DNA of 64,000 nucleotides from Candidatus Bathyarchaeota archaeon (lineage in GTDB: Archaea > Thermoproteota > Bathyarchaeia > Bathyarchaeales > Bathycorpusculaceae), in NCBI GenBank assembly GCA_963827165.1, contig CAWGZR010000005.1, positions 640,001 through 704,000 of the forward strand, given 5' to 3'. The position numbers and the translations under genes were made by a program. This document shows positions 1 to 64,000 of this stretch, in pieces. The notes beneath the pieces were generated by a model. That model was not told the DNA's origin and did no database searches. It saw only the letters and a program-made list of their open reading frames with translations. How positions within the stretch are numbered: the first letter of the stretch is position 1; each line of letters opens with the position of its first letter.

Positions 1-779
1 CTGACTTTCTTTTTAAGATCAACCTTTAACGCTCGATCCATCTCTGAGATGGGTCTAGCAATGTTGCGTAAGAAGTGGAAGTGGCAGAGTTGATGCGGTA
101 CGCCTGGAAATTCTTGTGCAACTGCTAAGCGGATGCTTCTTTGGCCATCACTAATGACGCCTTTTACTGGAATTTCTAAGGCTTTGATTTCCCTTAGCAA
201 AGTAGCGATGCTGTCCCTGTCGGCTGACTTTAGGTTTCTGGCTAGAAGTGTTTCTCCTGTCAGGGTATCTTTTAGTATCCAGAGGGTTTCGTTGCCTTTC
301 TCTGGTTGAACACCGTCAAGTGCGAGTGTTATGCCGCCGTTGGTTCGGATCTTGTCTAGGTAGGTTGTGTCTTGTTGCCTGTTTGCTGTTGTCAATGCTA
401 GATATGCTTGGCAGAGTAGGTTGATTTCTGAGCGGCAAATGTGAAGTTTCTTTAGGGTTTGTCTAATTTCGTCGATTGTCTGGTGCTGTTTAAAATGTAG
501 GAATCCCACTTTGACTATAACGTCTATGCTGAACTGGTAGAATTTGAGACTTAGCATTTCTGCTTCTGTTGAGCGGTAGATTTCTTGTGGTTTTGGGCAT
601 GTTTTGTTTGTGCAGTGGTAGGCATAGCTGGTTGCTTTGAGTGTGCCTTTGAGTGTGAAGATGTATTTTTGCCATGAGATGTGGCTTCTTTTAAGTGGTT
701 GGTGGCAGTTTGGGCACAGCTTTATCTCTGGGCTAAAATATACTGTTTTTGCCCTGCTGTAGTCTTTTGCTGTCTTCAC
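1..779 (-). mobile_element. DDE transposase (ISNCY/Mutator-like), runs off the left edge of the window
   Basis: Not in the ORF track because no stop lies in the window. Manual translation from GTG at 779 gives MKTAKDYSRAK..CPNC..HC.NKTC..ITLALDGVQPEKGNETLW..VISDGQRSIRLAVAQEFPGVPHQLCHFHFLRN, showing two catalytic Asp motifs and the CxxH motif of Mutator-like transposases. Confidence 0.85.
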
Positions 780-902
780 AATAGCTTAAGGCTGCAGTCG
801 GGCATAAAAAACTAAAGAAGCTTTCTTGCTCAGCAATCTGTATGTTGGTTATGGACTCATGGAAAAAAAAAGAAGGTGGGAAGTTGCATAACTCTTGGTA
901 TC

Positions 903-1511
903 TTATGTCCCTTGGTAAGTTTCGTATAACGCCACGAATTCAACAATGTCATTGAAATTTATGGTGCCTTGGTTAAGAAGGTCGCAGGCAGCGTTAAGGG
1001 TGGGAACGGTGGCATGGTCTGCAATGTAGGCCTGAGCGAAGTAGATTACGTCATTGAAGTTGACATGGCCGTCACCGGTGAAATCTAAATTGTATACTGT
1101 TAATGTGACAGTGTTGCTGGTGGCCGCGTTGTTGTTGCCGTCTGCAGTGTAAGTTGCCGTTATTGACACAGTGGTTGTACTGGTATCAGTATCGGTGTAG
1201 GTTACTGTTGAGGTGGCTGTGGTGGAGGTTGAGGTCGTCGTGGGGGTGCCAAGGACACTGCTTGTGCTGGTTGTATGCCACACGATTGATGTTGCCACTG
1301 GGCTTGAGCCGCCACTTAACGTCGCGGTCAAAGTAATTGGGCTATTGGCACAAAGGGTAGTAAGTGACGCGGTGACGGTTATCGTTGGACTTGCAATCGC
1401 TTTGACAGTAATGGCCGTTCCAAGAGTCGCCGCCAGACTAAGTATTAGGGCAGAGACGAGTATGACTGAAACAATTTTTTGATTCACTGAAATCTCCATC
1501 TTCACCTTCAC
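903..1511 (-). CDS. Secreted Ig-like (Big_3-type) protein with C-terminal dockerin-like module
   Basis: Signal peptide, Thr/Ser-rich Ig-like domain (ITATYTADGNN), and a duplicated EF-hand-like loop-helix DFTGDGHVNFNDVIYF / DLLNQGTINFNDIVEF. Confidence 0.8.
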   Translation of the reverse strand: MKVKMEISVNQKIVSVILVSALILSLAATLGTAITVKAIASPTITVTASLTTLCANSPITLTATLSGGSSPVATSIVWHTTSTSSVLGTPTTTSTSTTATSTVTYTDTDTSTTTVSITATYTADGNNNAATSNTVTLTVYNLDFTGDGHVNFNDVIYFAQAYIADHATVPTLNAACDLLNQGTINFNDIVEFVALYETYQGT

Positions 1512-1898
1512 GCTCTGTATTATATAACGCTAATCCATATAGAACATGTGAAGAACGTTAGCATTTAGTTCAGCTATTTAGAAACAGCCTAAACTCTATG
1601 CCCTATGAGTTGACCAAAATTCGCAGGGTTATTAGTTAAATTTCGGGATATCCGGTTAGGGCGTTCTGGTTGGAAAACTTGGGTCTATTTCTGGCGAGGC
1701 ATACTTAGACAAATTTGACGGTGAGCTTTGCCTTGAATCTGTAAATTTTGTGCCCTGTCCGATGGTTATTTTTTTTATTTTCAATTGAATTCTACATATA
1801 TTTCCAAGTTAGCCTTAGGTAAGTATGGTGACTTTAGAGTCGTATATAGTATATGAAGAAATGAGTTTTATGCTAACTTTTATATCATACTAAGAACT

Positions 1899-3575
1899 AT
1901 GGCTAAATTGCTCTCCAAAGCGATCACAGCACTGATCATAATCCCACTCTTACTGTCCATATGCACGCTGGATACACAACAATTCCCAACCGCCCACGCA
2001 TCCACACCCACATTATACATCACTAACATCCGAACTGTCAATAGCGATAATCAAAACTGCTTCTATTTCTGCAGAGGGGCAAACATTGCTGTATTCGACG
2101 TCTCCGTCCAAAACAACATAACATCGGTCGCTTCCGGACAACTGATTATAACTATGACTGATGTGGGTCGTGTACCCGTAGAATCCTTTGAGTCCAACGT
2201 CTTTTCAGTAAATGCGGGACAAAACGAAACTATCCAGGTCGCTAGCAGTATTATCCCAACCTATGCTTTTGTGGGAATAGCGAGTGCCCAAGTGATACTT
2301 GAAAACCCATCAACAGGACCCATAGGTTTCGGAAACATAAATTACTATATTGGATACACAATTCCCCCCAGCTATGAGTTTTCCGGCATTACCCTTAGCC
2401 CTTCTTACGCCTCCGTTATAGCTGGAAACTCTGTAAACTTTACCGCAATTGCCCATGACAATCTTGGCAACTATTTAGACATCAGTCTTGGATCAAATTG
2501 GAATATTAACTCTCGAGCCGAGGGTTCCTGGTTAGAAAACACCTATTCCGCGGCAAGAGCCGGTATTTGGAACGTCACGGCTTCATTGGGAAGTTATTCT
2601 GCCGCCGCGATGATTAGCGTCGCCCATGGCGCAACCGCTGCAATAGTTTTGTCTCCGCAAAAAACATCAGTCACTGCTGGGCAGAGTCAAACTTTCAGTG
2701 CCACCGCAAACGACGCATACGGAAATAGTTGGGACGTCACGGCTTCAGCAGTTTTCAGCATCAATTCTTTAGCTTCCGGCTCATGGGCGGGCAATGTCTA
2801 CACATCTGCGAAAGCTGGAACTTGGACAGTAACGGGCGGGCTTGGGAGCTTGATTGGCCAAGCATCTTTCACAGTTGTGCACGGTCCTATCAATAGCTTG
2901 GCTATTTCCCCGCAATCAGCAAATTTAACAGCTGGGTCATCGTTAGTCTTCATCGGTACCGCCTTTGATTCCTACGAAAACAGCTGGGACGTTACCGCCT
3001 CCACAGTTTTTAGCACAAGCAGTGACGCCGGAGGTTCCTGGTCGGGCAACACTTATACGGCTGCAACAGCTGGAGTTTGGGTTGTTTCGGGTTCTTTTTC
3101 AGGTTTTACCAAGACTGCTTCTTTAACGGTTAGCCATGGTTCGCCAATAACGATCTCCGTAGCTATGCCATCTGATGTTAACAGTGGTTGTTCATTTACT
3201 TTTTCGTCAACCGCCTATGATGCTTACAATAACGGTTGGAACGTCACTTCTTTGACAAGTTGGAGCATAAGCAGCGGCGCTGGCGGTTCATGGTCAGGAA
3301 ATACTTACACTTCAGCTAACCTTGGAAACTGGGTGATCACAGCGAATTACCTGAACATAAAAGACAATGCTGACTTAGGGGTGTACTACCCCATCGACTT
3401 CTACTTCGCTGGCACCGTTAATTTTTTGGATATAATTTACTTTATTGGTGCGTACACTAATTTTTATGAAAACGGCATCTTTAACCCTGCATGCGATTTA
3501 AACCACGACGGCTCCCTAAACTACATGGATCTGAATTTGCTTGTAGCATATTACACCGCCTACTCCCAGGGATGA
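1899..3575 (+). CDS. Secreted protein: IPxYAFVG domain, 4 Ig-like W-rich repeats, C-terminal dockerin-like module
   Basis: Signal peptide; four ~85-aa repeats (A.D.YGNSWDVT..GGSWSGN.YT) shared with 24127..28305; C-terminal DFYFAGTVNFLDIIYF / DLNHDGSLNYMD. Confidence 0.8.
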   Translation: MAKLLSKAITALIIIPLLLSICTLDTQQFPTAHASTPTLYITNIRTVNSDNQNCFYFCRGANIAVFDVSVQNNITSVASGQLIITMTDVGRVPVESFESNVFSVNAGQNETIQVASSIIPTYAFVGIASAQVILENPSTGPIGFGNINYYIGYTIPPSYEFSGITLSPSYASVIAGNSVNFTAIAHDNLGNYLDISLGSNWNINSRAEGSWLENTYSAARAGIWNVTASLGSYSAAAMISVAHGATAAIVLSPQKTSVTAGQSQTFSATANDAYGNSWDVTASAVFSINSLASGSWAGNVYTSAKAGTWTVTGGLGSLIGQASFTVVHGPINSLAISPQSANLTAGSSLVFIGTAFDSYENSWDVTASTVFSTSSDAGGSWSGNTYTAATAGVWVVSGSFSGFTKTASLTVSHGSPITISVAMPSDVNSGCSFTFSSTAYDAYNNGWNVTSLTSWSISSGAGGSWSGNTYTSANLGNWVITANYLNIKDNADLGVYYPIDFYFAGTVNFLDIIYFIGAYTNFYENGIFNPACDLNHDGSLNYMDLNLLVAYYTAYSQG

Positions 3576-3781
3576 TGCCGGAATTCCACGAATAAATAGT
3601 TGAGTTAAAGAAGAAAGTGCAGGATCAATGGATTTCTTGCTATTTATGTAGCTTATCTGTCATCGACGGGAATTATCTGATGAAAGTGTCTTGTGACATG
3701 CTAAATAGTTCTTGTGAAAACTATATTTCTCCCATGTTCTATGTTGAAAAACATCATATACCTCTTTTAGCATGATTTAAA

Positions 3782-4873
3782 TTGGGGAAAGGCTTGACCA
3801 GAAAAATAGTCGTTATTCTCCTTTCAATATTACTTTTAATAAGTATATTTTCTCTGATATTAATTGGGAATTTTAACGTGGCTAAAGCCGATAATCAAGG
3901 CACCCTTTCAACCGAGGGTACTGCTGCTGGATCTGTCCCTGGCGTAGCAATTGTTAACGTTGCGTCAGCGCAGACCTTCGTTGAAGAAGGATTTTCGGCT
4001 GACATAACTGCGACTGTCGACAACACGGGATCTTCAGCATCTATTTTTTATGTTACGTTTCTCGGCAACGGAGTTCCTCTTGATACTCAGCCTGTCGCAC
4101 TCGGTGGCGAAAGTTCAACTGCGCTTTCTTATGTGTGGAACACCACGGGTTTTGCCCTTGGGAACTTCACTTTAAGCGCTTACGCTTGGTCTAATCCAGC
4201 GGAAACCAGCTTAGTTAGCGCCAACAGTGTCAACGCCAACATTTTGGTGACTTGCCCTGATGATTTGACTGGTCAATCCACGGTGAATTTTTTGGACATA
4301 ACTGCCTTCGTCGCAGCTTATATTAACTATTATCAAACTGGGCAATGCAATCCCGCTACTGATTTTAATCATGATGGACGCGTAGATTTCAGCGACCTTG
4401 TCCTTTTCGTCGCCAATTACCAAGCCTACTTTGTGGGTCCAACTCCGTTTGTGACTAACGGTGGTTTGACGCTTACTTTGGCAATTAAGCAGACTACTTA
4501 CAGTTTGGGGGAGCCGGTTAATTTTACGCTCAGCATTAACAACGTGAGCAAAAGCACAATAACGTTTACGCGCACCGCATCCACCTTTGACTACATGGTA
4601 TACAACAGCACAGGCATCGTGTACCGATATTCGATCGGGATTGCATTTCCTATGTGGGCACAGATTTATACTCTGGCGCCTGGAGAAAGTTTAACGGAAA
4701 ATTTTAGTTGGGATCAAGTATGCAATCTATTTTTCAGTCCAGCCGCCGGCAGCCTAGGGCCTTCTAATCCAGTGGCCTTCCCTCCAGTTTTTCCAGCATC
4801 ACCCGGAACCTACTACATACTTGGGGAAGCACTTGGAATGCAAACGATTCCACAGCAAATAACCATAACTTGA
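3782..4873 (+). CDS. Secreted protein: CARDB-like domain, internal dockerin, BsuPI-like C-terminal domain
   Basis: Signal peptide; CARDB-like ITATVDNTG..YVWNTTG; dockerin DLTGQSTVNFLD / DFNHDGRVDFSD; C-terminal YSLGEPVNFTLSINN..FDYMVYN..LAPGESL..WDQ..PGTY. Confidence 0.72.
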   Translation: MGKGLTRKIVVILLSILLLISIFSLILIGNFNVAKADNQGTLSTEGTAAGSVPGVAIVNVASAQTFVEEGFSADITATVDNTGSSASIFYVTFLGNGVPLDTQPVALGGESSTALSYVWNTTGFALGNFTLSAYAWSNPAETSLVSANSVNANILVTCPDDLTGQSTVNFLDITAFVAAYINYYQTGQCNPATDFNHDGRVDFSDLVLFVANYQAYFVGPTPFVTNGGLTLTLAIKQTTYSLGEPVNFTLSINNVSKSTITFTRTASTFDYMVYNSTGIVYRYSIGIAFPMWAQIYTLAPGESLTENFSWDQVCNLFFSPAAGSLGPSNPVAFPPVFPASPGTYYILGEALGMQTIPQQITIT

Positions 4874-5067
4874 AAGTTTTTTGCTGCCTTTTTTTATAAA
4901 GCTTAAAGTTTGCGAGTTAAGTTTTACCTGTTTCCGTTTCTTCGCGTTTTTTCCATCTTTCTACCTTAGCAGCCGATGCGTTGCGAGTTTGAGACCGAAG
5001 CGTTAAAAAAAGGGCGGATTTGCGTCGGGATTAACTAATGGTTAAAATTTTGAAAGAAAAATATGAT

Positions 5068-5655
5068 TTAACTTAATAGTTGGCTTACGAACTCCGAGGC
5101 TTGCGTCTTGATATTTTGGCTTGTGTTTATTTCGAGCGTTTCTTTGATTACTAAGCTGCTGCCGGTTGGCAGTGGCGCTATTTGATCGTTTGGCGTATTA
5201 GAGTTACCGACTCCGAAAACTCCTAGTTGTGTTAATGTTAAGTTATATTGGTTTAAGCTTACTAAGTATGATTGCACTGATTTTGAGGCTTGCCCGCTTT
5301 CTATGGGGCCTCCGACAACTACAACTTGATATTGAGCGGCGTTTCCCATTGCGGTTTTGCTATCGATGCCGGCTAAGAAAACAAAGTATCCTTTTGCTTG
5401 AAGGTCGCTGGCTATTTGTTTAGCGGCGTTCTCCACTGCTCCCGTTGAACCTGGGTCGAAAACTAATAGTGCGTTGCCCGGTGCTACACCAACAGGATAG
5501 CTGGTGGGAGTAAACGTTTTAGTGCTTGTAGCTGCGGAAGCTTTTGAATCGAGGAATAAAAAGCTCACAATTGCTATGGAAATAATAACTATTAATAGCG
5601 CAGCGATAATTATTTTGGATGACTTTTTCAGTTTCCTTTTTGCCTTCTGCACCAA
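5068..5655 (-). CDS. N-terminally anchored flavodoxin-like fold protein
   Basis: Basic N-terminus and TM helix; LLVFDPGSTGAVENAAKQIASDL..VVVGGP resembles the flavodoxin beta1-loop-alpha1 and beta3. Confidence 0.6.
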   Translation of the reverse strand: MVQKAKRKLKKSSKIIIAALLIVIISIAIVSFLFLDSKASAATSTKTFTPTSYPVGVAPGNALLVFDPGSTGAVENAAKQIASDLQAKGYFVFLAGIDSKTAMGNAAQYQVVVVGGPIESGQASKSVQSYLVSLNQYNLTLTQLGVFGVGNSNTPNDQIAPLPTGSSLVIKETLEINTSQNIKTQASEFVSQLLS

Positions 5656-5717
5656 TGTAAAGCCTCGTATTTTTCCTTTCAGTTTTGCTTATTACTTTTT
5701 CCTGCATAGATGATTTG

Positions 5718-5729
5718 TTCTATATAGAA
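5718..5729. promoter_or_regulatory. Perfect palindrome TTCTATATAGAA upstream of the 5068..5655 gene
   Basis: Same CTATATAG core recurs at 14331, 16895 and 21586 upstream of genes in this locus. Confidence 0.5.
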
Positions 5730-5775
5730 ACTCTTCTTCCTCATTTTTGGGCATTATTTGTTGACTTATAATCCT

Positions 5776-7441
5776 TTAATCTTCTTTGGTGTGCTCAGCT
5801 ATTCTTATGTCTTCTTCCTGCGTGCGTTCTTGTGTTCGAATTTTGAATTGCTGTTCTTTGACACTTTTATCTCCTATGTTTTGTTGTTTTGATTGAATAT
5901 TTTGTGTGTCATTAGCGGGTAAGGGTTGGGTGCTTATTGTTGCGTTCAGTGTTGTGTTGCCGTTGTTTGCATCTATTGGTCGAGAGTCGCTTACTCCTTT
6001 AACCTCTGCAGTTTGGGTGTTCATCGCGGCTAAAGCTTGTCTTATTGAGTCAAAATAGTTTCTGACTGCTCGTTCTTGTTCCTCAAGTATTTGGTTAAGA
6101 CCCAATATCTGTTGGTTGAGTTGTTCCCTTTCAGCTTTAAGTGATGTTTCTAAAGCTTGGACTTTCTTTCCAGTCTCAGAGATTCTGCTAAGGTAAGTAG
6201 GTATATCCTGACTTGATTCGGGAAGCATGGAAGGTTTTGAGACCTGTTTGTTTTGTGTGTCTGTGTCGGAAGGGTCTTGGCTTGACCAAGTTTCGAATAT
6301 GGCTGGCATTTGCGTTGTCGTAGTTGCTTGAACCATATTCGGGGCTCCGCCGATTTTTGCCGCTATTTGTTGTGGCTCTTGAGTTGTGGGTTTTGGCTGT
6401 ATTGGATCAGACGGTGGCGTTGCGGTGGGATAAGGGTTTATTGTTGGCATGTTTGGCATTTGAGGTCCGAGAGGTCCCATTTGTGTTGGTTTTCTTCTTA
6501 GGAACATGTAAAGCATTGTGAAGGTGAAAAGGCCTGTCGCGACCAGGAGCCATGAGAAGAGGCTGACACTATTTTGAAGGACTGTAGGCGGCGGGGTTGG
6601 TGTAGGTGATGTTGGTGCAGGTGTAGGCGTTGTCGTGCCGTTGTTGATTACGGTAAAGTAGGCTGTTTGGTTTTCGCCAGCTGGTATGTCTGTTCCGTTG
6701 TAGGCTCCATTGTATAGCGCTAAGTTGATTGCTGCTTGGCCTGCAGGTGCGTTTTCAGGTATTTGAAGGGTGGCTTGTATCTGAGTTTGATTTAGGCTTG
6801 GGATTTGGCTGTTTAGAATCTCTGTTTGATTAATAATTTGGTCTGAATCCTGAATGTTGAGCGTGACGTTTGCCATTTGGGATTGCCCAAGATTATTGAT
6901 TGTTGCATCAACCGCCACATTGTCGCCCGGAGAAAAGATGGTTTGGTTTTGGCCTTGGGAATTCAACAAGTTTATGGATGTTGCTTTCTAGACCCCATTG
7001 TGTTATGAAGCTTGAGGTTTGTGTTTTTGCCCCGTTTACGGTTGCGGTCACGTTCCACGTTCCGATTAATGAATCTTCGTTGTTGGCCTGGATTGGCAGG
7101 CGGAAGGAAAATGTAGCTTCGCCGTTTGCTTTTGTCGTTTCTGTTCTTGCAATGTTTATTGGGTTACTTGATGGACCAACTATTTCAAAAGAAACCAGTA
7201 CGTCGGGTTGTGACGCGTTATTATAAGTGACTTTTGCGAGGAGTTGTACTTGGTCAAAAGGCTGAAAAACACCGGCTGTTGTGTTTTGATCGTTTAGTAC
7301 TTGTAACTTTAGTGCCCATGGAGTACTAGTCGTTTGAGCCTTTATCATTTGGGCTGTTAGTGGGAAGGATAGGGCTAAAAGTAAAATAGGCATTACGTAA
7401 ATCAGCAATTTTAACGTTTTTTTGGTTTTTTGATGTGCCAT
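5776..7441 (-). CDS. Single-pass membrane protein with extracellular scaffold-type Ig domains, P/T linker, TM and cytoplasmic coiled coil; split by one frameshift near 6960
   Basis: 6908..7441 has a signal peptide and the VTYN..VSFEI..FRLP..GTWNV domain. Overlapping 5776..6969 continues with the IPENAPAG domain, PTPTPAP linker, TM (WLLVATGLFTFTMLYMFLRRK) and a heptad-rich tail. Confidence 0.7.
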
Positions 7442-7460
7442 TTGTTTTCCCCTCTTGGTT

Positions 7461-8837
7461 TTAGCTTCCTTTCATTCTCTTATTAAGGTAGTTTCTTAGC
7501 AGCAGCGCTCCGATACATAACACAAGGTACATTGTAATGAGAACTAATGCCACTGCAAAAGCAAAACACCATGAATAGAAATTGGCGTCTGTGAGGTTGC
7601 CCTTGCCAAGGTTGCCTATTATGGTTAAAGCTCCCGGTGATTCGTCAATTAAAACGGTTAACGACGGAAGTGGCTGATGGAGACTAAATATGTGCCACCA
7701 TGGGGTGGGAAAACCGAAAACGCCTGAACCTGTGTAGGTCCACAGCAAAATTAAAGTTTCTCCAAGCGCAACTCCGATTCCGAGCAAGATTCCGGTTATA
7801 ATGCCGGGCATTGCAGCGTAGAGTGTCACTAGTCGAGCCGTCTGCCACTGTGAAGCGCCAAGGGCAAATGATGCTTCTCTGTAAGATCTAGGCACAGACT
7901 TCATCGCTTCTTCTGCTACTCGAATGTTCCATGGGAGAGCCATAAAGGACAACGAGATTGCCGCACCCCATAGGCTGTAACCCCATTTTAACGTTACCGT
8001 GAAAATCGTAAATCCGATAATTGCAACGACCACGGAGGGTGACCCTGCCAGGGTTTCTATGAAGAAGCGAATAGTGCTTACAATTCTATTTTGAGTTGAG
8101 TATTCTGCAAGATAAATCGCTGCTCCAATGCCGATTGGCACAGCCACGAATTCACAGAAAGTCACAAGCAATAACGACCCGAGAGCGTAACCTAGCACTC
8201 CTCCAGTCGAACCGATCGGCGGATGTAGCCCCCCGGTTATTTCGTTGATCCCGTGATAATTAAGATTCATCGAAGTGAAAAGTTGCACTGATAAGAAAGG
8301 CGAAGCCATCAATATCACGAAAATTACCATAGCTATGACGACCCCTATGCTAAAAATTACTGAAAGTCTCAAACCCAGTTTCACCGCGTTTTCCATCACT
8401 ACCGGTGAATCTTTAGTCTGATGCTCCATTCTTCGTCTTTTTAAAATTTCCAGTGTTGCAGCTACGCCGCTTAAAAATGCGATTGAAAGCGCGATGTACA
8501 TAGTCGCTGAATCTGCAAAGGCTATCAATAATGCAATGCCACAAGTTGAAATCGATAATTTCCAGCCTAATGAATGTCCTTCCCAAAGTAGATATGCTGC
8601 GGAAAACAGAATAAGGGATGGGAGTATAATGAGCAGTGACATCAAGCCAAAAGACCAGTACTCATTGATCGTGAGTATGGAAAAGGCTAAACTATCCATG
8701 CCATCCACAAAATTGTTAACGCCCAAAATCAGAATAATAACTCCAGAAAATAGAAGAAGGCTTCCTGTTAACAGGTTTTCTTTTTTCTTTTTCTTGAAAA
8801 AGTTGAACGTTTTCGTTAACACCAGGCTGAAATTCAT
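7461..8837 (-). CDS. pstA: Phosphate ABC transporter permease PstA with extra N-terminal TM domain
   Basis: GIGAAIYLAEY, IETLAGSPSVV, EAA loop REASFALGASQWQT, GILLGIGVALGET. Confidence 0.9.
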   Translation of the reverse strand: MNFSLVLTKTFNFFKKKKKENLLTGSLLLFSGVIILILGVNNFVDGMDSLAFSILTINEYWSFGLMSLLIILPSLILFSAAYLLWEGHSLGWKLSISTCGIALLIAFADSATMYIALSIAFLSGVAATLEILKRRRMEHQTKDSPVVMENAVKLGLRLSVIFSIGVVIAMVIFVILMASPFLSVQLFTSMNLNYHGINEITGGLHPPIGSTGGVLGYALGSLLLVTFCEFVAVPIGIGAAIYLAEYSTQNRIVSTIRFFIETLAGSPSVVVAIIGFTIFTVTLKWGYSLWGAAISLSFMALPWNIRVAEEAMKSVPRSYREASFALGASQWQTARLVTLYAAMPGIITGILLGIGVALGETLILLWTYTGSGVFGFPTPWWHIFSLHQPLPSLTVLIDESPGALTIIGNLGKGNLTDANFYSWCFAFAVALVLITMYLVLCIGALLLRNYLNKRMKGS

Positions 8838-8844
8838 TCCCTTT

Positions 8845-9775
8845 TTACGCCCCCAGTGTTTTACTCCGCCTAGCTAAGACTGTTCTTGCCGCAATGTTAA
8901 CTAAGCCTATAAGCACAAATAAGAAAAAGCCAACGGCATAAACCCCAGCTCCAGGACTGCTGGTAGAATCTTGCGCGCCGACGTAAACATTTTGCATGAG
9001 GATAGACAAAGTTTGACTTTGAATAAACGGGTTGAAAATCGTTAAGGGGCTGTTAAACAATGCGGAAGAAACTGTTCCTCCAAGTACCCACTGGATGGCT
9101 ACCATTTCGCCCATGGCTGCGGCAAGAGCCAATAAAAACGATGTCAGAATCCTCGGCATGGCACTTGGAACCAAAACTTCCTTAACAGTTTGCCATTTGG
9201 TTGCGCCAATTCCAAGTGATGCTTCTCTTAAATCGTTGGGAACTGCTCTTAAGGCATCTTCTGAAATCGTGGCTATTACAGGAAAGGACATTATGAGAAG
9301 AATTAACCAGGCATAAAAATCACAGCCAAGTCCTTGCAATTTTAGTTGAGTGTGCAAGAAACTGCTGAATGAGTATCTGGCATCGGGCGTGGCCAGAAGT
9401 TGCCAACCTATTAGCCCGATAACTATTGAAGGAAATCCATCTAAGACTTCGAGGGAGGTTTTTGTAAAGTTTCTTAGTCTCATATCCGCAAATTCCGCCA
9501 TGTAAATTGCGCATGGAAAGCCCACAAGAACCGCCAATGCTGCAGCACTGCCAGCGATATACAATGTTCCTTCTGCGGCACCAGAAAGTACAGCTGCCCG
9601 CTACCAACAAAGGGGTCATAAAAGCGTAAACACCATGTAATAATAAGTTGATTATCTCAGGGTATCCCATAAATAGCAAGTAGCCGATGATGGACAAAAC
9701 TACAATTATTGAAAAAGCCGCGCAAAGGAACAGGATTGTCTTGATTAGCCCTTCCTTAAACGATTTATTGGCCAT
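8845..9775 (-). CDS. pstC: Phosphate ABC transporter permease PstC, frameshifted near 9570-9600
   Basis: N-terminus MANKSFKEGLIKTILFLCAAFSIIVV from ATG 9775 after a G-rich RBS. C-terminal part has AIYMAEFA, LEVLDGFPSIVIG, ISEDALRAVP..REASLGIGATKWQT, AMGE. Confidence 0.85.
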
Positions 9776-10012
9776 CTGTTCCCCCCTTTTGCTTCTATGA
9801 ATTATGTGGAAAAGGCTGGAAGCAGGCAAGATAACGCTTTTCTATTTATAATGTATAGTCTAATTAGAAATCGCGTGTAACAAGTAATCGCTTCGTTCTT
9901 CACTATAGCCTAAATTGTCTCCCATAAACTACGTCGGTAAGCTAGATATCTGCTAGCCCCGAACTTATGCTCAGAACGAGAAATCGTTCATTAGAGAAAG
10001 GAGAAATATAAA

Positions 10013-11737
10013 TTGAATAAAATACAAAAAATAATAGTATCTATGTTAGTTATAGCAATGAATGACTTTTTCAGCAGGCGCAGCACTACGTACATGACAT
10101 CTTACGGTCGCTTCCCTGGAGCTACCAACACGTTGGTAACCCCAGGCCAATTGACAGTCGCAGGCTCAAGCACAGTCGGTCCAATCGCTACCGAAGAGAT
10201 TAACCAGCGACTGCAGGGGGCAATTTCGTCAGCATACTGGAACAACTTAGTTAGCACTGGCGTCAGTTACTTCATCAGACATCAGTCAAGTTAACTTGGC
10301 AACCTTAGGCAGCGGAACTGCAGTTCCAGCATTAGCGACAACAACCGGCAACTGCTGACATCGGAGAAATGTCAAGACCACCAAGACGGCCGAATTTTCA
10401 ACCACAGGCATAGTAGACATGCAGCAATATGCAGTCGGCGTTGACAGTGTCGCAATCGTTGTAAGCCCTGACATGACATGGCTCCCAACAAGCCTCAACC
10501 ACAAGGTCAGAAGATTGCAGGTTGCACTATTCGCAGACACCACTCCAACAAACGACGGCAACCAAGGCCTCACAGGCGTTACAGGCTCCACAGCATTGTG
10601 CAAAACTTGGGATGACTTCTTCATAGCTCACATTCGGCATTTCAACCACAGGCGTTCCATCCGCAGCCTTATCTGCAGAACATTCTTCGCGCAGTCAGAG
10701 ATCCAACATCAGGAACATTCGACTGCTTCGACAACTATTTCATAGCTCCAAACGGCTACCAATTTGAAAACAAAGCAACTACATCGACAAGCCCCGGCCA
10801 GAACCACCGTTGACGGCTCACAACGCAAATGGCGCCATTCACATACTGCCAAGAAAACATAACATTTACAACACCGTAAGTGCAGGCAAACTAACCTCAT
10901 CCAGCGATTACATTGGCTTCATCTCACTAGGATACTTAAACAGCTACGGCGGACCACAGAATTGGGTAACAGGAACAGTAGCTAACCCAATCCCAGCCGG
11001 AATCACTTCAGCCACAACTATGATCGGCATCCCCATCTCATACAACCTGGCAGCAACACCATCAAGCGCCCCAGCAGGTTCTCCAACACCAATCCTCAAA
11101 TATTATGGCAGCTCAGGCACATACTCCTTCATAGGAAGCACCGTAAACGCACCAACTTGGGGAACAGCAGTCGCACCAACAGACGCTAACGTCATCTACT
11201 CTTACTCCGGAATCGCAGGCGCACAAGCAACAGGCATGTACAATGCATGGAGATGGCTATGGGAAGTTACCAGGTACAAACCATCTTCAGGCCCAACCTT
11301 AGTAGCAGGTGTTTGGATTGCTTACATGATGGCAGACGGCACAACTAACGCAGGCGAGACTCCAGTATCGAACTCCACGGCATCGGCTCAGGAACCAGCG
11401 ACTTTGTCGCAAGACCAAAACTACATTCTCACTCGAACGCGACGACATGGCAGGCGGACCAGTACTCGACTCTAACCTTGACAGCATACACCACACTGAA
11501 GCCTACGGCAACTCAGACTCAACATTCCCAACAGGTGTAGTCAACTTCAACGACATCACATACTTTGTTGCTGCATACATCGACTACAACGTAAACCACG
11601 TCTACAACCCATACGCAGACCAAAACGCAGACGGCGCCATCAACTTCAACGACATCAGCCTCTTCGTCGGAAACTACATAGCATACTACACAACTACGAA
11701 ACCCAACCATAAATCTCCCCCATCCTTTTTTATTTAA
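10013..11737 (+). CDS. pstS: Phosphate-binding protein PstS with C-terminal dockerin-like module; several indels
   Basis: Fragments across frames: LTVAGSSTVGP, GSGTAVPAL..DIGEMSRP, YAVGVDSVAIVV, RDPTSGTFDCF, IGFISLGY, WRWLWEVT. These are followed by VVNFNDITYFVAAY / DQNADGAINFNDISLFV. The gene is divergent from pstC. Confidence 0.82.
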
Positions 11738-11764
11738 ACAGATAATTGAAAGGAGAAACAAAAC

Positions 11765-14182
11765 ATGAACATTAAAACCTAAAACAAAACACATAGTAGC
11801 CTTGGCATTGACCCTTTTTATGGTCATGCTCGATGCTATTCGCGTGCGCGCATGCGGCGTATACCAGCGACCGGAACACCACCCTATCTTGATATTGTGC
11901 GCAACCGGCGGCGCTGCATCAACAAGCACCACCAATATTCCACTGAGCAGTTGGCACTCAATTCTCAGTAGATGTCCGAGTTGACAACTATGCAGACGTA
12001 AACCTTGGCCAGGCGCAAAAAACGGTATCAGCGGAGTCAGTTATGAGTCACATTGGAACCCAGCAGTGCTTACATACGTATCCATACTCAGAAGTCAATT
12101 GGCTACCATCACAATCAAACGCAGGTGACCTACAAAACCAGGTTGCATCAGGAAAAATAACCTTCGGACAGATTGCATTCTCAACGAGTAACCCATTCGC
12201 AGTAGCCTCAAGCGCAACTGGATCGGTATCCGCAACTATCACATTCCAAGTGGTCAGCCGCAGGCACAAGCGCTCTTACTCTTACACCTCAAGGCGCAGG
12301 CGTTCCATACATCGTCGCTCCACAAACAGTCGGAACACTCACATCAGGCCACGCAGTTACAGGATCACTCACATACAATGCACTATACAACCCACAAACA
12401 ACAGTCAGCCTATACGCAAATCCAGCAGACAGCGCAAACACCTTCCAGTTCGCAGCAGGCACAGACCCAATCGGCCAAACATTCCAAGTTGACATGTACA
12501 TCAACAACCCCAATGCAGTTCAAGTTTGGGGATGGAACTTAGGCGTAACATGGAATGCAGCAGCAATCCAACTGACAGGCATCACTGAAGGAACATACCT
12601 ATCAACAAGTAACCTAAACAATGCAAACGGCGCATCAACAATCTTCGTCCCAGGCTACGTAGACAACAACGCAGGAAACATCCCACAAGGAATCAGCGAC
12701 GTATACCTATCAGACTCCACAACAACCAACCCACAAGGTGTCCTTTGCACATTAACCTTCACCGTCATAAGCTTCACCAGCAGCAACATCAACCTAGTCC
12801 AAGGTATCCCATCACTTGAAACACTCGTAGGAACAACCCCCACGGCAGTTACACCAGCACCAGTGCTCCAAAACTTCCAATACATAACAAACTCCCCAGC
12901 AGCACCAACAAGCCCAGTTGCAAAAATCACCAACGGCGCCACAACCTACACCAACGGACAAGCCCTCTCACCAGCATTCAATTCAGGTGCATCATTCGGC
13001 TTGACCGCAGCGAACTCAGTTCCAGGAATGGACGTTATCCCGAACTCTGCAGATCTATCTTACCCGAGTTATCCAGTTACAGGATACTCATGGTCTTTCA
13101 CAGCAACTGCAGGCGCACCAACATTGTTCACAAGCCCAACGACAACTGAGACACTAAGCTTCCTCACACCAACAGTTAACTCACTTACCACATACACCGT
13201 ATCGCTAACAGTGACAACAGCATCAAATCCAAATGATGCGAGCTACATCCCAACAAGCATCGCAACAACATTCTCATTCCAAGTCCAGCCAGCATCAACC
13301 GCACCAACAACCGCAGGCGCACTATTAGACATCTACGTTACAAACCCGGGAACTCCAGTCTACAACCCATCAGTAGCCTCAACGACCAATCCAATGTACG
13401 TCCCTGACGGAAACAACGGCAACCCACTCGCAGCAGGAACAAGCGCATATACACCAAACTCCTACAGCGACGCATTCGGCCCACAAGCAGCCATGATCTT
13501 AACCGGCGTCGTAACATTCAACGGCGCACCAGTCGCAAACAAAGAAGTAACCTTCAATGTCGTAAACAATCAAGGCGTAGTAATTGGAACATACACCGCA
13601 ATGACCGACGAGAACGGAATCGCAACAGTTAGCTACAGACTTCCATGGTTTGACGGCACTTATGCAACTGGCCCAGCAAGCGAATTCGGTATCTGGAGCG
13701 TAAAGGGAGCAGTTGAAGTTCAACAAACAATCGTAACTGACAACATGCCATTCGACTTCGGAGACATAATAAGCATAGTCAGCGGCAGCGTAACACCAGC
13801 CTCATCCTCAGTGCCAAGAAGCACACTAACGATATCTACAAGCCAATCATTCACAGTCGGCCTCTCAGGCATCTCCGACCAGTCGCAAGCCTACTGGATG
13901 TCCTACACCGTGATTGATGCAGGAAACGTACCAGTCGCAACCGGCGTAGTATCATCATCAATGCCAGCAGCAGCGTACTCATCAACAGGCGGATTGACTG
14001 TAACTCCAAGCACAAGCAGCACAGGCGCATCATTCGTAATCCCGTCATATGCATTCGTCGGAACCGCAACAATCGTCGTTAACCTCTACAATGCAAACCC
14101 AGTCACTTCACTAAACACGGCCGTAACCTACTGCCCACAAGCATCAGCAACCTTCACAATAGCTATACCCTTCGGCGAATAA
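11765..14182 (+). CDS. Major scaffoldin-like secreted protein: two cohesin-like domains, PKD-like domain, Big_1-like domain, C-terminal IPSYAFVG domain; indels in the 5' part
   Basis: ATG 11765 follows the RBS AAGGAG. Cohesin 1 is WLPSQSNAGD..GQIAF..SATITFQV and cohesin 2 is VDMYINN..GWNLGVTWN..TEGTYL..LCTLTFTV. The 12494..14182 portion is intact. Confidence 0.75.
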
Positions 14183-14330
14183 GTTAAAGATGGTAAATAA
14201 TCAAAAACCATCCCTATCTTTTCTTTTTTCTTTTCAAACTAAAATTTTAATATAGCTTGTTCGGAATTTGATTTGCTTTCTGTTAGTCTAATTAAGAATT
14301 AATATTCCAACCGCTTTTCTACGTTGATTT

Positions 14331-14344
14331 TTTCTATATAGAAA
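14331..14344. promoter_or_regulatory. Palindrome TTTCTATATAGAAA at the start of a duplicated promoter block
   Basis: 14-bp perfect palindrome followed by TTCTCAATATTATATTTTGGATAG, which also occurs at ~16916-16939. Confidence 0.55.
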
Positions 14345-14424
14345 CTGCTATTCTCAATATTATATTTTGGATAGACTAAATACTTTCAGTCAAGAATTAA
14401 TTCGTAAGAAAGGGAGAGAATTAT

Positions 14425-15480
14425 ATGAATAAGAAATTCCTATTAGCAGTTTTTCTCATTGGGATCGTCTTGGCAACCGTAGTTGTGGAAGTCAGAGCCA
14501 TCAACGCTTCAACGGTGACTTTAACACTTGGCAATAACGCGAACAATCCCTCTACACAATACCCAGCCGACGCGTACTCGCTATTCACGTTAAATCAAAC
14601 CATGATATACAACGACATCGTACAAACACAGTACCCGACCGATGGGCTCGTAGGAGTACAAATCCAGGATCCAAACGGCGCCACAATGGTAATCAGGACG
14701 CTGCAAACAGGCACCACAATTCCAGACTCAATACCCATCACCATAAGCGAAGCATTCCTGTGCAACAGTGGCGAACAGAATATTACCAGCATAACGATCC
14801 CATCCGGCACCAACTTGTTTGTTCCGCAGATTTATTTCACTGTCTACAACAATCAGGCTACAGCGCAATCACTAATAGTTACCCTCAACGTATATGACAG
14901 CAACGGCATACCGTTCCCTGCAGTATCCCAAGTTATGCCTAATGTTCCGGCTTACACCTCAAAAGAATCCACTCTAAATTTCTATATCCCGTCGTGGGCT
15001 CACTACGGCACAGCTACAGCGTATGTCGACGTTTACACCGCCATGCCCAATAATAACGGCTATCCACTGGGAAAAGAATACAACTTCCCATTCACAATAA
15101 CAGGCGGGACAGCATACCAAGGTCTCCAGCCAATGACACAGAGTAAAAATGGTTCCCCAACTAACTTCTTCAGCATGTCTTTTAGACTGCCGCAGTACTC
15201 TGACGTCACACTTGGCGCCTTCACGGTCACATCCACAGCAAACTACCTGGGCGTCATGGGTTCAGAAACAACACCTTTCAGCGTCCAAGAGTTTGCAGAC
15301 GTTAATGGAGATAGCGCCGTAAACTTCAATGACATAACAAACTTTGTTGCGCTATACATAAACTACTTCGCGAACCATGTATACAGCCCACAAATAGACT
15401 TCATACATGACGGAAGTGTAATTAACTTCAATGATGTAGCTCTCTTCGTAGCGTACTACATTCAGGCTTGGAGCTCATAA
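14425..15480 (+). CDS. Secreted protein with IPSWAHYG domain and C-terminal dockerin-like module
   Basis: Signal peptide; DVNGDSAVNFNDITNFVALY..NHVYSP..DFIHDGSVINFND, very similar to the PstS dockerin. Confidence 0.8.
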   Translation: MNKKFLLAVFLIGIVLATVVVEVRAINASTVTLTLGNNANNPSTQYPADAYSLFTLNQTMIYNDIVQTQYPTDGLVGVQIQDPNGATMVIRTLQTGTTIPDSIPITISEAFLCNSGEQNITSITIPSGTNLFVPQIYFTVYNNQATAQSLIVTLNVYDSNGIPFPAVSQVMPNVPAYTSKESTLNFYIPSWAHYGTATAYVDVYTAMPNNNGYPLGKEYNFPFTITGGTAYQGLQPMTQSKNGSPTNFFSMSFRLPQYSDVTLGAFTVTSTANYLGVMGSETTPFSVQEFADVNGDSAVNFNDITNFVALYINYFANHVYSPQIDFIHDGSVINFNDVALFVAYYIQAWSS

Positions 15481-15485
15481 GAAGC

Positions 15486-16835
15486 ATGAGAAAAAAAACA
15501 ATCGCTCTGCTGATCCTCACTATCTTAGCTTTCTCTATTTTTCCTTTTGTTCCAAATACGAAGGCTCAAGGTACATCGCCAACCGTTTCACTTACGCCTT
15601 CAACAACTCAAGTGACACAGGTCAATCAATACATCTTCCTAAACGTTACAATAACTGATGTTCAAAACCTCTGGGCATGGACCGCTACTGTCACTTGGGA
15701 TCCAACAGCACTAACCCTGATTGGTTCTCCAACAGAAGGAAGCTTCCTTCAACAAGCGGGCACCACAGAATTTATCCCCACTCCTGCGAAAAACCAACCG
15801 GGCGCAGAGGTCATTAATGACGCAGTTCTGGGCTATGCCGGAGCAAGCGGAAACGGAGACTTAGCGACGATCGAGTTCCAAGTAATAGGACAAACTTCAA
15901 CAACCGTTCAGCTGGGCAATATAACTATAGAAGGTCCACCTCCAAGCGGATCGTTGTACGGCACCTCAATAACACTTGCAGCGACTTCTTCATCAGCAAC
16001 AATCACCTTTGTTTCAGGCGGAGTCCCAGCAGCCGACGCTGGACCGGACCAAACGGTTACGCAGGGCACAACAGTAACCTTCGACGGCTCAAAATCTCTA
16101 CCATCATCCATCACATCATACTCATGGAACTTTGTGTATAATGGCGCTAACGAATCGCTTACCGGCGTAAATCCCACTTTCGCATTTAACCTCCCGGGTA
16201 TATACGTTGTTACACTAATAGCTACAGACGCAAACGGCCCCAGTACACCGACAACAGTAACAATAACAGTCAATAGCAGCAGCAAACCAATCGCCGTAAT
16301 CGCGGGCGTCAGCCAAGGGCAATCAGTCCCGACAGGACAACCTATAACCCTTAGCGGCACAGGAAGTTCCGAGCCTAACAACGGAACTATAGCCAAATAC
16401 CTGTGGGGCGTTAACCTTATCTCACAAACAAGCACTGCCGGCAAAACCAGCCAAGAGACAGGAGGCGCTTTAGCGATAGGATCAAACGCCACCGTAACAT
16501 ACACTTTTTCGTCCTTTGCGTCAGATCTGAAATCAGAAACCTACAACATTACGCTAACAGTTTTCGACGCAACCAACCAAAACAACACCGCCACCACACA
16601 AATTACTGTTGTCCGCGGCACAGGCGCAACCTCAACCCCTACAGCAACCAGCTCAACTACGACATCAACCCCTGGATCCACTTCCACTTCGGGTGCAACT
16701 TCAAGCCCAACTCCCGCCTCCACATCGGACGACGGGCCACAGGCAGGTCTGCCACCCGAGGTAATAGCAATCACAGTAATCATCACTATACTGGCACTCT
16801 GCGGATCAACCATCTGGCTAAGAAAAAGAACCTAA
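15486..16835 (+). CDS. Membrane-anchored cohesin protein: cohesin, 2 PKD domains, S/T linker, C-terminal TM
   Basis: Cohesin LNVTITDVQNLWAW..TWDPTAL..EGSFL..GDLATIEFQV; PKD ADAGPDQTV..FDGSKS..YSWNF..PGIYVVTL; TM followed by RKRT tail. Confidence 0.82.
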   Translation: MRKKTIALLILTILAFSIFPFVPNTKAQGTSPTVSLTPSTTQVTQVNQYIFLNVTITDVQNLWAWTATVTWDPTALTLIGSPTEGSFLQQAGTTEFIPTPAKNQPGAEVINDAVLGYAGASGNGDLATIEFQVIGQTSTTVQLGNITIEGPPPSGSLYGTSITLAATSSSATITFVSGGVPAADAGPDQTVTQGTTVTFDGSKSLPSSITSYSWNFVYNGANESLTGVNPTFAFNLPGIYVVTLIATDANGPSTPTTVTITVNSSSKPIAVIAGVSQGQSVPTGQPITLSGTGSSEPNNGTIAKYLWGVNLISQTSTAGKTSQETGGALAIGSNATVTYTFSSFASDLKSETYNITLTVFDATNQNNTATTQITVVRGTGATSTPTATSSTTTSTPGSTSTSGATSSPTPASTSDDGPQAGLPPEVIAITVIITILALCGSTIWLRKRT

Positions 16836-16894
16836 TGAAAACGTCAAAAAGCAATTTATCTCCTCTTCCTTACGAAATTGTGCCTGTTTGAGTT

Positions 16895-16910
16895 TTATCT
16901 ATATAGATAA
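16895..16910. promoter_or_regulatory. Palindrome TTATCTATATAGATAA upstream of the cohesin anchor gene
   Basis: 16-bp perfect palindrome with the CTATATAG core, in the duplicated promoter block. Confidence 0.55.
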
Positions 16911-16990
16911 TACAGTTCTCAATATTATATTTTGGATAGGGCTAAATAATTTAGTCTAAAGATATCGCTGTAAAGGGAGAGATATATTAT

Positions 16991-17788
16991 ATGAAGAAAT
17001 TCGTGTTAGCAGTTTTTCTCGCAGTCCTCGCTTTGGTAAGCGTCATAGCAATTTACCCTTCACACGCAAGCACGGCAACAACGATGAGTATCGACTCATC
17101 TACCCAACAATTTCCCTCAGCCACGGTTGGATCCACCATACAAATAAACATTGAAGTAAGCAATGTGCAGGGTCTTTGGGCATGGGACGTAGCTGGGTTG
17201 ACGTTTAATCCTGCATACTTGAATTTAACAGGTGCTAGCGAAGGTCCGTTCCTTCAAAAAGCTGGACAGACTCTATTCATCTGGACTTCAACTTCCCAAG
17301 TTTCCTTCGCCAAAGGCGTCATTCCAGACATATCTGACGCGCTGCTTTCCTATTCCACTGAAAGCGGAAGCGGCGTCCTTGTTACCTTAACGTTCCAAGT
17401 TCTTTCCTTGGGTACTTCACAAGTAGCTTTTAACCAAACGACCCTCGATACCCCAATAAACGAAGCGACAGGAGGACACACGGACTTTGAGCAAATCCCC
17501 TGCACGAACATTAACGCAAACATAGTTTTAGGGCCAAATACAGCTACGCCTTCACCAACATTTACATCGAATCCTTCCTCAACCCCCGTCAGTTCGACCT
17601 CTCCAAAATCATCAACCACACCCACAGCATCTTCAACCGCCAAAGCATCCTCATCTCCTAACTTGACATCCACCCCGACACAAAACGCCCCGGAATATCC
17701 AATCGTCTCAATCTTAATAGTGCTTTTCGCTGTCATCACACTCTCAACTTTAGTGCTCGCCACGAAGGCTAAAGTCAACAAAAAATAG
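16991..17788 (+). CDS. Cohesin anchor protein with S/T/P linker and PEF-CTERM-like sorting signal
   Basis: Cohesin INIEVSNVQGLWAW..FNPAYL..EGPFL..GVLVTLTFQV; C-terminal APEYP, TM and KAKVNKK. Confidence 0.82.
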   Translation: MKKFVLAVFLAVLALVSVIAIYPSHASTATTMSIDSSTQQFPSATVGSTIQINIEVSNVQGLWAWDVAGLTFNPAYLNLTGASEGPFLQKAGQTLFIWTSTSQVSFAKGVIPDISDALLSYSTESGSGVLVTLTFQVLSLGTSQVAFNQTTLDTPINEATGGHTDFEQIPCTNINANIVLGPNTATPSPTFTSNPSSTPVSSTSPKSSTTPTASSTAKASSSPNLTSTPTQNAPEYPIVSILIVLFAVITLSTLVLATKAKVNKK

Positions 17789-18182
17789 CCTTTCCTCCAT
17801 TTTTCAAAAAAAAAGTAGATATTCGCAAAAACGAAACAATTCTTTTTGATTCCAATAAACTCACTCAATTTTTGCTGTTCTTGATCTACATCGGTCACAA
17901 AATTTGCAAAATTGACCGAAATAACCAATAAAGATTGAATGCACGTGGCAGTTTTCGATAGAAAACTGAACAAATTTCGTTTTCTATATTTTGAAAATTA
18001 TCTATATTGACTATATGATCTATTTGGCTAAGGTAAAATAGTTAACGTCACAATAGTTCTTTTCAGAGGGAGCGCTTCGATGTTTCATAAAAAAGGAGTT
18101 ATGACTATCTTACAGCGGCTTACGGACGATAGCGCTCACGCTTTTGGAGGCCAGCTGAACGAAACATAAGAAAATTATTTGT

Positions 18183-19871
18183 TTGGTCCTGGTCTGTATC
18201 TTTGCAATTTCTGTTTTTTCAGTAATGACGCACTTTATCAATGCTCAAACTGGTCCAATTTTAAGTATCGTTCCAACAGGCGATCCGGGGGCTACCAGCA
18301 TCACTATGCTTTCAACCCAAACCGTCGGCACAACCTTTTCCGTCGATGTCCGGATTGACGACTACTCAACCGTAAATATTGGCGGAACTAACAATGGTAT
18401 TAACGGAGCCAGTTATGTGGTGACCTGGGATCCAACAGTTCTGGCGTATCAATCTTATACTGATGGAGCTTGGCTTCCATCCCAATCAAACACTGGCGAT
18501 TTGTCAAACAAGGTCGCGAACGGACAATTAACCATAGGTCAAATCGCTTTCGGAAGCAGCAGTTTTATAACCGCTGATAGCGCTTCTGGGTCAGTTTCAG
18601 CAACCATTATATTCCAAGTTCTCAGTAACAGTGTCGGTACCACCATTGGACTTGAGCAGCAAGGAGCAAACGTTCCTTACCTTATTGCGCCGGAAACCGT
18701 AGGCGGACTCACCTCAGGCCATGCGGTTTCTGATGTTACCGCTGTGAATGCGCAATACGGAACAGTGGCTTCACCTACTCCCTCGCCCACTGGGACACCT
18801 ATACCTACTTCTTCCCCAACTCCGACACCTACCCCCACACCAACATCTTCCCCTACCCCAACGCCGACTTCTTCTCCTACACCCTCAGGACAAACCCAGG
18901 GACCAATAGCCATTATCACTAATCAAAATGGAACAACATACCAAACTGGTGAACCAATACTTCTTGATGGCGGTACCTCAACTGCAGGATACGATGCAAA
19001 TAGTGCAGAAACGTGCCCAATAACAAATTACGCTTGGCTAGTTCAGTACGAGAACGACTCTGTATTCGGTGTCTATAGCGGTGGGGGCGTAACAATTAAC
19101 GTAAACAGTGCAACGTCGCTTCATGTCACTTTGATAGTAACTGCCCCAGACGTTGATACTTCACCAAATTCTCAATACACAAACACTTCGACGACAAGCG
19201 TTTGGATTAATGTCCAAACAGCTCAGTCACTAACAAAAATGGATTTCTTCTCCAGCCAAAGCGTCTATGGACCGCAACAACTGGTGCAACTATATGTATA
19301 CGTCACGTATAATGGGGCGCCTGAACCCAATGAAAACGTGGCATTTACTGTAATAAATCCGAGTGGCACAATTGTCTCTGTGCGTACGGCCTTCACTAAT
19401 GAAACAGGCTACGCCTACACGGATTATATAACACCCAACATTGCATCGTCGATTGGGACATGGACTGCCATATCATCGGTAGAGGTCAACCAAGTAATAA
19501 TCACTAACAAGATTACCTATGAATATAACTACCTGGTCACCGTCACAACCAACGGCATTACAGTCCCCTCAACTGTTGCAAGAGGCGGCACAATAACCGT
19601 CACAGTGGCCATCCAAAACACCGGTGACATAACACTCAGCTCAGTTGTAACCATCACGATTTACGACCAGGACAACGTACCCATAGCCACCGACCTGCTT
19701 CCTGTAACCAACGCTGCTAGCGGGGCAACGGTTTCAGGAACATTTACTATTCCAACCTGGGCTGCCGTTGGAGAAGCAACGGTTTACGTTAACATCTTAT
19801 CGGCTGACCCTACAGCAGGTGGAGTCCCGTTGTGCCCTGAACAGACAGCAAATTTCCAAATAACCGCATGA
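18183..19871 (+). CDS. Scaffoldin paralog: cohesin, PT linker, PKD-like, Big_1-like and IPTWAAVG domains
   Basis: FSVDVRID..VTWDPTVL..WLPSQSNTGD..GQIAF..SATIIFQV; TPTPTP tract at ~18770-18890; C-terminal IPTWAAVGEATVYVN..CPEQ. The true start may lie ~28 nt upstream (TKHKKIICL is in frame, possible indel). Confidence 0.8.
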   Translation: MVLVCIFAISVFSVMTHFINAQTGPILSIVPTGDPGATSITMLSTQTVGTTFSVDVRIDDYSTVNIGGTNNGINGASYVVTWDPTVLAYQSYTDGAWLPSQSNTGDLSNKVANGQLTIGQIAFGSSSFITADSASGSVSATIIFQVLSNSVGTTIGLEQQGANVPYLIAPETVGGLTSGHAVSDVTAVNAQYGTVASPTPSPTGTPIPTSSPTPTPTPTPTSSPTPTPTSSPTPSGQTQGPIAIITNQNGTTYQTGEPILLDGGTSTAGYDANSAETCPITNYAWLVQYENDSVFGVYSGGGVTINVNSATSLHVTLIVTAPDVDTSPNSQYTNTSTTSVWINVQTAQSLTKMDFFSSQSVYGPQQLVQLYVYVTYNGAPEPNENVAFTVINPSGTIVSVRTAFTNETGYAYTDYITPNIASSIGTWTAISSVEVNQVIITNKITYEYNYLVTVTTNGITVPSTVARGGTITVTVAIQNTGDITLSSVVTITIYDQDNVPIATDLLPVTNAASGATVSGTFTIPTWAAVGEATVYVNILSADPTAGGVPLCPEQTANFQITA

Positions 19872-19881
19872 GTAGAGAAAA

Positions 19882-21537
19882 ATGATAGTGCCCAAGCTTA
19901 AGACGATAAAACGTAAATCTGTAATTTGCCTACTGTTGACTTTTCTCATTATCTTTTCTGTTTTCTCTTCGGCAACGCGTTTGATTAATGCTGCAAGCGC
20001 CCCCGTTTTAAGTATTGTTCCAACTGGCATCGGCGGCGCCACCTCAGGTACCACAACTATGATTCAATCAGAAGCGGTTGGCTCCAATTTCTCAGTAGAT
20101 ATCAGAGTTGACAACTACGCGAGTGTCAATATTGGCGGCAAAAACAACGGTGTCAGTGGAGCAAGCTACTTTGTCACTTGGAACCCTGCAGTGCTTGGGC
20201 TTGTATCTTACACTGATGAAAAATGGCTTCCCTCCCAGTCGAGCACAGGTGATTTTTCAGGTAACGTAACACTTGGGCAACTTCTCATAGGTCAAATCGC
20301 TTTCGACCTGAGCAGCCCTTTTCTGACTGCTAATAGCACTTCTGGGTCAGTATCCGTTACGATAAAGTTTGAAGTGCTGTCGACCGGTTCAACCCTTATT
20401 TCACTTTCGCCCCAGAAGGGCGTTGCATACCTTTTGGCTCCTCAGACGGCGGGGGATGGAATCACGGCAGGTTACGCAGTGTCGGGAACTTTAACAGCGA
20501 ACGCACAATATGGCCCATCATCGGGATTAAGCAGTCCGTCACTTTACGGCCCCACTGCCGTTTTCACTCCCATGGACGGGTCAGCCTTCAAATTAGGCAC
20601 ACCCATAACGTTAAATGCAACGTTATCCACACCCGGCAATGACACCCAAATCTGCGACATAACAAACTACGCATGGAGCGTTGAATATCTCAATGGAACA
20701 ACACTCACCTCGCTCACAGGAGACGCCACAACATTCACCCCCGATGCTCTCGGATCGTTCCGCGTAATTCTCATCGTTACAGCCCCAGACGTTAGCCCAT
20801 CTCCTAACCCTGACTATTCAAGTACAGATAGCACTAGCGCAATAATCAACGTAATTTCCAGCGCGCTTAGCATCGACGTATTTACTGATAAAGAAGGCAT
20901 CGGCCAAGGAGCAAGCGAAGGCGCATACGGGCCTCTTCAATTGGTGCCAACATACGCGTTAGTCACAACTAGCGATACTCCGTTGGCAGACCAAAGTGTT
21001 TTTTTCACTATACTTGACGCGAACGGAACCTCTTATTACAGGCAAGGAGTCACAAACGAAACCGGCATTGCTACAATTCAACCCAGCTTCAGACTTCCAG
21101 CTCCTGACTTTGGTTCTCCTCAAACAGGCTTCGGAACATGGTCAATAACCGCGACAACCAGCGTCCTAAATGTCATAGCAAACGATACCACAACCTTCAC
21201 CTTCAACTACTTGAGCGGGATAGAAAACATAACACTCCCCACCAGTATCCACGCAACCGAAACATTGCCCATACAGCTAACCATAAACAACATAGCCCTT
21301 TCTGAACAATGGACACAGTTAAGCATCACAATATTTGACCAGGCAGGTATACCCATAGGTTCCTCCACTCTGACGGCAACTCAACAAACCCAAGACCTAA
21401 CCGTCGTAGACGCAGCAATCACCATTCCTTCATGGGCATTCACTGGGCAAGCAACCGTTTATCTTTGCCTAATTTCTAACTCAACAAACATCCCATTGGC
21501 CCCGGAAAGCATTGCCAACTTCAATATTCTGTCATGA
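19882..21537 (+). CDS. Scaffoldin paralog: cohesin, PKD-like, Big_1-like and IPSWAFTG domains
   Basis: Collinear homology with 18183..19871 (FSVDIRVDNYASVNIGG..TWNPAVL..WLPSQS..GQIAF; ITNYAW; IPSWAFTGQATVY). Confidence 0.8.
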   Translation: MIVPKLKTIKRKSVICLLLTFLIIFSVFSSATRLINAASAPVLSIVPTGIGGATSGTTTMIQSEAVGSNFSVDIRVDNYASVNIGGKNNGVSGASYFVTWNPAVLGLVSYTDEKWLPSQSSTGDFSGNVTLGQLLIGQIAFDLSSPFLTANSTSGSVSVTIKFEVLSTGSTLISLSPQKGVAYLLAPQTAGDGITAGYAVSGTLTANAQYGPSSGLSSPSLYGPTAVFTPMDGSAFKLGTPITLNATLSTPGNDTQICDITNYAWSVEYLNGTTLTSLTGDATTFTPDALGSFRVILIVTAPDVSPSPNPDYSSTDSTSAIINVISSALSIDVFTDKEGIGQGASEGAYGPLQLVPTYALVTTSDTPLADQSVFFTILDANGTSYYRQGVTNETGIATIQPSFRLPAPDFGSPQTGFGTWSITATTSVLNVIANDTTTFTFNYLSGIENITLPTSIHATETLPIQLTINNIALSEQWTQLSITIFDQAGIPIGSSTLTATQQTQDLTVVDAAITIPSWAFTGQATVYLCLISNSTNIPLAPESIANFNILS

Positions 21538-21725
21538 CCTACAAGAAAACAATCACGCGATTTCATTGGCATGTTCTCTTAATTTTTCTATATAGCACGT
21601 ATCAAGTACAAGTAGTTCTATGAGTTCGCCTTCGTTAAACCTGTTTCTATGTCGAAAGATGATTTATAGCGCGTGCTATCAATCAATAAAATAATTTAGT
21701 GGAAACAGTGAAGGGAGATTTGGCC

Positions 21726-23343
21726 ATGAGACGAAATGTGATAGCTAGTGTGTTGCTCATTACCCTAATGTTAGCGAGTTTTGGTGCAATGGTTTACGCC
21801 CAAGTATACCGTCCAAATAGGGTACCCAAGTTCACCAACCGACTTAGGCATCACTACATCTCAAGGCTATTGGATCGGACAATTCCCAATTACAATAAAT
21901 GGAAACACAGGTGAAGCCTACTGCTTAACTCCCAGCGGCACCGTCTATGAAGGTTCTTCTTATTCAGCCGACGAAGTCTTAGTACCAACGAACGACGCGA
22001 CATGGCAAGCTATCAGCTACTTATTGAGTTGGTATGCTCCAACAGACGCAACTAGTGCCGCAGTTGATCAAGTTGCAATCTGGGATCTTTTAGGCGAGGC
22101 TCCACCTTATTCTGACTTCGTTCTGGACTCCTCAATTACGAGTCCAGCGGCTACATTAGCGGCTGATGCTAGCGGCAAGAATACCGCCATGCCTATCGAC
22201 ACATTAACGTGGACTTCGCCCGGTGCAGGCACCACATCAGCTGATCCAGGTACGACGGTAAGTTTTCTGGTTCAACTTGGTTCCGCACGTCCAAACGTAC
22301 AAATCGACTTTACTGCGAGTCTTACATCAGCTGGTGGTTTGCCCACAACTTTGCCGTCGGCAGATGTTAGCCCAAGTGTGGCTTTTACAGACGGTGACGG
22401 TATGGCCCAAGTTAGTGTTACAGTGCCTTCGGACGCCCCGGTGGGTTCGACAATCGCAGTTACAGCTTCTACACAAAGCGTATGGCCAACGCAATACTTA
22501 GACCTGCTAAACTACAATAGTGGAGCTCAAAACCTACTCGGATTAGGCCCGGCTCTAGACCTAACAACAAGCGCGAGCACTTCAGTCTCTCAATCCTTAA
22601 CAATCAACGCGCCTGTGACCGTAACATCAAACAACGCTACTATGGGATCTGTAAGCCCATCGTCAGGAAGCTACGGACAGAACCCCACCACAATAACTGC
22701 AACAGCGAATCCTGGATACCAATTTGTCGACTGGGTAGCGACAGGCGGAGTATCCTTGACGTCTAACTTGGATAGCACTACAACTTTCACGACGTCTGGA
22801 ACTGGCTCAATAGAAGCGTTCTTCGCACCTCTAACACCTATACAAACCACCAGTGTACTAGTTCCAGCGGTCGCAACTCAAACAGGCTTCACAATGCCGT
22901 CAAGTGTAACTTTAACCAACCCAAATTCGGTGTCAGAAACCGCAAGCATTCAAATTTCCACAGGCTCAAGTGTATTGTACATCGGAACAGTGACATTGAA
23001 CTCTCAGCAAACGCAGGCTTTACCCTGTTCCATCAATACCGGCTCATTGCCAATAGGAAACTGCGCTTTCACCGTCACAGTAACAACTACGAGCCTGTCG
23101 AGTTCAAAACCTCAAATGCTAACTGTGCAGTCTGGAATAACCTGTTTAGGCGATCTAAACGGTGACGGAAAAGTAAACTTCAGTGATTTATGTATCTTTG
23201 TGACGGAATACGTTAGCTATCTCCAAACGGGGACATACTGTGCAAACATTGATTTCAACCATGTCGGAAGCTTAAGCTTTTCCGACGAAACTGCATTTGT
23301 TTATTCCTACGCCCAATACGGACAGTGGGCATGCGGTGCTTAA
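21726..23343 (+). CDS. Thioester-domain (Cys-Gln) adhesin-like protein with InlB-B-like repeat and C-terminal dockerin; frameshift just after the signal peptide
   Basis: Signal peptide MRRNVIASVLL..AQ in one frame, then GEAYCLTP...AVDQVAIWDLL, ITATANPGYQFVDW, and GDLNGDGKVNFSD / DFNHVGSLSFSD. Confidence 0.75.
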
Positions 23344-23589
23344 AACCACAAATCAATTTCTTTTTTCTTCTTAAGTTTGTCCAACATGGAAAGTCTTTGT
23401 CAACGAGGAGGCACTATTCCAGATTCAATGATTGGGTGACGGTCGGAGTTTCTGTCGCTGATTCTAACGCTGACGGCACTATAATAATGCTTAATCCAGA
23501 AACATCAGGTACTTTGCAAACTAATTTCGAAAATAGCAACGCGAGTAATTCTCAAGACTCTGGACTTTTTACAAACGTAAAAATAATGC

Positions 23590-23797
23590 TAATCCTCGCG
23601 CGCGCTCAGTCACCGCTGGCTCAACCATCGTCTTTACAGGCACTGCTTCGAACGCAAATGAAAGCCAATGAGATGTAACTGGCTCCACCACTTGGAGTAT
23701 CAATATAGATGCCCAAGGAACTTGGATTGGCGACTCTTTCACCGCGTATCGAACGGACAAACAAATCGGAGCGGTAGCTAAAACTGTATCTTACTAA
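23590..23797 (+). pseudogene. Decayed copy of the W-rich Ig-like repeat
   Basis: Frame reads SVTAGSTIVFTGTASNANESQ*DVTGSTTWSINIDAQGTWIGDSFTA; TGA at 23669 replaces the conserved Trp of WDVT. Confidence 0.7.
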
Positions 23798-24126
23798 ATG
23801 ATGTTTCACACTTGGCAATTTTTGAAACTTCATTTAAAACCCAGTCTAAATATCGTTTCTTTTTTTTCGCAATTATAGACCCAAACGTATTTGGAAAAAT
23901 GAACTTCTTTCGCCCAAAGATTCTGTTCGTGTAACATGTTTAGCATGCGATTCGATTTGGCAACTCAAAAGCTATATTTCTAACTCACAATGCGAGATAG
24001 AAATAGTTCAATATAATTTTTTGTAAAACCGATATGACTACGGAGTTCTCGTTGGAACTATTGAATCTATGTGGATAAGTGTAAAGTACTTTTGGTGCTT
24101 TCATTAGCGTCAGGAGAAAGGTAGCG

Positions 24127-27100
24127 ATGGGAAGGCTAGTTAGAAATTCGGTTATATCCGTTGTACTAATTTTCATTATGCTTTTCCCGTGTCTGCATGT
24201 TGGATTAACTGTTGCTCAGCCTCCTTCAAATTATTTTACCATAACTGGCGCTCCATCCACAGCAACTGCGGGCCAAAGTATTAACGGGATAACGGTGACG
24301 GCGTATAATTCTAATGGTCAGGTATTGACAAGTTATACGGGGCAAGTTTATTTTACTTCAACCGATTCAAGAGCGACCCTTCCATATACTTCTCAGAGTA
24401 CTTACACTTTCACTACTGGCGTCTCAGGGGATAATGGAGTTCATGTTTTTTCAGGAATTAACTTAGTGACAGCTGGCTCCCAAACCATAACCGTCACTGA
24501 CGGAACTATGTCGGGAACTTCCCCTACAATAATAGTCAGTCCAGCTGCCCTTTACCAGATCCAAGTCTCACCAAAGACCGCAACAATAGTTACGGGGTCC
24601 CAAATAACCTACACTGCTACTGCTTCTGACTACTACGGTAACACGTGGGACGTTTCTGCTTCAACTTTCTTTTACATCGATTCTGGCGCCCACGGCTCAT
24701 GGTCAAATAACGTTTACACCTCCGCATCGACCGGCGTCTGGGGTGTAGGCGCCTTCTATAACGGGAAGACCGATTCGGCCTCTCTGACAGTTATTCAAGG
24801 AAACGCGGTGAGCATCACCATAAGCCCCAAAACCCCCTCTATCACAGCAGGCAACTCGCAATCTTTCACTGCAACAGCCCACGATTCCATGAGCAACGAA
24901 TGGGATGTCACTAGCCTCACAACTTGGAGCATAGATTCTGGCGCTGGCGGCTCCTGGAGCGCCAACACTTACACATCCCACATTGCTGGAACATGGCTGG
25001 TAACAGGGACTTACGGCAGCTTTCATGATACCGCTTCCTTAACTGTAACACATTCAACCCCATCTTACCTTAGTATTTCCCCAGTTAACCCAACCTCCGC
25101 GGCAGGCACTTCCGTAACTTTTACAGCTACAGCTTTCGACTTTTACGGAAATAGTTGGGATGTCACAAGTTTGGCAAGCTTTAGCATAACTTCTGGGGCT
25201 GGTGGTTCGTGGAGCGGAAACGTTTACACATCTGCAAAAGCAGGAATTTGGACAGTGTCAGCTAGTTATTTAGGCATACCTGCAACTACAACATTAACCA
25301 TCAGCTTCGCCAATGTTAACAGCATCACAATTACTCCTCAGACTTCCACCTTGGTGGCTGGTTCCTCAGAAGCCTTTACGGCTACTGCTTTAGACATTTA
25401 CGGCAACACCTTGGACGTTTCGAGTTCCACAAGTTGGAGCATTAATGTTGCCGCAGAAGGCTCATGGACCGGTAACACATACACTTCAGCGATAGCTGGC
25501 ATTTGGACGGTAACTGGTCTGTATGAAGGCATATCTGAGACCGCAACTTTAACGGTTACTCCAGGTTCTGCCGTCAGTTTAGTTGTAGGCTCAGCAGTAT
25601 CTTCAACTGCCGCCGGAACAAGTGTAACTTTTACTGCCACAGCCTTCGATAGTTTTGGTAACTCTTGGGCTGTTTCAGCTTCGACTTCCTGGGTTATTGA
25701 CTCAGGCGCGCAAGGGCATTGGTCTGGCAACGTTTACACTTCAGCGAAAGCTGGGTTTTGGACGGTAACCGGTGTTTATGGCGTATTAAGGGATAGTGCC
25801 ACACTAACTGTAACTCCTGGTCAACCAATCAGCTTAACAATATCTCCTCCAACAGCCGACCTAACGGCGGGTCTTACTCAAACCTATACTGCAACCGCCC
25901 AAGATAGTTTTTCAAATACTTGGGACGTATCCTCATTAGCCCGCTGGACTATCAATAGTCAGGTAGGTGGCCTTTGGTCAGGCAATGTCTACTCATCCGC
26001 CATAGCAGGATCATGGACCGTAACTGCCACTTATCAAGGCTTGTCCAACACCGCATCTTTAACTGTCACACACACCTACGCTGTGCAAATTCAGGTAAAC
26101 CCTGAAACATCAACCATTGTTGCTGGTAATACTCAAACTTATACGACTACAGCAACTGATCACTTTGGAAATAGTTGGGACACAACTAGTTCTTCAACTT
26201 TCACAGTAGACGAAGAAGCTGGTGGCTCCTTAAACGGGAACATCTACACTTCAGCTAATGCTGGAACATGGACCGTTACAGCCACAAGCCTCGGATTAAC
26301 TAACACCGCTATGTTAACAATCACCCATGCGTCAGCGGTCTCAATCTCTATCAGCCCAAATACTGCTACAATTACTGCGGGAAGCACCCAGACTTACACG
26401 GCATTGGCATCTGACACGTACAACAATATCTGGGACGTAACAAGCTTGACAACTTGGACTGTCAGCACAGGGGCGGGAGGCAGTTGGTCCGGCAATGTTT
26501 ATACTTCTGCAGCTTCGGGAAACTGGGTGATCAAGGGAACTTATTCAAGCTTTTCCGACACCGCTTACTTAACTGTGAATCATGCTAACGCCATAAGCGT
26601 CAGCATAATGCCTAAGACAGCTACCATAACAACGGGATCCAACGAAGCGTTTACTGCCACTGCAATCGATGCGCACGGCAACATTTGGGACGTCACTAGC
26701 GCTTCAACTTGGATAATTGATTCTGGTGCCGGCGGCTCATGGACAGGAAATGTCTATTACTCCGTCGATGCAGGCACCTGGAGAGTAACCGTTACTTACG
26801 GCAGTTTAACTGACACTGCATCTTTAACAGTAAATCATGGAACCGCTCAAAGCATAACGGTGACTCCAACAACGGCAACCTTGACCGCGGGCTCTCCTCA
26901 AACATTTACAGCAACAGCATACGATTCTAACGGTAACAGATGGGATGTCACCAGCTCCACGACCTGGACTATTGATTCTGGCGCAGGTGGCCTTTGGAGT
27001 GGCAGCACTTACACTTCAAACACAGCTGGCGTCTGGATCGTCGTGGGAACTTACTCAGGATTAACCAGCACATCCACAGTAACCGTAAATCACGCGCCTG

Positions 27101-28305
27101 CAGCCAGCATAACCGTGGGATCATCCTCAAACTCGATCACCGCCGGAGCCACAGTAACTTTTACTGCCACAGCCTCAGATGTTTATGGTAATTTATGGAG
27201 TGTCACAAGCTCTACTGTCTGGACTATTGATTCTGGTGCGGGCGGCTCCTTATCGGGAAACAGTTACACTTCCGAATTATCCGGTGTCTGGACTGTTAAA
27301 GGCGCCTACGGAAGCTTATCTGATATACTATCCTTAACCGTAACTCATGCTTCCATGGTCAGCATCAATGTTACTCCCACTGATGCCACCGTTGCTGCAG
27401 GTTCCAACGAAGCCTACTCAGTCACAGCCTACGACAGCTTCGGCAACAGTTGGGACATAACAAGCTCGGCGCAATTGAGCATATCCTCTCAAGCAGGCGG
27501 CATCTGGACCAACAATGTTTATACTCCCGCTAAGGCAGGCACATGGACAATCACTGCCGCAGTTCCAGGCTTTTCAATAACAACACCCATCATAGTGGTT
27601 CATGGTTCCATAGCCAGCGTAACAATTTCGCCCCACAATCCAACAATTAACGCGGGATCAAGTCAGACCTTCACGGCGACCGCCTATGACCAGTACGGAA
27701 ATTTCTGGGACGTAAGCAACCTTGCAATCTGGATTATCGACTCTGGCGCTCAAGGTTCATGGGCAAACAGTGTCTACACTTCAGATAAAGCAGGAACGTG
27801 GGAAGTCACAGGAGTCTATGACAACTTACTGGACAATACCTTCATGACTGTTAACCACGGCACAATCACGAGCCTCACAATAACTCCAGCCACGGCAACG
27901 ATTAATCAAGGAAGCACTCAGACCTACACTTCAACCACTTCGGATGCTTACAGCAATACCTGGGACGCCACAAGCTCAACCAACTGGCAAATAACTGCGG
28001 GCGCTGGCGGCTCATGGACAGGAAACGTCTACACATCTGCTAATACGGGCACTTGGACCGTTACCGGCACCTCTTCCAGTGTATCTGGAAATGCACAGCT
28101 GACAGTAAATGGATATTCACCAGTTGATTTCCTTCACACAGGCCAAGTAAACAGTCTAGACATATTCTACTTCATTTACTGGTACGTTTATTACGGTCAG
28201 TATGGATACGTCAATCCAGCTTGCGATTTTAACCATGACGGAAAGCTGAACTTCCAAGACGTAGTGCTATTTACGACTTACTATATCGCTGCCACGACAC
28301 CATGA
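24127..28305 (+). CDS. Large Ig-like repeat surface protein (14 repeats of ~85 aa) with C-terminal dockerin
   Basis: Signal peptide; 14 copies of TATA.D.YGN.WDV...W.IDSGAGGSW.GN.YTS..AG.W.VT; C-terminal DFLHTGQVNSLDIFYF / DFNHDGKLNFQD. Confidence 0.85.
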   Translation: MGRLVRNSVISVVLIFIMLFPCLHVGLTVAQPPSNYFTITGAPSTATAGQSINGITVTAYNSNGQVLTSYTGQVYFTSTDSRATLPYTSQSTYTFTTGVSGDNGVHVFSGINLVTAGSQTITVTDGTMSGTSPTIIVSPAALYQIQVSPKTATIVTGSQITYTATASDYYGNTWDVSASTFFYIDSGAHGSWSNNVYTSASTGVWGVGAFYNGKTDSASLTVIQGNAVSITISPKTPSITAGNSQSFTATAHDSMSNEWDVTSLTTWSIDSGAGGSWSANTYTSHIAGTWLVTGTYGSFHDTASLTVTHSTPSYLSISPVNPTSAAGTSVTFTATAFDFYGNSWDVTSLASFSITSGAGGSWSGNVYTSAKAGIWTVSASYLGIPATTTLTISFANVNSITITPQTSTLVAGSSEAFTATALDIYGNTLDVSSSTSWSINVAAEGSWTGNTYTSAIAGIWTVTGLYEGISETATLTVTPGSAVSLVVGSAVSSTAAGTSVTFTATAFDSFGNSWAVSASTSWVIDSGAQGHWSGNVYTSAKAGFWTVTGVYGVLRDSATLTVTPGQPISLTISPPTADLTAGLTQTYTATAQDSFSNTWDVSSLARWTINSQVGGLWSGNVYSSAIAGSWTVTATYQGLSNTASLTVTHTYAVQIQVNPETSTIVAGNTQTYTTTATDHFGNSWDTTSSSTFTVDEEAGGSLNGNIYTSANAGTWTVTATSLGLTNTAMLTITHASAVSISISPNTATITAGSTQTYTALASDTYNNIWDVTSLTTWTVSTGAGGSWSGNVYTSAASGNWVIKGTYSSFSDTAYLTVNHANAISVSIMPKTATITTGSNEAFTATAIDAHGNIWDVTSASTWIIDSGAGGSWTGNVYYSVDAGTWRVTVTYGSLTDTASLTVNHGTAQSITVTPTTATLTAGSPQTFTATAYDSNGNRWDVTSSTTWTIDSGAGGLWSGSTYTSNTAGVWIVVGTYSGLTSTSTVTVNHAPAASITVGSSSNSITAGATVTFTATASDVYGNLWSVTSSTVWTIDSGAGGSLSGNSYTSELSGVWTVKGAYGSLSDILSLTVTHASMVSINVTPTDATVAAGSNEAYSVTAYDSFGNSWDITSSAQLSISSQAGGIWTNNVYTPAKAGTWTITAAVPGFSITTPIIVVHGSIASVTISPHNPTINAGSSQTFTATAYDQYGNFWDVSNLAIWIIDSGAQGSWANSVYTSDKAGTWEVTGVYDNLLDNTFMTVNHGTITSLTITPATATINQGSTQTYTSTTSDAYSNTWDATSSTNWQITAGAGGSWTGNVYTSANTGTWTVTGTSSSVSGNAQLTVNGYSPVDFLHTGQVNSLDIFYFIYWYVYYGQYGYVNPACDFNHDGKLNFQDVVLFTTYYIAATTP

Positions 28306-28490
28306 TGAAACTAATAACAGAAAAACTTCTCTGCAAAGGCCGATTCAAAAATCGGCACCCGAGAGGGCAAAATGTGCAATCAAAACGTTTTCTAAATAGA
28401 CTATTTTCTCTTGCTCAGTCTCAATGTTGACTATGGCGATAAGTGTCATATGGATAAACCATCCATACAGCTCTCTTGGTTGAGAGGCTT

Positions 28491-30801
28491 ATGAAGAGAG
28501 TGTTAGCGGTATTCGTAGTCTTGGTCATCTGTATGTCCATGTTTGGAATGTTATCACCAAAAACAATGGCTCAAAGTCCACAACCAACAAGCGTCACGGT
28601 TTCCTGCTCACCAAACCCTGCTGAAGCAGATTCCCCTGTTACTATAACAGCTGTCGTCACCGGGCAAAACCCGACTGGAAGCATTACTTGGAGTTCAGAG
28701 ACTACAAGTATTTCGAATCAAGAGGGTGTTGAAGGCAGCTTCACTTCCAACGTAAGCTTGGTGTCGGCTAATGGTATTTCCACAACTACTTTCTACGATT
28801 CAATCTACGGTTCGGACCTTATAACTGCAACCTACAGCGGGGATTCATTTAATTCTCCAAGTGTCGGCACGAGCACTCTGACGTTGGTTCCTGAACCGAT
28901 GCCTCAGCTTAGCGTGGTTCTCTCAGGAACTCAGAGTACTTCGGCAATTCCCACCCAGCCGATTGGCTCCACCTTCAGTGTAGATGTACGAGCGGAAAAT
29001 CTAACGGGCATTAAGCCTGGAGTATGCGCCATCGGGTATGAATTAATCTGGAATCCTTCGGTTTTAAGTTTTACAAGTTACAGCGACAATAATTGGTTGC
29101 CTGATCAAATGAACCTCGACATCATAAGTTCGCAGTGGATTTCAATTGGCACCGCAATTATTAGTCAAATAGCTTTTGACACTAACAGCGCGTGGGCTTG
29201 CACTACGGTTAACGGTAGTGTAAGTGCTACGTTTAGGTTTCGTGTGATTTCTGGTGGCTCAAGCTCTATTGATCTTCGAGAAGAAGGCACAACGGGTTAC
29301 ATAGACTATCCAGCGCTAACGCTGACCGGTGTAGTGACGGGTATTAACATTGCTGCGAATACATCAAACGCGATTTATGGTACGTCTCAGGCGCTGTCCA
29401 ATAAATCGTCAGCTTATGTTTATTGTTCAGCAAACCCCGACTTGGCTGGGAGTCCGGTTACATGCAACGCCATTATTTATGGTGGAAACTCAGTTCCCGC
29501 AGGAACAATTACCTGGAGCACAAATAGCAGCACTGCTAGTTTCGGCTCAGTTCAAACTTCTTTGATTAACGGAATGTCAAAGACAAGTTTTGTCGATGCC
29601 AATATAGGTAACGATGAAATTACTGCTATCTATAGCGGAGACTCCAATAATTCAGCTTGTTCGGGAAACACTACTTTGTCCCTTTTCGTTGAATCCTTTT
29701 CTTCGATACCTCGGGTTAGCGTTGTGCTTTCTGGTACCCAAAACGTCTCCGACATTCCGCCATCGCCCATCGGTTCCTCTTTCAACGTAGATGTCAGAGT
29801 GGATAACCTTACTGGCATCAGCCCGGCGTAAATGGTATTTCATACGAATTGACGTGGGATCCTTCAGTGCTGAGCTTTGTAAGTTGTTTTGACAACAACT
29901 GGCTGCCTAGTCAATTTAACATCGACTTTACGAATCCGCAGTACGTATCAAAGGGAACTGCAACTATTGGCCAAGAAGCTTTTGTCCCTACTAATCCGTG
30001 GGCTTGCACCACATTTAGCGGTAGTGTCACTGCTACGTTTACGTTCCGCGTGATTTCTGGTGGCTCAAGCTCTATTAATCTTCAAACCCAAGAAGGGTTA
30101 ACTGGTTTCGTAGCATACCCAACGGTCGTTGAGACGGGTATTGTGGAATCCGTTTTAAAGGGGCCAACCTCCATTTCAAATGCTGTGTATGGGAAACCAG
30201 TTGCTGCCTGTGACAATGCCCTTGTCAAAGGTGGCTCTGCGTCGGTTATTGATTCTTCAGCGGGTATTACGGTAGATTTGAGCGGCAGTTCTGCTCCTGA
30301 CAACACAAATTTGGCCATCACTTCGACTAACTATGGAGTTGATCTTCCGGAGGGTATCAGCAAATTCGCAGTAGGCGATGGAATAGGATATTATGATGTG
30401 AAGGCGAGTTCAGATGTTTCTTTTGGCTCAGATGCTTCAGCTATATTTCTTTTTCCAATCCTGCCTTCACATCTAGCTGCTTTATCTCGTACTGGGACGG
30501 AAGTCAATGGGTCGAGTTAGCTACAACTTACACTGCGCCAAACACGGTTTCATGCAGTATTCCAGCAGCCGACCTATCTGGGACACCTTTTGCAGTAAGT
30601 GCATTTTCGCTTGTGGACTTTTATCGTACTGGCACCGTCGACTTTAACGATGTCCTCTACTTCGCTGCCGCATATATTCAATACCAACAAACTGGAGTTC
30701 TCAATCCTGCGTGCGACCTCAATCATGATAGCAAATTAGACTTCAACGACATACTGCTATTCGTCAGCGATTACCAAGCAGCAGCCCAAAGCAAAGGATA
30801 A
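28491..30801 (+). CDS. Adaptor-like scaffoldin: (Big_3, cohesin) x2, further domain, C-terminal dockerin; split by frameshifts near 29830 and 30450
   Basis: Two homologous cohesins (FSVDVRAENL..WNPSVL..SATFRFRVISGG and FNVDVRVDNL..WDPSVL..TATFTFRVISGG). The terminal ORF 30613..30801 is a dockerin (DFYRTGTVDFND / DLNHDSKLDFND). Confidence 0.72.
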
Positions 30802-31233
30802 GTTAGTTGAGTGCAAGATATGATCATGCGGGTTTTGCGCCGCGCCCGAAAAAGCCAAGATTACAGACTGTATAGGGTAGGGCACTTCCAAGAACTACAT
30901 TTTTCGTAAACCAATGTTCCTCGTTCGTGCGGTATCCCAGTTCATTTATTAAACAGCTCACTTCCTCAAGACATGTGTGCGGTTTTGCCTTTTTCGTTCA
31001 CCTTGTAGGCATTGTTATTCAAATCCGGTTCGCGAATCAACACTCAGCAAGAGCTACTACCAAATATCCCCGAGACTGGCTTCTCAATCTTGCCCACCAC
31101 GTTGAATGTTAGATTCTCCGAACGACTAATTTTAGTAATTTACTTGAGATGAACTTGGCCGTGCATATCGAGACTTAAATTTGAGATGCCTTTTTAAACA
31201 TCAAAAAAGGCCGAATTATTCGTTATGCGCAAA

Positions 31234-31791
31234 TTAATTAGGCGCAACGTAAATTGGCAAATCTTTTTTCAGAACAATTTGCGCGTCAAACCTCGAGAAG
31301 AGAAAAAAAACCAAGATTACATCCACGCACAAATCGAAAACAGATGCTGGTGCTCCTAAAGATCCGAGAAAGAGGAACTGTACGAATTGAAAAAGGGCAG
31401 CCAAGGCGAATATTGCTAACGCTGTGACGCGAGCAAGCTTATGTCTAACCCAAAGCCCTAAACCAACGAGCAGAAGGTCTAAGCCAATAAGCCACGATAC
31501 TAAACCTGCGCTTGAAGCACTCACATTTGCGATGTCACCGATATAAAATGGGATTCCAGGAACCCAGCTGACAGCAGAAACCATTGATTGAGCCGCTTGG
31601 TTTGAGGTGCCCGCGCCGGTTAGCATCAGGTAAAGCCCACCTACGATCAAAACCATGCCAAACGTTATAACTAATTTGCTAACTAAATCCGTGATAAGTA
31701 TGCGGTCTGACAAATATTTTTTAAGTTTATTTATTTGATCAGTCAAAGGTGAAAAAAAGTTCTTTGCTTCTCCCAACATATGATCACACAA
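31234..31791 (-). CDS. Small polytopic membrane protein, overlapping the phoU stop codon
   Basis: About four hydrophobic segments; GLGLWVRHKLAR motif resembles the PstA N-terminal extension. Confidence 0.7.
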   Translation of the reverse strand: MCDHMLGEAKNFFSPLTDQINKLKKYLSDRILITDLVSKLVITFGMVLIVGGLYLMLTGAGTSNQAAQSMVSAVSWVPGIPFYIGDIANVSASSAGLVSWLIGLDLLLVGLGLWVRHKLARVTALAIFALAALFQFVQFLFLGSLGAPASVFDLCVDVILVFFLFSRFDAQIVLKKDLPIYVAPN

Positions 31792-32827
31792 GTATCGAAT
31801 CCACTGTCAAGTTTAGAACTATTTCGGCAATGTCGCAGGAATACTCAGCTGTCCTCCTTATGCTTTCGATTATTAGTCTTAAACTTGCAATATCTTCGAG
31901 GTCAATCTTGGCTGATGCAACCGCCTCCCTCTCCAATATGCCGACCTCCTTAATGCTCTCTATAATTGTCTCAGCTGAGTTGTAGTCTTGCCTGAAAAGT
32001 GATTCCATCGCAGTGTCGAACATCTTTATAGCTACGGCGCTCATTTTCTCTATTTTTTCTGAGACATCACAATTCAACTTGTGTTTAAGCGCCAAAACGT
32101 TATCCGCTATCTTAACTGCGTGGTCAGCAGTCCGTTCTATTGACTTTGTGACAAGACGGTAACCCAAGGAGTCTTTACCGCTTGCAAGGCCAATTTCTTT
32201 GCTTACTCGTGGGTTTTGCATTGCCATCTTTAGCTGCCTTATCACATAAAGATTGAATCTGTCTACTTCGTTATCCGTGGTCATGACATCTTTTAGCAGT
32301 AAATTATCGTTTGCGTTAAGACCTAATATAGCGTCTCTGTGCATCGATGCTGTAATTATACTCATTCTTCTCAATGCGCTTTGAATAGTCAATTCAGGGT
32401 AACTCAATAGGACCTGCAAAATCAGCTGAGCGGAAGTGTCGGTCACAATTTCGGTCCCAACAAGCATTCGCCGAACAAAAGCCTTCATGTCATGTCTTTG
32501 CTTGGACGATAATTGTTGTTTGTCTGATCTAACATGGATTGAATTATAACCTGATAGATAGGCTGACACGATCTTTCTGTTAATCATTTCAGTGTCGTCG
32601 TCTGGGCGAACCATGATTGTTGCTTCATCAAGCTTTTTCTTTAATTTGGTGCTCGGGGGAACTATCGTTAGAGATCCGCCTTCTTCTTCATGGAGTCTTA
32701 TGAAACTTCCTTTTTTAATTTGATTTTGCTCAATCCAGTTTTTCGGCAACGAAATAATGTATGTAGAGCCGCCTGTAAACTGAATTTTTCGTGTTTCATC
32801 GTCCACTTTTGGCTGCCACAAAGTCAT
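31784..32827 (-). CDS. phoU: Archaeal phosphate regulator with AbrB/SpoVT DNA-binding domain and two PhoU domains
   Basis: RKIQFTGGSTYIISLPKNW N-terminus; DNEVDRF, IERTADHA, IRRTAEYSCDIAE PhoU repeats. Confidence 0.92.
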   Translation of the reverse strand: MTLWQPKVDDETRKIQFTGGSTYIISLPKNWIEQNQIKKGSFIRLHEEEGGSLTIVPPSTKLKKKLDEATIMVRPDDDTEMINRKIVSAYLSGYNSIHVRSDKQQLSSKQRHDMKAFVRRMLVGTEIVTDTSAQLILQVLLSYPELTIQSALRRMSIITASMHRDAILGLNANDNLLLKDVMTTDNEVDRFNLYVIRQLKMAMQNPRVSKEIGLASGKDSLGYRLVTKSIERTADHAVKIADNVLALKHKLNCDVSEKIEKMSAVAIKMFDTAMESLFRQDYNSAETIIESIKEVGILEREAVASAKIDLEDIASLRLIIESIRRTAEYSCDIAEIVLNLTVDSILV

Positions 32828-33077
32828 CCCTTCTCACGCCCGACCTAACAAGTATAGTTTTCCCTATTGGTTTACATAATAAATCTCTTCGCTAAAGAGA
32901 TTATATATTGAATCATATTCTATGATGGCTATTGTGGAAACCAATATTACACAAAGACCTTCTTCATTGTCACTGCAAACAAGCTGGAAAGATTCAAACG
33001 TGAAAAAAAAGACTCAACCAAAAGGCTTCACATATTGGATTTCACATTTTACCTTCCTGAATCAGAGGCGATATTAA

Positions 33078-33830
33078 TTGGGGAAAGTGGAAACTAAGAA
33101 ATTCAACCTGTGGTTCAAGAATAATCACGTTTTAAAAGACGTCGATTTCACAGTCCAAGAAAATGCCGTAACAGCTATCATGGGACCTTCAGGATGTGGC
33201 AAATCTACGCTTCTGCGTTCAATTGATCGCATGAATGATCTCATCACTGGCTGTCGTACACAAGGAGAAATACTTTTTGACGGCCAAAATATCTATGCTG
33301 AAGACAGCAACGTTTACGAGCTGAGAAGAAGAATAGGCATGGTTTTTCAAAAGGCTAATCCGTTCCCAAAATCGATTTATGAAAACGTGGCTTTTGGTCC
33401 AAAAATACACAGCATGGCAAAAGGTGAAAAACTCGATGAATTTGTGGAGAAAAGCCTTAGAGGAGCTGCTTTATGGGACGAGGTTAAAGACCGTCTACAC
33501 GAAAGTGCCTTTGCCCTTTCAGGAGGCCAGCAACAGCGGCTTTGTATAGCGCGTGCGTTGGCAGTGGAGCCTGAGCTTATTCTGATGGATGAGCCCTGTA
33601 GTGCTTTGGATCCTGCCGCGACCCTAAAAATCGAAGCGCTCGCTGCTGAGCTTAAGAAAAAGTATACTGTTATTATTGTGACTCATAATTTGCAGCAGGC
33701 GGCTAGAGTGTCTGATTTCACTGCTTTTATGTACGTCGGGCAGTTGATTGAATTTGATGATACGAAAACTCTGTTTGAGAACCCGCGGAACCAGTTGACT
33801 CAAGACTACATTAAGGGTCAGTTCGGTTAG
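33078..33830 (+). CDS. pstB: Phosphate ABC transporter ATPase PstB
   Basis: [59 protein letters not shown]. Confidence 0.96.
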
Positions 33831-33921
33831 GTTAACGTGCTTGCATATTCTTATTAGAAATCCTGTTTTCTTTTTCATAAATCTTAAGTCTTACGAGTAA
33901 CTTAAGTGCCTTGGATCACAC

Positions 33922-34164
33922 ATGACCCTAGACCAAAAACTAACCCACCGAATCAATTTACTAGTACACAGCGTGGGCTTAAGCTGCCTTGGCGGCGCAA
34001 TCTTTCTGCAAATACTCGTCTTCTCAACCATACTCTTACAAGGGTACTTCCGAGCTGTAGAAACCAACCCTGCAATACTAGTGCTGGAAATAAGCCTCAC
34101 AGCCTTCTCAGCAGTCTATTTCCTCTACCTCTACCAAAAAGTGATCCGCACCTCCATGTCCTAA
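33922..34164 (+). CDS. Small two-TM membrane protein
   Basis: 80-aa ORF with two hydrophobic helices directly downstream of pstB. Confidence 0.6.
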   Translation: MTLDQKLTHRINLLVHSVGLSCLGGAIFLQILVFSTILLQGYFRAVETNPAILVLEISLTAFSAVYFLYLYQKVIRTSMS

Positions 34165-34414
34165 AGCAAAAGTGTTGGCTCCCACGCTTTTGAAACCGCT
34201 CTGATTTTTGTTGTTAGCTTTGCAGATGTCTTCAGGGCGTACGCAAGGCCTCCCAGAAATTTCTTAATTCACACTTCTGTTCAAGTAGTCGCCGCAAAAA
34301 GTGAAGTTCTGAGGGCAGCTTTCGTCCACAGGCGCGAATCGCCACTCCCCTGAGCTTCCTCAAAATCAGCAAGTTTTCCTCCATACATTTTGAACCGATA
34401 CCGTGGAATCCGGG

Positions 34415-34588
34415 TTAACCCTTGTCTGCCTTTTCGAGGAGCTGGTTGATGAGCTGAAGGTCTTCTTGGATGTTTTCTTTACGCCGGCATCGAGCCAGGA
34501 GCGTACGGTAGCCATCGAGTTTTTCACCTTTTTTCAGATACCTTTTGATTATGTGTCTTTCGTTGTCAGTTAGAATGTATTTTCTCAT
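34415..34588 (-). CDS. Small basic hypothetical protein
   Basis: MRKYILTDNERHIIKRYL.. has protein-like helical composition; ATG at 34588. Confidence 0.5.
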   Translation of the reverse strand: MRKYILTDNERHIIKRYLKKGEKLDGYRTLLARCRRKENIQEDLQLINQLLEKADKG

Positions 34589-35433
34589 CTCGGTCGCCCG
34601 AGTTTTTTGAGTGCAGAGTAAAATATTAATGTTACTGGCGTTGTGATACTGTTGTAGTAGCGGCATTAGTTCGAACACTTCGATATGAAACACAGATTTG
34701 CCGATGCATCGTTCGATTTGCTTAGGAAAATGTTAAATACAATTCAAAACAAAGTAGGGAATCGGGAGAGCGGCTCTTTGGAAATTACAAGCAAGCTTTT
34801 TGTTTGTCCAAAATGCGGTAAACAAAGTTTTTCAATTCATAGAAAAACGTATGAAAATATAGTGAATTGCCTTTTGCGATAATTGCCATCTTAATTCTTC
34901 ATTTGAACCCTCAAGAGAAGCAAATTATGACATAAACAGATCTTGGGAAGAATTTGCAGCAAACTACAAAATCCGCCAGATAAGCAACCCCATGTCCTGA
35001 TAGGTTCGAAGAAGTAGCAGCCTTAGTTTAAAAAATGATTTCTTTGTTGCCCTCGCAATGTACATTATATCGGTTTTACCTGAAATTTTCCGAGAAATTT
35101 TCGGCGCGCTGCGAAATAGGGCATCTTTTAATTCTGATTTTTTGTAATCGTTCTTCTTTTTGCTCAAAACGATTACACCCTGATAATCACCGCAAAAACT
35201 CTAGCACTTGCTATTGGGATGAAAAATACTTTGCGTGAGGGTAAAACTATGTAATTCATAGAAAAGCGAAGTAAGCCGATATTCAAATTTTATCATGAAC
35301 TCAGGATCATTAGTTTTTTTGTTATCTTTGTGAGTGGAATAAATCGAGAAAGTCCGGCGATCATACCAAACCACCTAATTTTCAGGTTCAAGCCCAAGGG
35401 AAAACCTTAACTTTTCAGTAGAAGAGATAAACA

Positions 35434-35742
35434 GTGGATAACATGCGAAGGTTTGAGGAAATAAAGGGCACTTTAGCCAAGCACAAACAGGAATTGCGGC
35501 GGGATTTTGGTGTTAAGCAGATAGGTGTCTTCGGGTCTTACGTTAGAGGCGAGCAGAAAAAACAAAGCGACATCGATTTATTGGTTGAGTTCGAGGAACC
35601 TTCAAACCTAACACTTCTAGACTTCATCAGATTGGAAAATTCATTAAGCGAGATGCTGGGTGTCAAAGTAGATTTAGTAGAAAAACAAACTCTTAAGCCA
35701 AGAATGGGCAAACACATCCTTGAAGAAGTTGTCAACGTATGA
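35434..35742 (+). CDS. Minimal nucleotidyltransferase antitoxin (MntA type)
   Basis: GVFGSYVRGEQKKQSDIDLLVEF contains the GSx10DxD motif. Confidence 0.92.
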   Translation: MDNMRRFEEIKGTLAKHKQELRRDFGVKQIGVFGSYVRGEQKKQSDIDLLVEFEEPSNLTLLDFIRLENSLSEMLGVKVDLVEKQTLKPRMGKHILEEVVNV

Positions 35743-36086
35743 AAAATGAATATTTGGATTACGTTGAGGACATAATCAAGGCGATGGATGACGCCTCAAA
35801 ATTTGTCAAAGACCTGAATTATGACTCTTTTGTAAAAGATAGAAAAACTGTTTACGCCGTTATTAGGGCCTTGGAAATTATTGGAGAAGCAACCAAAAAT
35901 ATCCCTTCCGGCGTCAAGAATCAATACCCTGAGATTCCATGGAAAGATATGGCTGGAATGCGAGACAAGGTAATTCATGCTTATTTTGGGGTTGACTTGA
36001 AAAGAATTTGGAGCACCGTTAGCAGCGATATTCCGAGTTTGAAAGCTTGTTTTGAAAAGATGCTTAGGGAAAATGAGAACCGATAG
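35739..36086 (+). CDS. HEPN RNase toxin (DUF86/HepT type)
   Basis: LEIIGEA..PEIPWKDMAGMRDKVIHAYFG contains Rx4HxY; overlaps the antitoxin stop by ATGA. Confidence 0.92.
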   Translation: MKNEYLDYVEDIIKAMDDASKFVKDLNYDSFVKDRKTVYAVIRALEIIGEATKNIPSGVKNQYPEIPWKDMAGMRDKVIHAYFGVDLKRIWSTVSSDIPSLKACFEKMLRENENR

Positions 36087-36136
36087 AATGGTTACGAATA
36101 CACTTTTATCAGGCATCACGAGTTTGCAAATTAAAT

Positions 36137-36209
36137 GCGGTCGCAGTCTAGTTTGGTCTAGGACATCAGCACGCCACTCTGATGTCCGCGTTCAAATCTC
36201 CCTGCCGCA
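36137..36209 (+). pseudogene. Degenerate tRNA-Gly(GCC)-like sequence
   Basis: 73 nt: GCGGTCG..GTCTAGTTTGGTCTAGGAC D-arm, TCAGC-ACGCCAC-TCTGA anticodon arm, GTTCAAATC T-loop, ..GCCGCA end. The anticodon, T and acceptor stems contain mismatches. Confidence 0.65.
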
Positions 36210-36871
36210 CTAATTATCAATAAGGCGTTATGTTCCATCATTTGCTCTTAATTATCGCCTAAGTTTTGTGAAAGCTAAAGATCATCGCTGATTTCCAACC
36301 ATTCGCCAAAGAGGTTGTCTGTTGTTAGTTTATCCCTTGATTGACAATTGACAGTTTGACTTCTTTTTGAAAAACTGTTTGAACTATCCGCCCTATCTCT
36401 CCTGAATCAATATGGTTAAGCCTTTCAAGCTCAATCTCAATACCGAGTAGTTGAGGTTGCAAGGGATGAATATAGTAATCTGGTAAAATCGTTCGCGGAC
36501 ATTTTCGCTTGGGAACTTCGCATTGAGTAAGTAATGTTGAAGGAATTCTCGATATTCTTATTCGTTAAAGGTTCATTCGTGATTAACTCTCTGATCATAA
36601 CAAAGTTTTGTGCTTCGGTTTTGCTAGTGGCATTCGTTGACGATTTGACTTCTTTTGCGATCAGAAGACATAAACGAGAACTTGAAACTTTTTTCAGGCT
36701 CCAGCTTGACATTTCGTGTTAAATCCGTGTGCTGTTTTTATTCTCCGAATAATGAAAATAACGTGCACCTGAACCTAACTGCCTGAGTTTTCACTGCCTT
36801 TATTCAACGCTCAAGCTTCTGTTCCTCAATAATGTAAAAACTTATTTGCTTGTGGGAAATTATGTCCTCTC

Positions 36872-37135
36872 ATGACAGAGCAAATCGAGGCTGTCATAAA
36901 GGTTTCACCTAAAGGTCAAATTGTAATTCCCAGAGAGATTCGAAAGAAATTGGGCCTAAAGGGAGGCGAGAAACTTTTAGTTCTCACTCGCGACGGCGAT
37001 ATATTGCTTAGAAAAGCCCAAGATATGTCCATGGAGGACATAGCTAAGAAAATTGGAAAGACAGTGCGAGAAGAGTCCATTGACGTTGACAAGCTTGTGG
37101 CTGAGGCTGTCGAGCGGGCAAGAAAGTCAAAGTAG
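36872..37135 (+). CDS. AbrB/MazE/SpoVT-family antitoxin
   Basis: KVSPKGQIVIPREIRKKLGLKGGEKL. Confidence 0.9.
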   Translation: MTEQIEAVIKVSPKGQIVIPREIRKKLGLKGGEKLLVLTRDGDILLRKAQDMSMEDIAKKIGKTVREESIDVDKLVAEAVERARKSK

Positions 37136-37532
37136 TCTTTGACACCAACGTCTGGGTTTCAATCTTCATGGAAGACGTTCTCTACGACGAGTTGTCACAA
37201 GCCAAGCATGAATTAACCGTTTACGTCAGCCAAGACATCCTTCTTGAACTATCGAAAGTTTTGCTGTATCCAAAAATATCTAAGGTTTTAGAGAAGAACG
37301 GGAATAGGTCAAAAAGACGTTATACGAGTGATCGCAGCGGATTGTAAGATCGTTGAGCCAAAGGTAAAATTGAAAATCATAAATGAAGATGAGGAAGATA
37401 ATAAAATAATAGAATGTGCCTTGGCTGCCAGAGCAGACTTATCGCTTCCGGAGAAGGAACGTTCTTGGACTTGTCAAGTTTAGGAAAACCAAAATACTTA
37501 CACCCAGAGAATTTTTCGACAATCTCACATGA
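37114..37532 (+). pseudogene. PIN-domain (VapC-like) toxin, disrupted
   Basis: KVKVVFDTNVWVS..VSQDILLELSKVL.YPK, then after indels DEEDNKIIECALAARAD..TPREF. No in-frame start codon (GCG where ATG is expected). Confidence 0.75.
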
Positions 37533-37760
37533 AACTTCCTCGTTTAAGATTCTCCAGTTTTTCTTTGCCTGTTCTACCATTGCTGATATTTAGGGTCAAA
37601 AAGGGCGGTCTTCGGCTGCTACTGATTCGAGCTCCAAACCAGAAACCAGCTAAAAGCAAAGAAATGCCTGGGCTAAAAAGTCGCAGATTATCATATGACC
37701 CTGCTTTTGGGGTTTTTTGGTCACGATATCTAACTTCTACATAAGTGGCGGTAATGGTCG

Positions 37761-37850
37761 CCTGTTGACTTTTGTTGACGTTAGTTGACTTTTATAGACT
37801 TTTGTAGACTATAGTTGACTTTAGTTGACTTTAGGAGACTTTAGTTGACG
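37761..37850. repeat. 10-bp tandem array (~TTAGTTGACT x9)
   Basis: Direct reading; followed by CAACCTGCAG. Confidence 0.8.
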
Positions 37851-38080
37851 CAACCTGCAGGCGATTCAAGCTCAAAACTAAAAAAGCAGTCCAAAGCACA
37901 AAGGAAAAAAATTGCCGCGCCAAAAACCTGCTATCCGCTCCTTCTCCACAGTTTCTTCCAGCGATGTTTTGGGATGATTGTTGCAAGCGAATCAAGCTCC
38001 AAACCAAAAAATCGCAAACAGACAGCCCACCAACCACAATCCATAGACGTCTTTGCCATTGTTGACTGAAATTGCCTTTC

Positions 38081-38155
38081 TAAGATAATTTTAGAGAAAA
38101 ATAGAGATCTAAGGGATTCTGGGCGATTTTAAGAGATTTAGAGAGATTTTAAGAC
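38081..38155. repeat. Degenerate 10-bp tandem array (~AAGAGATTTT)
   Basis: Direct reading; followed by CAACCTGCAG as in the 37761 copy. Confidence 0.55.
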
Positions 38156-38270
38156 TCAACCTGCAGCTAATCCAAAGCCCTTTTCAAAAAACCAATCTAA
38201 AACAAAGAAAAAATCGTCCAGAAAATCCTCAGCTTGCCTTCTATGGCTTCTGTCTCGACATTTTCAAGCG

Positions 38271-38342
38271 ATTATTTTAGCTTTTTTAGCTTAATCTAGC
38301 TTATTTTAGCTTATTATGGCTTAAAACAGCGCATTTTAGCTT
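38271..38342. repeat. 10-bp tandem array (~TTATTTTAGC x7)
   Basis: Direct reading; followed by GGTTGC..TTTCAAAAAAACA..ACAAACAAAAAATTT. Confidence 0.7.
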
Positions 38343-38494
38343 GCGGTTGCGACCAAAACAATACCGATTTCAAAAAAACACTTCAAAACACAAACAAAAA
38401 ATTTGGGAGCGCAAAACTTCAATAACCCTGCGTATGCTTTAGCAGAAAGGTTATTACTTTTAGAGTTGCTTCAGTCGTAGCGGAGATATGTGAA

Positions 38495-39256
38495 GTGCCT
38501 CTTGTGTTTATGATTGGAACGGCTGGTTCTGGTAAGTCTTTGTTGACGGCGGCGTTTAGTGAGTGGCTCAAGATGTCTAAGCAGGATGTTGCGGTGGTTA
38601 ATTTGGATCCTGGAGTGCTAAAGCTTCCTTATAGTCCTGATGTTGATGTTCGCAACTATGTGGATGTCGGTGACATTATGGAGAAGTATGGGTTGGGTCC
38701 TAACGGCGCGTTGATTATGGCGGCTGATCTGATAGCCGATGAAATCGAAAACCTGAACCGCGACATTGAGGAGGCGCATGCTGACATCGTGTTGGTGGAT
38801 ACCCCTGGTCAAATGGAGCTCTTCGCTTTTAGGGCGAGTGGTCCATACATTGTTGATGAGTTAACGAGGGAACCTAAAGCGTTGATTTACCTCTTTGACG
38901 CTGTTTTCTCGATTAACCCGATGAATTACGTTTCAAACATGTTTCTCTCCGCCGCAGTTTACAACCGCTTCTTCCATCCGCAGCTGCATGTTCTCTCAAA
39001 AACCGATTTGCTTCCTAAGAAGGATGTGCAATCGATCGCTTCTTGGTCAGCTAATCCAAGGGCGCTTGAGGATGCGATTGAAGAAAAACTTCAAGGGACA
39101 AAACGCCTCTTTAGTCGTAACATGATGCAGGCGATTAACCGGCTGGGCTTGACTTTTCTGCTTATGCCTGTTTCTGCAAAAACCAACGAGGGCATGACAA
39201 ACATCAACACTACGCTTGAGCGAATACTCAACCAAGGAGAAAAATACACTACTTAA
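38495..39256 (+). CDS. GPN-loop GTPase
   Basis: GTAGSGKS, NLDP, GLGPNGA, DTPGQMELF. Confidence 0.93.
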   Translation: MPLVFMIGTAGSGKSLLTAAFSEWLKMSKQDVAVVNLDPGVLKLPYSPDVDVRNYVDVGDIMEKYGLGPNGALIMAADLIADEIENLNRDIEEAHADIVLVDTPGQMELFAFRASGPYIVDELTREPKALIYLFDAVFSINPMNYVSNMFLSAAVYNRFFHPQLHVLSKTDLLPKKDVQSIASWSANPRALEDAIEEKLQGTKRLFSRNMMQAINRLGLTFLLMPVSAKTNEGMTNINTTLERILNQGEKYTT

Positions 39257-39257
39257 T

Positions 39258-39893
39258 TCATGGGGGAAGAAGGGTCCAGCTTGCCGCGAAGGCTCCTCGT
39301 TTAGCTCGAAGAGCTGAGTCGGCGCCTGCGATGATTACGACGTCGTTGTCTTCGGGCTCTAGCTGCCCAAGAATTTGGGTTGCTGCTTTTGGGTAATCTT
39401 TCTCTATGCAGTCGCTCACGGATTGAATGTGGAGATGGCCGTCTTTGAAAACAGTGACTAACGCTTTTTTTGCTCCACCTATAATGGCCGCGTCTCTTTG
39501 GTCGATTCCAGACTTAACCTTGTTTCCGCTGTTTTTAACTAAGAACGCAAAATTGAATTCGGCTTGGCTTAGTTCAGATTTAGTGATTTCCACACGTTTT
39601 GGGAAAAACTCTTCGAATTGGCACCATGTCTCTGCGCCCTTCTTTGTTAAGATGCACCCTTCCTTGGAGGTTTCAATTAATTCGGCGTTTCGAAGTCTGC
39701 TTATTATTGTACGCACTGCTCCGTCGCCGACACAAAGCTTCTTCGCCAATGTGTTTCTTCCCAGAGGCTTTTGAGACATTAGCTCAAGAGCGTAGAAAAT
39801 GTGGAAGACGGTGAAGGTTGTTGATGGTCCCGGAGCTTTTTTCCCCGCGATTTCTTGAATGAACTGTTTTAGGGATTCAGCCATTTTTTGCAC
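39258..39893 (-). CDS. Winged-HTH protein with DUF4443-like C-terminus
   Basis: LGRNTLAKKLCVGDGAVRTII HTH; GIDQRDAAIIGGA. Confidence 0.7.
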   Translation of the reverse strand: MQKMAESLKQFIQEIAGKKAPGPSTTFTVFHIFYALELMSQKPLGRNTLAKKLCVGDGAVRTIISRLRNAELIETSKEGCILTKKGAETWCQFEEFFPKRVEITKSELSQAEFNFAFLVKNSGNKVKSGIDQRDAAIIGGAKKALVTVFKDGHLHIQSVSDCIEKDYPKAATQILGQLEPEDNDVVIIAGADSALRAKRGAFAASWTLLPP

Positions 39894-39946
39894 TGCTTTA
39901 ACATAGAGTAGCCTAGGCTTTATAATTTGTCAAAGGCGCAGACCTG

Positions 39947-40324
39947 TCAACGTCGGAAAGCGATGGCTGAAACCTCGACAAGCGCGCCTGCTTTTAACTC
40001 ACCGCCAACAGTGGCCCGCGCAGGAAACTCCCCATCAAAGAACTTCGCGTACTCATCGTTAAACTCCTCGAACAGCGCCATCGAAGAAAGGTAAACGGTA
40101 GTTGAAACAACATCTTTCATTGAGTACTCCGCAGCTTCCAAAACTGCTTTAATATTCTCCATAACCCGCTTTGTCTGAGACCCAACGTCGTCAGCTACTA
40201 TTTTGCCCTTCGCTGGGTCGATTGGCAGTTGCCCCGAAACAAAAAGCAATTTGCCAGCCATCATTCCTTGACTGTATGGACCCACCGGTTTTGGAGCTCT
40301 TTCACTGAATACGGTTTCTGTCAT
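39947..40324 (-). CDS. ridA: RidA/YjgF-family enamine/imine deaminase
   Basis: APKPVGPYSQG, LFVSGQLPIDP, FPARATV, VEVSAIA. Confidence 0.92.
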   Translation of the reverse strand: MTETVFSERAPKPVGPYSQGMMAGKLLFVSGQLPIDPAKGKIVADDVGSQTKRVMENIKAVLEAAEYSMKDVVSTTVYLSSMALFEEFNDEYAKFFDGEFPARATVGGELKAGALVEVSAIAFRR

Positions 40325-40486
40325 CTTATCCCTCTTCATGTTGAGGGTCCTGGCGCTAAAAATGTTTTTTGCTGAACAAACATCAGCATTTTCGTTTTTT
40401 CGGTTGCTCGTTTGTAGAAAGATTTTTAAGAAAAACGGCAAGTATCTTATGTTCCATAACAACAACTTGGATGGAAACAGATTCTT

Positions 40487-41665
40487 ATGAGAATAAACGG
40501 AAAATATGTATTCACTTCTGAGTCAGTTGGCGAAGGACACCCCGACAAAGTTGCAGATCAAATATCTGACAGCGTGCTCGACGCAATATTCACCAATGAT
40601 CCCAAGGCAAGAGTCGACTGCGAAACCCTCGTTATGCAGGGAACCGTAATGATTACAGGCCAAATCACCACTTGCACCTATGTTGATATACCAAAAATTG
40701 TCCGCCAAACCCTCAAAGAAATCGGCTTCGACAACGCCAAAGACGGCTTAGACTGGGAAACCTGCGGCATCTTAGTTTCATTGACCGCACAATCTCCCGA
40801 CATCGCCATGGGCGTAAACGAATCTAAAGGTCACGAACAAGGCGCCGGCGACCAAGGCATGGTTTTCGGCTACGCAACAAACGAGACAAAAGAGCTTATG
40901 CCGCTGCCTATTATGCTGGCGCACAAACTCGTAAAAAGGTTAGCGGAATGCAGAAAAACAAAGCTTATTCCCTGCCTGCGTCCTGACTGCAAGTCCCAAG
41001 TTACAGTGGAATACGTGAATGGCAAGCCAAAATGCGTGAAAACCGTAGTCATCGCCGCACAAAACAATGGCGGACTCGAAGATGCAGCCCTCAAAAAAGA
41101 AATCATAGAGAAAGTTATCAAAAACGTCATTCCCGAAAACATGCTGGCTGAAGACGCAAACTACGTTATCAACGGCACGGGCAGATTCGTCATCGGCGGA
41201 ACATTGGCTGATTCAGGTTTAACTGGAAGAAAAATCATCGTCGACACATACGGAGGTGTTGGAAGCCACGGCGGCGGATGCTTCAGCGGCAAAGACCCCT
41301 CAAAAGTTGATCGTTCAGGCTGCTACATGGCAAGGTACATAGCCAAAAACATTGTTGCTGCAGGGTTGGCTGACCAATGCGAAATCCAAATTTCCTACGC
41401 CATCGGTGTTGCCCAACCAATCTCGGTGCTTGTAAACACATATGAAACTGGGAAGCTTCCTGACTCAAAGATTCTTGAGTTAGTGAATAAACACTTTGAT
41501 ATGAGACCCAAAGCGATCATCGACCAACTGGATCTTCTAAGACCAATCTACAAGAAAACTGCTTGTTTTGGGCACTTCGGAAGAGAAGAATCAGACTTTT
41601 CGTGGGAGAAAACCGATAAAGTCGACCTTCTCAAAGCGGAACTGGGAAACGCTAAAAAAGCGTAA
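40487..41665 (+). CDS. metK: S-adenosylmethionine synthetase, bacterial/eukaryotic type
   Basis: FTSESVGEGHPDK, GAGDQG, GLTGRKIIVDTYGG..HGGGCFSGKDPSKVDRS. Confidence 0.96.
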   Translation: MRINGKYVFTSESVGEGHPDKVADQISDSVLDAIFTNDPKARVDCETLVMQGTVMITGQITTCTYVDIPKIVRQTLKEIGFDNAKDGLDWETCGILVSLTAQSPDIAMGVNESKGHEQGAGDQGMVFGYATNETKELMPLPIMLAHKLVKRLAECRKTKLIPCLRPDCKSQVTVEYVNGKPKCVKTVVIAAQNNGGLEDAALKKEIIEKVIKNVIPENMLAEDANYVINGTGRFVIGGTLADSGLTGRKIIVDTYGGVGSHGGGCFSGKDPSKVDRSGCYMARYIAKNIVAAGLADQCEIQISYAIGVAQPISVLVNTYETGKLPDSKILELVNKHFDMRPKAIIDQLDLLRPIYKKTACFGHFGREESDFSWEKTDKVDLLKAELGNAKKA

Positions 41666-41686
41666 TCCCGACGCCCACTTTTTACC

Positions 41687-42520
41687 CTATTGAAAACTAT
41701 TTCTCGGCGACGGCTTTCCGCCGTTCTCTTTAACCAAACTTGCTAGCTGACGCATTGCTTTTGTTAACATCTCTTCGGGTTTGTCTTCGTGTTTTGCCGC
41801 GGTCGTTAAGTGGATTTCGATGTGAGGTTTGTTTTCGGCGCCCAACGGATGCGACTTGATATAAACTCCAACGTTGGCAGCCATCACTTTATCAATGAGC
41901 GGCGCCAACTGCGACTCCATAATATCCTCTAGGAACATGCTTTTTTCGCAAAACACCCTGTCGCCCACAGCTTCTTTGAGTAGCGGTTCAATTGTCTCAG
42001 TAAAAATGGCTTCCATCTCTGACGGAACTCCTGGCAGTGCAAACAAAACCGTTCCATTCAAATCAAGACGGACGGCTGGCGCTGTGCCGACTGGGTTTTG
42101 GATTGGTTCAGTTTTCTCGGGCAATGTCGCCATTTTGACTCTTGCGGGAGTCATCTCACCTTGGGGTAGGTTTCTTTTCTTGGTGTATTCAATATATTTT
42201 GCCTTTACCATTGCCAACGCTTTTTGGTTGACTTCCAATTTGCGGTTAAACGCCGCAGCTACACCCTCCAAAGTCTTATCATCAAAAGTTGGACCTAACC
42301 CGCCGGAAGTGACGATAAACCGGGGATTCCGCTCTACGGCTTCTCGTGTGACTTTGGCTATTTCTTCAACTATGTCTTGGACGACGGTTACGCGTTTGAC
42401 GTTTGCGCCCAGATATGTGGCTTCCTTTCCCATCCAGAACGCGTTTGTGTTAAGTGTCTTGCCGATTAGTAACTCATTGCCCACACAGATTATTTCTAAG
42501 TCTACCGTCATAGCCTTCAC
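41687..42520 (-). CDS. CinA-like molybdopterin-binding domain protein
   Basis: EIICVGNELLIGKTLNTN, SGGLGPTFDDKT, NPVGTAP, LPGVPSEM. Confidence 0.88.
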   Translation of the reverse strand: MKAMTVDLEIICVGNELLIGKTLNTNAFWMGKEATYLGANVKRVTVVQDIVEEIAKVTREAVERNPRFIVTSGGLGPTFDDKTLEGVAAAFNRKLEVNQKALAMVKAKYIEYTKKRNLPQGEMTPARVKMATLPEKTEPIQNPVGTAPAVRLDLNGTVLFALPGVPSEMEAIFTETIEPLLKEAVGDRVFCEKSMFLEDIMESQLAPLIDKVMAANVGVYIKSHPLGAENKPHIEIHLTTAAKHEDKPEEMLTKAMRQLASLVKENGGKPSPRNSFQ

Positions 42521-42602
42521 TTGATAAATCCAAGTTATTAGAAAAGGTTGTTTTATAGTATTTGCTAGCTAAACGTGTAAAATCTCTCGGAGTTGGGCGG
42601 CT

Positions 42603-42809
42603 TTATTTTTTCTTGCTAAGATACCAGTTGAGATATTCTTTTCTGCGGTTTTGTTTTTGCTCTTCCTCTGTTTCTTCTTCGGGACGGTTCTTATCCCGCA
42701 AATCATTTAGTTCCTGCTGTGTCATTTGTAATCCGCAGCTTTTGCAGATGTAGCGTTTGGTGCCTATTTCGTAATGGCATTCGCCGCCGCATTCAGGACA
42801 GTAAATCAT
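42603..42809 (-). CDS. Small zinc-ribbon protein
   Basis: CPECGG..YICKSCG followed by an acidic/basic helix. Confidence 0.75.
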
Positions 42810-43020
42810 TTTTCCTTTCTCTTCGCGAATTTTACAGTTTAATCGCCGCCGCAGAGATATTAGTCTTCGCATCGAAAACAAGGGTTTTCAAAGGCTTTTT
42901 ATCCCAAACACATGTTCCTTATCGCCAGCAAGCTCTTTTAGAGAAAAATCTATTCCGTGGTTTTCAAAAAGCTTTTATAATAAACAAACAATTGCAAGGG
43001 GTAATACGTCAACTGAGGAA

Positions 43021-43602
43021 TTGAAAATGAGTAACGATTTCATAAGTAAACTGGCTAACCCCGCTCCGCTTGGGTTGTTAGGATTCGGTTTAACCACTGT
43101 TCTGCTTAACCTAGTTAACGCAGGCGCGTTTCCGCTGGACACAATGATTTTAGCTATGGGTATCGCTTATGGGGGAGTCGCCCAAATTATCGTTGGCGCC
43201 ATGGAATATAAGAAAGGTAACACTTTCGGCACCGTAGCATTCACGTCCTACGGCTTGTTTTGGTGGAGTTTCGTTCTACTATTGATTCTGCCCAAATTCA
43301 CCGGGTTCGCTGCTCCATCCGCAGCTTCATTGGCCGCGTACTTCATAATGTGGGGGATCTTCACATTTGCAATGTTCTTCGGCACACTGAAAGCTAACCG
43401 GGCATTGCAGCTGGTCTTCGGTAGCTTAACCGTTCTGTTCATCATCCTAGCGATCACTCAATATGCTAAAAGCACCACCTTCACGCACATAACAGGCATC
43501 GAAGGCATCATATGCGGATTAAGCGCGGTATATCTTGGAGTGGCAGAAGTCCTAAATGAATCGCATAAGAAAACTGTCCTCCCAATTTTCCCAACCAGCT
43601 AA
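43021..43602 (+). CDS. satP: Acetate uptake transporter (GPR1/FUN34/SatP family)
   Basis: [31 protein letters not shown]. Confidence 0.92.
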
Positions 43603-43760
43603 TCATCTCAACTCTTTTTTCATTTTAAAAGAATAACTGAAGTATGAATTAGGTCTGCGATTCAACTTTATCTGAAGTCTGCATTTTTTCTCCTTTCGGA
43701 AGTTTCTTCTGAACGCTGCCTTCGCCTTAACAGTCTATTGAAAATCTCCTTTTCTTTAAA

Positions 43761-43820
43761 TATTGTCAATTTGCGTCAAATTACATCATTTTGTGTCAAT
43801 TCACGTCAAATTGTCTCAAA
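43761..43820. repeat. 10-bp tandem array (~TTGCGTCAAA x6)
   Basis: Direct reading; followed by CAACCCACAG..CAAGCT..AGGAAAAAAATTT. Confidence 0.65.
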
Positions 43821-43960
43821 TAAATCCAACCCACAGCTGATTTTCAAGCTTCCGAAAAAAAACAATTCAAAAAACAGAGGAAAAAAATTTTTGCGCCAAA
43901 AAACTCGAAATTACTGCTCACAAACCTGTGTTCTCATTCTACGATCTTTTTAATCCATTT

Positions 43961-44035
43961 GGGATGTTTTTAGATGTTTCTAGAGGTTTCTAGATCTTTC
44001 TAGAGGTTTCTAGATCTTTTTAGATGTTTTTAGAG
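43961..44035. repeat. 10-bp tandem array (~TAGAGGTTTC x7)
   Basis: Direct reading; followed by TGTTGC..AAGCT..TTTCAAAAAAACA..ACAAACAAAAAAATTT. Confidence 0.75.
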
Positions 44036-44207
44036 AACTGTTGCAATCAATTTAAGCTCTATTTCAAAAAAACAACCCATTTCACAAACAAAAAAATTTA
44101 GATAAAAAAAATTTGATAATTAAAGACGCCAGCAAAACATCAACGCGAAAACACGCTAACTGAAAAACTTATATTCTCTGATGCTTTACCATTTAAAATA
44201 ATTCAGG

Positions 44208-46175
44208 TTGAGCGAGATGTCAGAATCTAGTTTGCCTTTTGAAGAAAGGTATTGTCCAAGTATCGCAAAATTTTCTAATGGAGAAAAAAGAAAACAAGAA
44301 TCCGAAAAAGCACTCAAGGATCCTCAAGCTTACTGGTCTGAAAAGGCAAAAGCCATCGATTGGTTGAAGCCTTTTAGCAAAGTCCTTGATGATTCAAACC
44401 CGCCGTTCTTCAAGTGGTTCCCAGATGGGGAACTAAACATTTGCTATAACGCCATAGACCGGCACATAAATGGTCCCCGCAAGAACAAGCTTGCCTATAT
44501 TTGGGAAGGCGAAATGGGCGAAGTAAAAACTTACACTTACTATCAGCTTTACCGAGAAGTAAACAAGTTTGCAAAAGCACTCAAAGACCTCGGCGTCCAA
44601 AAAGGCGACCGTGTCGCAGTTTTCCTCCCAGTTATTCCCGAGTTGCCAATGGCTCTGCTTGCCACGGCAAGAATAGGCGGAATCCATACTGTAGTTTTTT
44701 CGGGATTTAGCGCTGAAGCATTAGCAGACAGAGTGAATGACTGTGGAGCAAAAATTCTAATCACCGCAGACGGCTCATTCCGAAGAGGAAAACCAGTTGG
44801 CATTAAAGACAACGCCGACCGCGCAATGTCTCTCATGCCTAACATCGAAAAAGTAATAGTTGTCAAGCGTACATGTCAACCAGTCCAGATGAAGGAAGGC
44901 AGAGACATCTGGTACCATGACGCTCTGGCAAACGCAGGCGCAAGTGCCTACGTGGAACCAGAAAGCATGAAATCCACCGATCCACTATTCATTCTCTACA
45001 CTTCAGGAACCACAGGCAAACCAAAAGGTGTTCAACATGGAATAGGCGGATACCTTGTATGGGCTTACTGGACCCTAAAGTGGGCTTTTAACCCAACAGA
45101 CGAAGACATTTACTGGTGTGTCGCAGACATCGGCTGGATCACTGGGCACACATACAACGTATATGCGCCTCTGAGCCATGGAATCACTGCGTTCCTGTTC
45201 GAAGGTACACCTGACTACCCAGGGCAAGACCGCTGGTGGGACATGATCGAAAGACACGGCGTAACCATCCTTTACGGCACCCCAACTGCGGTGCGAATGT
45301 TCATGAAATTCGGCGAAGCCCTCGTTCTAAAACATGACCTAAGCACTCTACGTATCCTCGGCTCAGTCGGCGAACCAATAAACCCCGAAGCTTGGAAATG
45401 GTATTACCGCGTCATTGGCAAAGAAAAACTCCCAATAATCGACACTTGGTGGCAAACAGAAACCGGCGGATTCATGATTTCACCCGCCTCAGGAATAGAA
45501 CTCACACCGCAAAAACCAGGAAGCGCAACATTGCCACTGCCCTCAGTTAACGCAGACATCTACGACGAGAAAGGACAGTCAGTGCCGCAAGGTACCAAAG
45601 GAGTGCTAGTACTCAAGTCACCGTGGCCGGGCATGCTGCAGACAATATGGAAAGACCCTGACCGCTTCAAGCAAACTTACTATGGACGATGGCCAGGAAT
45701 CTACTTCTCAGGCGACTACGCAGTACGCGATCCAGACGGATACTTCTGGCTCTTAGGCAGATCCGACGAAGTCCTCAAAGTGGCAGGACACCGAATCGGC
45801 ACCGTTGAGCTTGAAAGTGCATTAGTTGCTCATCCAGCAGTTTCAGAAGCAGCAGTAATGGGCAAAGAAGACGCGGTCAAAGGAGAAGTTCCAGTGGCCT
45901 TCGTCGTTCTGCGAAGCGGCTTCGCGCCTTCAGACGAGCTCCGCACTGAACTCATAAAGCAAATCAGAACCACAATCGGCCCCATAGCCACCCCCGATGC
46001 AATCGTATTCGTCAACAAGATGCCAAAAACCCGAAGCGGCAAAATCATGCGTAGACTACTAAAGGCAGTCCTAACCGGCGCACCGTTGGGAGACACATCG
46101 ACAATCGAAGACGAAGGCTCCATCGAAGACATAAAAGCAACATACAGTGAACTGCGAAAGCAACTCACTAAATAA
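44208..46175 (+). CDS. acs: Acetyl-CoA synthetase (AMP-forming)
   Basis: YTSGTTGKPKG, DTWWQTETGG, PKTRSGKIMRR (acetylatable Lys). Confidence 0.95.
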   Translation: MSEMSESSLPFEERYCPSIAKFSNGEKRKQESEKALKDPQAYWSEKAKAIDWLKPFSKVLDDSNPPFFKWFPDGELNICYNAIDRHINGPRKNKLAYIWEGEMGEVKTYTYYQLYREVNKFAKALKDLGVQKGDRVAVFLPVIPELPMALLATARIGGIHTVVFSGFSAEALADRVNDCGAKILITADGSFRRGKPVGIKDNADRAMSLMPNIEKVIVVKRTCQPVQMKEGRDIWYHDALANAGASAYVEPESMKSTDPLFILYTSGTTGKPKGVQHGIGGYLVWAYWTLKWAFNPTDEDIYWCVADIGWITGHTYNVYAPLSHGITAFLFEGTPDYPGQDRWWDMIERHGVTILYGTPTAVRMFMKFGEALVLKHDLSTLRILGSVGEPINPEAWKWYYRVIGKEKLPIIDTWWQTETGGFMISPASGIELTPQKPGSATLPLPSVNADIYDEKGQSVPQGTKGVLVLKSPWPGMLQTIWKDPDRFKQTYYGRWPGIYFSGDYAVRDPDGYFWLLGRSDEVLKVAGHRIGTVELESALVAHPAVSEAAVMGKEDAVKGEVPVAFVVLRSGFAPSDELRTELIKQIRTTIGPIATPDAIVFVNKMPKTRSGKIMRRLLKAVLTGAPLGDTSTIEDEGSIEDIKATYSELRKQLTK

Positions 46176-46226
46176 TTTTCTTTCTTCTTTATCTTTTTTG
46201 TTCCAAGAAATTTTTCTTTTCTTCGA

Positions 46227-49064
46227 CTAAGCGGCAACCTTCTGAGTTTCGCTCAGCTGTGGTGTGACCGCTTTGATTTTTTTCTTGGTCGTCTGATCAT
46301 TGACTTGTTGAGTTTGTATTTGTTCAATCTTGGGTTCTGTTTTTAATTCCGCCAAACAGATGTTATCGGCGTCTTCGTTTTTTAGATTCAATGTTCCTCT
46401 GGCGGTTCCATCACCGAGGTATTCAAAACTGAACCCCATCTTCTTCATGAGATCCATTGCCCGCGCGTTGTCAGGGAGCACAATTGCATAGATCTCCTCT
46501 AACCCTTTCTCCTTAGCTATGTCAAGAACGTAATCAACCATTTTAGTGCCTAACCCATAACCTTGGTATTGGTCACGTACAATGAATGCGACCTCGCCGT
46601 TTTTCCCATCTGACTCTATGCTTACACGGGCGACGCCCAATATTTTTCTCTGCGGGCTCTTTACCAGTTCGGCCACTATTGCTATTTCCCGGTCGTAATC
46701 TATGTTGCAGTAACGTACTACAACTTCATGCGGGGTGTCTCTTAATATCTCAAAGAACCTGTAACGTATGGATTCCTCAGAAAAACCCTGAAACATATCC
46801 AGCCACAGCGGCTCATCTTCTGGCTTTATCGGTCTTAATAGCACTTCTTCGCCGGTTTTTAAAGACCAGATTGTCTCGTACTTTTTTGGGTATGGACTAA
46901 TCACCATGTGCTCGTGGGGACCAAATTTTCTGCAGACCTCTTCTTTGTTGATTGCGATGCGGGCGTCAAGGATGTAGGCTCCTTTCTCGCTCACCAGCAA
47001 CGGGTTGATGCTGACTTCTTTTATTTGCGGAAAATCCACAAGAAGCTTGGAAAAGAGAAGCAGCGTTTCAATGACTTTCTTGGTGTCCACGGGTGGAGTG
47101 TTGCGGTAGCCTTTGAGAAGCTTGTAGACTTTGGTTTCCTCCATCATGCGTCGGACCAACGTGATGTTTAGTGGAGGCAGCCCTATTGAGTAGTCTTTAA
47201 AGAGGTCAATTCCTGCTCCAGCCATCCCGAACAAGATGACGGGTCCCCAAACAGGGTCGGTTTTGCCTCCGATGATGAGTTCGTACCCTTTTTCCTCGAT
47301 CATGTGCTGAACAACGACGCCGATTACTTGCGCTTCAGGTTTATAGTCCGTTGCCCGCTGAACTAGGCTCTGGTAGGCTTCCCGAACTTCTCCTGGCGAA
47401 TTCACGTTTAGAACGACTCCGCCTGCCGCTTTCTTGCTTACGATTTGCGGCGAAAGAATTTTGAGAACCACTGGAAACCCGATTTCCTGCGCATATGAAA
47501 CGGCTTCATCAGCGTTATGGGCAACTAGGCTTTTGAGTATTGGAAAATTGTAGTATTTTAGGATGCTTTCGGCTTCTTCGTCGGTTAAGATTTCCCGATT
47601 GTTAAAAGCTGCGTTTCTGATGATCGCCATAACGGGACGTTTAGGTGGAGAAGCGTCAAGCGGCAGCTCTTCAGGAGTTTCGTAGAGAAGCTCTAAGTTG
47701 CGTTGGTAATTGTACATGTACATGTAGGTTTTGGTTGCTTGGTCAGGAGTCGAATACGTTGGGATATCGTTTGCGCTGAAGATTTTGTTTGCATGCATCA
47801 CAGCGTCGAAACCCATGAACGATGTCAAGATGGTTTTGTTCTTGTAGGATCTGCTGTTAACGAGATCAACGATGCTTTTTGCTATTTCAGCCGGTTCCGA
47901 TCCTGCCTGCTGAGTAAAGATGATCAGTATTCCATCTACCGTGTCATCGTCAAGGCATGCTCCGACTGCAGCTCTGTAATAGTCCGAGATGGCGTCGCCG
48001 ACTACGTCGATGGGATTGCCTTTACTCCAGAAGGGCGGTAACACGCTGTTTAGAACCTCCATGGTTTTCTCACTTAGTTTAGCCAGTTTCCCACCTTGTG
48101 CAATTAATGCATCTGTAGCCATTACTCCAGCCCCGCCTGCGTTGGTTATTATGGCGAGTCTTGACCCTTTCGGCAAAGGTTGAGTCCCCAGAACCTGTGC
48201 TGCATTAAACAAATCGTTGATTTCTTGAACGCGCACTATGCCCGCACGTTTGAAGGCAGCGTCGTAAATTTCGTCGTCTCCTGCGACTGATCCTGTATGG
48301 GACGCGGCTGCTTTGGCGCTTTCAGGGTATTTGCCCGCCTTCACCACTATTATCGGTTTGGTTCTTGAAAAGTGCCTTGCAGCGCTCATGAATTTTCGGG
48401 CGTCAGTTATTCCTTCCACATACATTATTATGCTCTTAGTTTTCGGGTCAGAACCAAAATAATCGACTAAATCTCCGAAGTCAACGTCAACCATCGAGCC
48501 GACCGAGACAAAGTTGCTTAACCCGATGTTTTCATGGATTGCCCAGTCAAGAATCGCTGAGCCTAAGGCGCCGCTTTGAGATATAAATGCAATGTTGCCT
48601 GCTTTAGGCATCTTATCCAAAAAAGAAGCGTTCAGGTTTATTCTGGGTCGAATAACACCGATGCAGTTTGGCCCGATAATTCGGATGTCATATTTCTTCG
48701 CTACTTCTCCAATCGCATCTTCCAACAGCTTTCCTTCAATACCTGTCTCTTTGAACCCTGCTGAAACGATGATAACACCCTTAACCTTCGCCCTCCCACA
48801 TTGCTCCATAACTTCTTGCATAGTTTTCGCCGGCGTGGCGATAATAGCTAAGTCGATGGGTTCAGAAATTTGGTCGATTGACTTGAAGGTTTTGACGCCG
48901 AAAATCTCTGGTTTGCGAATGTTCACAAAATAATATTTGCCCGCGAAGCCGAGTTGAGTAAAGTTTTTGGCTATTAAGTAGCCTACTGAGCCTTCAACGT
49001 CGCTGGCTCCTATTATTGCGACGCTTTTCGGGTTGAAAATATTATCAAGATTTTTGGTGACCAT
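46227..49064 (-). CDS. NDP-forming acyl-CoA ligase-like domains fused to a C-terminal GNAT (Pat-type protein acetyltransferase)
   Basis: PKSVAIIGAS, GPNCIG, SQSGA, ASHTG; ATP-grasp region; GNAT SIRYRFF..IDYDREIAIV..YQGYGLGT. Confidence 0.88.
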   Translation of the reverse strand: MVTKNLDNIFNPKSVAIIGASDVEGSVGYLIAKNFTQLGFAGKYYFVNIRKPEIFGVKTFKSIDQISEPIDLAIIATPAKTMQEVMEQCGRAKVKGVIIVSAGFKETGIEGKLLEDAIGEVAKKYDIRIIGPNCIGVIRPRINLNASFLDKMPKAGNIAFISQSGALGSAILDWAIHENIGLSNFVSVGSMVDVDFGDLVDYFGSDPKTKSIIMYVEGITDARKFMSAARHFSRTKPIIVVKAGKYPESAKAAASHTGSVAGDDEIYDAAFKRAGIVRVQEINDLFNAAQVLGTQPLPKGSRLAIITNAGGAGVMATDALIAQGGKLAKLSEKTMEVLNSVLPPFWSKGNPIDVVGDAISDYYRAAVGACLDDDTVDGILIIFTQQAGSEPAEIAKSIVDLVNSRSYKNKTILTSFMGFDAVMHANKIFSANDIPTYSTPDQATKTYMYMYNYQRNLELLYETPEELPLDASPPKRPVMAIIRNAAFNNREILTDEEAESILKYYNFPILKSLVAHNADEAVSYAQEIGFPVVLKILSPQIVSKKAAGGVVLNVNSPGEVREAYQSLVQRATDYKPEAQVIGVVVQHMIEEKGYELIIGGKTDPVWGPVILFGMAGAGIDLFKDYSIGLPPLNITLVRRMMEETKVYKLLKGYRNTPPVDTKKVIETLLLFSKLLVDFPQIKEVSINPLLVSEKGAYILDARIAINKEEVCRKFGPHEHMVISPYPKKYETIWSLKTGEEVLLRPIKPEDEPLWLDMFQGFSEESIRYRFFEILRDTPHEVVVRYCNIDYDREIAIVAELVKSPQRKILGVARVSIESDGKNGEVAFIVRDQYQGYGLGTKMVDYVLDIAKEKGLEEIYAIVLPDNARAMDLMKKMGFSFEYLGDGTARGTLNLKNEDADNICLAELKTEPKIEQIQTQQVNDQTTKKKIKAVTPQLSETQKVAA

Positions 49065-49225
49065 TACCAGTTAGCCCCTGACTATGGAGTGAATACCCTA
49101 AGTTAAACCTACTCTGCCGCCCTATTTGATTTTTATGAATTATGTATTTCAAAAAGTGAGGCACAGAAGGATAATTAGAAATATACTGTGCCAATGTCGA
49201 TGGATTTTAAAAAATAAAGAAAAAT

Positions 49226-50209
49226 TTAGATGGGGTAAGCTCCGCAAACTTTGCAGAACTGTATCTTGGTTTTGATGTAGCTGTGGCATTTCGGGCATTG
49301 TATGCCGCCTTCGATTTTAGGGAAGATGTCTTTTGGTTTGCCGAATTTCTTGCGGAATACTTCATAGTAAAGCAGTTGCTCTTTGTCTTGGATTTCAACG
49401 TCGTCTGCCTCTTTGATTGCTGCTTTCTTCTCCGCGAATTCCTTCTCAGTTACCATGTCATTGAAGTAGGTCCTCAGAGTCTCTGTTCCTGTTCCCGCTT
49501 CAAGCGGCGCTTTAGGTCTCCAGATGACGTCTTTAGGAATCACATCCTCATAGGCCATGCGCAAAATCCATTTGCTATATTTCACGCCGTCATGCATGTT
49601 AATCTTGAATTTGATAGGCAACTTCATAGCCCAATCCATGAATGATGGGTCACGGTATGGTGCTTTGATTTTCATTCCAAGAGATTCCGCCATTGGGTCC
49701 GATGAGAAACCCATCTCCGCCCACATTTCCTTCTGTTTCACTTCGAATTCAGCTTCAGACAGATGGAATTGCCATGGGTAGCCGAAGAGTTCATCAAGTG
49801 CGTCACCGGTGAATACAGTTTTGATTCCTTTGGGTTTGAACAGGGTTAAGCCGATGTACACTGGTAGGCTGTTTCTGATTTCCATTGGGTCGAATTTTTT
49901 GAGTGCTTCCACAACTTTTGGGTAGAATTTCATTACGTCTTCTTTGCCAAACTGGTACGTCTCCTGTTTCAGGTGAAGGAGCTCAACCATCCGCTTTACG
50001 TATTCGGTGTCTTTTGGTTTTCCATGTTTAAAGGCTAAGGTTAGGCATGGTATGTCAGGTTTGTATTTTACTGCCTCATAGGCGATTATTTGGGTGTCGG
50101 TTCCAGCTGAAAATAAGAAGCCGTCAGCCATGTTGTCTTTGACACATTTGTTTATCAGGGTTCTGACTTTTGGCAAGAGTTTGGTATATTCTGAAGGGTC
50201 TAGCGTCAT
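49226..50209 (-). CDS. Asparagine-synthase C-terminal-like ATP pyrophosphatase lacking a glutaminase domain, with C-terminal zinc ribbon
   Basis: FSAGTDT, TGDALDELFGY, KWILRMAY..WRPKAP..GTG; CPKC..CKVC. Confidence 0.8.
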   Translation of the reverse strand: MTLDPSEYTKLLPKVRTLINKCVKDNMADGFLFSAGTDTQIIAYEAVKYKPDIPCLTLAFKHGKPKDTEYVKRMVELLHLKQETYQFGKEDVMKFYPKVVEALKKFDPMEIRNSLPVYIGLTLFKPKGIKTVFTGDALDELFGYPWQFHLSEAEFEVKQKEMWAEMGFSSDPMAESLGMKIKAPYRDPSFMDWAMKLPIKFKINMHDGVKYSKWILRMAYEDVIPKDVIWRPKAPLEAGTGTETLRTYFNDMVTEKEFAEKKAAIKEADDVEIQDKEQLLYYEVFRKKFGKPKDIFPKIEGGIQCPKCHSYIKTKIQFCKVCGAYPI

Positions 50210-50386
50210 TTCTTTCCCTCGCAATGTATTGTTTGTCATTTTACCAGTATTTAAGTTTACCTTATGCATACAAAAGCCAATAAATTATAAACAAGTGTGC
50301 TGAAAGTGAGCAAAATACTGAACAGACGAGTTAAGACATCTGTCCAAAAAGGCCCTAATCGAAACATCACATTTAAAAGTTAAAAA

Positions 50387-51181
50387 ATGTCAGTCATAAC
50401 AACACCCGCAGGCGCCAGAGGTAGACCTTTGAAAGTAAGCCTACTGCATATGGAGATACGCAATACTTTTGAAGCAAACATAGCCGCAGCCAAAGCCGCA
50501 GTTGAAAAAGCCTCAAAAGAAAAACCAGCAATAATCGCCCTACCCGAATACTTCACCATACCCAACTGCATGGCAGATTTCACCGACGCACAAAAAATTT
50601 CCGAAGAAACCTGCAAAGAAACACTACGATTTCTGCAAGAAGAATCAAAACAGATCGGCGACATCTACCTTTTAGGTGGCTCTGTCCTCGAAGAAGACAA
50701 CGGACAATACTACAACACAAGCACCCTCTGGAAAAACGGCTCCCTATTGGCAAAATACAAAAAAATGAACCCAATACGAGCCGAAATCACAGCCGGGGTT
50801 GCCAGAGGCCGCCAACCCGTCGTTGTTGACACGCAAATCGGCAGAATTGGCCTGTTAGTTTGCGCTGATTCGTTTGACCCCGGTCTTGTGAAACGGGTCG
50901 CGGAGATGGGTGCAGAGATTGTTTCTCTTCCTGTTGCTGCAATGGGAACTCATCCCGTGGTGAAGGGCCACCCATTAACTGAAGGGATCGCACGTACATA
51001 CGGTCTGTTCCTGCTTAAGGTGGGGAATGTGTGTTCAAGCATGAGGGGGGGAAGAAGCGCCATAATCGCTCCATGGGGAACACTTGGCGAAGTAACTGAC
51101 GCGCCTGAAGACTCGATATTGACCCGAGACCTCGACTTTCCGCGATTAAAAGAATACCGAAGCAAACTCAATAGAGCTTAG
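50387..51181 (+). CDS. Carbon-nitrogen hydrolase (nitrilase superfamily)
   Basis: Catalytic triad motifs LPEYF, YKK, LVCAD; GGRSAII.PWG. Confidence 0.88.
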   Translation: MSVITTPAGARGRPLKVSLLHMEIRNTFEANIAAAKAAVEKASKEKPAIIALPEYFTIPNCMADFTDAQKISEETCKETLRFLQEESKQIGDIYLLGGSVLEEDNGQYYNTSTLWKNGSLLAKYKKMNPIRAEITAGVARGRQPVVVDTQIGRIGLLVCADSFDPGLVKRVAEMGAEIVSLPVAAMGTHPVVKGHPLTEGIARTYGLFLLKVGNVCSSMRGGRSAIIAPWGTLGEVTDAPEDSILTRDLDFPRLKEYRSKLNRA

Positions 51182-52052
51182 CCCAACCGTCAACGATTCG
51201 GCTCATTTCCTTAAAATCATATGTTTTCAGCCAATCTCTTAGATTTTCGTTTTGAACGGCAAACTTGCAAACTTGCCTCGCATTCTCAGAGTCATGCACC
51301 AGCAACAAAACAGCATCAACTTTGTGTCTCGAAACGTAAGCTACTGTTTTCAACAACGCCTCAAGTTTTTCGTCAGTTGGCATTTCAGCGCTCAACTCCA
51401 CCACAACAGGTTTCTTGAGTGATGCAACAAAATCCCTTGCCAACATGATCGCCCAGTAGTTAGTAAAGTAATCTCGTGATGAAAGCGGAACGTGAAAATA
51501 ATCAACCAAATCCGCTATCACGCCAAGGTCTAGACCATACCGCTCTTTCGCAAGAACTGGGTCAGGGTAAATTTCCACCGCGAAAGATCCCTTCACCCGC
51601 GATTTGGCTTCCTTCAAAAACTGGGTCACCGTTTGTGCTCTCCACTCTGTCCAGTTTAGCCCGCTTTGTTTCCAAAGTTCAACGCATCTGGGGCAGACGC
51701 AGTATTCTTGGTCGGGAAAATGGTATAGGTTTAGGGTTACGCCCAAAATGTTTTCCTTGCTTAAGCTTTCAATGTAGTTTAAGGCTTTTGCCTTGTAAGC
51801 TGGGTGGGTTGGGCATACAAAGTCAAAAGCAAGGTTTGAACGCTTGTTTTTGCGAAGCGCTGGACCCGTGTTTGACATTGCGACTAAGGTGGGGTCTTCT
51901 CTTATTGCTTTAGCGTCGCAAAAGACCGTGACGTCGTTTTGCATGTCTTTGGCGGCCGGAAAAACTTGTCCATCGGCAGATTTTGAATAATAAACTTGAA
52001 GGTCGTAGCCCTCGACTTTCTCGGGCTTGTAAGTTACTAACCCTATCTGCAT
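51168..52052 (-). CDS. Hypothetical protein, probable TIM barrel with CxCxxC motif; paralog of 53457..54362
   Basis: FVCPTHP, HFPDQEYCVCPRC, WRAQTVTQFL, PDPVLAKERYG.D. Confidence 0.7.
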   Translation of the reverse strand: MQIGLVTYKPEKVEGYDLQVYYSKSADGQVFPAAKDMQNDVTVFCDAKAIREDPTLVAMSNTGPALRKNKRSNLAFDFVCPTHPAYKAKALNYIESLSKENILGVTLNLYHFPDQEYCVCPRCVELWKQSGLNWTEWRAQTVTQFLKEAKSRVKGSFAVEIYPDPVLAKERYGLDLGVIADLVDYFHVPLSSRDYFTNYWAIMLARDFVASLKKPVVVELSAEMPTDEKLEALLKTVAYVSRHKVDAVLLLVHDSENARQVCKFAVQNENLRDWLKTYDFKEMSRIVDGWAKLY

Positions 52053-52113
52053 ATTTCCTTAGTTGATGCGCGCAAACAATATATTCTTGGCGCTTGATTA
52101 ACTTTTGATTCGC

Positions 52114-52323
52114 ATGGGCAAACAGAAAAAATCTCCAATTATTATTGACATCACCAAATGTACTCCTTGTGCAGGAATCATCTGCGTCGGCGTTTGCCCT
52201 CAAGCTGTGTTTGAAGAAGGCAAAAATAGAAAGCCGGAGATAATCGACGTGGTTGAGTGTACTCAATGTGGCGTCTGCGTGAGTTTGTGTCCAGCAAAAG
52301 CAATTACTATAACCAAGTCGTAA
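52114..52323 (+). CDS. 2x[4Fe-4S] ferredoxin
   Basis: CTPCAGIICVGVCP and CTQCGVCVSLCP. Confidence 0.9.
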   Translation: MGKQKKSPIIIDITKCTPCAGIICVGVCPQAVFEEGKNRKPEIIDVVECTQCGVCVSLCPAKAITITKS

Positions 52324-52347
52324 CAGAGAGTTAAGGCGCCAAAAATC

Positions 52348-53391
52348 ATGGAGCAGTTTGAACTTGCAGACAACGTGAGGCTGGTTGTCAAAGAAAATGT
52401 ACTAGCCGTAATTTGTGATACTCCTTTAAAGACAGTTAGTTCAGCATTCTATCATGGCGGGTATAACCAGCTTAAAGCTGTCCTCAATGTAGGGGTGCCG
52501 GACGGATACAGTGACCGATCCTTGCACCTTGACCCGCTAGAACTAATCACCTCATCCGCCTCCAAACTGGGATTAACAAACGATTACCTCGCTATGGTCA
52601 CAGCCGCCAAAATCCAAAACTTCAGCCTAGTCACCAAAAAACTCGACGGCTTCTCAGTCAGCGTCGCCGCAACAGCAGGTTGCAAACACGGAGAATCAAG
52701 CGGCGAAGAAATGAATGTACAGGAAATCGCCGGAGGCACAATAAACCTCATCGTCTTCCTCGACGCTGACCCCACAGACAGCTGCATGGTGGCATCCGTC
52801 ATCACAGCAACCGAGGCGAAATCCGCAGTTCTCAGAGACTTTGATGTTCGCAGCTTCTATACAGGTGATTCCGCGACTGGATCCATAACCGACAGCGTAT
52901 CAGTGGTCTCTAACGGCAAAGGCAAAGCGATCAACTATGCTGGTCCAGCCTCAAAATTGGGCAAAGCAGTCGGCTTCTGCACAAAAAAAGCAGTATCCGA
53001 AGCACTCATCAAGCAAGAACCCTTCTGGGCAAGCCGAACCGCTCTTGACAGGCTCAAAGAGAGGCATCTTCCACTGGAGAAACTTGCCGCGGAGGTATCC
53101 AAAGTCGAAGGCTTAGGTGTCAATGCTGAGAGTTTGGCTGAAATTCTAAAAAATAAACCCGTTGCCCTCGCTCATTTGTTGGCGGCGGCAAAAATGGATG
53201 ACGAGATAAAGAAGAACTTGTTGACTAAAGAATTCGTTGATGCTGCTGACCTCAGCAAATGCTTCGGCAACCTGGCCAACGAAGTAAAGGATTGCTCTAA
53301 CCAGCCAAGTTACGATTCAGTTGATCTGCCACCCTTTCTGAAACATGTTTTAATCAAAATTGTGAAGAAAGCTCTTTCTGGCGATAGCTGA
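52348..53391 (+). CDS. cbiZ: Adenosylcobinamide amidohydrolase CbiZ with C-terminal extension
   Basis: SSAFYHGG, AMVTAA, ATAG, GTINLIV, TATEAK, ATGSITDSV, AGPASKLG. Confidence 0.85.
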   Translation: MEQFELADNVRLVVKENVLAVICDTPLKTVSSAFYHGGYNQLKAVLNVGVPDGYSDRSLHLDPLELITSSASKLGLTNDYLAMVTAAKIQNFSLVTKKLDGFSVSVAATAGCKHGESSGEEMNVQEIAGGTINLIVFLDADPTDSCMVASVITATEAKSAVLRDFDVRSFYTGDSATGSITDSVSVVSNGKGKAINYAGPASKLGKAVGFCTKKAVSEALIKQEPFWASRTALDRLKERHLPLEKLAAEVSKVEGLGVNAESLAEILKNKPVALAHLLAAAKMDDEIKKNLLTKEFVDAADLSKCFGNLANEVKDCSNQPSYDSVDLPPFLKHVLIKIVKKALSGDS

Positions 53392-53456
53392 AAAGACTTA
53401 AATAACTTGCAATTTTATTCGTTGGTTAAAACAAAGGTTACGATGGTGTATCAAAA

Positions 53457-54362
53457 GTGAAATTTGGCGTATTTCTCTATCAACCCGAGCCTGTTGAAGG
53501 CGTCGACTACAACTTTTACCGATTGAAATCTGAGTCAGGAATTGTTGGGAAACCTAACCCTGAAATGTACACTAACATCGCGTGCTTTGGCGATAATTTT
53601 ATGGCTGCGAAAAAGCCAGATTGGGTGTCTGTAAGCTCCTTTGGTCCTGCACTTCGCACAAACAAACACTATAACCTTCGCTGGGACGTCGTATGCATGA
53701 CCAACCCAGAAGCGCGAGAATACAACCTCAAGATTATCGCTGAAAGCGCCAAGGTCACCCCCGGCATAAGCATCAGTAGCCAACACTTTGCCGATCAAGG
53801 TTTCTGTACCTGCCCAAGATGTGTAAAAGAGCAGGCGAAGAGCGGCTTAAGTTGGCTTGACTGGCGCGCAAAGGTCGTAACTGAATTCTTAGCTGAAGTT
53901 AAAGAAAATGTCTCGGGCAAACCGCTGTTCGTAAACTGCTTGCCTGACCCGTTACTGGGCAAGGTCCGTTTTGGCTATGACTTTGAAGCCATGGCGCAGT
54001 ACGCTGACTACTTTGTCATCCCAATGTTCAGCAAAGCTTACCCAACCCCTTGGTACTGGGAAACAATCGCCAGAGGCTACAAGAGCTTCCTAAAAAAGCC
54101 TGTTTATGTGAACTTCTACGTTCGTGGTCCAAACGAAACATGGGATACCGTGGCACCAGCAAAACAAATAATGACGGTCGCCACTCGAGTTGCAAGACAA
54201 GGAGTCGATGGCATCATTTTCTTGGCAGAGAAAGCCGACTATATACGTGAGTTCCAGAAGAGATGCGTTGAAGACAAGGAAACACGCGAGTTTCTCAAAG
54301 ACCACAACGGTGACGAAGTTTTGGAGCTTTTCAACAGATGGGAAAAGATGCTTAAAGCGTAG
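53457..54362 (+). CDS. Hypothetical protein, probable TIM barrel with CxCxxC motif; paralog of 51168..52052
   Basis: GPALRTNK, VVCMTNP, HFADQGFCTCPRC, WRAKVVTEFL, PDPLLGKVRFGYD. Confidence 0.7.
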   Translation: MKFGVFLYQPEPVEGVDYNFYRLKSESGIVGKPNPEMYTNIACFGDNFMAAKKPDWVSVSSFGPALRTNKHYNLRWDVVCMTNPEAREYNLKIIAESAKVTPGISISSQHFADQGFCTCPRCVKEQAKSGLSWLDWRAKVVTEFLAEVKENVSGKPLFVNCLPDPLLGKVRFGYDFEAMAQYADYFVIPMFSKAYPTPWYWETIARGYKSFLKKPVYVNFYVRGPNETWDTVAPAKQIMTVATRVARQGVDGIIFLAEKADYIREFQKRCVEDKETREFLKDHNGDEVLELFNRWEKMLKA

Positions 54363-54747
54363 CATCCCCTCTTTCTCGTCTGACTTTTTTTTATGATCCC
54401 AATGAATATGGATTATGTGTTTTTCGATCGATTAAAACCAAGGGGCTTAGGTCACTGGAAATTAGAGCACATGATCCCTCCCCCCCAGTTTGTCAATCAA
54501 ACCACGAGCGGATTACGGGCTTATCATTTTTTTCATAACAAAACAGACGCATCAAAAAAAACCTCGCCTCTAAAGGGCGCACTGTTTTTACTTCAGAAAA
54601 CAATAACAAAAATGGAATAGAATACTCGCAAATCTGTTTCATTCCTCGAAAGCTCCTTTATCTGCCTGTTTTGCTTTTTTGTGCCTTATTTAGAAAACTA
54701 TATAATTCCTCATGTCGTACAAGCAGTAACTTAAAGGGCGTATCTGC

Positions 54748-56133
54748 TTGAAGATTACTTTGGTTAATCCTCCTTACCCGCTGCATGTGCATTCGCATCC
54801 GCCGTTTATTCCGCTTGGCCTAGCCTATCTGGGCGCGGTGGCGGAGCGGGCAGGGCATGAAGTCAACATCATTGACTGCCAAGCTGAAAAACTACTATAT
54901 GATGGGTTCCGGCAGAGAATCAGCCAATTGAAATCCGATGTCATCGGGGTAACCGCCACCACGCTCCTGTATAAGTCAGCCATGCAGCTTATCGACATAG
55001 CCAAGGATGTGCAGCCGCAAGCAGTGACCCTGCTGGGGGGAAGCCACGGAACTTTCTGGGACGAAAACGCCCTCAAAGAGTTCCCGAGCCTTGATGTGGT
55101 TGTAAGACGAGAAGGCGAAGTGACCTTTATCGAGCTCCTCAGCAAACTGCAAATCGGCAGCAGCCTTGCAGACGTGCTCGGAGTTACCTTCAGGTCAAAA
55201 GACGGCACAATAATTCGCAATGAAGACAGACCATTCATGGAGGATTTGGATTCACTTCCGTTTCCCGCCCATGATTTGCTCCCGCTCGAATCGCTCAAAC
55301 GAATGGGCAAAATCCTTTTTCCACTCATTACCAGCCGCGGTTGCGTATACTGGTGTGACTTCTGTAGTACAGTGCGAATGTTTGGCAGAGGATACCGTTT
55401 CAGAAGCCCAAAAAACGTTGTCGACGAAATGCAATTGGTCCACGACAAATACGGCGTGGATCAAGTCACCTTCTATGATGATGCATTCTCAGTTAACCGC
55501 GATCGAGTTCTCAAAATCTGTGAGGAACTCCATGCTAGAAACCTTGACATGACATGGGACTGCGGAACACGCGTCGACATGGTTGATCGAGAAATGCTCA
55601 AAACCATGCATGAAGCAGGATGCATAGCTGTTTGGATGGGCGTTGAATCAGGTTCAGAAGCCATACTAGGCAAAATGAACAAGAAAATCAAGCTTGATCA
55701 GACACGCGCAGCATTCAAAACAGCAAACGATGTTGGTTTAATGACTATTGGAAACGTTGTGTTGGGCTTTCCAGGCGAAACTGAGCAGACAGCGAAAGAA
55801 ACAATTCGCTTTGTCAAGGAACTTAACCTTGCTGACGTCGGCTTCTACGTTGCTACACCGTATCCTGGGACACCAATGTATGAGCAGGTCAAGAATAACG
55901 GTTGGCTACGAGTCACTGATTTCGATAAATACGATACTGCGGGGCCGACATTCGAAACTCCTTGGTTGACCATGGAGAAACTTGCGGAAATCCGCTACAA
56001 AGCCTATCAGCAATTCTATCTGCGCCCAGGTTACGTGTTTCACATGATGCGTAAAGGTGGAACTTACGGTAAGTCAGCGGTGAAAACTTCAGGCGCTTAC
56101 CTGCTCAGAGCTTTGCATATCAGGCTGTCTTAA
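54748..56133 (+). CDS. Cobalamin-binding radical SAM protein
   Basis: PLGLAYLG..GGSH B12-binding domain; TSRGCVYWCDFC; GVESGS; TPYPGT. Confidence 0.92.
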   Translation: MKITLVNPPYPLHVHSHPPFIPLGLAYLGAVAERAGHEVNIIDCQAEKLLYDGFRQRISQLKSDVIGVTATTLLYKSAMQLIDIAKDVQPQAVTLLGGSHGTFWDENALKEFPSLDVVVRREGEVTFIELLSKLQIGSSLADVLGVTFRSKDGTIIRNEDRPFMEDLDSLPFPAHDLLPLESLKRMGKILFPLITSRGCVYWCDFCSTVRMFGRGYRFRSPKNVVDEMQLVHDKYGVDQVTFYDDAFSVNRDRVLKICEELHARNLDMTWDCGTRVDMVDREMLKTMHEAGCIAVWMGVESGSEAILGKMNKKIKLDQTRAAFKTANDVGLMTIGNVVLGFPGETEQTAKETIRFVKELNLADVGFYVATPYPGTPMYEQVKNNGWLRVTDFDKYDTAGPTFETPWLTMEKLAEIRYKAYQQFYLRPGYVFHMMRKGGTYGKSAVKTSGAYLLRALHIRLS

Positions 56134-56496
56134 CATTCTAACGAAAGCCACAACAGCGAAAACCAGCACAATAGCGCTAAGAGAAACCGTTATCGAAGTA
56201 AAGTTTATTCCTACCGGCGAAAGACCCAAAAACAAGCCTGTTAACCCGTCTAAACCAAAACTCAACGCCACCGACAACACCGCCTGCTCCACTGGGTCAA
56301 CTCGGTTTTTGCCAATAAAGAGGACTTTTACTAAGCAGTAGCCTGGAAGGAAAACAACAAAAATAAAACCGAAAACATAACGCAAAACTGCAAACCACGA
56401 ATTTCCCGGAATAAAGTACGTCACACTTAACGTTAAAACTGTGAAGGCAACGATGATTTCAAGCCATTCAAGAGGTTTCAGGTTTTTTCGCTTCAA
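56089..56496 (-). CDS. DUF1616-like membrane protein (short)
   Basis: RYVFGFIFVVFLPGY..E.AVLSVALS; probable TTG start at 56496. Confidence 0.65.
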   Translation of the reverse strand: MKRKNLKPLEWLEIIVAFTVLTLSVTYFIPGNSWFAVLRYVFGFIFVVFLPGYCLVKVLFIGKNRVDPVEQAVLSVALSFGLDGLTGLFLGLSPVGINFTSITVSLSAIVLVFAVVAFVRMLRQPDMQSSEQVSA

Positions 56497-56531
56497 AACT
56501 TTAAAAATAAAAAATAAAGGAAGGGTTTTTT

Positions 56532-57443
56532 CTACATAAACATCTTGTAGATCGGATGAGTTTCCTCGACTGGTCTTGTTCCAAGGTCGCCTGCGGCTGA
56601 AGCAACGTATGTGTCGGTTATGGCTACGGCGGGGAATATCCATTCAGCTTGCTCTGCGGGTCCAATCATAAGCCAGTTTGCGCCTACAGTCTGCATGATA
56701 GAGTTGGTTGAGGTTCTGCATCCGGGGCGGAATTCTTTCGCGACGTTTGCTTTGACCCAACCCATAGTTGTGACTACGTTTCCGCTGCCCAGGCCTACTG
56801 GATGACCATACTTCTCTTTCATAATCGGTATGGTTCTAACTGCTGTACCCATGTCTGGAGCGAACGCTGGAATGGCTGTGTCAATCAAAGGCTTTGTGAT
56901 TCCACCTTTTTCTGCCAACGCTAATGCTTCCTCAATGACCTTCATTTTACCTTCCATTGTGGTATCTTTAGGATCATCGGCAAGCACTATTGACATTTTG
57001 ACACCGCTTTCTTTCAAATTCGCCAATTCAGCATCGGTAACACCCTTGTAGACTGAATTGTAGAGGCATCGGTCTGCAAGACCCATCTTCTTAGCGATAG
57101 TGGCTGCAGTCATACGTGTCTTCGGACTCATCGCATCAAGCATTAATGGAGCATCGCTGTGTTTCGCAACGAAGTCAATGTATTTCTCAAAAGCCAACTC
57201 CGTAGTTCCAACAATGTCAAACGCAAACTGCACACCAGTAATGTCACTTTGATTCTGCATCGTGTTGATGATGTCTTCCGCAGCTTTAGCGTCAAAAATA
57301 CCCTTGTTTGCATCTTGAACCATTTTCTGGCCAAGCCAAAAGATGGATCCGATGAGAAAAGTCGGTAGTTCTCCCGGTTGTCCGCCTACTTTAGCTCTTC
57401 CAACAGTGTATATTTTCTGTTCGGTGTTGAATTTAAAGGACAT
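56532..57443 (-). CDS. MtrH/MtgA-family pterin:corrinoid methyltransferase
   Basis: FKFNTEQKIY.VG..KVGGQPGELPT.LIGSIF..G.F..AE; YNS; PVGLG..N; GANW...GP. Confidence 0.88.
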   Translation of the reverse strand: MSFKFNTEQKIYTVGRAKVGGQPGELPTFLIGSIFWLGQKMVQDANKGIFDAKAAEDIINTMQNQSDITGVQFAFDIVGTTELAFEKYIDFVAKHSDAPLMLDAMSPKTRMTAATIAKKMGLADRCLYNSVYKGVTDAELANLKESGVKMSIVLADDPKDTTMEGKMKVIEEALALAEKGGITKPLIDTAIPAFAPDMGTAVRTIPIMKEKYGHPVGLGSGNVVTTMGWVKANVAKEFRPGCRTSTNSIMQTVGANWLMIGPAEQAEWIFPAVAITDTYVASAAGDLGTRPVEETHPIYKMFM

Positions 57444-57462
57444 TTTTCCTCATCCGACGGAT

Positions 57463-57891
57463 TTATTTTTTGCCTATAGCTTTTTTTGCGAGTTCAGGAG
57501 CTTCTTCCTTGTTTTTACCAAAGAATGCGCCCATGGCATCAGCGTCTTCCTTTTTGACGGCAGCACCGCCCATGATTATGGCGATTTTTCCTTTGAGGCC
57601 AGCTGCTTTTAATGCTTCATCTAGCTTTGCAAGATTGTTCTTAGCAGGCACGGTATTCACAGAAACAGCAATCAAGTTTGCGTTGTTCTCTTTTGCTTTG
57701 TCAACGAAAACTTGCGGGGCAACGCTTTTTCCGACGTCGATTGTTTTAAATCCAGCGCGTTTTAGTGACCTTCTGACTGCTTCTTTCGCAGTGTCATGCA
57801 TGTCAGGTTCGATATTGCCGATGACGACTATGCCGATTGGATTCTCTGGTTCTGGAGGCTCTTTTTCCATCATAGATTTAAGCCACGACAT
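57463..57891 (-). CDS. Stand-alone cobalamin-binding (corrinoid) protein
   Basis: GNIEPDMHDTAK (DxHxxG variant), IDVG..V, SVNT, IMGGA. Confidence 0.85.
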   Translation of the reverse strand: MSWLKSMMEKEPPEPENPIGIVVIGNIEPDMHDTAKEAVRRSLKRAGFKTIDVGKSVAPQVFVDKAKENNANLIAVSVNTVPAKNNLAKLDEALKAAGLKGKIAIIMGGAAVKKEDADAMGAFFGKNKEEAPELAKKAIGKK

Positions 57892-58010
57892 TTAAACACC
57901 TTTTTTCCTTTTTTGTTACTCTGGGCTTTTTATACTCGAGTTTCATATTTAAGCTTTGACCAATAATTTCATCAAACGTTAAAAGATACAACGAAAAGAG
58001 AGGGGCGAAA

Positions 58011-60320
58011 ATGTTCAAGGTAAGCCGAAAATATGTGCTACTGATGTTAATTTTCGTTTTCTCCTTCATTTACCGCGTTGCTTTGATGTTTTGGCAAAGC
58101 TTTCCACCGGGCGCTGACATTGGCTTACATGCCAGTGTGATCAACTCAATAACTGGATCCGGCAACACTAATTTCTTATATGATTATTTCCAGATGGGCG
58201 GAGGCCAATCCTTGACCTTCCCGGGATACCATATCTTTGCTTCTTCCATAATGCTCATGACCGGGTTAACCGATTATGTGGCGCAGGCATTAGTTGTAGC
58301 ATTATTTTCATCGTTTATTGTCTTAGCTGCTTTCTTGGTAACTAGAACTGTCTGGTCAGAATCAGCAGGATTTATCGTTGCCTTCTTAGTTGCAGTTTCT
58401 CGTTTTGACATTGAAATGCTCATGTGGGCTGGGTACCCAAACGTAGTAACTCTGTTTTTGATCCCTGTGACCTTCTATCTCTTTCTCCGAAGAGAAAGAT
58501 TCTCACTGACGCCGTTTGCTGTTTCAGGTTCGGTTTTGGTCGGATCAATATTTCTGACTCACTCGTTAAGCGCCGTCGTTTTTCTAGGTATAACTGCCTC
58601 GACCGCGCTTTTTGGTGTTATAGCTCCCCAAACGTTCGGAACGACAAGGAAAACTGTTCTAAGCTGGGTAATTCCACTGTTTGGAGGTGCACTTCTTGTT
58701 TCACCATTTCTCGCAACTGCTGTTCCTGCTTACTTGAGTGCTAACTCGTCTTTCTCCGGTGTAAACATTATCAATCAAGCGATAATTTCGACAAGAGTGC
58801 TTCCAATGGTTGAAGTATTAGCGCTCTTTGCCTGTCTTTTACCCCTCCTTCTACTATCCAAAAAATATAAGCGCCGATTCATTTCGCTTCCAACTTTTTT
58901 GATAATCATGTGGCTTTTCGTTCCATTAATTCTCACGCAGGGCTATTTGTTCGGGCTCATAGTTGACTACAATCGTTTCCTCTACTTCTTGGTCTTGCCC
59001 GTGATCATACTTTTCGCTATGATGATTGACCACGGTTCATCATATTTCGCACACCTAACGGTCACGTATCAAACTTTGACAAGTCAAATGCCGAAGACAA
59101 CCAAAGCTGCAAGCAAATGGGCAAAGCGAATATCCCATGGTTTAACTCGCAAGAGAGTTTACTCCGTCTTTGCGTTAGGCTTCATACTTATCTTTCTTGT
59201 GTCACTTCCGATCTTTCTCACTCCCTGGCAGGGAGTCACCATTCAAACCTTCTATCAAACTATGAATAAACCTGGCTACCAAGCAATTCAATGGGCAGAA
59301 CAAAACACCGCACCCGGATCTGTGTTTGTTTCTGACGCTCTATACGGATGGTGGCTTGGCGGCTTCGCGCAGAGACCAACATTAAGCGCAGTCCCACCTC
59401 AATATTTAACGGTTGACAGCGAGTTGGCGCCAGCAACTTTTGCCTCTAACCTGCTTGACACTGATTACATGATTGATAATGGTTACATTCAAGTTCGAGA
59501 AGACGGCGGGTACATAGGTAGACACAATCCGGAATTTCTGGCTGATCTCAACTGGACACCTTTCCCCGTGCCCTTCTTCCAGTTCAACGACAGCGAAATT
59601 ACTTTGCTCTCACAGAATGGAAGCTCTTTGCAGTCTACCGACGTAACGGACATGTCAGTACTCAACATGCAACTGGCCAACGGTGAAAGTCAAAACCCGT
59701 CTATTGTCGTTAACAAAGTGAGCAGCGACTTCAGTTACTCGGAAATTCTAACGGTTTCTCGCGGTATGACCTTCGCGAACATGACCATAGTACTCCAAAG
59801 CATTAGCAAGAACGTTTCTTTAGATTGGATCAACTTCATATTGAATGCACAAGGCCAATTTCTGCAACCATCCAACAATACAATTGCAATGTTAGATTCT
59901 GGCTTGAAAACGGTTGGTCAACTTGTTTTTGAAGGAAATCAACCGCAGGTGACGACGTTTAATTCGCAAAATCCCTGCGTCACTCAGCTTTCATACAACT
60001 TGAAAGGCAAATCATCCGCAGAAATACAGATATTCGTAGGTATCTATCCAGTTGGGGCAAGTGAGTTATCGAGCTCCGCGAGCTTGAACCAAGAATTAAT
60101 CGAAAACGCTCAAGACATGCAAAAACCCGCTGCTGGTTTGCCCATAACCACCTTTGATTATGGTATGGCGTTGCAGGCGAATTCGGTTTCTTATGTTGCA
60201 AATCGTGATTTTGGGGTGAACGCGAAATTTGCTGCTGATCCTGAATTTAGCTTGGTATTTATTAACAATGAAGTTGCCATCTTTAAAGTCAGGGCGAACA
60301 TCAATCAGAATGGAGGATAA
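58011..60320 (+). CDS. GT-C-like polytopic membrane protein with extracellular C-terminal domain
   Basis: GADIGLH after TM1, FPGYH, many TM helices, RFLYF, QAIQWAEQNT..FVSD..GWW. Confidence 0.7.
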   Translation: MFKVSRKYVLLMLIFVFSFIYRVALMFWQSFPPGADIGLHASVINSITGSGNTNFLYDYFQMGGGQSLTFPGYHIFASSIMLMTGLTDYVAQALVVALFSSFIVLAAFLVTRTVWSESAGFIVAFLVAVSRFDIEMLMWAGYPNVVTLFLIPVTFYLFLRRERFSLTPFAVSGSVLVGSIFLTHSLSAVVFLGITASTALFGVIAPQTFGTTRKTVLSWVIPLFGGALLVSPFLATAVPAYLSANSSFSGVNIINQAIISTRVLPMVEVLALFACLLPLLLLSKKYKRRFISLPTFLIIMWLFVPLILTQGYLFGLIVDYNRFLYFLVLPVIILFAMMIDHGSSYFAHLTVTYQTLTSQMPKTTKAASKWAKRISHGLTRKRVYSVFALGFILIFLVSLPIFLTPWQGVTIQTFYQTMNKPGYQAIQWAEQNTAPGSVFVSDALYGWWLGGFAQRPTLSAVPPQYLTVDSELAPATFASNLLDTDYMIDNGYIQVREDGGYIGRHNPEFLADLNWTPFPVPFFQFNDSEITLLSQNGSSLQSTDVTDMSVLNMQLANGESQNPSIVVNKVSSDFSYSEILTVSRGMTFANMTIVLQSISKNVSLDWINFILNAQGQFLQPSNNTIAMLDSGLKTVGQLVFEGNQPQVTTFNSQNPCVTQLSYNLKGKSSAEIQIFVGIYPVGASELSSSASLNQELIENAQDMQKPAAGLPITTFDYGMALQANSVSYVANRDFGVNAKFAADPEFSLVFINNEVAIFKVRANINQNGG

Positions 60321-60328
60321 CTGGCTTC

Positions 60329-62743
60329 TTGATGGGTAAATTGTCAAGAGAGAGACAGCTTGAAGTTGCCTTCATAACGATATTCTCTGTGCTGGTTTTA
60401 CTTATCTTCTACACAGTTGTTTCCATGAACGGTGTGGTGCTTGGAAATGATCCAGCTGTTCACTTGGTTAAAGCACAAATCTTCCTACAAACGGGTAAAA
60501 TACCCTTAGAAAACTTGGGTTGGACGCCCCCTCTTTACGAGCTTTTGCTTTCGATGCTTATTTCTTTCAGCGGCGCAACTGGCATTGGGCAGATGATTTT
60601 TTTAGTGAAAGCTCTCGCCGCAGTGGTTGATTGGCTGCTTTTTATGGCTGTTTATTTAATGGCTAGCAAGTTTTTTGGTAAGAAAGTTGGTGCTGTAAGT
60701 GCTGTTTTGTTGCTGATGTGTTTTCCTGTGTTTGAGGCTAACCAGTTTGGCGGCTACACCACGGTGCTTGGCATAGCGTTCATTCTTTTTGTGCTTCTAT
60801 ATTTGACAAAGGCGGTAGGGGAGTTTGGCTACTTGGTGGTTACTTTTCTTGCTGCTTTTGCTCTTGTTTTGTCTCATCAGCTCGCCGCTTTTCTTGCGGC
60901 TTTTATGCTGCCTCCGATTCTGATTTACATGGTAATAAAGTCTAGAGGTGCTTCCCTCAAAGTTGTGTTAGCCTTGATTGTGGGAGGCGGAATAGCCTTT
61001 CTGTATTATTTCAAAGCCATGTTCGGCTACATTGGGCTTGTTATTGAATACGTGTTTTTTGCGGTGAAAACTTACGCTTTCCAAATTCCTTCCGTCAGCT
61101 TTCACGCGTTCATTGTCAATTTCGGCTTCATTTTCTTTCTTGCTTTAGGCGGTATAGGCATTTCGTACTTTGTCCTAAGAAAAGAGAAAAAGGGTTTCTC
61201 ATACGCAATATTGATGATAAGTTTCCTTGTTCCCCTATTCTTCGCGGAGTCTTATCTTTTTGGTTTCTTCATGCCTTTCCAATGGTTCATCTATTATTTG
61301 ACGCCTGCAATGGCGATCTTCGCTGGAGTTTCTGTGGTGTTTCTTCAAGAGAATTTTCTTTTGTTTTACCTGAAGAAAAGAATGAACGCGCCGATTCGTC
61401 TTGGTCCTCTTGAATCAAATACGACGGGAATTAACGGCAATAAAAAGGCCAACAAAGGCTTTTCAGCCAAGTTTGTGAAGGCTTTTAGACAACGCTTGCT
61501 TGGTCCATTTCGCAGGAACTGGTTAAAGATACTTACCGCTTCCTTAATCGTGCTGGTGTGCCTGGTGCTTGTTTTTCGTTCTGATGTTGTCTACGGTAAA
61601 ATGTTGGAGGCCAGCGTTTTTTACTCCACAACCGACGTGAAAGCACTTGACGCAGGCATTTGGCTTCAACAAAACTATCCAAATAACGTTACAGTTGTGG
61701 ACACTGACGTGCCCGGTTTTTGGTTTTCAGCGTTTTCCGGCAAGAACGTTATTGCTCAAACTTCAGCAACAGTGGAGACAAATGATGTTGCGTCGTCAGT
61801 GCTGAGCCTATCATATGATATACAGGATCCTCAAAACCTATTTCGAGCTTACGAAGCATATGGGAACACTTTCTTGGAAACTTATATTTCAATCGATGGA
61901 GTTTGGGATCGAGTCATATCTTCTTCCACCTCGGGAGATTTTATCTCTTTCACTCAAAACGGCAAAAACTACGATTTTTCTTTTTCCAATTTAACAAGGG
62001 ACATTTACTTTGACCAGCAAATTAATCCTACGCAGTTAGCGATTCAGTTTTCCAACGAATATGTAATGTTAACTGAAACGATGATTGTTCAAAACTACAC
62101 TTACCCAGCCAACATTTCTTGGACTGTGACTCCACTAAACGGTGACATTTCAAACGTAACACTATACCTGACCAATTACTTTGATTTACATTTCGACAAA
62201 GCGCAAATCCCTCAAATCATGAATTGGGTTAACCCTTGGAATGTAACTTCGAATACAACTGACGGTAATCTTTGGGCTGTTGTTAATTTGCCAAATGCAA
62301 CATCTGACAGCTACGTTGGTGTTTATGATGACCAAGATCAAGTTGCTTGTGCATTCAACTTCACGGATCGACCCGACTGGGGAAACATTGGCGCATTGGG
62401 CAACGGACAAATCGACGCGATAAGATTTCAATATCAGTTTAGCGAAGTCAACAATGACCAGATGGTTCAGCGGCAGTACCAAATTCTCTGCCTTTCAAAG
62501 AGCAATTTTACTGCGTTGGAACCGACCAATCTTGAAAGCCTCCTGGACTTCAAATCTAACCCCTTCAATGTCTACACAAGAAGTTACAAAGATTACATAG
62601 CCCAGAATAACATTGATTTCATAGTTTACGACAAAAATCAACTAGACCCTAACATAATCCATTTGAAATTCCTGCAGCAAATCTACTCAAACAATCGATA
62701 TGTAATTTTCAAAATAATAAGCAACTACAACCAAACCCAATGA
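60329..62743 (+). CDS. GT-C-like polytopic membrane protein, paralog of the upstream gene
   Basis: GNDPAVH, WTPPLY, many TM helices, DAGIWLQQN..VVDT..GFW. Confidence 0.7.
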   Translation: MMGKLSRERQLEVAFITIFSVLVLLIFYTVVSMNGVVLGNDPAVHLVKAQIFLQTGKIPLENLGWTPPLYELLLSMLISFSGATGIGQMIFLVKALAAVVDWLLFMAVYLMASKFFGKKVGAVSAVLLLMCFPVFEANQFGGYTTVLGIAFILFVLLYLTKAVGEFGYLVVTFLAAFALVLSHQLAAFLAAFMLPPILIYMVIKSRGASLKVVLALIVGGGIAFLYYFKAMFGYIGLVIEYVFFAVKTYAFQIPSVSFHAFIVNFGFIFFLALGGIGISYFVLRKEKKGFSYAILMISFLVPLFFAESYLFGFFMPFQWFIYYLTPAMAIFAGVSVVFLQENFLLFYLKKRMNAPIRLGPLESNTTGINGNKKANKGFSAKFVKAFRQRLLGPFRRNWLKILTASLIVLVCLVLVFRSDVVYGKMLEASVFYSTTDVKALDAGIWLQQNYPNNVTVVDTDVPGFWFSAFSGKNVIAQTSATVETNDVASSVLSLSYDIQDPQNLFRAYEAYGNTFLETYISIDGVWDRVISSSTSGDFISFTQNGKNYDFSFSNLTRDIYFDQQINPTQLAIQFSNEYVMLTETMIVQNYTYPANISWTVTPLNGDISNVTLYLTNYFDLHFDKAQIPQIMNWVNPWNVTSNTTDGNLWAVVNLPNATSDSYVGVYDDQDQVACAFNFTDRPDWGNIGALGNGQIDAIRFQYQFSEVNNDQMVQRQYQILCLSKSNFTALEPTNLESLLDFKSNPFNVYTRSYKDYIAQNNIDFIVYDKNQLDPNIIHLKFLQQIYSNNRYVIFKIISNYNQTQ

Positions 62744-62923
62744 CACAACCGTTTTAGCTTTGAGTACCATCAGCTTCTGGAGAATTGATTTCGATTTTCA
62801 CCGGATAGCAGTCAAAAAGAACTCTGTTCATAGGGAAGAAAGAATTGGCAGAAAAATTAATTGAAATTTATTGACATTTGTTGATGGATTTCAAGGAATA
62901 AAAAAGGAACTGAGGAAAAAAAT

Positions 62924-64000
62924 TTACTGCTTTTTAAAGTAGTTAGGGTCTTCGCGCAGAACTTTCGGTATGTAGTTACAGGCTGGGTCTGATTCGAATA
63001 GGTCGCCAGTGTAATATTCTGCTCTTGTCCTGCATCCACCGCAGATTTCTCGGTATTCGCAGACTCCGCATCTTCCTTTGATGTTGCTTTTGTCGCGTAG
63101 TTTGAGATGTAGTTCGCTTTTCTGCAGGTCATCCCAAACCTTGGTCAATTTCTTGTCTTTGACGTTGCCTAAACGGTAGCCTTCGTGGAATCCGCAACTT
63201 CGGTAATCGCCGTTTTCTGTTATGCCAACGTAGTTGCCTCCAATAGTGCATCTGCCAAGATAGCCTTCGTGGTACCAGTCCCAGAAGTCAACTGGGTTTT
63301 TCTGGCGAACGATTCTGGCGTAGAAAGGCGAGTAAACGTTGACTTTGACCTTGCCGTATAGTTTCCGCTGGATATCATAGATTTCGTCGAAAGCTTCCTC
63401 GTATTGTTCCGGTGTGGGCGCTAAGTCGGGCATATTGCTTCCTGCTCTGCCAACTGGAACGAGATTGTGGTAGACTACCATGCGGGCTTTGTATTCCTCT
63501 GCGAGTGCTGCAGGGTGCGCCATGTGTTTAATGTTGTATTTAGTCATGGTTGTGACTATGCAGTCGAGCAATCCGACCTCAGACAGTTTTTCCATTGCGT
63601 GCAATGCTTTATCATAGCTGCCTTTGCGTCGAATTATTTCGTTTGATTCCTTATTTCCATCTAGGCTAATCGCTGTGTGGACGTTGTATTTTCTTAGCTT
63701 GTCAAATCTTTCCTCATCCCACGCGAAACCGCTAGTTATTAGGCTAACTTTCATGTCGTATTTTTCTTCAGCATAAGCGATAATGTCAAAGATGTCTTTT
63801 CGAACCAATGGTTCTCCGCCGCTGATGCCAAACCACGGTGCCCCAAAATCGTGAATTTCGTCAACCATTTTTTTGGCGCCTTTAGTGTCAAGTTCAGTGT
63901 CAGCAGCATAGTCCTTAGTGTAGCTGCAGTACATGCAGTTGCCGACACAGTTCCTTGTACATCGCCAAACCACCATGAATAGTGGTGACTTATTTGAAGC
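62924..64000 (-). CDS. Radical SAM/SPASM protein (AhbC/AhbD/NirJ-like), possibly 5'-truncated by the window edge
   Basis: CVGNCMYC, SGGEPL, SPASM C..G..SC..CGVCEYREICGGCR..DP.C; the frame stays open to base 64000. Confidence 0.85.
   Translation of the reverse strand, partial: ASNKSPLFMVVWRCTRNCVGNCMYCSYTKDYAADTELDTKGAKKMVDEIHDFGAPWFGISGGEPLVRKDIFDIIAYAEEKYDMKVSLITSGFAWDEERFDKLRKYNVHTAISLDGNKESNEIIRRKGSYDKALHAMEKLSEVGLLDCIVTTMTKYNIKHMAHPAALAEEYKARMVVYHNLVPVGRAGSNMPDLAPTPEQYEEAFDEIYDIQRKLYGKVKVNVYSPFYARIVRQKNPVDFWDWYHEGYLGRCTIGGNYVGITENGDYRSCGFHEGYRLGNVKDKKLTKVWDDLQKSELHLKLRDKSNIKGRCGVCEYREICGGCRTRAEYYTGDLFESDPACNYIPKVLREDPNYFKKQ

Follow-up and report, generated by a model that had tools for sequence, protein, structure and literature searches.

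A dockerin-bearing PstS-like protein encoded within a cohesin-dockerin gene island of a Bathyarchaeia archaeon

Introduction

A large island of cohesin and dockerin genes in a Bathyarchaeia archaeon is interleaved with what we read from sequence, at a probability of roughly 60%, as an accessory second Pst system, in which secreted PstS would be tethered through its dockerin to transmembrane-anchored cohesins, rather than by a membrane anchor of its own. Here the "plug and socket" familiar from cellulosomes appears to have found a second use, keeping a nutrient-capture protein attached to the cell surface.

Under this reading, PstS would be exported and its dockerin would bind one of the membrane-anchor cohesins with the help of calcium, either directly or via a tandem-cohesin protein encoded immediately downstream. 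Tethering would keep PstS beside a dedicated PstCA permease; the PstA subunit carries a co-inherited extension at its N terminus, and the permease would be powered by PstB and governed by PhoU. Additional cohesin scaffolds and an adaptor would multiply the docking sites, and the same scaffold may also display Ig-repeat proteins, possibly adhesins. A tether running through several scaffolds, far from the membrane, might leave PstS unable to reach the permease.

Results

The window, meaning the whole 64,000-nt stretch of DNA analysed, comes from a soil Bathyarchaeia archaeon. An earlier note had described a cohesin-dockerin block here, flanked by pst genes and free of glycoside hydrolases. The block lies where it was placed, with pstA and pstC on one side and phoU and pstB on the other, but the genome's contigs reveal a larger island of about 48 kb that continues 17 kb upstream of the window. 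Neither glycoside hydrolase nor CBM families were found among 20 window ORFs (Pfam scan, E ≤ 0.1). The island holds 13 of the 14 dockerin modules and 10 of the 12 cohesin modules of the 3.13-Mb genome, so their clustering is not due to chance; it is bordered by a polyphosphate gene cluster at one side and by phoU/pstB at the other. Topology analysis found an N-terminal hydrophobic signal in every island protein and a C-terminal transmembrane segment in only two, the anchor cohesin proteins. A transposase-like ORF interrupts the island.

The proposed parts list was recovered in the window: two transmembrane-anchored cohesin proteins, secreted multi-cohesin proteins, a cohesin-cohesin-dockerin adaptor and dockerin cargoes including PstS (strands are given in brackets and cohesins marked A or B). 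Three secreted dockerin proteins come first: one with a signal peptide, an Ig-like domain and C-terminal dockerin 1 (gene 906..1511, module 906-1106, both minus; Big_3_5 17.5 and Dockerin_1 13.6 bits, each below cut-off), one with Ig-like (Big_2-like) repeats and C-terminal dockerin 2 (1899..3575, plus; 3375-3572) and one in which dockerin 3 (4241-4447) lies between CARDB and BsuPI-like domains (3782..4873, plus; BsuPI 45.1 and CARDB 26.5 bits, above cut-offs, Dockerin_1 16.3). PstA (7461..8837, minus), with about 160 extra N-terminal residues containing hydrophobic segments, and PstC (8845..9841, minus; two frames in the assembly) precede the PstS-like phosphate-binding protein, which carries C-terminal dockerin 4 (9995..11737, plus, in four frames; 11498-11704). 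The secreted protein immediately downstream (11765..14182, plus) has two cohesins (11947-12261, B; 12392-12886, A) followed by Big_1/MG2-like beta domains, and neither membrane anchor nor dockerin.

A secreted two-domain protein with C-terminal dockerin 5 (14425..15480, plus; 15277-15477), whose orthologues in relatives hold the same position, overlaps the next gene by 13 nt. That gene encodes membrane anchor 1 (15468..16835, plus), comprising a signal peptide, a cohesin (15573-16010, A), PKD domains (PKD_4, 69 bits), a Ser/Thr-rich linker, a C-terminal transmembrane helix (residues 432-450) and a basic tail; membrane anchor 2 (16991..17788, plus) has a signal peptide, a cohesin (17072-17530, A), a Ser/Thr/Pro-rich linker and a C-terminal transmembrane helix (residues 238-256). 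Two secreted paralogues follow: 18183..19871 (plus; cohesin 18246-18761, B, then a Pro/Thr linker, MG2-like and CARDB-like domains) and 19882..21537 (plus; cohesin 19993-20514, B). Beyond them are a secreted protein with an unknown N-terminal domain, an InlB-B-repeat-like domain and C-terminal dockerin 6 (21726..23343, plus; 23131-23337), a secreted 1392-aa protein with Ig-like repeats and C-terminal dockerin 7 (24127..28305, plus; 28105-28302) and the adaptor (28476..30801, plus, three overlapping frames), in which a signal peptide, two Big_3_5 domains each followed by a cohesin (28896-29381; 29706-30193) and C-terminal dockerin 8 (30595-30798) are strung together. The block closes with a four-segment small membrane protein (31234..31791, minus), PhoU fused to an N-terminal AbrB/MazE-type DNA-binding domain (31784..32827, minus; PhoU 76.1 and MazE_antitoxin 43 bits, above cut-offs) and the PstB ATPase (33078..33830, plus; TIGR00972 395.7 bits against a cut-off of 343.2). 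Judged by eye, without a score, the small membrane protein resembles the product of a gene lying between anchor and pstB in cassette L025, described below.

Frameshifts affect pstC, pstS and the genes at 11765, 21726 (one, just past the signal peptide) and 28476. Short-read contigs abolish three of them in the cohesin gene at 11765..14182, so the frameshifts are at least partly assembly errors; these three sites, in the gene adjoining pstS, are the only ones where error has been demonstrated, and across positions 9354-9710 of pstC the short-read contigs differ by three gaps.

A six-frame regular-expression scan of the window for paired G-x-V/I-N-F-x-D segments returned eight places, all of them matching the dockerin-like modules listed earlier, together with three further unpaired matches that we put down to chance. 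These eight modules belong to seven proteins and not eight, since the last dockerin and the two cohesins before it lie in overlapping frames of one apparent gene, the adaptor; the claim of eight cohesin-like domains in six proteins held. In a single-sequence Pfam scan, Dockerin_1 was listed for five of the six dockerin-bearing window ORFs examined (13.6-16.3 bits, all below the 22.9-bit cut-off) and was not listed for 24127-28305, whereas one dockerin outside the window's set passes at 43.0 bits. Cohesin was listed for three of seven cohesin ORFs scanned (27.2, 21.3 and, in anchor 2, 21.2 bits), and the 18183 ORF alone in the window exceeds the 24.1-bit cut-off; four more cohesins, from the same genome or orthologous loci, also pass.

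Profiles upheld the assignment of both module types. The eight-module dockerin profile matched mainly dockerins in the PDB (top 2y3n_B, E 9.3e-7, both repeats aligned), with weak EF-hand matches ranked below them, and all 27 sequences matched by the six-module cohesin profile at E ≤ 1 were cohesins or cohesin-like modules (best 3l8q_A, 2.3e-8). An AF2 model of the anchor 1 cohesin (pLDDT 95.1) had as its best Foldseek match 2xdh, a cohesin of Archaeoglobus fulgidus (E 3.5e-10, TM 0.72/0.75), and every match listed was a cohesin. The dockerin model was of moderate confidence (pLDDT 74.2) and its structural likeness to dockerins is rank-based only, with no Foldseek match at E ≤ 0.001. Each of the eight window dockerins is rich in aromatic residues and has one fully canonical calcium loop and one degenerate loop; several relatives have lost Asp-12 from the second loop of their PstS dockerin, and such changes may alter calcium-dependent binding.

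Sub-threshold Pfam scores, the EF-hand matches, the degenerate loops and the rank-based structural match would all suit calcium-binding, EF-hand-like stabilising tails that do not bind the cohesin-like domains and co-occur with them through shared surface-protein ancestry. We regard this as highly improbable, given the packing of 13 dockerins and 10 cohesins into one island, the conservation of both as subfamilies, the proteins that bear both modules, in the window and as single ORFs in relatives, and the ranking of dockerins ahead of EF-hand proteins. In the cohesin tree, orthologous subclades each keep their own gene position, and the 20 PstS dockerins group together as a single clade (SH-like support 99).

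Complex prediction, which the earlier note had suggested for all pairs, was run for one: the PstS dockerin with the cohesin of the PKD-containing anchor and two calcium ions was weakly supported, scoring 0.35 against 0.02 for the best of three controls, with contact agreement of at least 93% between runs and partner pLDDT of at least 73. In calibration, 58 of 80 solved complexes attained the tool's mark, as did 2 of 110 mismatched pairs; among scores of 0.60 or less, only 7 of the 80 attained it, along with both of those mismatches. As solved cohesin-dockerin complexes exist, the predicted pair may reflect mere likeness to them.

In the window PstS, the signal peptide looks cleavable, no transmembrane segment is present, and the dockerin at the C terminus belongs to a distinct, conserved subtype; the protein is colinear with an intact 466-aa orthologue (L006:1236-2636, minus; PBP_like_2 39.6 bits, above cut-off, Dockerin_1 19.9). 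The genome's second pst operon is a conventional pstSCAB-phoU, whose PstS (contig C12; TIGR00975 246.7 bits, above the cut-off of 205) has an N-terminal membrane helix and Pro/Thr linker, without a dockerin; in the island PstS the dockerin therefore takes the place of such an anchor. Lipid anchors are also common for PstS elsewhere. The PstA extension occurs in 18 of 100 other genomes of the genus, together with the PstS dockerin and 2-3 kb from it.

The PstS domain has diverged from curated PstS models (TIGR02136 60.9 bits, cut-off 206.6; PDB PstS matches reaching only E 7e-6), so that phosphate is inferred as its ligand from context. This divergence, the existing conventional operon and a relative in which PstS, dockerin and cohesins are fused in one 856-aa open frame, more scaffold than shuttle in appearance, would fit a PstS-like domain acting as a CBM-like targeting module that attaches the complex to particles or polymers carrying phosphate (minerals, phytate, nucleic acids, teichoic-acid-like polymers) instead of, or besides, feeding PstCA. 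Such a role seems improbable, in that PstS::dockerin always lies beside a dedicated pstC-pstA, the same locus encodes a PstB passing its equivalog cut-off, and alignments judged by eye retain GSSTV, GSG, ADIGxxSR and SGT, which we take to be loop motifs typical of phosphate-binding proteins.

The expected synteny of pst with cohesin and dockerin genes was found in relatives: related assemblies show the same arrangement of pstA-pstC, PstS::dockerin and cohesin genes on 17 contigs (16 titled Bathyarchaeota or Bathyarchaeia, one otherwise), and because of this recurrence the tie to pst, as read from sequence, is not accidental. Eighteen of the 19 loci found with a PstS::dockerin alignment fall on these contigs, with PstS adjoining cohesin and dockerin genes, and at 14 loci PstS and dockerin share one unbroken ORF. 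The same dockerin is present at the C terminus of 101 of 105 public PstS relatives and annotated by Pfam in only one of the 105; the family comprises at least 101 sequence clusters.

The island could also be a general envelope or adhesion structure, possibly S-layer-associated, in which Ig-repeat proteins sit on scaffolds, PstS merely borrows an anchor and the remainder is neither related to phosphate nor regulated by it, the linkage reflecting joint inheritance on an accessory island. Most cargoes are indeed Ig-like, CARDB or PKD repeat proteins without a link to phosphate, the transposase-split island is patchy (15 of 88 other genomes of the genus searched), and relative G005 carries genes for cohesins and dockerins but neither a PstS-type dockerin nor the long PstA. 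We nevertheless think it rather unlikely: on the 17 contigs the pst set itself encloses the cohesin genes, which fall between pstS and phoU/pstB, and the 9-kb minimal cassette, L025, consists of phoU, pstA, pstC, PstS::dockerin, cohesin::dockerin (an adaptor), cohesin-PKD-TM (an anchor), a membrane protein and pstB, with no other cargo.

The palindromic promoter-region motif TCTATATAGA (14333..14342) has further copies, with at most one mismatch, at 1534, 5719, 16898, 18001, 21587, 23700 and 28391, making eight matches where 0.91 would be expected, and every one falls in the island's intergenic DNA. The window's own intergenic regions at pstC/pstS and phoU/pstB lack it, as a structure outside phosphate control might predict, but in L017, L025, L031 and the genome's second pst operon it is present, either upstream of phoU or within the pstC/PstS spacer. 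The neighbouring PhoU and this shared motif are the only hints of phosphate control of the island.

Discussion

With the clostridial and ruminococcal cellulosomes and the Ruminococcus bromii amylosome, the island shares cargo proteins whose dockerins have a duplicated calcium-loop/helix, scaffolds bearing cohesin beta-sandwich modules, clustered genes and a layered organisation of anchors, adaptors (cohesin plus dockerin) and cargo. It differs from them in the lack of glycoside hydrolases and CBMs among the window ORFs scanned, in anchoring by a C-terminal transmembrane helix rather than SLH domains or sortase, in having a transporter binding protein as its conserved cargo and in its aromatic-rich dockerins with one degenerate loop.

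The A. fulgidus cohesin 2xdh is likewise archaeal and without a link to cellulose, although the anchor cohesin, for which it is the best structural match, has 17% sequence identity to it. According to the summary in section 32 of PMC9012536, the modules of A. fulgidus are isolated and a multi-cohesin scaffold is absent, whereas the present genome has 12 cohesins and 14 dockerins in an operon setting.

The earlier view that archaeal cohesins and dockerins lack an assigned context is out of date. In ANME archaea, according to the same section, ABC-transporter substrate-binding proteins of the NikA/OppA and TroA types bear dockerins, and scaffoldin-like proteins, with one dockerin and several cohesins, are encoded in the same genomes (Chadwick et al., 2022; PMC9012536). 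Dockerin-bearing binding proteins of archaeal ABC transporters are therefore already known; here the protein is of PstS type and gene-linked to cohesins, whose genes sit among the pst genes and share their conservation, whereas section 32, on which this comparison is based, describes no operon-level coupling.

Conventional PstSCAB-PhoU systems have the same five components, with PhoU adjacent and a PstB passing the equivalog model. The island system departs from them in the dockerin that replaces the membrane helix of PstS, in the N-terminal extension of PstA and in the two to more than ten cohesin/dockerin genes inserted between pstS and phoU/pstB.

Cohesin and dockerin modules

The cohesin and dockerin genes of the window lie among and beside the genes of a putative phosphate transporter: pstA (7461-8837, reverse strand), pstC (8845-9841, reverse), pstS (9995-11737), phoU (31784-32827, reverse) and pstB (33078-33830, forward). 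Both the presence of these modules and their conserved arrangement with pst genes are well supported.

Dockerins were recognised by the tandem duplication of a ~22-residue segment in which a helix follows a 12-residue calcium loop (positions 1, 3, 5, 9 and 12). A six-frame scan recovered paired G-x-V/I-N-F-x-D segments at exactly the eight places that the earlier note had called dockerin-like. These modules align across about 66 residues with a mean column identity of 55%; two segments are present in all eight, and in each module one calcium loop carries 5/5 canonical positions and the other is degenerate. The Dockerin_1 HMM (PF00404), which the earlier note had proposed as a check, was reported for five of six dockerin ORFs, but always at 13.6-16.3 bits against a gathering score of 22.9, and it was not reported for 24127-28305 in the single-sequence Pfam scan. 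That cut-off was passed only by the adaptor of an orthologous cassette from a relative, L025 (a 239-aa cohesin::dockerin protein, 43.0 bits). When a profile of all eight modules was compared with all PDB sequences, dockerins came out on top (2y3n_B, E 9.3e-7, both repeats aligned), followed by 4fl4, 6kg9 and 1daq, with EF-hand proteins appearing only at weaker E-values. An AF2 model of the PstS dockerin (pLDDT 74.2) has helices at residues 17-33 and 50-67 with a loop before each; Foldseek returned no matches for it at E ≤ 0.001, and the top 17 rows were all dockerin chains (E 1.0-3.3, TM 0.32-0.58).

The eight cohesin-like modules claimed for six window genes were likewise borne out, with Pfam covering part of the set: the Cohesin HMM (PF00963) was reported for three of seven ORFs, of which 18183-19871 passed (27.2 against 24.1 bits) and two fell narrowly under the cut-off (21.2 and 21.3 bits), and four were absent from the Pfam output and were joined through the module profile instead. 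PF00963 scores elsewhere (cut-off 24.1) were 32.9 bits for L001:18335, upstream of the window on the same contig, 43.2 and 38.5 bits for genes on two other contigs of this genome (L003 and L004) and 44.2 bits for the anchor of L025. Searched against the PDB, a six-module cohesin profile matched solely cohesins or cohesin-like modules (27 sequences at E ≤ 1; best 3l8q_A, 2.3e-8). An AF2 model of the cohesin at 15573-16010, from the anchor protein 15468-16835, was built from 40 aligned modules and reached a pLDDT of 95.1 and a pTM of 0.89. Foldseek places it with the nine-stranded beta-sandwich (jelly-roll) fold of solved cohesins, giving 171 PDB matches at E ≤ 0.001; all of the matches listed were cohesins, headed by the non-cellulosomal cohesin 2xdh of Archaeoglobus fulgidus (E 3.5e-10, TM 0.72/0.75).

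Architecture and cargoes

A hydrophobic N-terminal signal is present on all island proteins, and a C-terminal transmembrane helix with a basic tail on only two, 15468-16835 (cohesin-PKD-linker) and 16991-17788 (cohesin-linker). The remaining cohesin proteins comprise 11765-14182, an anchorless protein with two cohesins; 18183-19871 and 19882-21537, in both of which a single cohesin precedes MG2-like and CARDB-like domains; and 28476-30801, an adaptor in which, once two frame changes are bridged, a pair of cohesins is combined with a dockerin at the end. Dockerins in the window are carried by Ig-repeat proteins, a CARDB/BsuPI protein and PstS. The earlier note saw no glycoside hydrolase, and Pfam found no GH or CBM families in 20 window ORFs at E ≤ 0.1.

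One dockerin cargo upstream of the window, the 736-aa product of G000:C5:632734-634944 (L002 2734-4944), is the one cargo that might be an enzyme. Its N-terminal ~450 residues had no Pfam, NCBIfam or PDB sequence match, and its language-model neighbours were alpha/alpha-barrel glycosidase-like clusters at a sub-threshold similarity of 0.80, which is at chance level. A neighbouring 730-aa ORF (L002 352-2544; G000:C5:630352-632544) joins a PQQ/BamB-type beta-propeller, a cohesin and a terminal dockerin. In the dockerin protein 21781-23343, AYC...DQVAIW in the N-terminal domain (21781-22600) has what we take to be a resemblance to the Cys/TQXA motifs of thioester adhesin domains; Pfam and NCBIfam gave nothing relevant to such a domain at E ≤ 10.

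Frameshifts and assembly quality

The assembly changes frame within pstC, pstS and the genes starting at 11765, 21726 and 28476; its frameshifts include those near 6.9, 21.7, 29.8 and 30.4 kb. Positions 8800-14300 were compared with contigs from four soil-metagenome runs of two studies. All four runs omit one base each at 12053, 12084 and 12254, including contigs with no other differing letters, and removal of these three bases leaves a single cohesin frame running to a stop at 14182; because the bases are missing in every run, at least three of the frameshifts are assembly errors. The metagenome contigs show many single-base gaps from 9.35 to 12.4 kb and none from 12.5 to 14.2 kb, and the stretch 9350-12400 looks locally error-rich. 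The same stretch has a higher GC content (0.48-0.49) and a strongly negative GC skew. Across pstS (10.1-11.6 kb) coverage came only from more divergent contigs, one of which differs by 44 letters and 42 gaps over 1147 nt. Assembly error is likely there, the case for it being indirect for both pstS and pstC.

Extent and surroundings of the island

Module HMMs run in all six frames over the whole genome (G000; 3.13 Mb, 14 contigs) detected 14 dockerin and 12 cohesin modules, of which 13 and 10, respectively, fall within 622.8-670.8 kb of contig C5. The window thus holds part of an island of ~48 kb that begins 17 kb upstream of it. The only cohesin or dockerin genes of this genome beyond the island encode a 977-aa protein combining dockerin and cohesin on contig C4 (L003 7891-10821, reverse strand) and a 258-aa cohesin protein on contig C3 (L004 5830-6603, reverse).

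Directly upstream of the island lies a polyphosphate cluster (L001 1-10200; G000:C5:610001-620200) encoding a CHAD protein, PPK2, Ppx/GppA, a CHAD-metallophosphoesterase-Ppx domain III fusion, PPK1 and a CYTH protein. With phoU and pstB downstream, the island therefore sits between polyphosphate and pst genes.

At the left edge of the window the island is interrupted by transposase-like ORFs (window 3-779, reverse, with L002 9211-9999, reverse), which gave weak hits of 28.6 bits for MULE and, under the cut-off, 17.9 bits for an IS66-type family. The window and the 30 kb upstream hold no tRNA genes, so no tRNA-linked insertion site was found. The island also contains two paralogous multi-span membrane proteins (L001 14834-16096 and 16144-17427). 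The first matches a PIG-V-type mannosyltransferase family (32.1 bits, cut-off 22.4), and the pair may glycosylate surface proteins.

Identity of the island PstS and a second pst operon

The binding protein was assessed on an intact 466-aa orthologue from a related genome (G020; L006:1236-2636, reverse strand), which has a signal peptide, a PBP_like_2 domain and a C-terminal dockerin. This protein scored 39.6 bits on PF12849, above the cut-off of 27, and 60.9 bits on TIGR02136, under the cut-off of 206.6; the best PDB match of the PstS profile was PstS2 (4h1x, E 7.3e-6). The island protein is encoded together with pstC, pstA, pstB and phoU, as is usual for the family.

A second, conventional operon (pstS, pstC, pstA, pstB, phoU) is present on contig C12, where the module HMM detected no dockerins in six frames. 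Its PstS scored 246.7 bits on the PstS equivalog model (cut-off 205) and has an N-terminal membrane helix, after which comes a Pro/Thr-rich linker. Since this PstS has a membrane helix and no dockerin, the dockerin of the island PstS would take the anchor role.

Conservation of the link with pst genes

The dockerin profile was found in five of 24 other genomes of the genus, clustered in every case, and in four of the five the cluster lies between pstB-phoU and PstS-pstC-pstA. Synteny across relatives, which the earlier note had put forward as a check, was then followed with an alignment of five PstS::dockerin proteins as query and one genome per species. This search yielded 19 loci, of which 18, on 17 contigs, have PstS beside cohesin and dockerin genes; four of the 17 contigs belong to genomes already found in the genus search. 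The contigs are labelled Ca. Bathyarchaeota or Bathyarchaeia, with two Ca. Bathycorpusculum and one MAG labelled Ca. Acidoferrum. PstS and dockerin occupy a single uninterrupted ORF at 14 loci and adjacent frames at three; L019 has a fragmented PstS with no detected dockerin, and the nineteenth locus (Methanothermococcus) is without a dockerin.

In size the arrangement ranges from a 9-kb minimal cassette to the 48-kb island. The smallest, L025, has the order phoU, pstA, pstC, PstS::dockerin, cohesin::dockerin, cohesin-PKD-PKD-TM (403 aa), a small membrane protein and pstB. In genome G004, an 856-aa frame (L009 13878-16445, reverse; identical with L023 9911-12478) runs through PstS, dockerin and cohesins with no signal peptide in between, and is either a natural cargo-scaffold fusion or an assembly artefact.

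Public annotation overlooks these dockerins. A search for PstS::dockerin in a large protein collection gave 105 clusters at E ≤ 1e-10; a dedicated profile places a terminal dockerin on 101 of them, the other four being truncated, whereas precomputed Pfam flags one. The PstS-type dockerin profile occurs in 24 of 401 genomes of the order, including 15 of 88 others of the genus. Among 100 other genomes of the genus, 18 have an N-terminal extension of PstA; wherever both searches matched a genome, this extension and the PstS dockerin are 2-3 kb apart.

A palindrome in intergenic island DNA

The palindrome TCTATATAGA, allowing one mismatch, occurs eight times in the window (1534, 5719, 14333, 16898, 18001, 21587, 23700 and 28391) against 0.91 expected, always in intergenic island DNA; 12 of the 28 such matches on contig C5 lie within 620-672 kb. 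The genome has five exact copies: three belong to the island, a fourth falls within an ORF of contig C9 and a fifth, at G000:C12:101360, stands 42 nt upstream of the second phoU. In relatives, the palindrome precedes the orthologues of the dockerin gene and of the anchor gene. Three loci (L017, L025 and L031) have it in their pstC/PstS spacer, and in L025 it also stands 28 nt ahead of phoU. It was not found in the pst spacers of the window itself. This distribution hints at co-regulation, and the palindrome is a candidate operator or special TATA/BRE element.

Predicted pairing and proposed mechanism

The cohesin tree has two deep clades (support 100/99): clade A unites both anchor types with module 2 of the gene that follows PstS, and clade B the modules of the secreted scaffolds and the adaptor. 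Orthologous subclades retain their gene position across species, and the 20 PstS dockerins group in a single clade (SH-like 99), all sharing the signature NPY-x-D without variation. Such a pattern of subfamilies is what dedicated pairings would produce.

One pair, the PstS dockerin with the cohesin of the PKD-TM anchor, was predicted as a complex with two Ca and three controls. It scored 0.35 against 0.02 for the best control, which the tool grades as weak support: in its calibration 58 of 80 solved complexes and two of 110 mismatched pairs attained the mark, and those that did so at scores ≤ 0.60 were only seven of the 80, along with both passing mismatches. The runs share at least 93% of contacts and partner pLDDT is at least 73. 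Cohesin-dockerin complexes have already been solved, so the predicted pairing may reflect likeness only.

In the mechanism that we propose, secreted PstS would be tethered by its dockerin to membrane-fixed cohesins, either directly or through the downstream tandem-cohesin protein or an adaptor. Tethering would hold PstS beside its dedicated PstCA-PstB transporter, and the further cohesin scaffolds would show additional dockerin proteins. Taken to its full extent, this would be a phosphate-regulated hierarchical scaffold in which many PstS copies on anchored and secreted cohesins make up an extended phosphate-capturing antenna, with the N-terminal region of PstA as the hand-over site, a reading to which we give roughly one chance in four. 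If true, nutrients would be scavenged in a way so far undescribed among ABC importers, and archaeal cohesin-dockerin pairs would gain a physiological role for the first time.

Relation to known systems and significance

We know of no demonstrated role for cohesin-dockerin pairs beyond cellulose degradation, especially in archaea. The island resembles the cellulosome in its assembly logic, but the carbohydrate-active dockerin enzymes and scaffold CBM that define a cellulosome were not found in the 20 window ORFs, and for want of such a cargo or CBM it fails the defining feature. ANME archaea offer the closest precedent: section 32 of PMC9012536 notes, from domain annotation, NikA/OppA-type and TroA-type binding proteins that carry dockerins, as well as proteins in which a single dockerin accompanies as many as five cohesins. 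Among the publications listed by literature searches, no pst-linked or Bathyarchaeia cohesin-dockerin system was found.

Here the cargo, a putative PstS, would have a known function, and its gene sits within the operon of its own transporter. The question of what archaeal cohesins and dockerins do is thereby reduced to a small set of parts: a binding protein, one or two adaptors and an anchor. Record titles of relatives point to peat, bog and soil, habitats in which these parts may contribute to the acquisition of phosphorus.

In one lineage of PstS dockerins (L008, L020-L022, L024, L026 and L029) both calcium loops have degenerated, as in VPRLVVDANDFFYF, and the aromatic helices are retained; the second loop ends GGS in place of FND. 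Dockerins of this lineage may no longer be calcium-dependent. The aromatic, half-degenerate dockerin subtype and its cohesins may supply new orthogonal pairs for protein-assembly engineering.

Follow-up and report, generated by a model that had tools for sequence, protein, structure and literature searches.

A 64,000-nucleotide stretch of a Candidatus Bathyarchaeota contig, referred to here as the window, raises the question of how an archaeal phosphate importer holds its binding protein at the cell surface. In archaea and monoderm bacteria, the binding protein of an ABC importer is generally assumed to require a lipid or membrane-helix anchor. The first-pass annotation of the window had claimed that the gene at 10013–11737 encodes a phosphate-binding protein (PstS) fused to a dockerin instead of such an anchor, and that this protein is tethered by docking onto cohesins. 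We therefore examined the gene, its family and its surroundings.

Reading frames of the pstS-dockerin gene

All PstS motifs named in the annotation (AGSSTV, GSG, VDSVAIVV, RDPTSGT and IGFISLGY) are present on the plus strand ahead of a two-repeat dockerin, but they are spread over different frames, and the ORF list contains four separate ORFs (10013–10294, 10419–10745, 10810–11475 and 11447–11737). The claim that PstS runs into a dockerin thus stands as far as motifs and dockerin are concerned, whereas no single ORF joins them here and the fusion in one frame is seen only in intact relatives. The gene begins with a TTG codon preceded by a GGAG motif. A signal-peptide-like segment (10013–10100), with a K-rich n-region, a hydrophobic core and a c-region of small residues as in the family consensus, is broken by frameshifts at 10061 and 10089. 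It is followed by a PstS-type (type II periplasmic binding protein) domain at 10124–11430, carrying AGSSTV, GSGTA, ADIGEMSRPP and RDPTSGT, and by a dockerin module with two helix repeats at 11522–11704, where a dockerin profile search of the organism's own genome gave a match.

Frameshift-aware alignment with the closest intact ortholog, P0047 (552 aa), revealed 20 frame changes, 14 of +1 and 6 of +2, together with 477 identical residues out of 548 (87%) and no in-frame stop codon. A Pfam search with the six translated pieces of the gene alone gave no match at E ≤ 0.1, and a PF12849 search of the organism's own genome did not find this copy. The breaks belong to a low-quality assembly patch at 9581–12259, in which 29 frameshifts were inferred over 2.7 kb. 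Comparison with short-read contigs from two soil studies showed exact agreement of the flanks (0 mismatches, 0 gaps), while pieces from the patch interior showed 1–16 gaps. Single bases at 12053, 12084 and 12254 are missing in the short-read contigs of all four runs, in agreement with two independently inferred frameshifts (12084; 12254 versus 12259). Outside the patch, the remainder of the downstream cohesin gene and ORFs of 1392, 945, 804 and 769 aa are unbroken. Over the body of the pstS-dockerin gene the short-read contigs differ from the window by 1–4% and may derive from close strains rather than from the same genome; the cover leaves parts of the stretch out in some runs.

As the short-read contigs match the flanks perfectly yet lack the extra bases, the breaks are most likely an assembly artefact. 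The approximately 20 frameshifts would then be errors in a part of a long-read assembly that escaped polishing, and the gene would be intact in nature. The call of the annotation for repair of the indels was apt. The true stop codon probably lies about 20 nt upstream of 11737 and is displaced by a further indel, because one short-read contig departs from the window at 11692 and reaches a stop a few codons on, like P0047.

One could also argue that the copy is a genuine pseudogene and that this strain, having given up the dockerin-PstS system, depends on its canonical pst operon. The number of frame changes, the breaks in pstC and in the downstream cohesin gene, and a second pstS-pstC locus in the genome (on C12) would agree with such a loss. 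Decay is, however, at odds with the lack of in-frame stops and the high identity to the ortholog, and with the restriction of the indels to a sharply bounded patch. Moreover, contigs with only 0–5 substitutions show 1–16 indel differences inside the patch and none of either kind in the flanks, a ratio typical of long-read consensus error. We consider a pseudogene very improbable; the window copy instead illustrates how a local polishing failure can mimic one.

Architecture and binding domain of the family

Searches with the G020 ortholog yielded a family of 105 clusters, of which 89 homologs were aligned (alignment A1). The fusion of PstS and dockerin is a real and conserved architecture. Intact relatives carry both parts in one ORF (G020, 466 aa; G016, 455 aa; P0047, 552 aa), so that no separate gene encodes the dockerin, and the 89 aligned members share the order signal peptide, PstS domain, dockerin, stop. 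All 89 end just past the dockerin without a hydrophobic segment, which bears out the claim that a C-terminal transmembrane helix is absent. Natural single ORFs that join PstS-like, dockerin and cohesin modules also exist, one of 837 aa in G004 and one on C4 of the organism's own genome (G000). The family is scarce, with matches at E ≤ 1e-20 in 7 of 201 genomes of the order. Both domains are annotated by Pfam in only one of the 105 clusters, and architecture searches would therefore miss the family.

The binding domain has a type II periplasmic binding-protein fold and is closest to phosphate receptors. The family profile matched phosphate-binding proteins in ten of ten hits against the PDB, and an AF2 model of P0047 (pLDDT 89.3, pTM 0.88) retrieved PstS, PhoX or DING proteins with Foldseek in all 40 rows listed (ranks 1–49; best 4jwo, E 1.2e-11). 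The Pfam model PF12849 (GA 27) is exceeded by G020 (39.6 bits), P0098 (54.1), P0100 (53), P0105 (70.2), P0026 (30.1) and P0003 (29.9), and gave no match for P0047, P0051, P0065, P0063, G016 or the window pieces. Judged by sequence, the family forms a divergent branch of PstS marked by large insertions, since scores with the PstS model TIGR02136 (60.9, 43.3 and 37.2 bits) fall far under its cut-off of 206.6.

In spite of this divergence the motifs of the binding site are retained. Residues G48, S49, D111, S224 and G225 are invariant in the 89-member alignment, and 90% or more of the sequences have S50, T51, G95, S96, G97, R220, D221, T223 and T226. The window copy carries these phosphate-ligand motifs, and those of the family align with the motifs of 4omb; by analogy with E. 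coli PstS, we take SST, GSG, the Asp and R..SGT to be the ligand contacts. A domain that is no longer a working phosphate receptor, having shifted to a different oxyanion or to sensing or scaffolding outside transport, would be in line with the low TIGR02136 scores, with the large insertions in the second lobe (552 aa in P0047 against about 300 aa for solved PstS) and with degenerate relatives lacking SST and R..SGT, namely the G004 and C4 ORFs mentioned above. The window copy nevertheless keeps the motifs intact, in A1 they are invariant or almost so, and the neighbouring genes are pstC, pstA, pstB and phoU by NCBIfam. Such a drift therefore appears improbable to us, and phosphate is the predicted ligand.

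Dockerin module and gene neighbourhood

The calcium loop of the second dockerin repeat is complete (DxNxDGxINxND). In the PstS family the first loop is truncated with its distal half kept, which counts against tethering; two paralogs in the window, at 15250 and 23152, have it complete. Dockerin_1 (PF00404, GA 22.9) scored above its cut-off in P0098 (27.4 bits) and under it in the four other members reported (P0003, 21.2; G020, 19.9; P0026, 18.1; P0100, 16.8). Pfam reported no Dockerin_1 for P0047, nor for the window piece at E ≤ 0.1, and NF041540 reached 25.3 bits against a cut-off of 29. Searched against the PDB, the family dockerin profile (A2) retrieved dockerins first, with 2y3n_B (E 1.6e-4) followed by 4fl4, 6kg9, 2mte and 1daq. 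Structural modelling yielded two helices (module residues 39–55 and 72–88; residues 499–515 and 532–549 of P0047). A model of the window's own module, compared with 48,161 chains by VIA-align, placed dockerins at ranks 1–6 with modest absolute Z values of 5.6–4.0, and Foldseek found nothing at E ≤ 0.001 for the dockerin model of 91 residues, with dockerins leading its list only weakly.

The annotation had seen in this gene a link between the cohesin scaffold and phosphate uptake. At the level of gene order this is supported: pstC and pstA lie on one side of pstS-dockerin and cohesin genes on the other. The permease gene pstC (8845–9829, minus strand) is divergent from pstS-dockerin, contains two frameshifts (9581 and 9619) and scored 157 bits with TIGR02138 on a 239-aa piece. 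The second permease gene, pstA (7461–8837, minus strand), encodes 458 aa with a long N-terminal extension and scored 174.4 bits with TIGR00974 (cut-off 193.45). Directly downstream of pstS-dockerin, and conserved there, is a plus-strand gene (11766–14182) for a protein that has two cohesins and an Ig-like tail behind a signal peptide, but no transmembrane helix and no dockerin. Its 5′ part is broken by seven frameshifts (11774–12259), and it aligns end to end with a 780-aa ortholog from locus L025. It is followed on the same strand by a gene for a secreted 351-aa protein with a C-terminal dockerin and a CARDB/Ig-like lead (14425–15480) and by two genes for membrane-anchored cohesins. The first of these (15468–16835) encodes a signal peptide, a cohesin (match at 15639–15938), a PKD domain and a C-terminal transmembrane helix, where the hydrophobic stretch is followed by basic residues, and it has orthologs in related loci. 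The second (16991–17788) encodes a signal peptide, a cohesin, a Ser/Thr/Pro-rich linker and a C-terminal transmembrane helix; its cohesin scored 21.2 bits with PF00963, below the GA of 24.1, and 90 bits to a G004 cohesin. PF00963 itself gave 27.2 bits in the protein at 18183 and 39 bits in G004, and was weaker in the proteins at 16991 and 19882.

In total, at least seven cohesin modules were detected in the window by tblastn, and 13 proteins of a 48-kb island end in a dockerin-type module. The island's cohesins lie in the 11766–14182 protein, with its two modules, and in the proteins at 15468, 16991, 18183, 19882, 28476 and 29849. At the far edge of this island lie a gene for an AbrB/MazE-PhoU-domain phosphate regulator (31784–32827, minus strand) and pstB (33078–33830, plus strand), whose product scored 395.7 bits with TIGR00972, above the cut-off of 343.2. 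An ORF-poor stretch at 33.9–38.5 kb contains small ordinary genes, and an Rfam search of the whole window gave no match. No carbohydrate-active enzyme turned up among those island proteins that were tested. The idea that the island forms a phosphate-acquisition complex with phosphatases or nucleases as cargo was dropped, as the leads from Pfam and protein atlas searches were confined to CARDB, Ig-like, BsuPI and dockerin.

The gene order is conserved among 19 related loci, mostly from Bathyarchaeia metagenome-assembled genomes. In 17 of them pstS-dockerin is preceded by pstC on the other strand and followed, on its own strand, by a cohesin gene that begins 121–792 nt downstream; in 14 of the 19, one or more cohesin ORFs ending in a transmembrane helix lie within 10 kb. 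In the compact locus L040, the long ORFs (at least 200 aa) listed between pstS-dockerin and pstB encode only a cohesin-dockerin adaptor and a cohesin-PKD-transmembrane protein.

These data also bear on the nature of the C-terminal module, which might be an EF-hand-like calcium-binding tail for stabilisation or self-association that has no cohesin partner, with the synteny arising from an unrelated surface-protein island inserted into the pst operon. Weak EF-hand matches alongside the dockerin matches, the degenerate first calcium loop and the mostly Ig-like or CARDB cargo of the island, unrelated to phosphate, are compatible with such a tail. Yet the same type of module ends the 13 island proteins encoded together with the cohesins, 17 loci preserve the sequence of pstCA, pstS-dockerin and cohesin genes despite protein identities of 37–55%, only cohesin genes occupy the long ORFs between pstS-dockerin and pstB in L040, and PstS-like, dockerin and cohesin modules are naturally fused in G004 and on C4. 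This reading consequently retains hardly any probability. A complex prediction of the cohesin at 16991 (A3) with the PstS dockerin (A2, residues 27–91) gave ipSAE values of 0.24 and 0.23 against a mark of 0.32, which speaks neither for nor against binding.

Proposed surface tethering and comparison with known systems

The annotation had described an N-terminus that looks like a plain signal peptide with no evident lipobox, and the family agrees with it: the N-terminus is of Sec type, 87 of 89 members lack a Cys within the first 45 residues, and the intact orthologs have no lipobox that could anchor the protein. A Cys occurs in this region in the remaining two, one of which (P0052) has an L-S-C-G-like string, so that a lipobox is not a family feature. 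A class III (pilin-like, "bindosome") signal peptide was likewise rejected, as no G/A stands directly after the basic n-region in the family. A short hydrophobic core is followed by a conserved small or polar c-region (AFS-AA ... xHA/xNA/TRA). A-x-A was counted in 82 of 83 members, although this loose heuristic is weak evidence for cleavage. Counted against a cleaved signal is the length of the hydrophobic segment, about 20 residues, which is enough to span a membrane.

An uncleaved N-terminal helix might thus anchor PstS, while the dockerin recruits cohesin-bearing surface proteins or cross-links PstS into a surface lattice. Besides the length of the segment, two observations fit this proposal. 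The genome's own canonical PstS paralogs, on C9 (372 aa) and C12 (444 aa), lack a dockerin and are anchored by an N-terminal transmembrane helix; and the adjoining conserved two-cohesin protein has no anchor of its own, which counts against tethering and would itself require a holder. However, the short core and small or polar c-region resemble the N-termini of those island cohesin proteins that have C-terminal transmembrane anchors, and differ from the uniform 22–23-residue helices of the C9 and C12 proteins, one of which has a Pro/Thr linker. We regard an N-terminal anchor as unlikely.

Tethering by cohesins is the best reading of these sequence data, the dockerin-cohesin interaction being putative, and PstS-dockerin is probably plugged onto the cell surface, because a docking module takes the place of a membrane anchor and the adjoining genes encode membrane-anchored cohesins. 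The explanation that we prefer, and hold to be rather likely, is that of a dockerin-ended, secreted PstS of soil and peat Bathyarchaeia which is tethered by cohesins and serves the adjacent PstC/PstA, the breaks in the window being assembly errors. In this model the phosphate-binding protein would be secreted by Sec, and cleavage of the signal peptide would leave it without a covalent or hydrophobic anchor. Its dockerin would dock in a calcium-dependent manner onto the cohesins encoded directly downstream, so that it is held at the cell surface; the two single-cohesin proteins, candidate partners with a flexible linker and a C-terminal membrane helix, would keep it near PstCA. It would act as the binding protein of the divergently encoded PstC/PstA, with PstB and the PhoU-type regulator encoded beyond the island.

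A wider proposal is possible but considerably more tentative. A subset of soil and peat Bathyarchaeia might have equipped the pst operon with its own cohesin-dockerin kit, in which a freely secreted PstS is plugged onto membrane stalks and multi-cohesin scaffolds, possibly in many copies via adaptor tiers. The set of PstS-dockerin, cohesin-dockerin adaptor and cohesin-PKD-transmembrane anchor in L040 provides a three-tier example. Such a cellulosome-like "harvesting antenna" would serve nutrient uptake rather than polymer degradation and, if real, would be the first case of an ABC importer receptor placed by a modular non-covalent scaffold from the transporter's own operon.

Compared with canonical PstS of PstSCAB systems (4jwo, 4omb, 8ods, 1ixi, 9k3x and others), the family shares the type II fold, the SST/GSG/D/R..SGT motifs and the adjacency to pstC and pstA. 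It differs by its low identity to solved PstS (about 12–16%), its large insertions, its scores far under the cut-offs of curated PstS models and a C-terminal dockerin in place of the lipid or transmembrane anchor; the ordinary PstS proteins of the same genome use N-terminal transmembrane helices. In the bindosome of Sulfolobus, a dedicated assembly ATPase system brings together, at the surface, sugar-binding proteins that carry class III signal peptides. Both cases would represent archaeal alternatives to lipid or transmembrane anchoring in which ABC binding proteins enter a surface assembly, but the bindosome uses pilin-like signals, and the family described here lacks their G/A at −1 and has a C-terminal dockerin instead. 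With the type I pairs of bacterial cellulosomes (2vn5, 1ohz, 2ccl) it has in common a modelled two-helix module of the duplicated calcium-loop type at the C-terminus of a secreted cargo and, as for anchoring scaffoldins, nearby genes for cohesin proteins, some of them cell-anchored. Here, however, a transport receptor takes the place of a glycoside hydrolase as cargo, the cohesins are anchored by C-terminal transmembrane helices and not by SLH domains or sortase, and the first calcium loop is truncated relative to canonical dockerins.

The closest precedent reduces the novelty of a dockerin-tagged ABC binding protein as such: NikA/OppA and TroA proteins with dockerins were noted in ANME archaea (Chadwick et al. 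2022 PLoS Biol, PMC9012536). There as here, the dockerin sits on the extracytoplasmic binding protein of an archaeal ABC system, in a genome with many non-cellulosomal cohesins and dockerins, and surface attachment is proposed from genomics alone. The proteins named in the ANME passages are NikA/OppA and TroA of Halobacteriota, whereas we describe PstS of Bathyarchaeia, although the supplementary lists of that paper might include PstS. In those passages no link between transporter and cohesin anchors at the level of the operon is mentioned; in Bathyarchaeia the cohesin genes lie inside the pst set and the order is kept in 17 of 19 related loci. No description of PstS-dockerin was found in the literature searched outside subscription journals and supplements, and both the PstS case and the embedding of cohesin anchors in a pst operon appear to be new. 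Binding is reported to have been verified for a non-cellulosomal cohesin-dockerin pair of Archaeoglobus fulgidus (Bayer 1999, Haimovitz 2008, as cited in PMC9012536), which belongs to another phylum, has another cargo and, in that account, no transporter context.

If a cohesin-dockerin plug holds the receptor, ABC importers would gain a third, modular way of anchoring, which could permit variable stoichiometry, receptor exchange on shared stalks and display past the S-layer, properties useful for scavenging phosphate in peat and soil. The partner question can be tested with a handful of recombinant modules, and the enigmatic non-cellulosomal cohesin-dockerin systems of archaea would acquire a cargo with a clear and assayable function, the binding of phosphate.

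Reading frames of the pstS-dockerin gene

The first-pass annotation had placed a phosphate-binding protein PstS fused to a dockerin at 10013-11737. All PstS and dockerin motifs claimed there were found on the plus strand, but they are distributed across several reading frames instead of a single one, and four plus-strand ORFs were listed (10013-10294, 10419-10745, 10810-11475 and 11447-11737). A Pfam scan of six window pieces, searched one at a time, gave no match at E ≤ 0.1. Intact single ORFs of 466 and 455 aa occur in the same-genus genomes G020 and G016, respectively, with a hydrophobic N-terminus followed by the same motifs and the same C-terminal module as in the window copy. The G020 protein retrieved 105 clusters from a large protein collection, most with 90-100% query coverage, the nearest to the window copy being P0047 (552 aa). 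Frameshift-aware alignment of P0047 with the window DNA required 20 frame changes (14 of +1, 6 of +2) and revealed 477 identities among 548 aligned residues and no in-frame stop. The same method located two frameshifts in pstC (9581 and 9619) and seven in the 5' part of the downstream two-cohesin gene (11774-12259), which is in frame from 12259 to its stop at 14182. Together, the 29 inferred frameshifts in these three genes lie in a low-quality patch of about 2.7 kb (9581-12259) with sharp borders; other large genes of the window (1392, 945, 804 and 769 aa) are unbroken.

Contigs assembled from four public soil-metagenome runs of two studies (X1-X4) were compared with the window over 9300-12600. 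Short-read pieces in the flanks (9300-9447, 12349-12533 and 12507-12600) showed neither mismatches nor gaps. Pieces within the patch showed few substitutions and many indels: one aligned 224 nt to 238 window nt with 4 mismatches and 16 gaps, and others had no mismatches with three gaps or one. Single bases at 12053, 12084 and 12254 are missing from all four runs, the latter two in agreement with independently inferred frameshifts at 12084 and 12259. Across the gene body, the contigs show 1-4% divergence from the window and, for this reason, may represent close strains and not the same genome. As indels outnumber substitutions, nonsense codons are absent and the borders are sharp, the patch is in all likelihood an unpolished part of a long-read assembly and not the result of gene decay; gene calls within it would nevertheless resemble pseudogenes. 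The stop at 11737 is probably displaced as well, since one short-read contig, which departs from the window sequence at 11692, runs into a stop within a few codons, as in P0047.

Identity of the PstS and dockerin domains

In an alignment of 89 family members, G48, S49, D111, S224 and G225 are invariant, and S50, T51, G95-S96-G97, R220, D221, T223 and T226 are conserved in at least 90%. The SST, GSG, Asp and R..SGT elements, which by analogy with E. coli PstS we take to be the phosphate site, are complete in the window copy. All ten PDB sequences matched by the alignment profile are phosphate-binding proteins, and a Foldseek search with the AlphaFold2 model of P0047 (pLDDT 89.3, pTM 0.88) returned a PstS, PhoX or DING protein in each of the 40 rows listed for ranks 1-49. 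PF12849 scored above its cut-off in six tested members and gave no match in five others, and the curated PstS model TIGR02136 remained far under its cut-off. From motifs, fold and both model results combined, the family is a divergent PstS clade with insertions.

The C-terminal 60 residues comprise two loop-helix units, of which the second has a full DxNxDGxINxND calcium loop and the first retains the distal half of its loop only. With Dockerin_1, one member (P0098, 27.4 bits) exceeded the gathering score and others fell slightly under it. A profile built from 19 dockerin modules ranked solved dockerins first (2y3n_B, E 1.6e-4). With a model of the window's own module, Foldseek found no significant match, and an exhaustive VIA-align comparison with 48,161 chains placed six dockerins at ranks 1-6, headed by 2vn5_B (Z 5.6, 2.4 Å across 51 residues). 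Such modest Z-scores are expected because the domain is so small.

Protein ends and gene neighbourhood

The absence of a lipobox and of a C-terminal transmembrane (TM) helix, noted earlier for the window copy, extends to the family: the first 45 residues lack Cys in 87 of 89 members, none has a hydrophobic segment past the dockerin, and in all of them the stop comes at most a few residues after the second dockerin helix. A basic n-region and a hydrophobic core are followed by a conserved small/polar stretch, with Ser20 in 79 of the 89 and then Ala-rich positions and xHA, xNA or TRA. Judged by sequence, the N-terminus is a putative Sec signal peptide carrying a signal-peptidase I site, and it resembles the N-termini of cohesin proteins encoded nearby, which themselves carry C-terminal TM helices. 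Cleavage would release the protein from the membrane; the main alternative is a retained helix that anchors the protein, with the dockerin serving to recruit others. Ordinary PstS paralogs of this genome, which lack a dockerin, have uniform N-terminal helices of 22-23 residues that appear as TM anchors (L009:1396-2514 on contig C9 and L010:1234-3571 on C12). In one of the two the helix is followed by a long Pro/Thr/Ser linker with pstC next; pstC follows the C12 copy. As the genome also encodes N-terminally anchored PstS, the dockerin form belongs to a second Pst system.

Divergently upstream of pstS-dockerin lie pstC (8845-9829) and pstA (7461-8837, minus strand), and about 20 kb downstream a PhoU-domain regulator (31784-32827) and pstB (33078-33830; TIGR00972, 395.7 bits). 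PstA has 458 aa, of which the PstA model covers residues 159-450 only; about 150 additional N-terminal residues, which include hydrophobic segments, are conserved across related loci. Between the pst flanks, a series of secreted proteins carries cohesins (at least seven modules) or C-terminal dockerins. This 48-kb island (G000:C5:622896-670783, window about -17100 to 30783), with pstA/pstC on one side and phoU/pstB on the other, holds 13 of the 15 dockerin matches of the whole genome. A cohesin-PKD protein (15468-16835) and a cohesin protein with a Ser/Thr/Pro linker (16991-17788) both have a C-terminal TM helix with basic residues after it. Of the domains recognised in the island (CARDB, Ig-like, PKD and BsuPI), CARDB, Ig-like and BsuPI are cargo on other dockerin proteins; no phosphatase, glycoside hydrolase or other carbohydrate-active enzyme was found among the nameable cargo domains. 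Adjoining the island at the window edge is a MULE/Mutator-family transposase fragment (3-779, minus strand). Beyond pstB, two overlapping plus-strand ORFs (35434-35742, 102 aa; 35739-36086, 115 aa) resemble by eye a nucleotidyltransferase/HEPN-type toxin-antitoxin pair, and an 87-aa plus-strand ORF (36872-37135) appears AbrB/SpoVT-like; Rfam gave no match in this otherwise ORF-poor stretch.

Related loci and a proposed tether

Scanning one genome per species yielded 19 related loci, 17 from records titled as Bathyarchaeota or Bathyarchaeia MAGs and two titled as bacteria, which we suspect to be mis-binned. The arrangement shared by 17 of the 19 places pstC upstream in opposite orientation and, 121-792 nt downstream in the orientation of pstS-dockerin itself, the start of a cohesin gene; the remaining two loci are second copies from contigs that had been included before. 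One or more cohesin ORFs ending in a TM helix lie within 10 kb downstream in 14 loci, and the other five comprise one with only 688 nt downstream, one at a contig end, one frameshifted and two second copies. The compact locus L040 (10001-15031) has the order phoU, pstA and pstC, divergent pstS-dockerin, a cohesin-dockerin adaptor (239 aa), cohesin-PKD-PKD-TM (403 aa) and pstB. The adaptor combines a signal peptide, a cohesin and a canonical-looking C-terminal type I dockerin, and this gene set suggests a three-tier tether. The record title assigns the L040 contig to an Acidobacteriota MAG, and mis-binning is possible since its genes are similar to those of Bathyarchaeia loci. In G004 (L005:457-2970, 837 aa) and on contig C4 of the window's genome (L016:973-3378), a single ORF joins a PstS-like domain to a dockerin and one or two cohesins. 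The SST and R..SGT motifs of both fusions are degenerate, and in them the binding-protein fold may have been co-opted into the scaffold as a structural module. The family is rare: of 201 sampled genomes of the order, 7 matched its profile at E ≤ 1e-20, with full-length matches in five of the six besides the window's own.

The architecture, motifs, fold and linkage of PstS-dockerin are established by these comparisons, and the protein is best explained as the receptor of the adjoining PstCA(B) transporter, with phosphate as the presumed ligand. The protein would be exported, lose its signal peptide and dock onto cohesins of the island, its likely partners, so that PstS is held at the cell surface; TM-anchored single-cohesin stalks would be the obvious means of keeping it near the permease.

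A literature search, covering main texts outside subscription journals, found no description of a PstS-dockerin or of cohesin anchors inside a pst operon. Non-cellulosomal cohesins and dockerins are already known from archaea. The finding proposed by the first-pass annotation is solid and testable, though not as surprising as that annotation held.

Follow-up and report, generated by a model that had tools for sequence, protein, structure and literature searches.

The window, the whole 64,000-nt stretch of DNA analysed here, carries an adhesin-like gene (21726-23343, forward strand) amid a group of cohesin genes, at least five in number; membrane-anchored proteins are encoded by two of these. 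The host is a Bathyarchaeia-type archaeon of soil or peat. An earlier note on this DNA had called the protein archaeal from the letters alone, and this was borne out: the SSU rRNA has the archaeal model as its best match, and ribosomal protein S8e, which was matched only in the four archaeal controls, is found on the window's contig (C5). The features of the adhesin gene and its neighbours are listed below, with residues numbered along the mature protein from the Tyr at 21805 as residue 1.

15468-16835, + strand: membrane-anchored cohesin protein (cohesin, PKD, TM), candidate docking site
16991-17788, + strand: membrane-anchored cohesin protein (cohesin, Ser/Thr/Pro linker, TM), candidate docking site
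18183..21537, + strand: pair of secreted proteins composed of cohesin, MG2 and CARDB, immediately upstream of the adhesin gene
21726..21803, + strand: Sec-type signal peptide MRRNVIASVLLITLMLASFGAMVYA/Q, in another frame than the rest of the gene in the assembly
21804..21810, + strand: one-base surplus (gtatacc) between signal peptide and mature protein
21805..22188, + strand: head lobe of the putative thioester domain (TED), residues 1-128, beta-barrel strands and then a three-helix bundle (AF2)
21919..21930, + strand: YCLT, the [YFL]CΦζ motif, with Cys40 (TGC 21922-21924) as the predicted thioester cysteine
22066..22083, + strand: DQVAIW on helix alpha2, corresponding to the helper motif TQxxΦW, with Gln89 at 22069 and Trp93 at 22081
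22189..22488, + strand: inserted beta-sandwich, residues ~129-228, seven strands, Big_1/MG-like, after helix alpha3
22489..22572, + strand: P/Q hairpin, residues ~229-256, predicted to return into the head lobe and bearing AQNLL
22615..22827, + strand: stalk domain resembling the InlB B-repeat (Flg_new_2 of Pfam; 32.6 bits, cut-off 23.6, E 8.1e-8)
22843..23139, + strand: second beta-sandwich stalk domain (AF2 model of 22615-23340)
23137..23343, + strand: dockerin-like module of two loop-helix repeats, DLNGDGKVNFSD... and DFNHVGSLSFSD..., then the stop codon

The region 21726-23343, listed in the earlier note as a single feature, is not one open frame. It is 1618 nt long, which is not a multiple of three, and the signal peptide lies in a different frame. 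Read from the ATG at 21726 (MRRNVIASVLLITLMLASFGAMVYAQV), the signal-peptide frame meets a TGA about 185 nt downstream, and a whole-genome search likewise splits the adhesin gene into two frames. In the relatives P0001, P0004 and P0007 and at the locus L006:5920-7539, the same signal peptide is fused in frame. The extra base, at 21808 or 21806, is absent from all three public contigs that cover the site (one from run X1 of study P1 and two from X2 of study P2). Without it the frame continues across the junction as AQVSVQIG or AQVTVQIG, the form also seen in the relatives P0001 and P0004. Because none of the three public contigs has the extra base, the frame break is likely an assembly (consensus) error. 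Could the gene be a true pseudogene, in which one inserted base separates the signal peptide from its coding frame and no adhesin is exported? The break is present in the assembly, and two further genes of the cluster are broken as well (12043/12494 and 29831/29849), but we consider a pseudogene improbable. The three contigs without the surplus base come from two studies. At about 99% identity, one contig departs from the assembly elsewhere by just 6 letters and 2 gaps over 878 positions. The string 'gtatacc' resembles a merge of the alleles 'gtatcc' and 'gttacc', as we infer, and a further surplus base at the intergenic position 21670, relative to all three covering runs, points to assembly indel errors. 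Moreover, the remaining 520-codon frame is open and conserved. A programmed frameshift at the signal-peptide junction was also considered and rejected: relative to each of the three contigs the assembly carries a surplus base, and no slippery run was seen at the junction. Separately, a 236-nt contig of the RNA run X18 lies over 22305-22500; presence in an RNA library is not equivalent to transcription.

The motifs AYCL and DQVAIW are present as the earlier note had read them, with the Cys codon (TGC) at 21922-21924 and the Gln codon (CAA) at 22069-22071, both in the plus-strand frame of an ORF at 21781..23343 (520 aa). YCLT fits the [YFL]CΦζ motif as defined by Walden 2015 (PMC4450167) and Miller 2018 (PMC6194298), both cited here from their available excerpts. 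In DQVAIW the Thr of TQxxΦW is replaced by Asp, and AQNLL corresponds to the ΦQζΦΦ motif, with Gln242 encoded by CAA at 22528-22530. These three published TED motifs occur once each in the 270-residue unit, of which Cys40 is the sole Cys. To follow their conservation, we used an alignment (A1) of the window protein and 33 of 37 search matches, the four with query coverage of 67% or less being left out. Y39, C40, Q89, A91 and W93 are invariant in 34/34 sequences, at identities down to 42%. Because of this invariance, the presence of AYCL and DQVAIW exceeds chance, judged from the sequences. Q242 is likewise invariant in 34/34, and a 43-sequence alignment keeps Cys40 in 43/43 and Q242 in at least 90%. 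Among 182 proteins aligned to the A1 profile, counted over the sequences aligned at each site, Cys40 is kept in 143/146, the Gln of DQVAIW in 145/149, its Trp in 147/148 and Q242 in 84/85.

The AF2 model of residues 1-270 (21805-22614) has a pLDDT of 94 and a pTM of 0.89. Its head lobe is built from strands at residues 2-59 and helices 65-76, 82-95 and 109-122, the only helices of the unit, which is without alpha0. YCLT is located at the end of strand 34-40 and DQVAIW on helix 82-95. After helix 109-122, seven strands between residues 134 and 228 form the inserted sandwich, and a strand at residues 254-267 completes it. AQNLL lies in the hairpin, with Gln242 just ahead of strand 244-247. Ranks 1-4 of a Foldseek search against the PDB are class II TEDs (6fwv, E 3.1e-9; 6fwy, E 1.3e-8), and Cpa 2xid (4e-4) and 6fx6 (8.4e-4) are matched as well. 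A second structure search, independent of Foldseek and covering 48,161 chains, placed CpTIE-TED 5a0g at rank 2 (Z 11.2, rmsd 3.2, 139/175 residues, model 1..255 to chain 102..275). The same search matched FNE 5dcq (Z 10.5), Cpa 2xi9 (Z 10.2), BaTIE 6fwv (Z 9.8, 218 aligned, model 1..270 to 3..257) and SfbI 5a0l (Z 9.3, model 1..252 to 78..270). In Foldseek, the model with both lobes reaches only low TM-scores (0.37 or less), and it superposes on class II chains with an rmsd of 8-9 Å; the orientation of the two lobes is the probable reason. For the sandwich, the VIA matches over 129..270 are C5 MG4 (Z 11.7), invasin (Z 11.0) and intimin (Z 10.3). Within that range these Ig/MG matches align no more than some 100 residues, and therefore the hairpin is left out of them.

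Sequence models reach this fold indirectly. The earlier note had proposed TED and TQXA HMMs as a check, and the window protein does not reach the PF08341 threshold: a Pfam search of the ORF matched no TED (PF08341), TED_2, TEDa_beta or TQXA model even at E<=1, NCBIfam matched nothing on the ORF, and a six-frame PF08341 search of the genome gave no match to the window protein. Among the PDB sequences matched by the A1 and A3 profiles there is no TED. The A1 matches are at chance level (MopR, CD226), and the A3 matches are of Big_1, intimin and invasin type and fall on the sandwich, with intimin Big_1 at E 2.5e-15. The A1 profile found 158 proteins at E<=1e-3. PF08341 matches 11/72 scanned A1-profile relatives at E<=1e-3, 8/72 of them above the 22-bit cut-off, and in these relatives the Cys, Gln and Trp align with the window motifs. 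Close relatives score 14-20 bits, below the cut-off of 22 (P0006, P0007 and P0036, 17-20 bits). Since neither PF08341 nor the PDB sequences give a direct TED match, the link to TEDs rests on the fold and on intermediate sequences. Together, the modelled fold and the transitive profiles support the assignment of the N-terminal module as a TED homologue; that part of the earlier claim of a 'TED adhesin' stands, and a direct PF08341 match does not go with it.

The predicted unit most resembles the class II TEDs BaTIE (6fwv), SaTIE (6fx6) and EfmTIE86 (6fwy) described in the available excerpt of Miller 2018 (PMC6194298), with which its secondary-structure order agrees. Both have the same barrel and three helices without alpha0, a seven-stranded sandwich after alpha3, and a hairpin with the bond Gln (predicted, in the archaeal unit). 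In class II TEDs this P/Q hairpin threads back through the head lobe as a slipknot; that it may do so in the archaeal unit is suggested indirectly by the pTM of 0.89 and by class I superpositions that run to model residue 252-256, with more aligned residues than the head lobe has. Unit size (~260-270 residues), the [YFL]CΦζ, xQxxΦW (alpha2) and ΦQζΦΦ motifs and the position as the N-terminal tip behind the signal peptide are also the same. The archaeal domain differs in being only 11-15% identical to class II TEDs, in that PF08341 is blind to the window protein, and in a sandwich that is Big_1/intimin-like by sequence. The class I TEDs (CpTIE 5a0g, SfbI 5a0l, Cpa 2xi9/2xid and FNE 5dcq) superpose on the head lobe with Z 9.3-11.2 and rmsd 3.2-3.6 over 139-148 residues, and they have the three motifs in common with the archaeal domain. 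However, they carry a short linker where the archaeal protein has a 100-residue sandwich, and they possess the extra helix alpha0. Class I proteins serve pathogens as adhesins that bind to the host; the present protein belongs to an environmental archaeon.

Which glutamine would form the bond? The earlier note had stated that the YC..TQxAIW motifs form the Cys-Gln thioester, which would pair Cys40 with Gln89 in a compact N-terminal domain followed by an ordinary Ig stalk. Gln89 is indeed nearly as conserved as the Cys (145/149), and the equivalent Gln directly adjoins the bond in solved TEDs (Miller 2018, PMC6194298). In the available excerpts of Walden 2015 (PMC4450167) and Miller 2018 (PMC6194298), however, the bond-forming Gln is placed in another motif, the weak ΦQζΦΦ of the C-terminal beta-strand Q, and the Gln and Trp of TQxxΦW, on helix alpha2, adjoin the bond and are dispensable. 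None of the residues of TQxxΦW is fully conserved (Walden 2015, PMC4450167). Because the Gln of this motif is dispensable in TEDs, adjacency of Cys40 and Gln89 would not identify the bond partner. An invariant ΦQζΦΦ Gln, Gln242, stands at the expected place. The class I superpositions (139-148 aligned residues) need residues past 128 and reach model residue 252-256, and the head lobe has just 128. Published bond pairs are C138-Q267 in CpTIE and C109-Q261 in SfbI (Walden 2015, PMC4450167) and C71-Q266 in BaTIE, whose construct starts at Glu35 (Miller 2018, PMC6194298). Counted from the ends of the superposition ranges only, the positions of these bond residues agree with C40 and Q242 to within a few residues. 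A Cys40-Gln89 bond is thus very improbable; Gln242 is likely the bond-forming glutamine, and DQVAIW is predicted to pack against the bond rather than form it. The correction of the partner from Gln89 to Gln242 matters for the design of mutagenesis.

A TED-like fold may also lack the reactive bond, acting in non-covalent binding or as a purely structural unit in which Cys and Gln have another role. The small head lobe (128 residues) and the failure of the Pfam model on the window protein are consistent with such a domain, and the targets of class II TEDs are called unknown in the available excerpt of Miller 2018 (PMC6194298). On the other hand, all nine native TEDs (9/9) in the mass table of Walden 2015 (PMC4450167, from the available excerpt) are about 17 Da light, and we give a domain without the bond little weight beside one with a Cys40-Gln242 thioester.

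Beta-rich domains do follow the head lobe, as expected for the Ig-like stalk of the earlier note, but the first 'Ig stalk domain' is the inserted sandwich of the TED itself. The stalk proper begins with the Flg_new_2 match, which covers ORF residues 279-349. In the AF2 model of 22615-23340 the second stalk domain has its strands at residues 77-175 (mean pLDDT 77.6), and Foldseek gives it only generic Ig/FnIII-type matches. No CnaB or SpaA family was matched on the ORF by Pfam at E<=1, and LPXTG was not found at the C-terminus, which is dockerin-like. There, in ORF residues 445-520, the repeat DLNGDGKVNFSD is accompanied by a predicted helix at residues 189-205 of the same AF2 model and the repeat DFNHVGSLSFSD by one at 222-241. 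A Foldseek search with the C-terminal model returned only Ig/FnIII-type sandwiches and no dockerin, a result that is uninformative for a 70-residue module. By sequence, Pfam Dockerin_1 (PF00404) matches at E 0.019 and 15.6 bits, under its 22.9 cut-off. The PDB sequence matches of the C-terminus at E<=10 are all dockerins (9/9), and the alignment to dockerin 2y3n_B takes in both repeats. With a family profile of the C-terminus the best PDB match is a dockerin (E 9.9e-4, both repeats covered), and 18/19 PDB matches at E<=1 are named as dockerin, cellulosomal protein or dockerin-bearing enzyme. The C-terminal dockerin reported earlier is therefore upheld by evidence that is weak but consistent: two loop-helix repeats and PDB matches to dockerins, below the Pfam cut-off.

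The neighbourhood bears on the same question. The Pfam Cohesin model scores 27.2 bits in the protein encoded at 18183-19871 (cut-off 24.1) and 21.3 bits in that at 19882-21537. The cohesin of the 16991 ORF was matched at E 3.6e-4 and 21.2 bits, below the cut-off; that of the 15468 ORF, where Pfam gave PKD only, was recognised by visual comparison with the 16991 ORF. A further cohesin gene of the locus is at 28476/29849. Dockerin-like ends also occur on two other genes of the cluster (14425-15480 and 24127-28305), and at the locus L006 the genes are arranged in the same way, the TED-dockerin gene (540 aa) being intact there. A complex prediction for the 16991-17785 cohesin (residues 27-185, without alignment) and the dockerin (A4 residues 168-242), the one pair tried among at least five cohesins, reached a score of 0.23 twice, with the mark at 0.32, and speaks neither for nor against docking. 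Might the C-terminal module be something other than a working dockerin, for example a calcium-binding tail, with the protein released or held in another way and the cohesins nearby by coincidence? Dockerin_1 stays at 15.6 bits against 22.9, EF-hand models score close to it on this module, and the second loop is atypical, with Val at one calcium-loop position that is usually Asp or Asn. We nevertheless regard this reading as unlikely, given the dockerin-type names of 18/19 family-profile matches, the best of them over both repeats, the similar end modules on two cluster genes, and a cluster of at least five cohesin genes that is syntenic in L006.

Based on these observations, we suggest, with a probability of about 0.65, that the gene encodes a secreted surface adhesin with a class II-like TED tip bearing a Cys40-Gln242 thioester, a stalk and a dockerin tail. 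The TED tip would consist of the head lobe (beta-barrel and three helices), the Big_1-like sandwich that follows the third helix, and the returning hairpin. Cys40 (YCLT) and Gln242 (AQNLL, hairpin) are predicted to form the internal thioester spontaneously, with Gln89 and Trp93 on helix alpha2 packing against it. A nucleophilic amine on the target, such as a lysine, would attack the thioester, leaving an amide bond between adhesin and target; SfbI bonds covalently in this manner to a fibrinogen lysine (Walden 2015, PMC4450167; Miller 2018, PMC6194298; available excerpts). The two beta-rich stalk domains would connect the TED tip to the C-terminal dockerin, which, with calcium, would fix the adhesin to a cohesin protein encoded by a neighbouring gene, two such proteins being membrane-anchored. 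Covalent attachment by the scaffold, as the earlier note had envisaged it, is what we infer from this arrangement.

Beyond the window, the family is uncommon. It occurs in 3/41 related genomes, the window genome included, and at 24 loci among GTDB species-representative genomes, 23 records being labelled archaeal. PF08341 itself matches 7/301 genomes of the same archaeal phylum. Profile relatives that pass the Pfam TED model carry PEP-CTERM tails and other relatives T9SS tails, so the Gram-positive range that the earlier note had given for TED adhesins is too narrow. In the ESM Atlas the best match (0.90) is to an unnamed bacterial cluster, and TED-named clusters follow at 0.81-0.84 as leads only. 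Sister proteins have a PES-TM-basic tail as their anchor instead of a dockerin. The PES-TM tail of the short sister proteins matched no PGF-, PEF- or other CTERM NCBIfam model at E<=1; that it is an archaeosortase-type signal is a guess. A broader picture, to which we would assign somewhat less than even odds, is that Bathyarchaeia of soils and peats possess a covalent thioester adhesin that in most species is tethered directly by a conserved PES-TM tail and in the present lineage is plugged by its dockerin into a modular cohesin scaffold on the surface.

To our knowledge, covalent locking of a microbe to its target by a spontaneous Cys-Gln thioester has been characterised in no organisms other than Gram-positive pathogens and commensals. 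The earlier note knew of no characterised archaeal example, and in agreement with it our literature search found no paper on an archaeal TED; a search for thioester domains together with dockerins found nothing beyond a review. If the broader picture is correct, the cell or its scaffold cargo could be welded to amine-bearing organic particles or partner cells. Archaea would then have their first covalent adhesion system, and cohesin-dockerin assemblies their first cargo with a thioester. The archaeal family would extend Cys-Gln thioester chemistry both to Archaea and to organisms that live free in soil and peat. It would also offer a handle on how the abundant, uncultured Bathyarchaeia attach to detritus or partners, and the compact domain may interest protein engineers seeking covalent tags.

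Compared with the TIE proteins, the archaeal adhesin has a stalk without CnaB isopeptide or ester domains, no LPXTG sortase signal, a dockerin (or, in sister proteins, the PES-TM-basic tail) as its anchor, and an archaeal host without peptidoglycan. Archaeal genomes rich in cohesin and dockerin proteins without cellulases have been described, and surface assemblies proposed for them, in the available excerpt of Chadwick 2022 (PMC9012536). The Archaeoglobus and ANME cohesin-dockerin systems described there are likewise archaeal and non-cellulosomal, but the dockerin cargoes listed there are mainly substrate-binding proteins, whereas the cargo here would be a TED; that excerpt makes no mention of a thioester-domain cargo. 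The adhesin would add a new kind of cargo to such systems. Complement C3/C4 and alpha2-macroglobulin, too, use a Cys-Gln thioester for covalent tagging and contain MG-type sandwiches, but their thioester fold and motif are unrelated. The complement-type thioester motif is GCGEQ, which is absent from the 270-residue unit, where the sole Cys lies in YCLT. TED and complement-type thioesters are convergent according to the available excerpt of Miller 2018 (PMC6194298). The MG domains of C5 and C4 are among the top structural matches of the inserted sandwich.

By sequence and predicted structure, the protein is a genuine, conserved, class II-like thioester-domain (TED; Pfam PF08341) protein, a predicted adhesin of Bathyarchaeia with a dockerin-like tail. 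Apart from its signal peptide, it is encoded in this open reading frame:

21781..23343, + strand, TED-dockerin ORF, 520 aa

The two motifs singled out in the earlier note lie within this ORF where it had placed them, with the TGC codon of AYCL at 21922 and the CAA codon of DQVAIW at 22069. We number the N-terminal unit, residues 1–270, from the Tyr codon at 21805. Within this unit YCLT, DQVAIW and AQNLL each occur once, and Cys40 (YCLT) is the sole cysteine.

Direct searches of the window protein against Pfam and NCBIfam gave no TED match at E ≤ 1, and the family profiles found no TED among PDB sequences. The unit is identified as a TED by predicted fold and transitive homology. An AlphaFold2 model of residues 1–270, built from a 34-sequence alignment, has a pLDDT of 94 and a pTM of 0.89. 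Its top Foldseek matches are class II TEDs (BaTIE 6fwv, E 3.1e-9; EfmTIE86 6fwy, E 1.3e-8), with Cpa (2xid, 4e-4) and SaTIE (6fx6, 8.4e-4) lower down. TEDs were also matched in a second structure search, independent of Foldseek and covering 48,161 chains.

Matches of the model to TEDs in the second structure search
5a0g, CpTIE (class I), rank 2: Z 11.2, rmsd 3.2, 139 of 175 aligned, model 1..255, chain 102..275
5dcq, FNE: Z 10.5, rmsd 3.5, 141 aligned, model 1..256, chain 2..206
2xi9, Cpa: Z 10.2, rmsd 3.4, 148 aligned, model 1..252, chain 390..584
6fwv, BaTIE: Z 9.8, rmsd 9.1, 218 aligned, model 1..270, chain 3..257
5a0l, SfbI: Z 9.3, rmsd 3.6, 143 aligned, model 1..252, chain 78..270

The TED family profile retrieves 158 proteins at E ≤ 1e-3 from 1.84 billion representatives. 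For a PF08341 scan, 72 of the 150 profile matches listed were chosen, about 200 aa or longer and matching the head part. PF08341 was found in 11 of these 72 at E ≤ 1e-3 and in eight above its 22-bit cut-off (P0094, P0105, P0124, P0133, P0137, P0138, P0148 and P0175); close relatives fall slightly under it (P0036, 19.9 bits; P0006, 18.4; P0007, 17.2). Across the 15 sequences of a joint alignment, neither the Cys nor the Q.A.W residues vary.

In the description of class II TEDs by Miller 2018 (PMC6194298), alpha0 is absent, alpha3 and strand P are separated by an inserted sandwich of seven strands, and a twisted P/Q hairpin returns to the head and supplies the Gln. In the head of our model, three helices (65–76, 82–95 and 109–122) come after short strands that extend to residue 59. 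Seven strands follow (134–228), then strands 230–233 and 244–247, which flank Gln242, and a long strand (254–267). Structure matches of Ig/MG type (complement C5 MG4, Z 11.7; invasin, Z 11.0; intimin, Z 10.3) cover 129..270 with only about 100 residues aligned, and class I TED matches reach 252–256 with 139–148 aligned residues, more than the 128-residue head. Because of these match ranges taken together, residues ~229–253 of the model are grouped with the head and the remainder with the sandwich, in agreement with a class II topology. The sandwich resembles Big_1 in sequence: a further family profile (A3) matches intimin at E 2.5e-15. What had been read as the first Ig-like stalk domain is thus, in the predicted fold, the inserted sandwich of the TED. 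Further beta domains follow it. The first of these is Flg_new_2 (InlB B-repeat family) at ORF residues 279–349 (Pfam E 8.1e-8, above cut-off), and a second beta-sandwich comes after it.

The last ~68 residues are dockerin-like. The proposed C-terminal dockerin stays under the cut-off of Pfam Dockerin_1 (15.6 versus 22.9 bits), but all nine PDB matches of the single sequence at E ≤ 10 are dockerins. The best PDB match of the long-form profile is a dockerin spanning both repeats (E 9.9e-4), and 18 of the 19 matches of that profile at E ≤ 1 are dockerin-bearing, judged by their names.

The thioester had been attributed to the Cys of AYCL and the Gln of DQVAIW. According to Walden 2015 (PMC4450167) and Miller 2018 (PMC6194298), the thioester residues of TEDs lie in [YFL]CΦζ on strand C and in a weak ΦQζΦΦ motif on the C-terminal strand Q; TQxxΦW sits on helix alpha2, where its Gln and Trp hydrogen-bond the Cys backbone and are dispensable for the bond. 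These papers do not support the pairing of YC with TQxAIW, as their bond Gln belongs to the separate ΦQζΦΦ motif. In the window protein, Gln89 of DQVAIW is on predicted helix 82–95, and Gln242 is in AQNLL (codon CAA, 22528–22530). Gln242 is invariant (34/34 sequences). In a set of 43 sequences with identity down to ~18% it is retained by 90% or more, and among the 85 sequences aligned at its position, 84 have it. Published bond pairs are C138–Q267 in CpTIE and C109–Q261 in SfbI (PMC4450167), and C71–Q266 in BaTIE, in a construct starting at Glu35 (PMC6194298). Cys426 of Cpa is named in a PDB title. Its bond partner is Gln575. When the residues of the CpTIE, SfbI and BaTIE pairs are counted from both ends of the superposition ranges, they lie only a few residues away from Cys40 and Gln242.

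A Sec signal peptide of good quality begins at ATG 21726 (MRRNVIASVLLITLMLASFGAMVYAQV), from which the earlier note had drawn a single gene to 23343. The frame opened there differs from that of the ORF and stops at a TGA ~185 nt downstream, leaving the signal peptide out of frame. The span 21726–23343 measures 1618 nt and does not form a single open frame. That note was right in kind, a TED adhesin, and erred as to the bond partner, the limits of the domains and the frame in which the gene is read. The gene is split over two frames in the whole-genome profile search as well, and a true pseudogene in this strain is a minority possibility. In close homologues the same signal peptide is fused in frame, reading ...AQVSVQIG... 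or ...AQVTVQIG... (P0001, 98% identity; P0004), as it is in L006:5920–7539 (540 aa), a related locus in another genome. Public contigs were aligned to window 21500–22500. All three that span the junction (one from run X1 of study P1, two from run X2 of study P2) have one base fewer at 21808 or 21806, and deleting that base yields exactly the AQVSVQIG and AQVTVQIG readings. The window reads 'gtatacc' here, as if the alleles 'gtatcc' and 'gttacc' had been merged, and at intergenic 21670 the window has an extra base relative to contigs from all three runs covering that position. For these reasons the frame break is read as a probable consensus error. Two more cluster genes are interrupted (12043/12494 and 29831/29849): the cohesin piece 12043–12492 leaves frame ahead of 12494–14182, and a second cohesin, within 28476–30520, is cut between 29831 and 29849. 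Together with position 21670 and the TED junction, these broken genes suggest single-base indel errors in the assembly.

The gene lies among cohesin and dockerin-like genes.

Neighbouring genes of the TED-dockerin ORF
14425–15480: signal peptide, beta domains, dockerin-like end
15468–16835: cohesin (by eye; Pfam finds only PKD), PKD, TM anchor
16991–17788: cohesin (21.2 bits), Ser/Thr/Pro linker, TM anchor
18183–19871: cohesin (27.2 bits, above cut-off), MG2, CARDB
19882–21537: cohesin (21.3 bits), MG2, CARDB
24127–28305: 1392 aa, Ig-like repeats, dockerin-like end
28476–30520: further cohesin modules, interrupted

The order of anchored cohesins, two cohesin-MG2-CARDB genes and the TED-dockerin gene recurs in L006. 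Archaeal non-cellulosomal cohesin-dockerin systems are already known (PMC9012536). The secreted product of 24127–28305 carries ~13 near-identical Ig-like repeats of ~95 aa, and has no Pfam match above threshold. The protein of 18183–19871 ends in ...LCPEQTANFQITA and contains CPEQ. CGEQ is the thioester motif of alpha2-macroglobulins, and CPEQ resembles it in a protein with an MG2 match; the likeness is probably a coincidence, because the paralogue 19882–21537 has APES at that position.

Beside the motifs, conservation, predicted fold, homology, domain order, host and gene context established here, a route of action can be proposed. The protein would be exported by Sec, with the signal peptide cleaved after VYA, and the Cys40–Gln242 thioester would form spontaneously with loss of NH3. 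The TED would then top a stalk of two domains, and the dockerin would tether the protein to a cohesin protein that is either secreted or anchored in the membrane. A target amine could attack the thioester to give an intermolecular amide bond.

The host is archaeal, as first proposed. For the SSU rRNA of the genome (3.13 Mb in 14 contigs; completeness 94.5%, contamination 3.9%), the archaeal model gives the best match, at 1483 bits over the full length, and outcompetes the bacterial clan members. Ribosomal protein S8e, whose family matches only the four archaeal genomes among 14 controls, is encoded on the window's own contig. The stretch is present in soil, peat and permafrost metagenome runs. 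At window 40487–41665, a methionine adenosyltransferase on this archaeal contig matches the bacterial-type metK equivalog TIGR01034 (559 bits); the MAT of many archaea belongs to a distinct archaeal type.

The family is patchy. This genome has one copy, and members also occur in two of 24 other genomes of the genus and in none of 16 that belong to the order's other genera, giving three of 41 related genomes with this one counted. In species-representative genomes, 21 of 24 loci are in Candidatus Bathyarchaeia/Bathyarchaeota records and two in 'uncultured archaeon' records. The remaining locus, L006 (84% identity), is from a MAG titled Candidatus Limnocylindrales bacterium. This label or bin is doubtful, because the genome encodes the archaeal/eukaryotic S8e and L006 1–7542 has the same gene order as window 15468–23343 (protein identity 59–83%). 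Within the phylum, PF08341 itself has matches in seven of 301 genomes, four of them above cut-off and this genome not among them; Pfam thus already picks up TED-like genes in archaea, through other lineages. In the openly available literature searched, we found no report of an archaeal TED or TED-dockerin protein.

The dockerin form occurs only in the closest relatives (P0001–P0003, P0005–P0007 and L006). A typical relative has ~330 aa: signal peptide, 270-residue TED unit, (L/V)PES, hydrophobic helix and basic tail. The PES tail is seen in P0009, P0011, P0022, P0036 and ~25 other short relatives, with a Lys/Arg-rich last part, and has the layout of exosortase/archaeosortase sorting signals. 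It gave no match at E ≤ 1 to NCBIfam sorting/CTERM models and may be an undescribed sorting signal. In P0004 (803 aa, another genome), the TED is fused to a cohesin-MG2 protein like ORFs 18183 and 19882, without a dockerin. In P0048 (1039 aa; residues 400–699) and P0050 (693 aa), the unit is mid-protein, between repeated Big_3_5-like domains. The N-terminus of P0048 has a short charged stretch and then a long hydrophobic segment, a layout reminiscent of the class III (pilin-type) signal peptides of archaea.

Among the bacterial relatives found with the profile, PEP-CTERM tails occur in 7/72 and T9SS (Por_Secre_tail) tails in 4/72; therefore the TED and Big_1 module is not limited to Gram-positive bacteria, the group in which the earlier note placed TED adhesins. 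TED-type modules seem widespread in diderm bacteria, past the studied Gram-positive adhesins. Other domains in the bacterial relatives are SdrD_B, SpaA, DUF11 and CBM_2. The distant head-lobe relatives concerned are P0130, P0133, P0141, P0148, P0155, P0161, P0164, P0166, P0170, P0180 and P0182, and P0120 and P0174. Two distant head-lobe relatives pair a TED-like head with an ice-binding-like adhesive domain and CBM_2.
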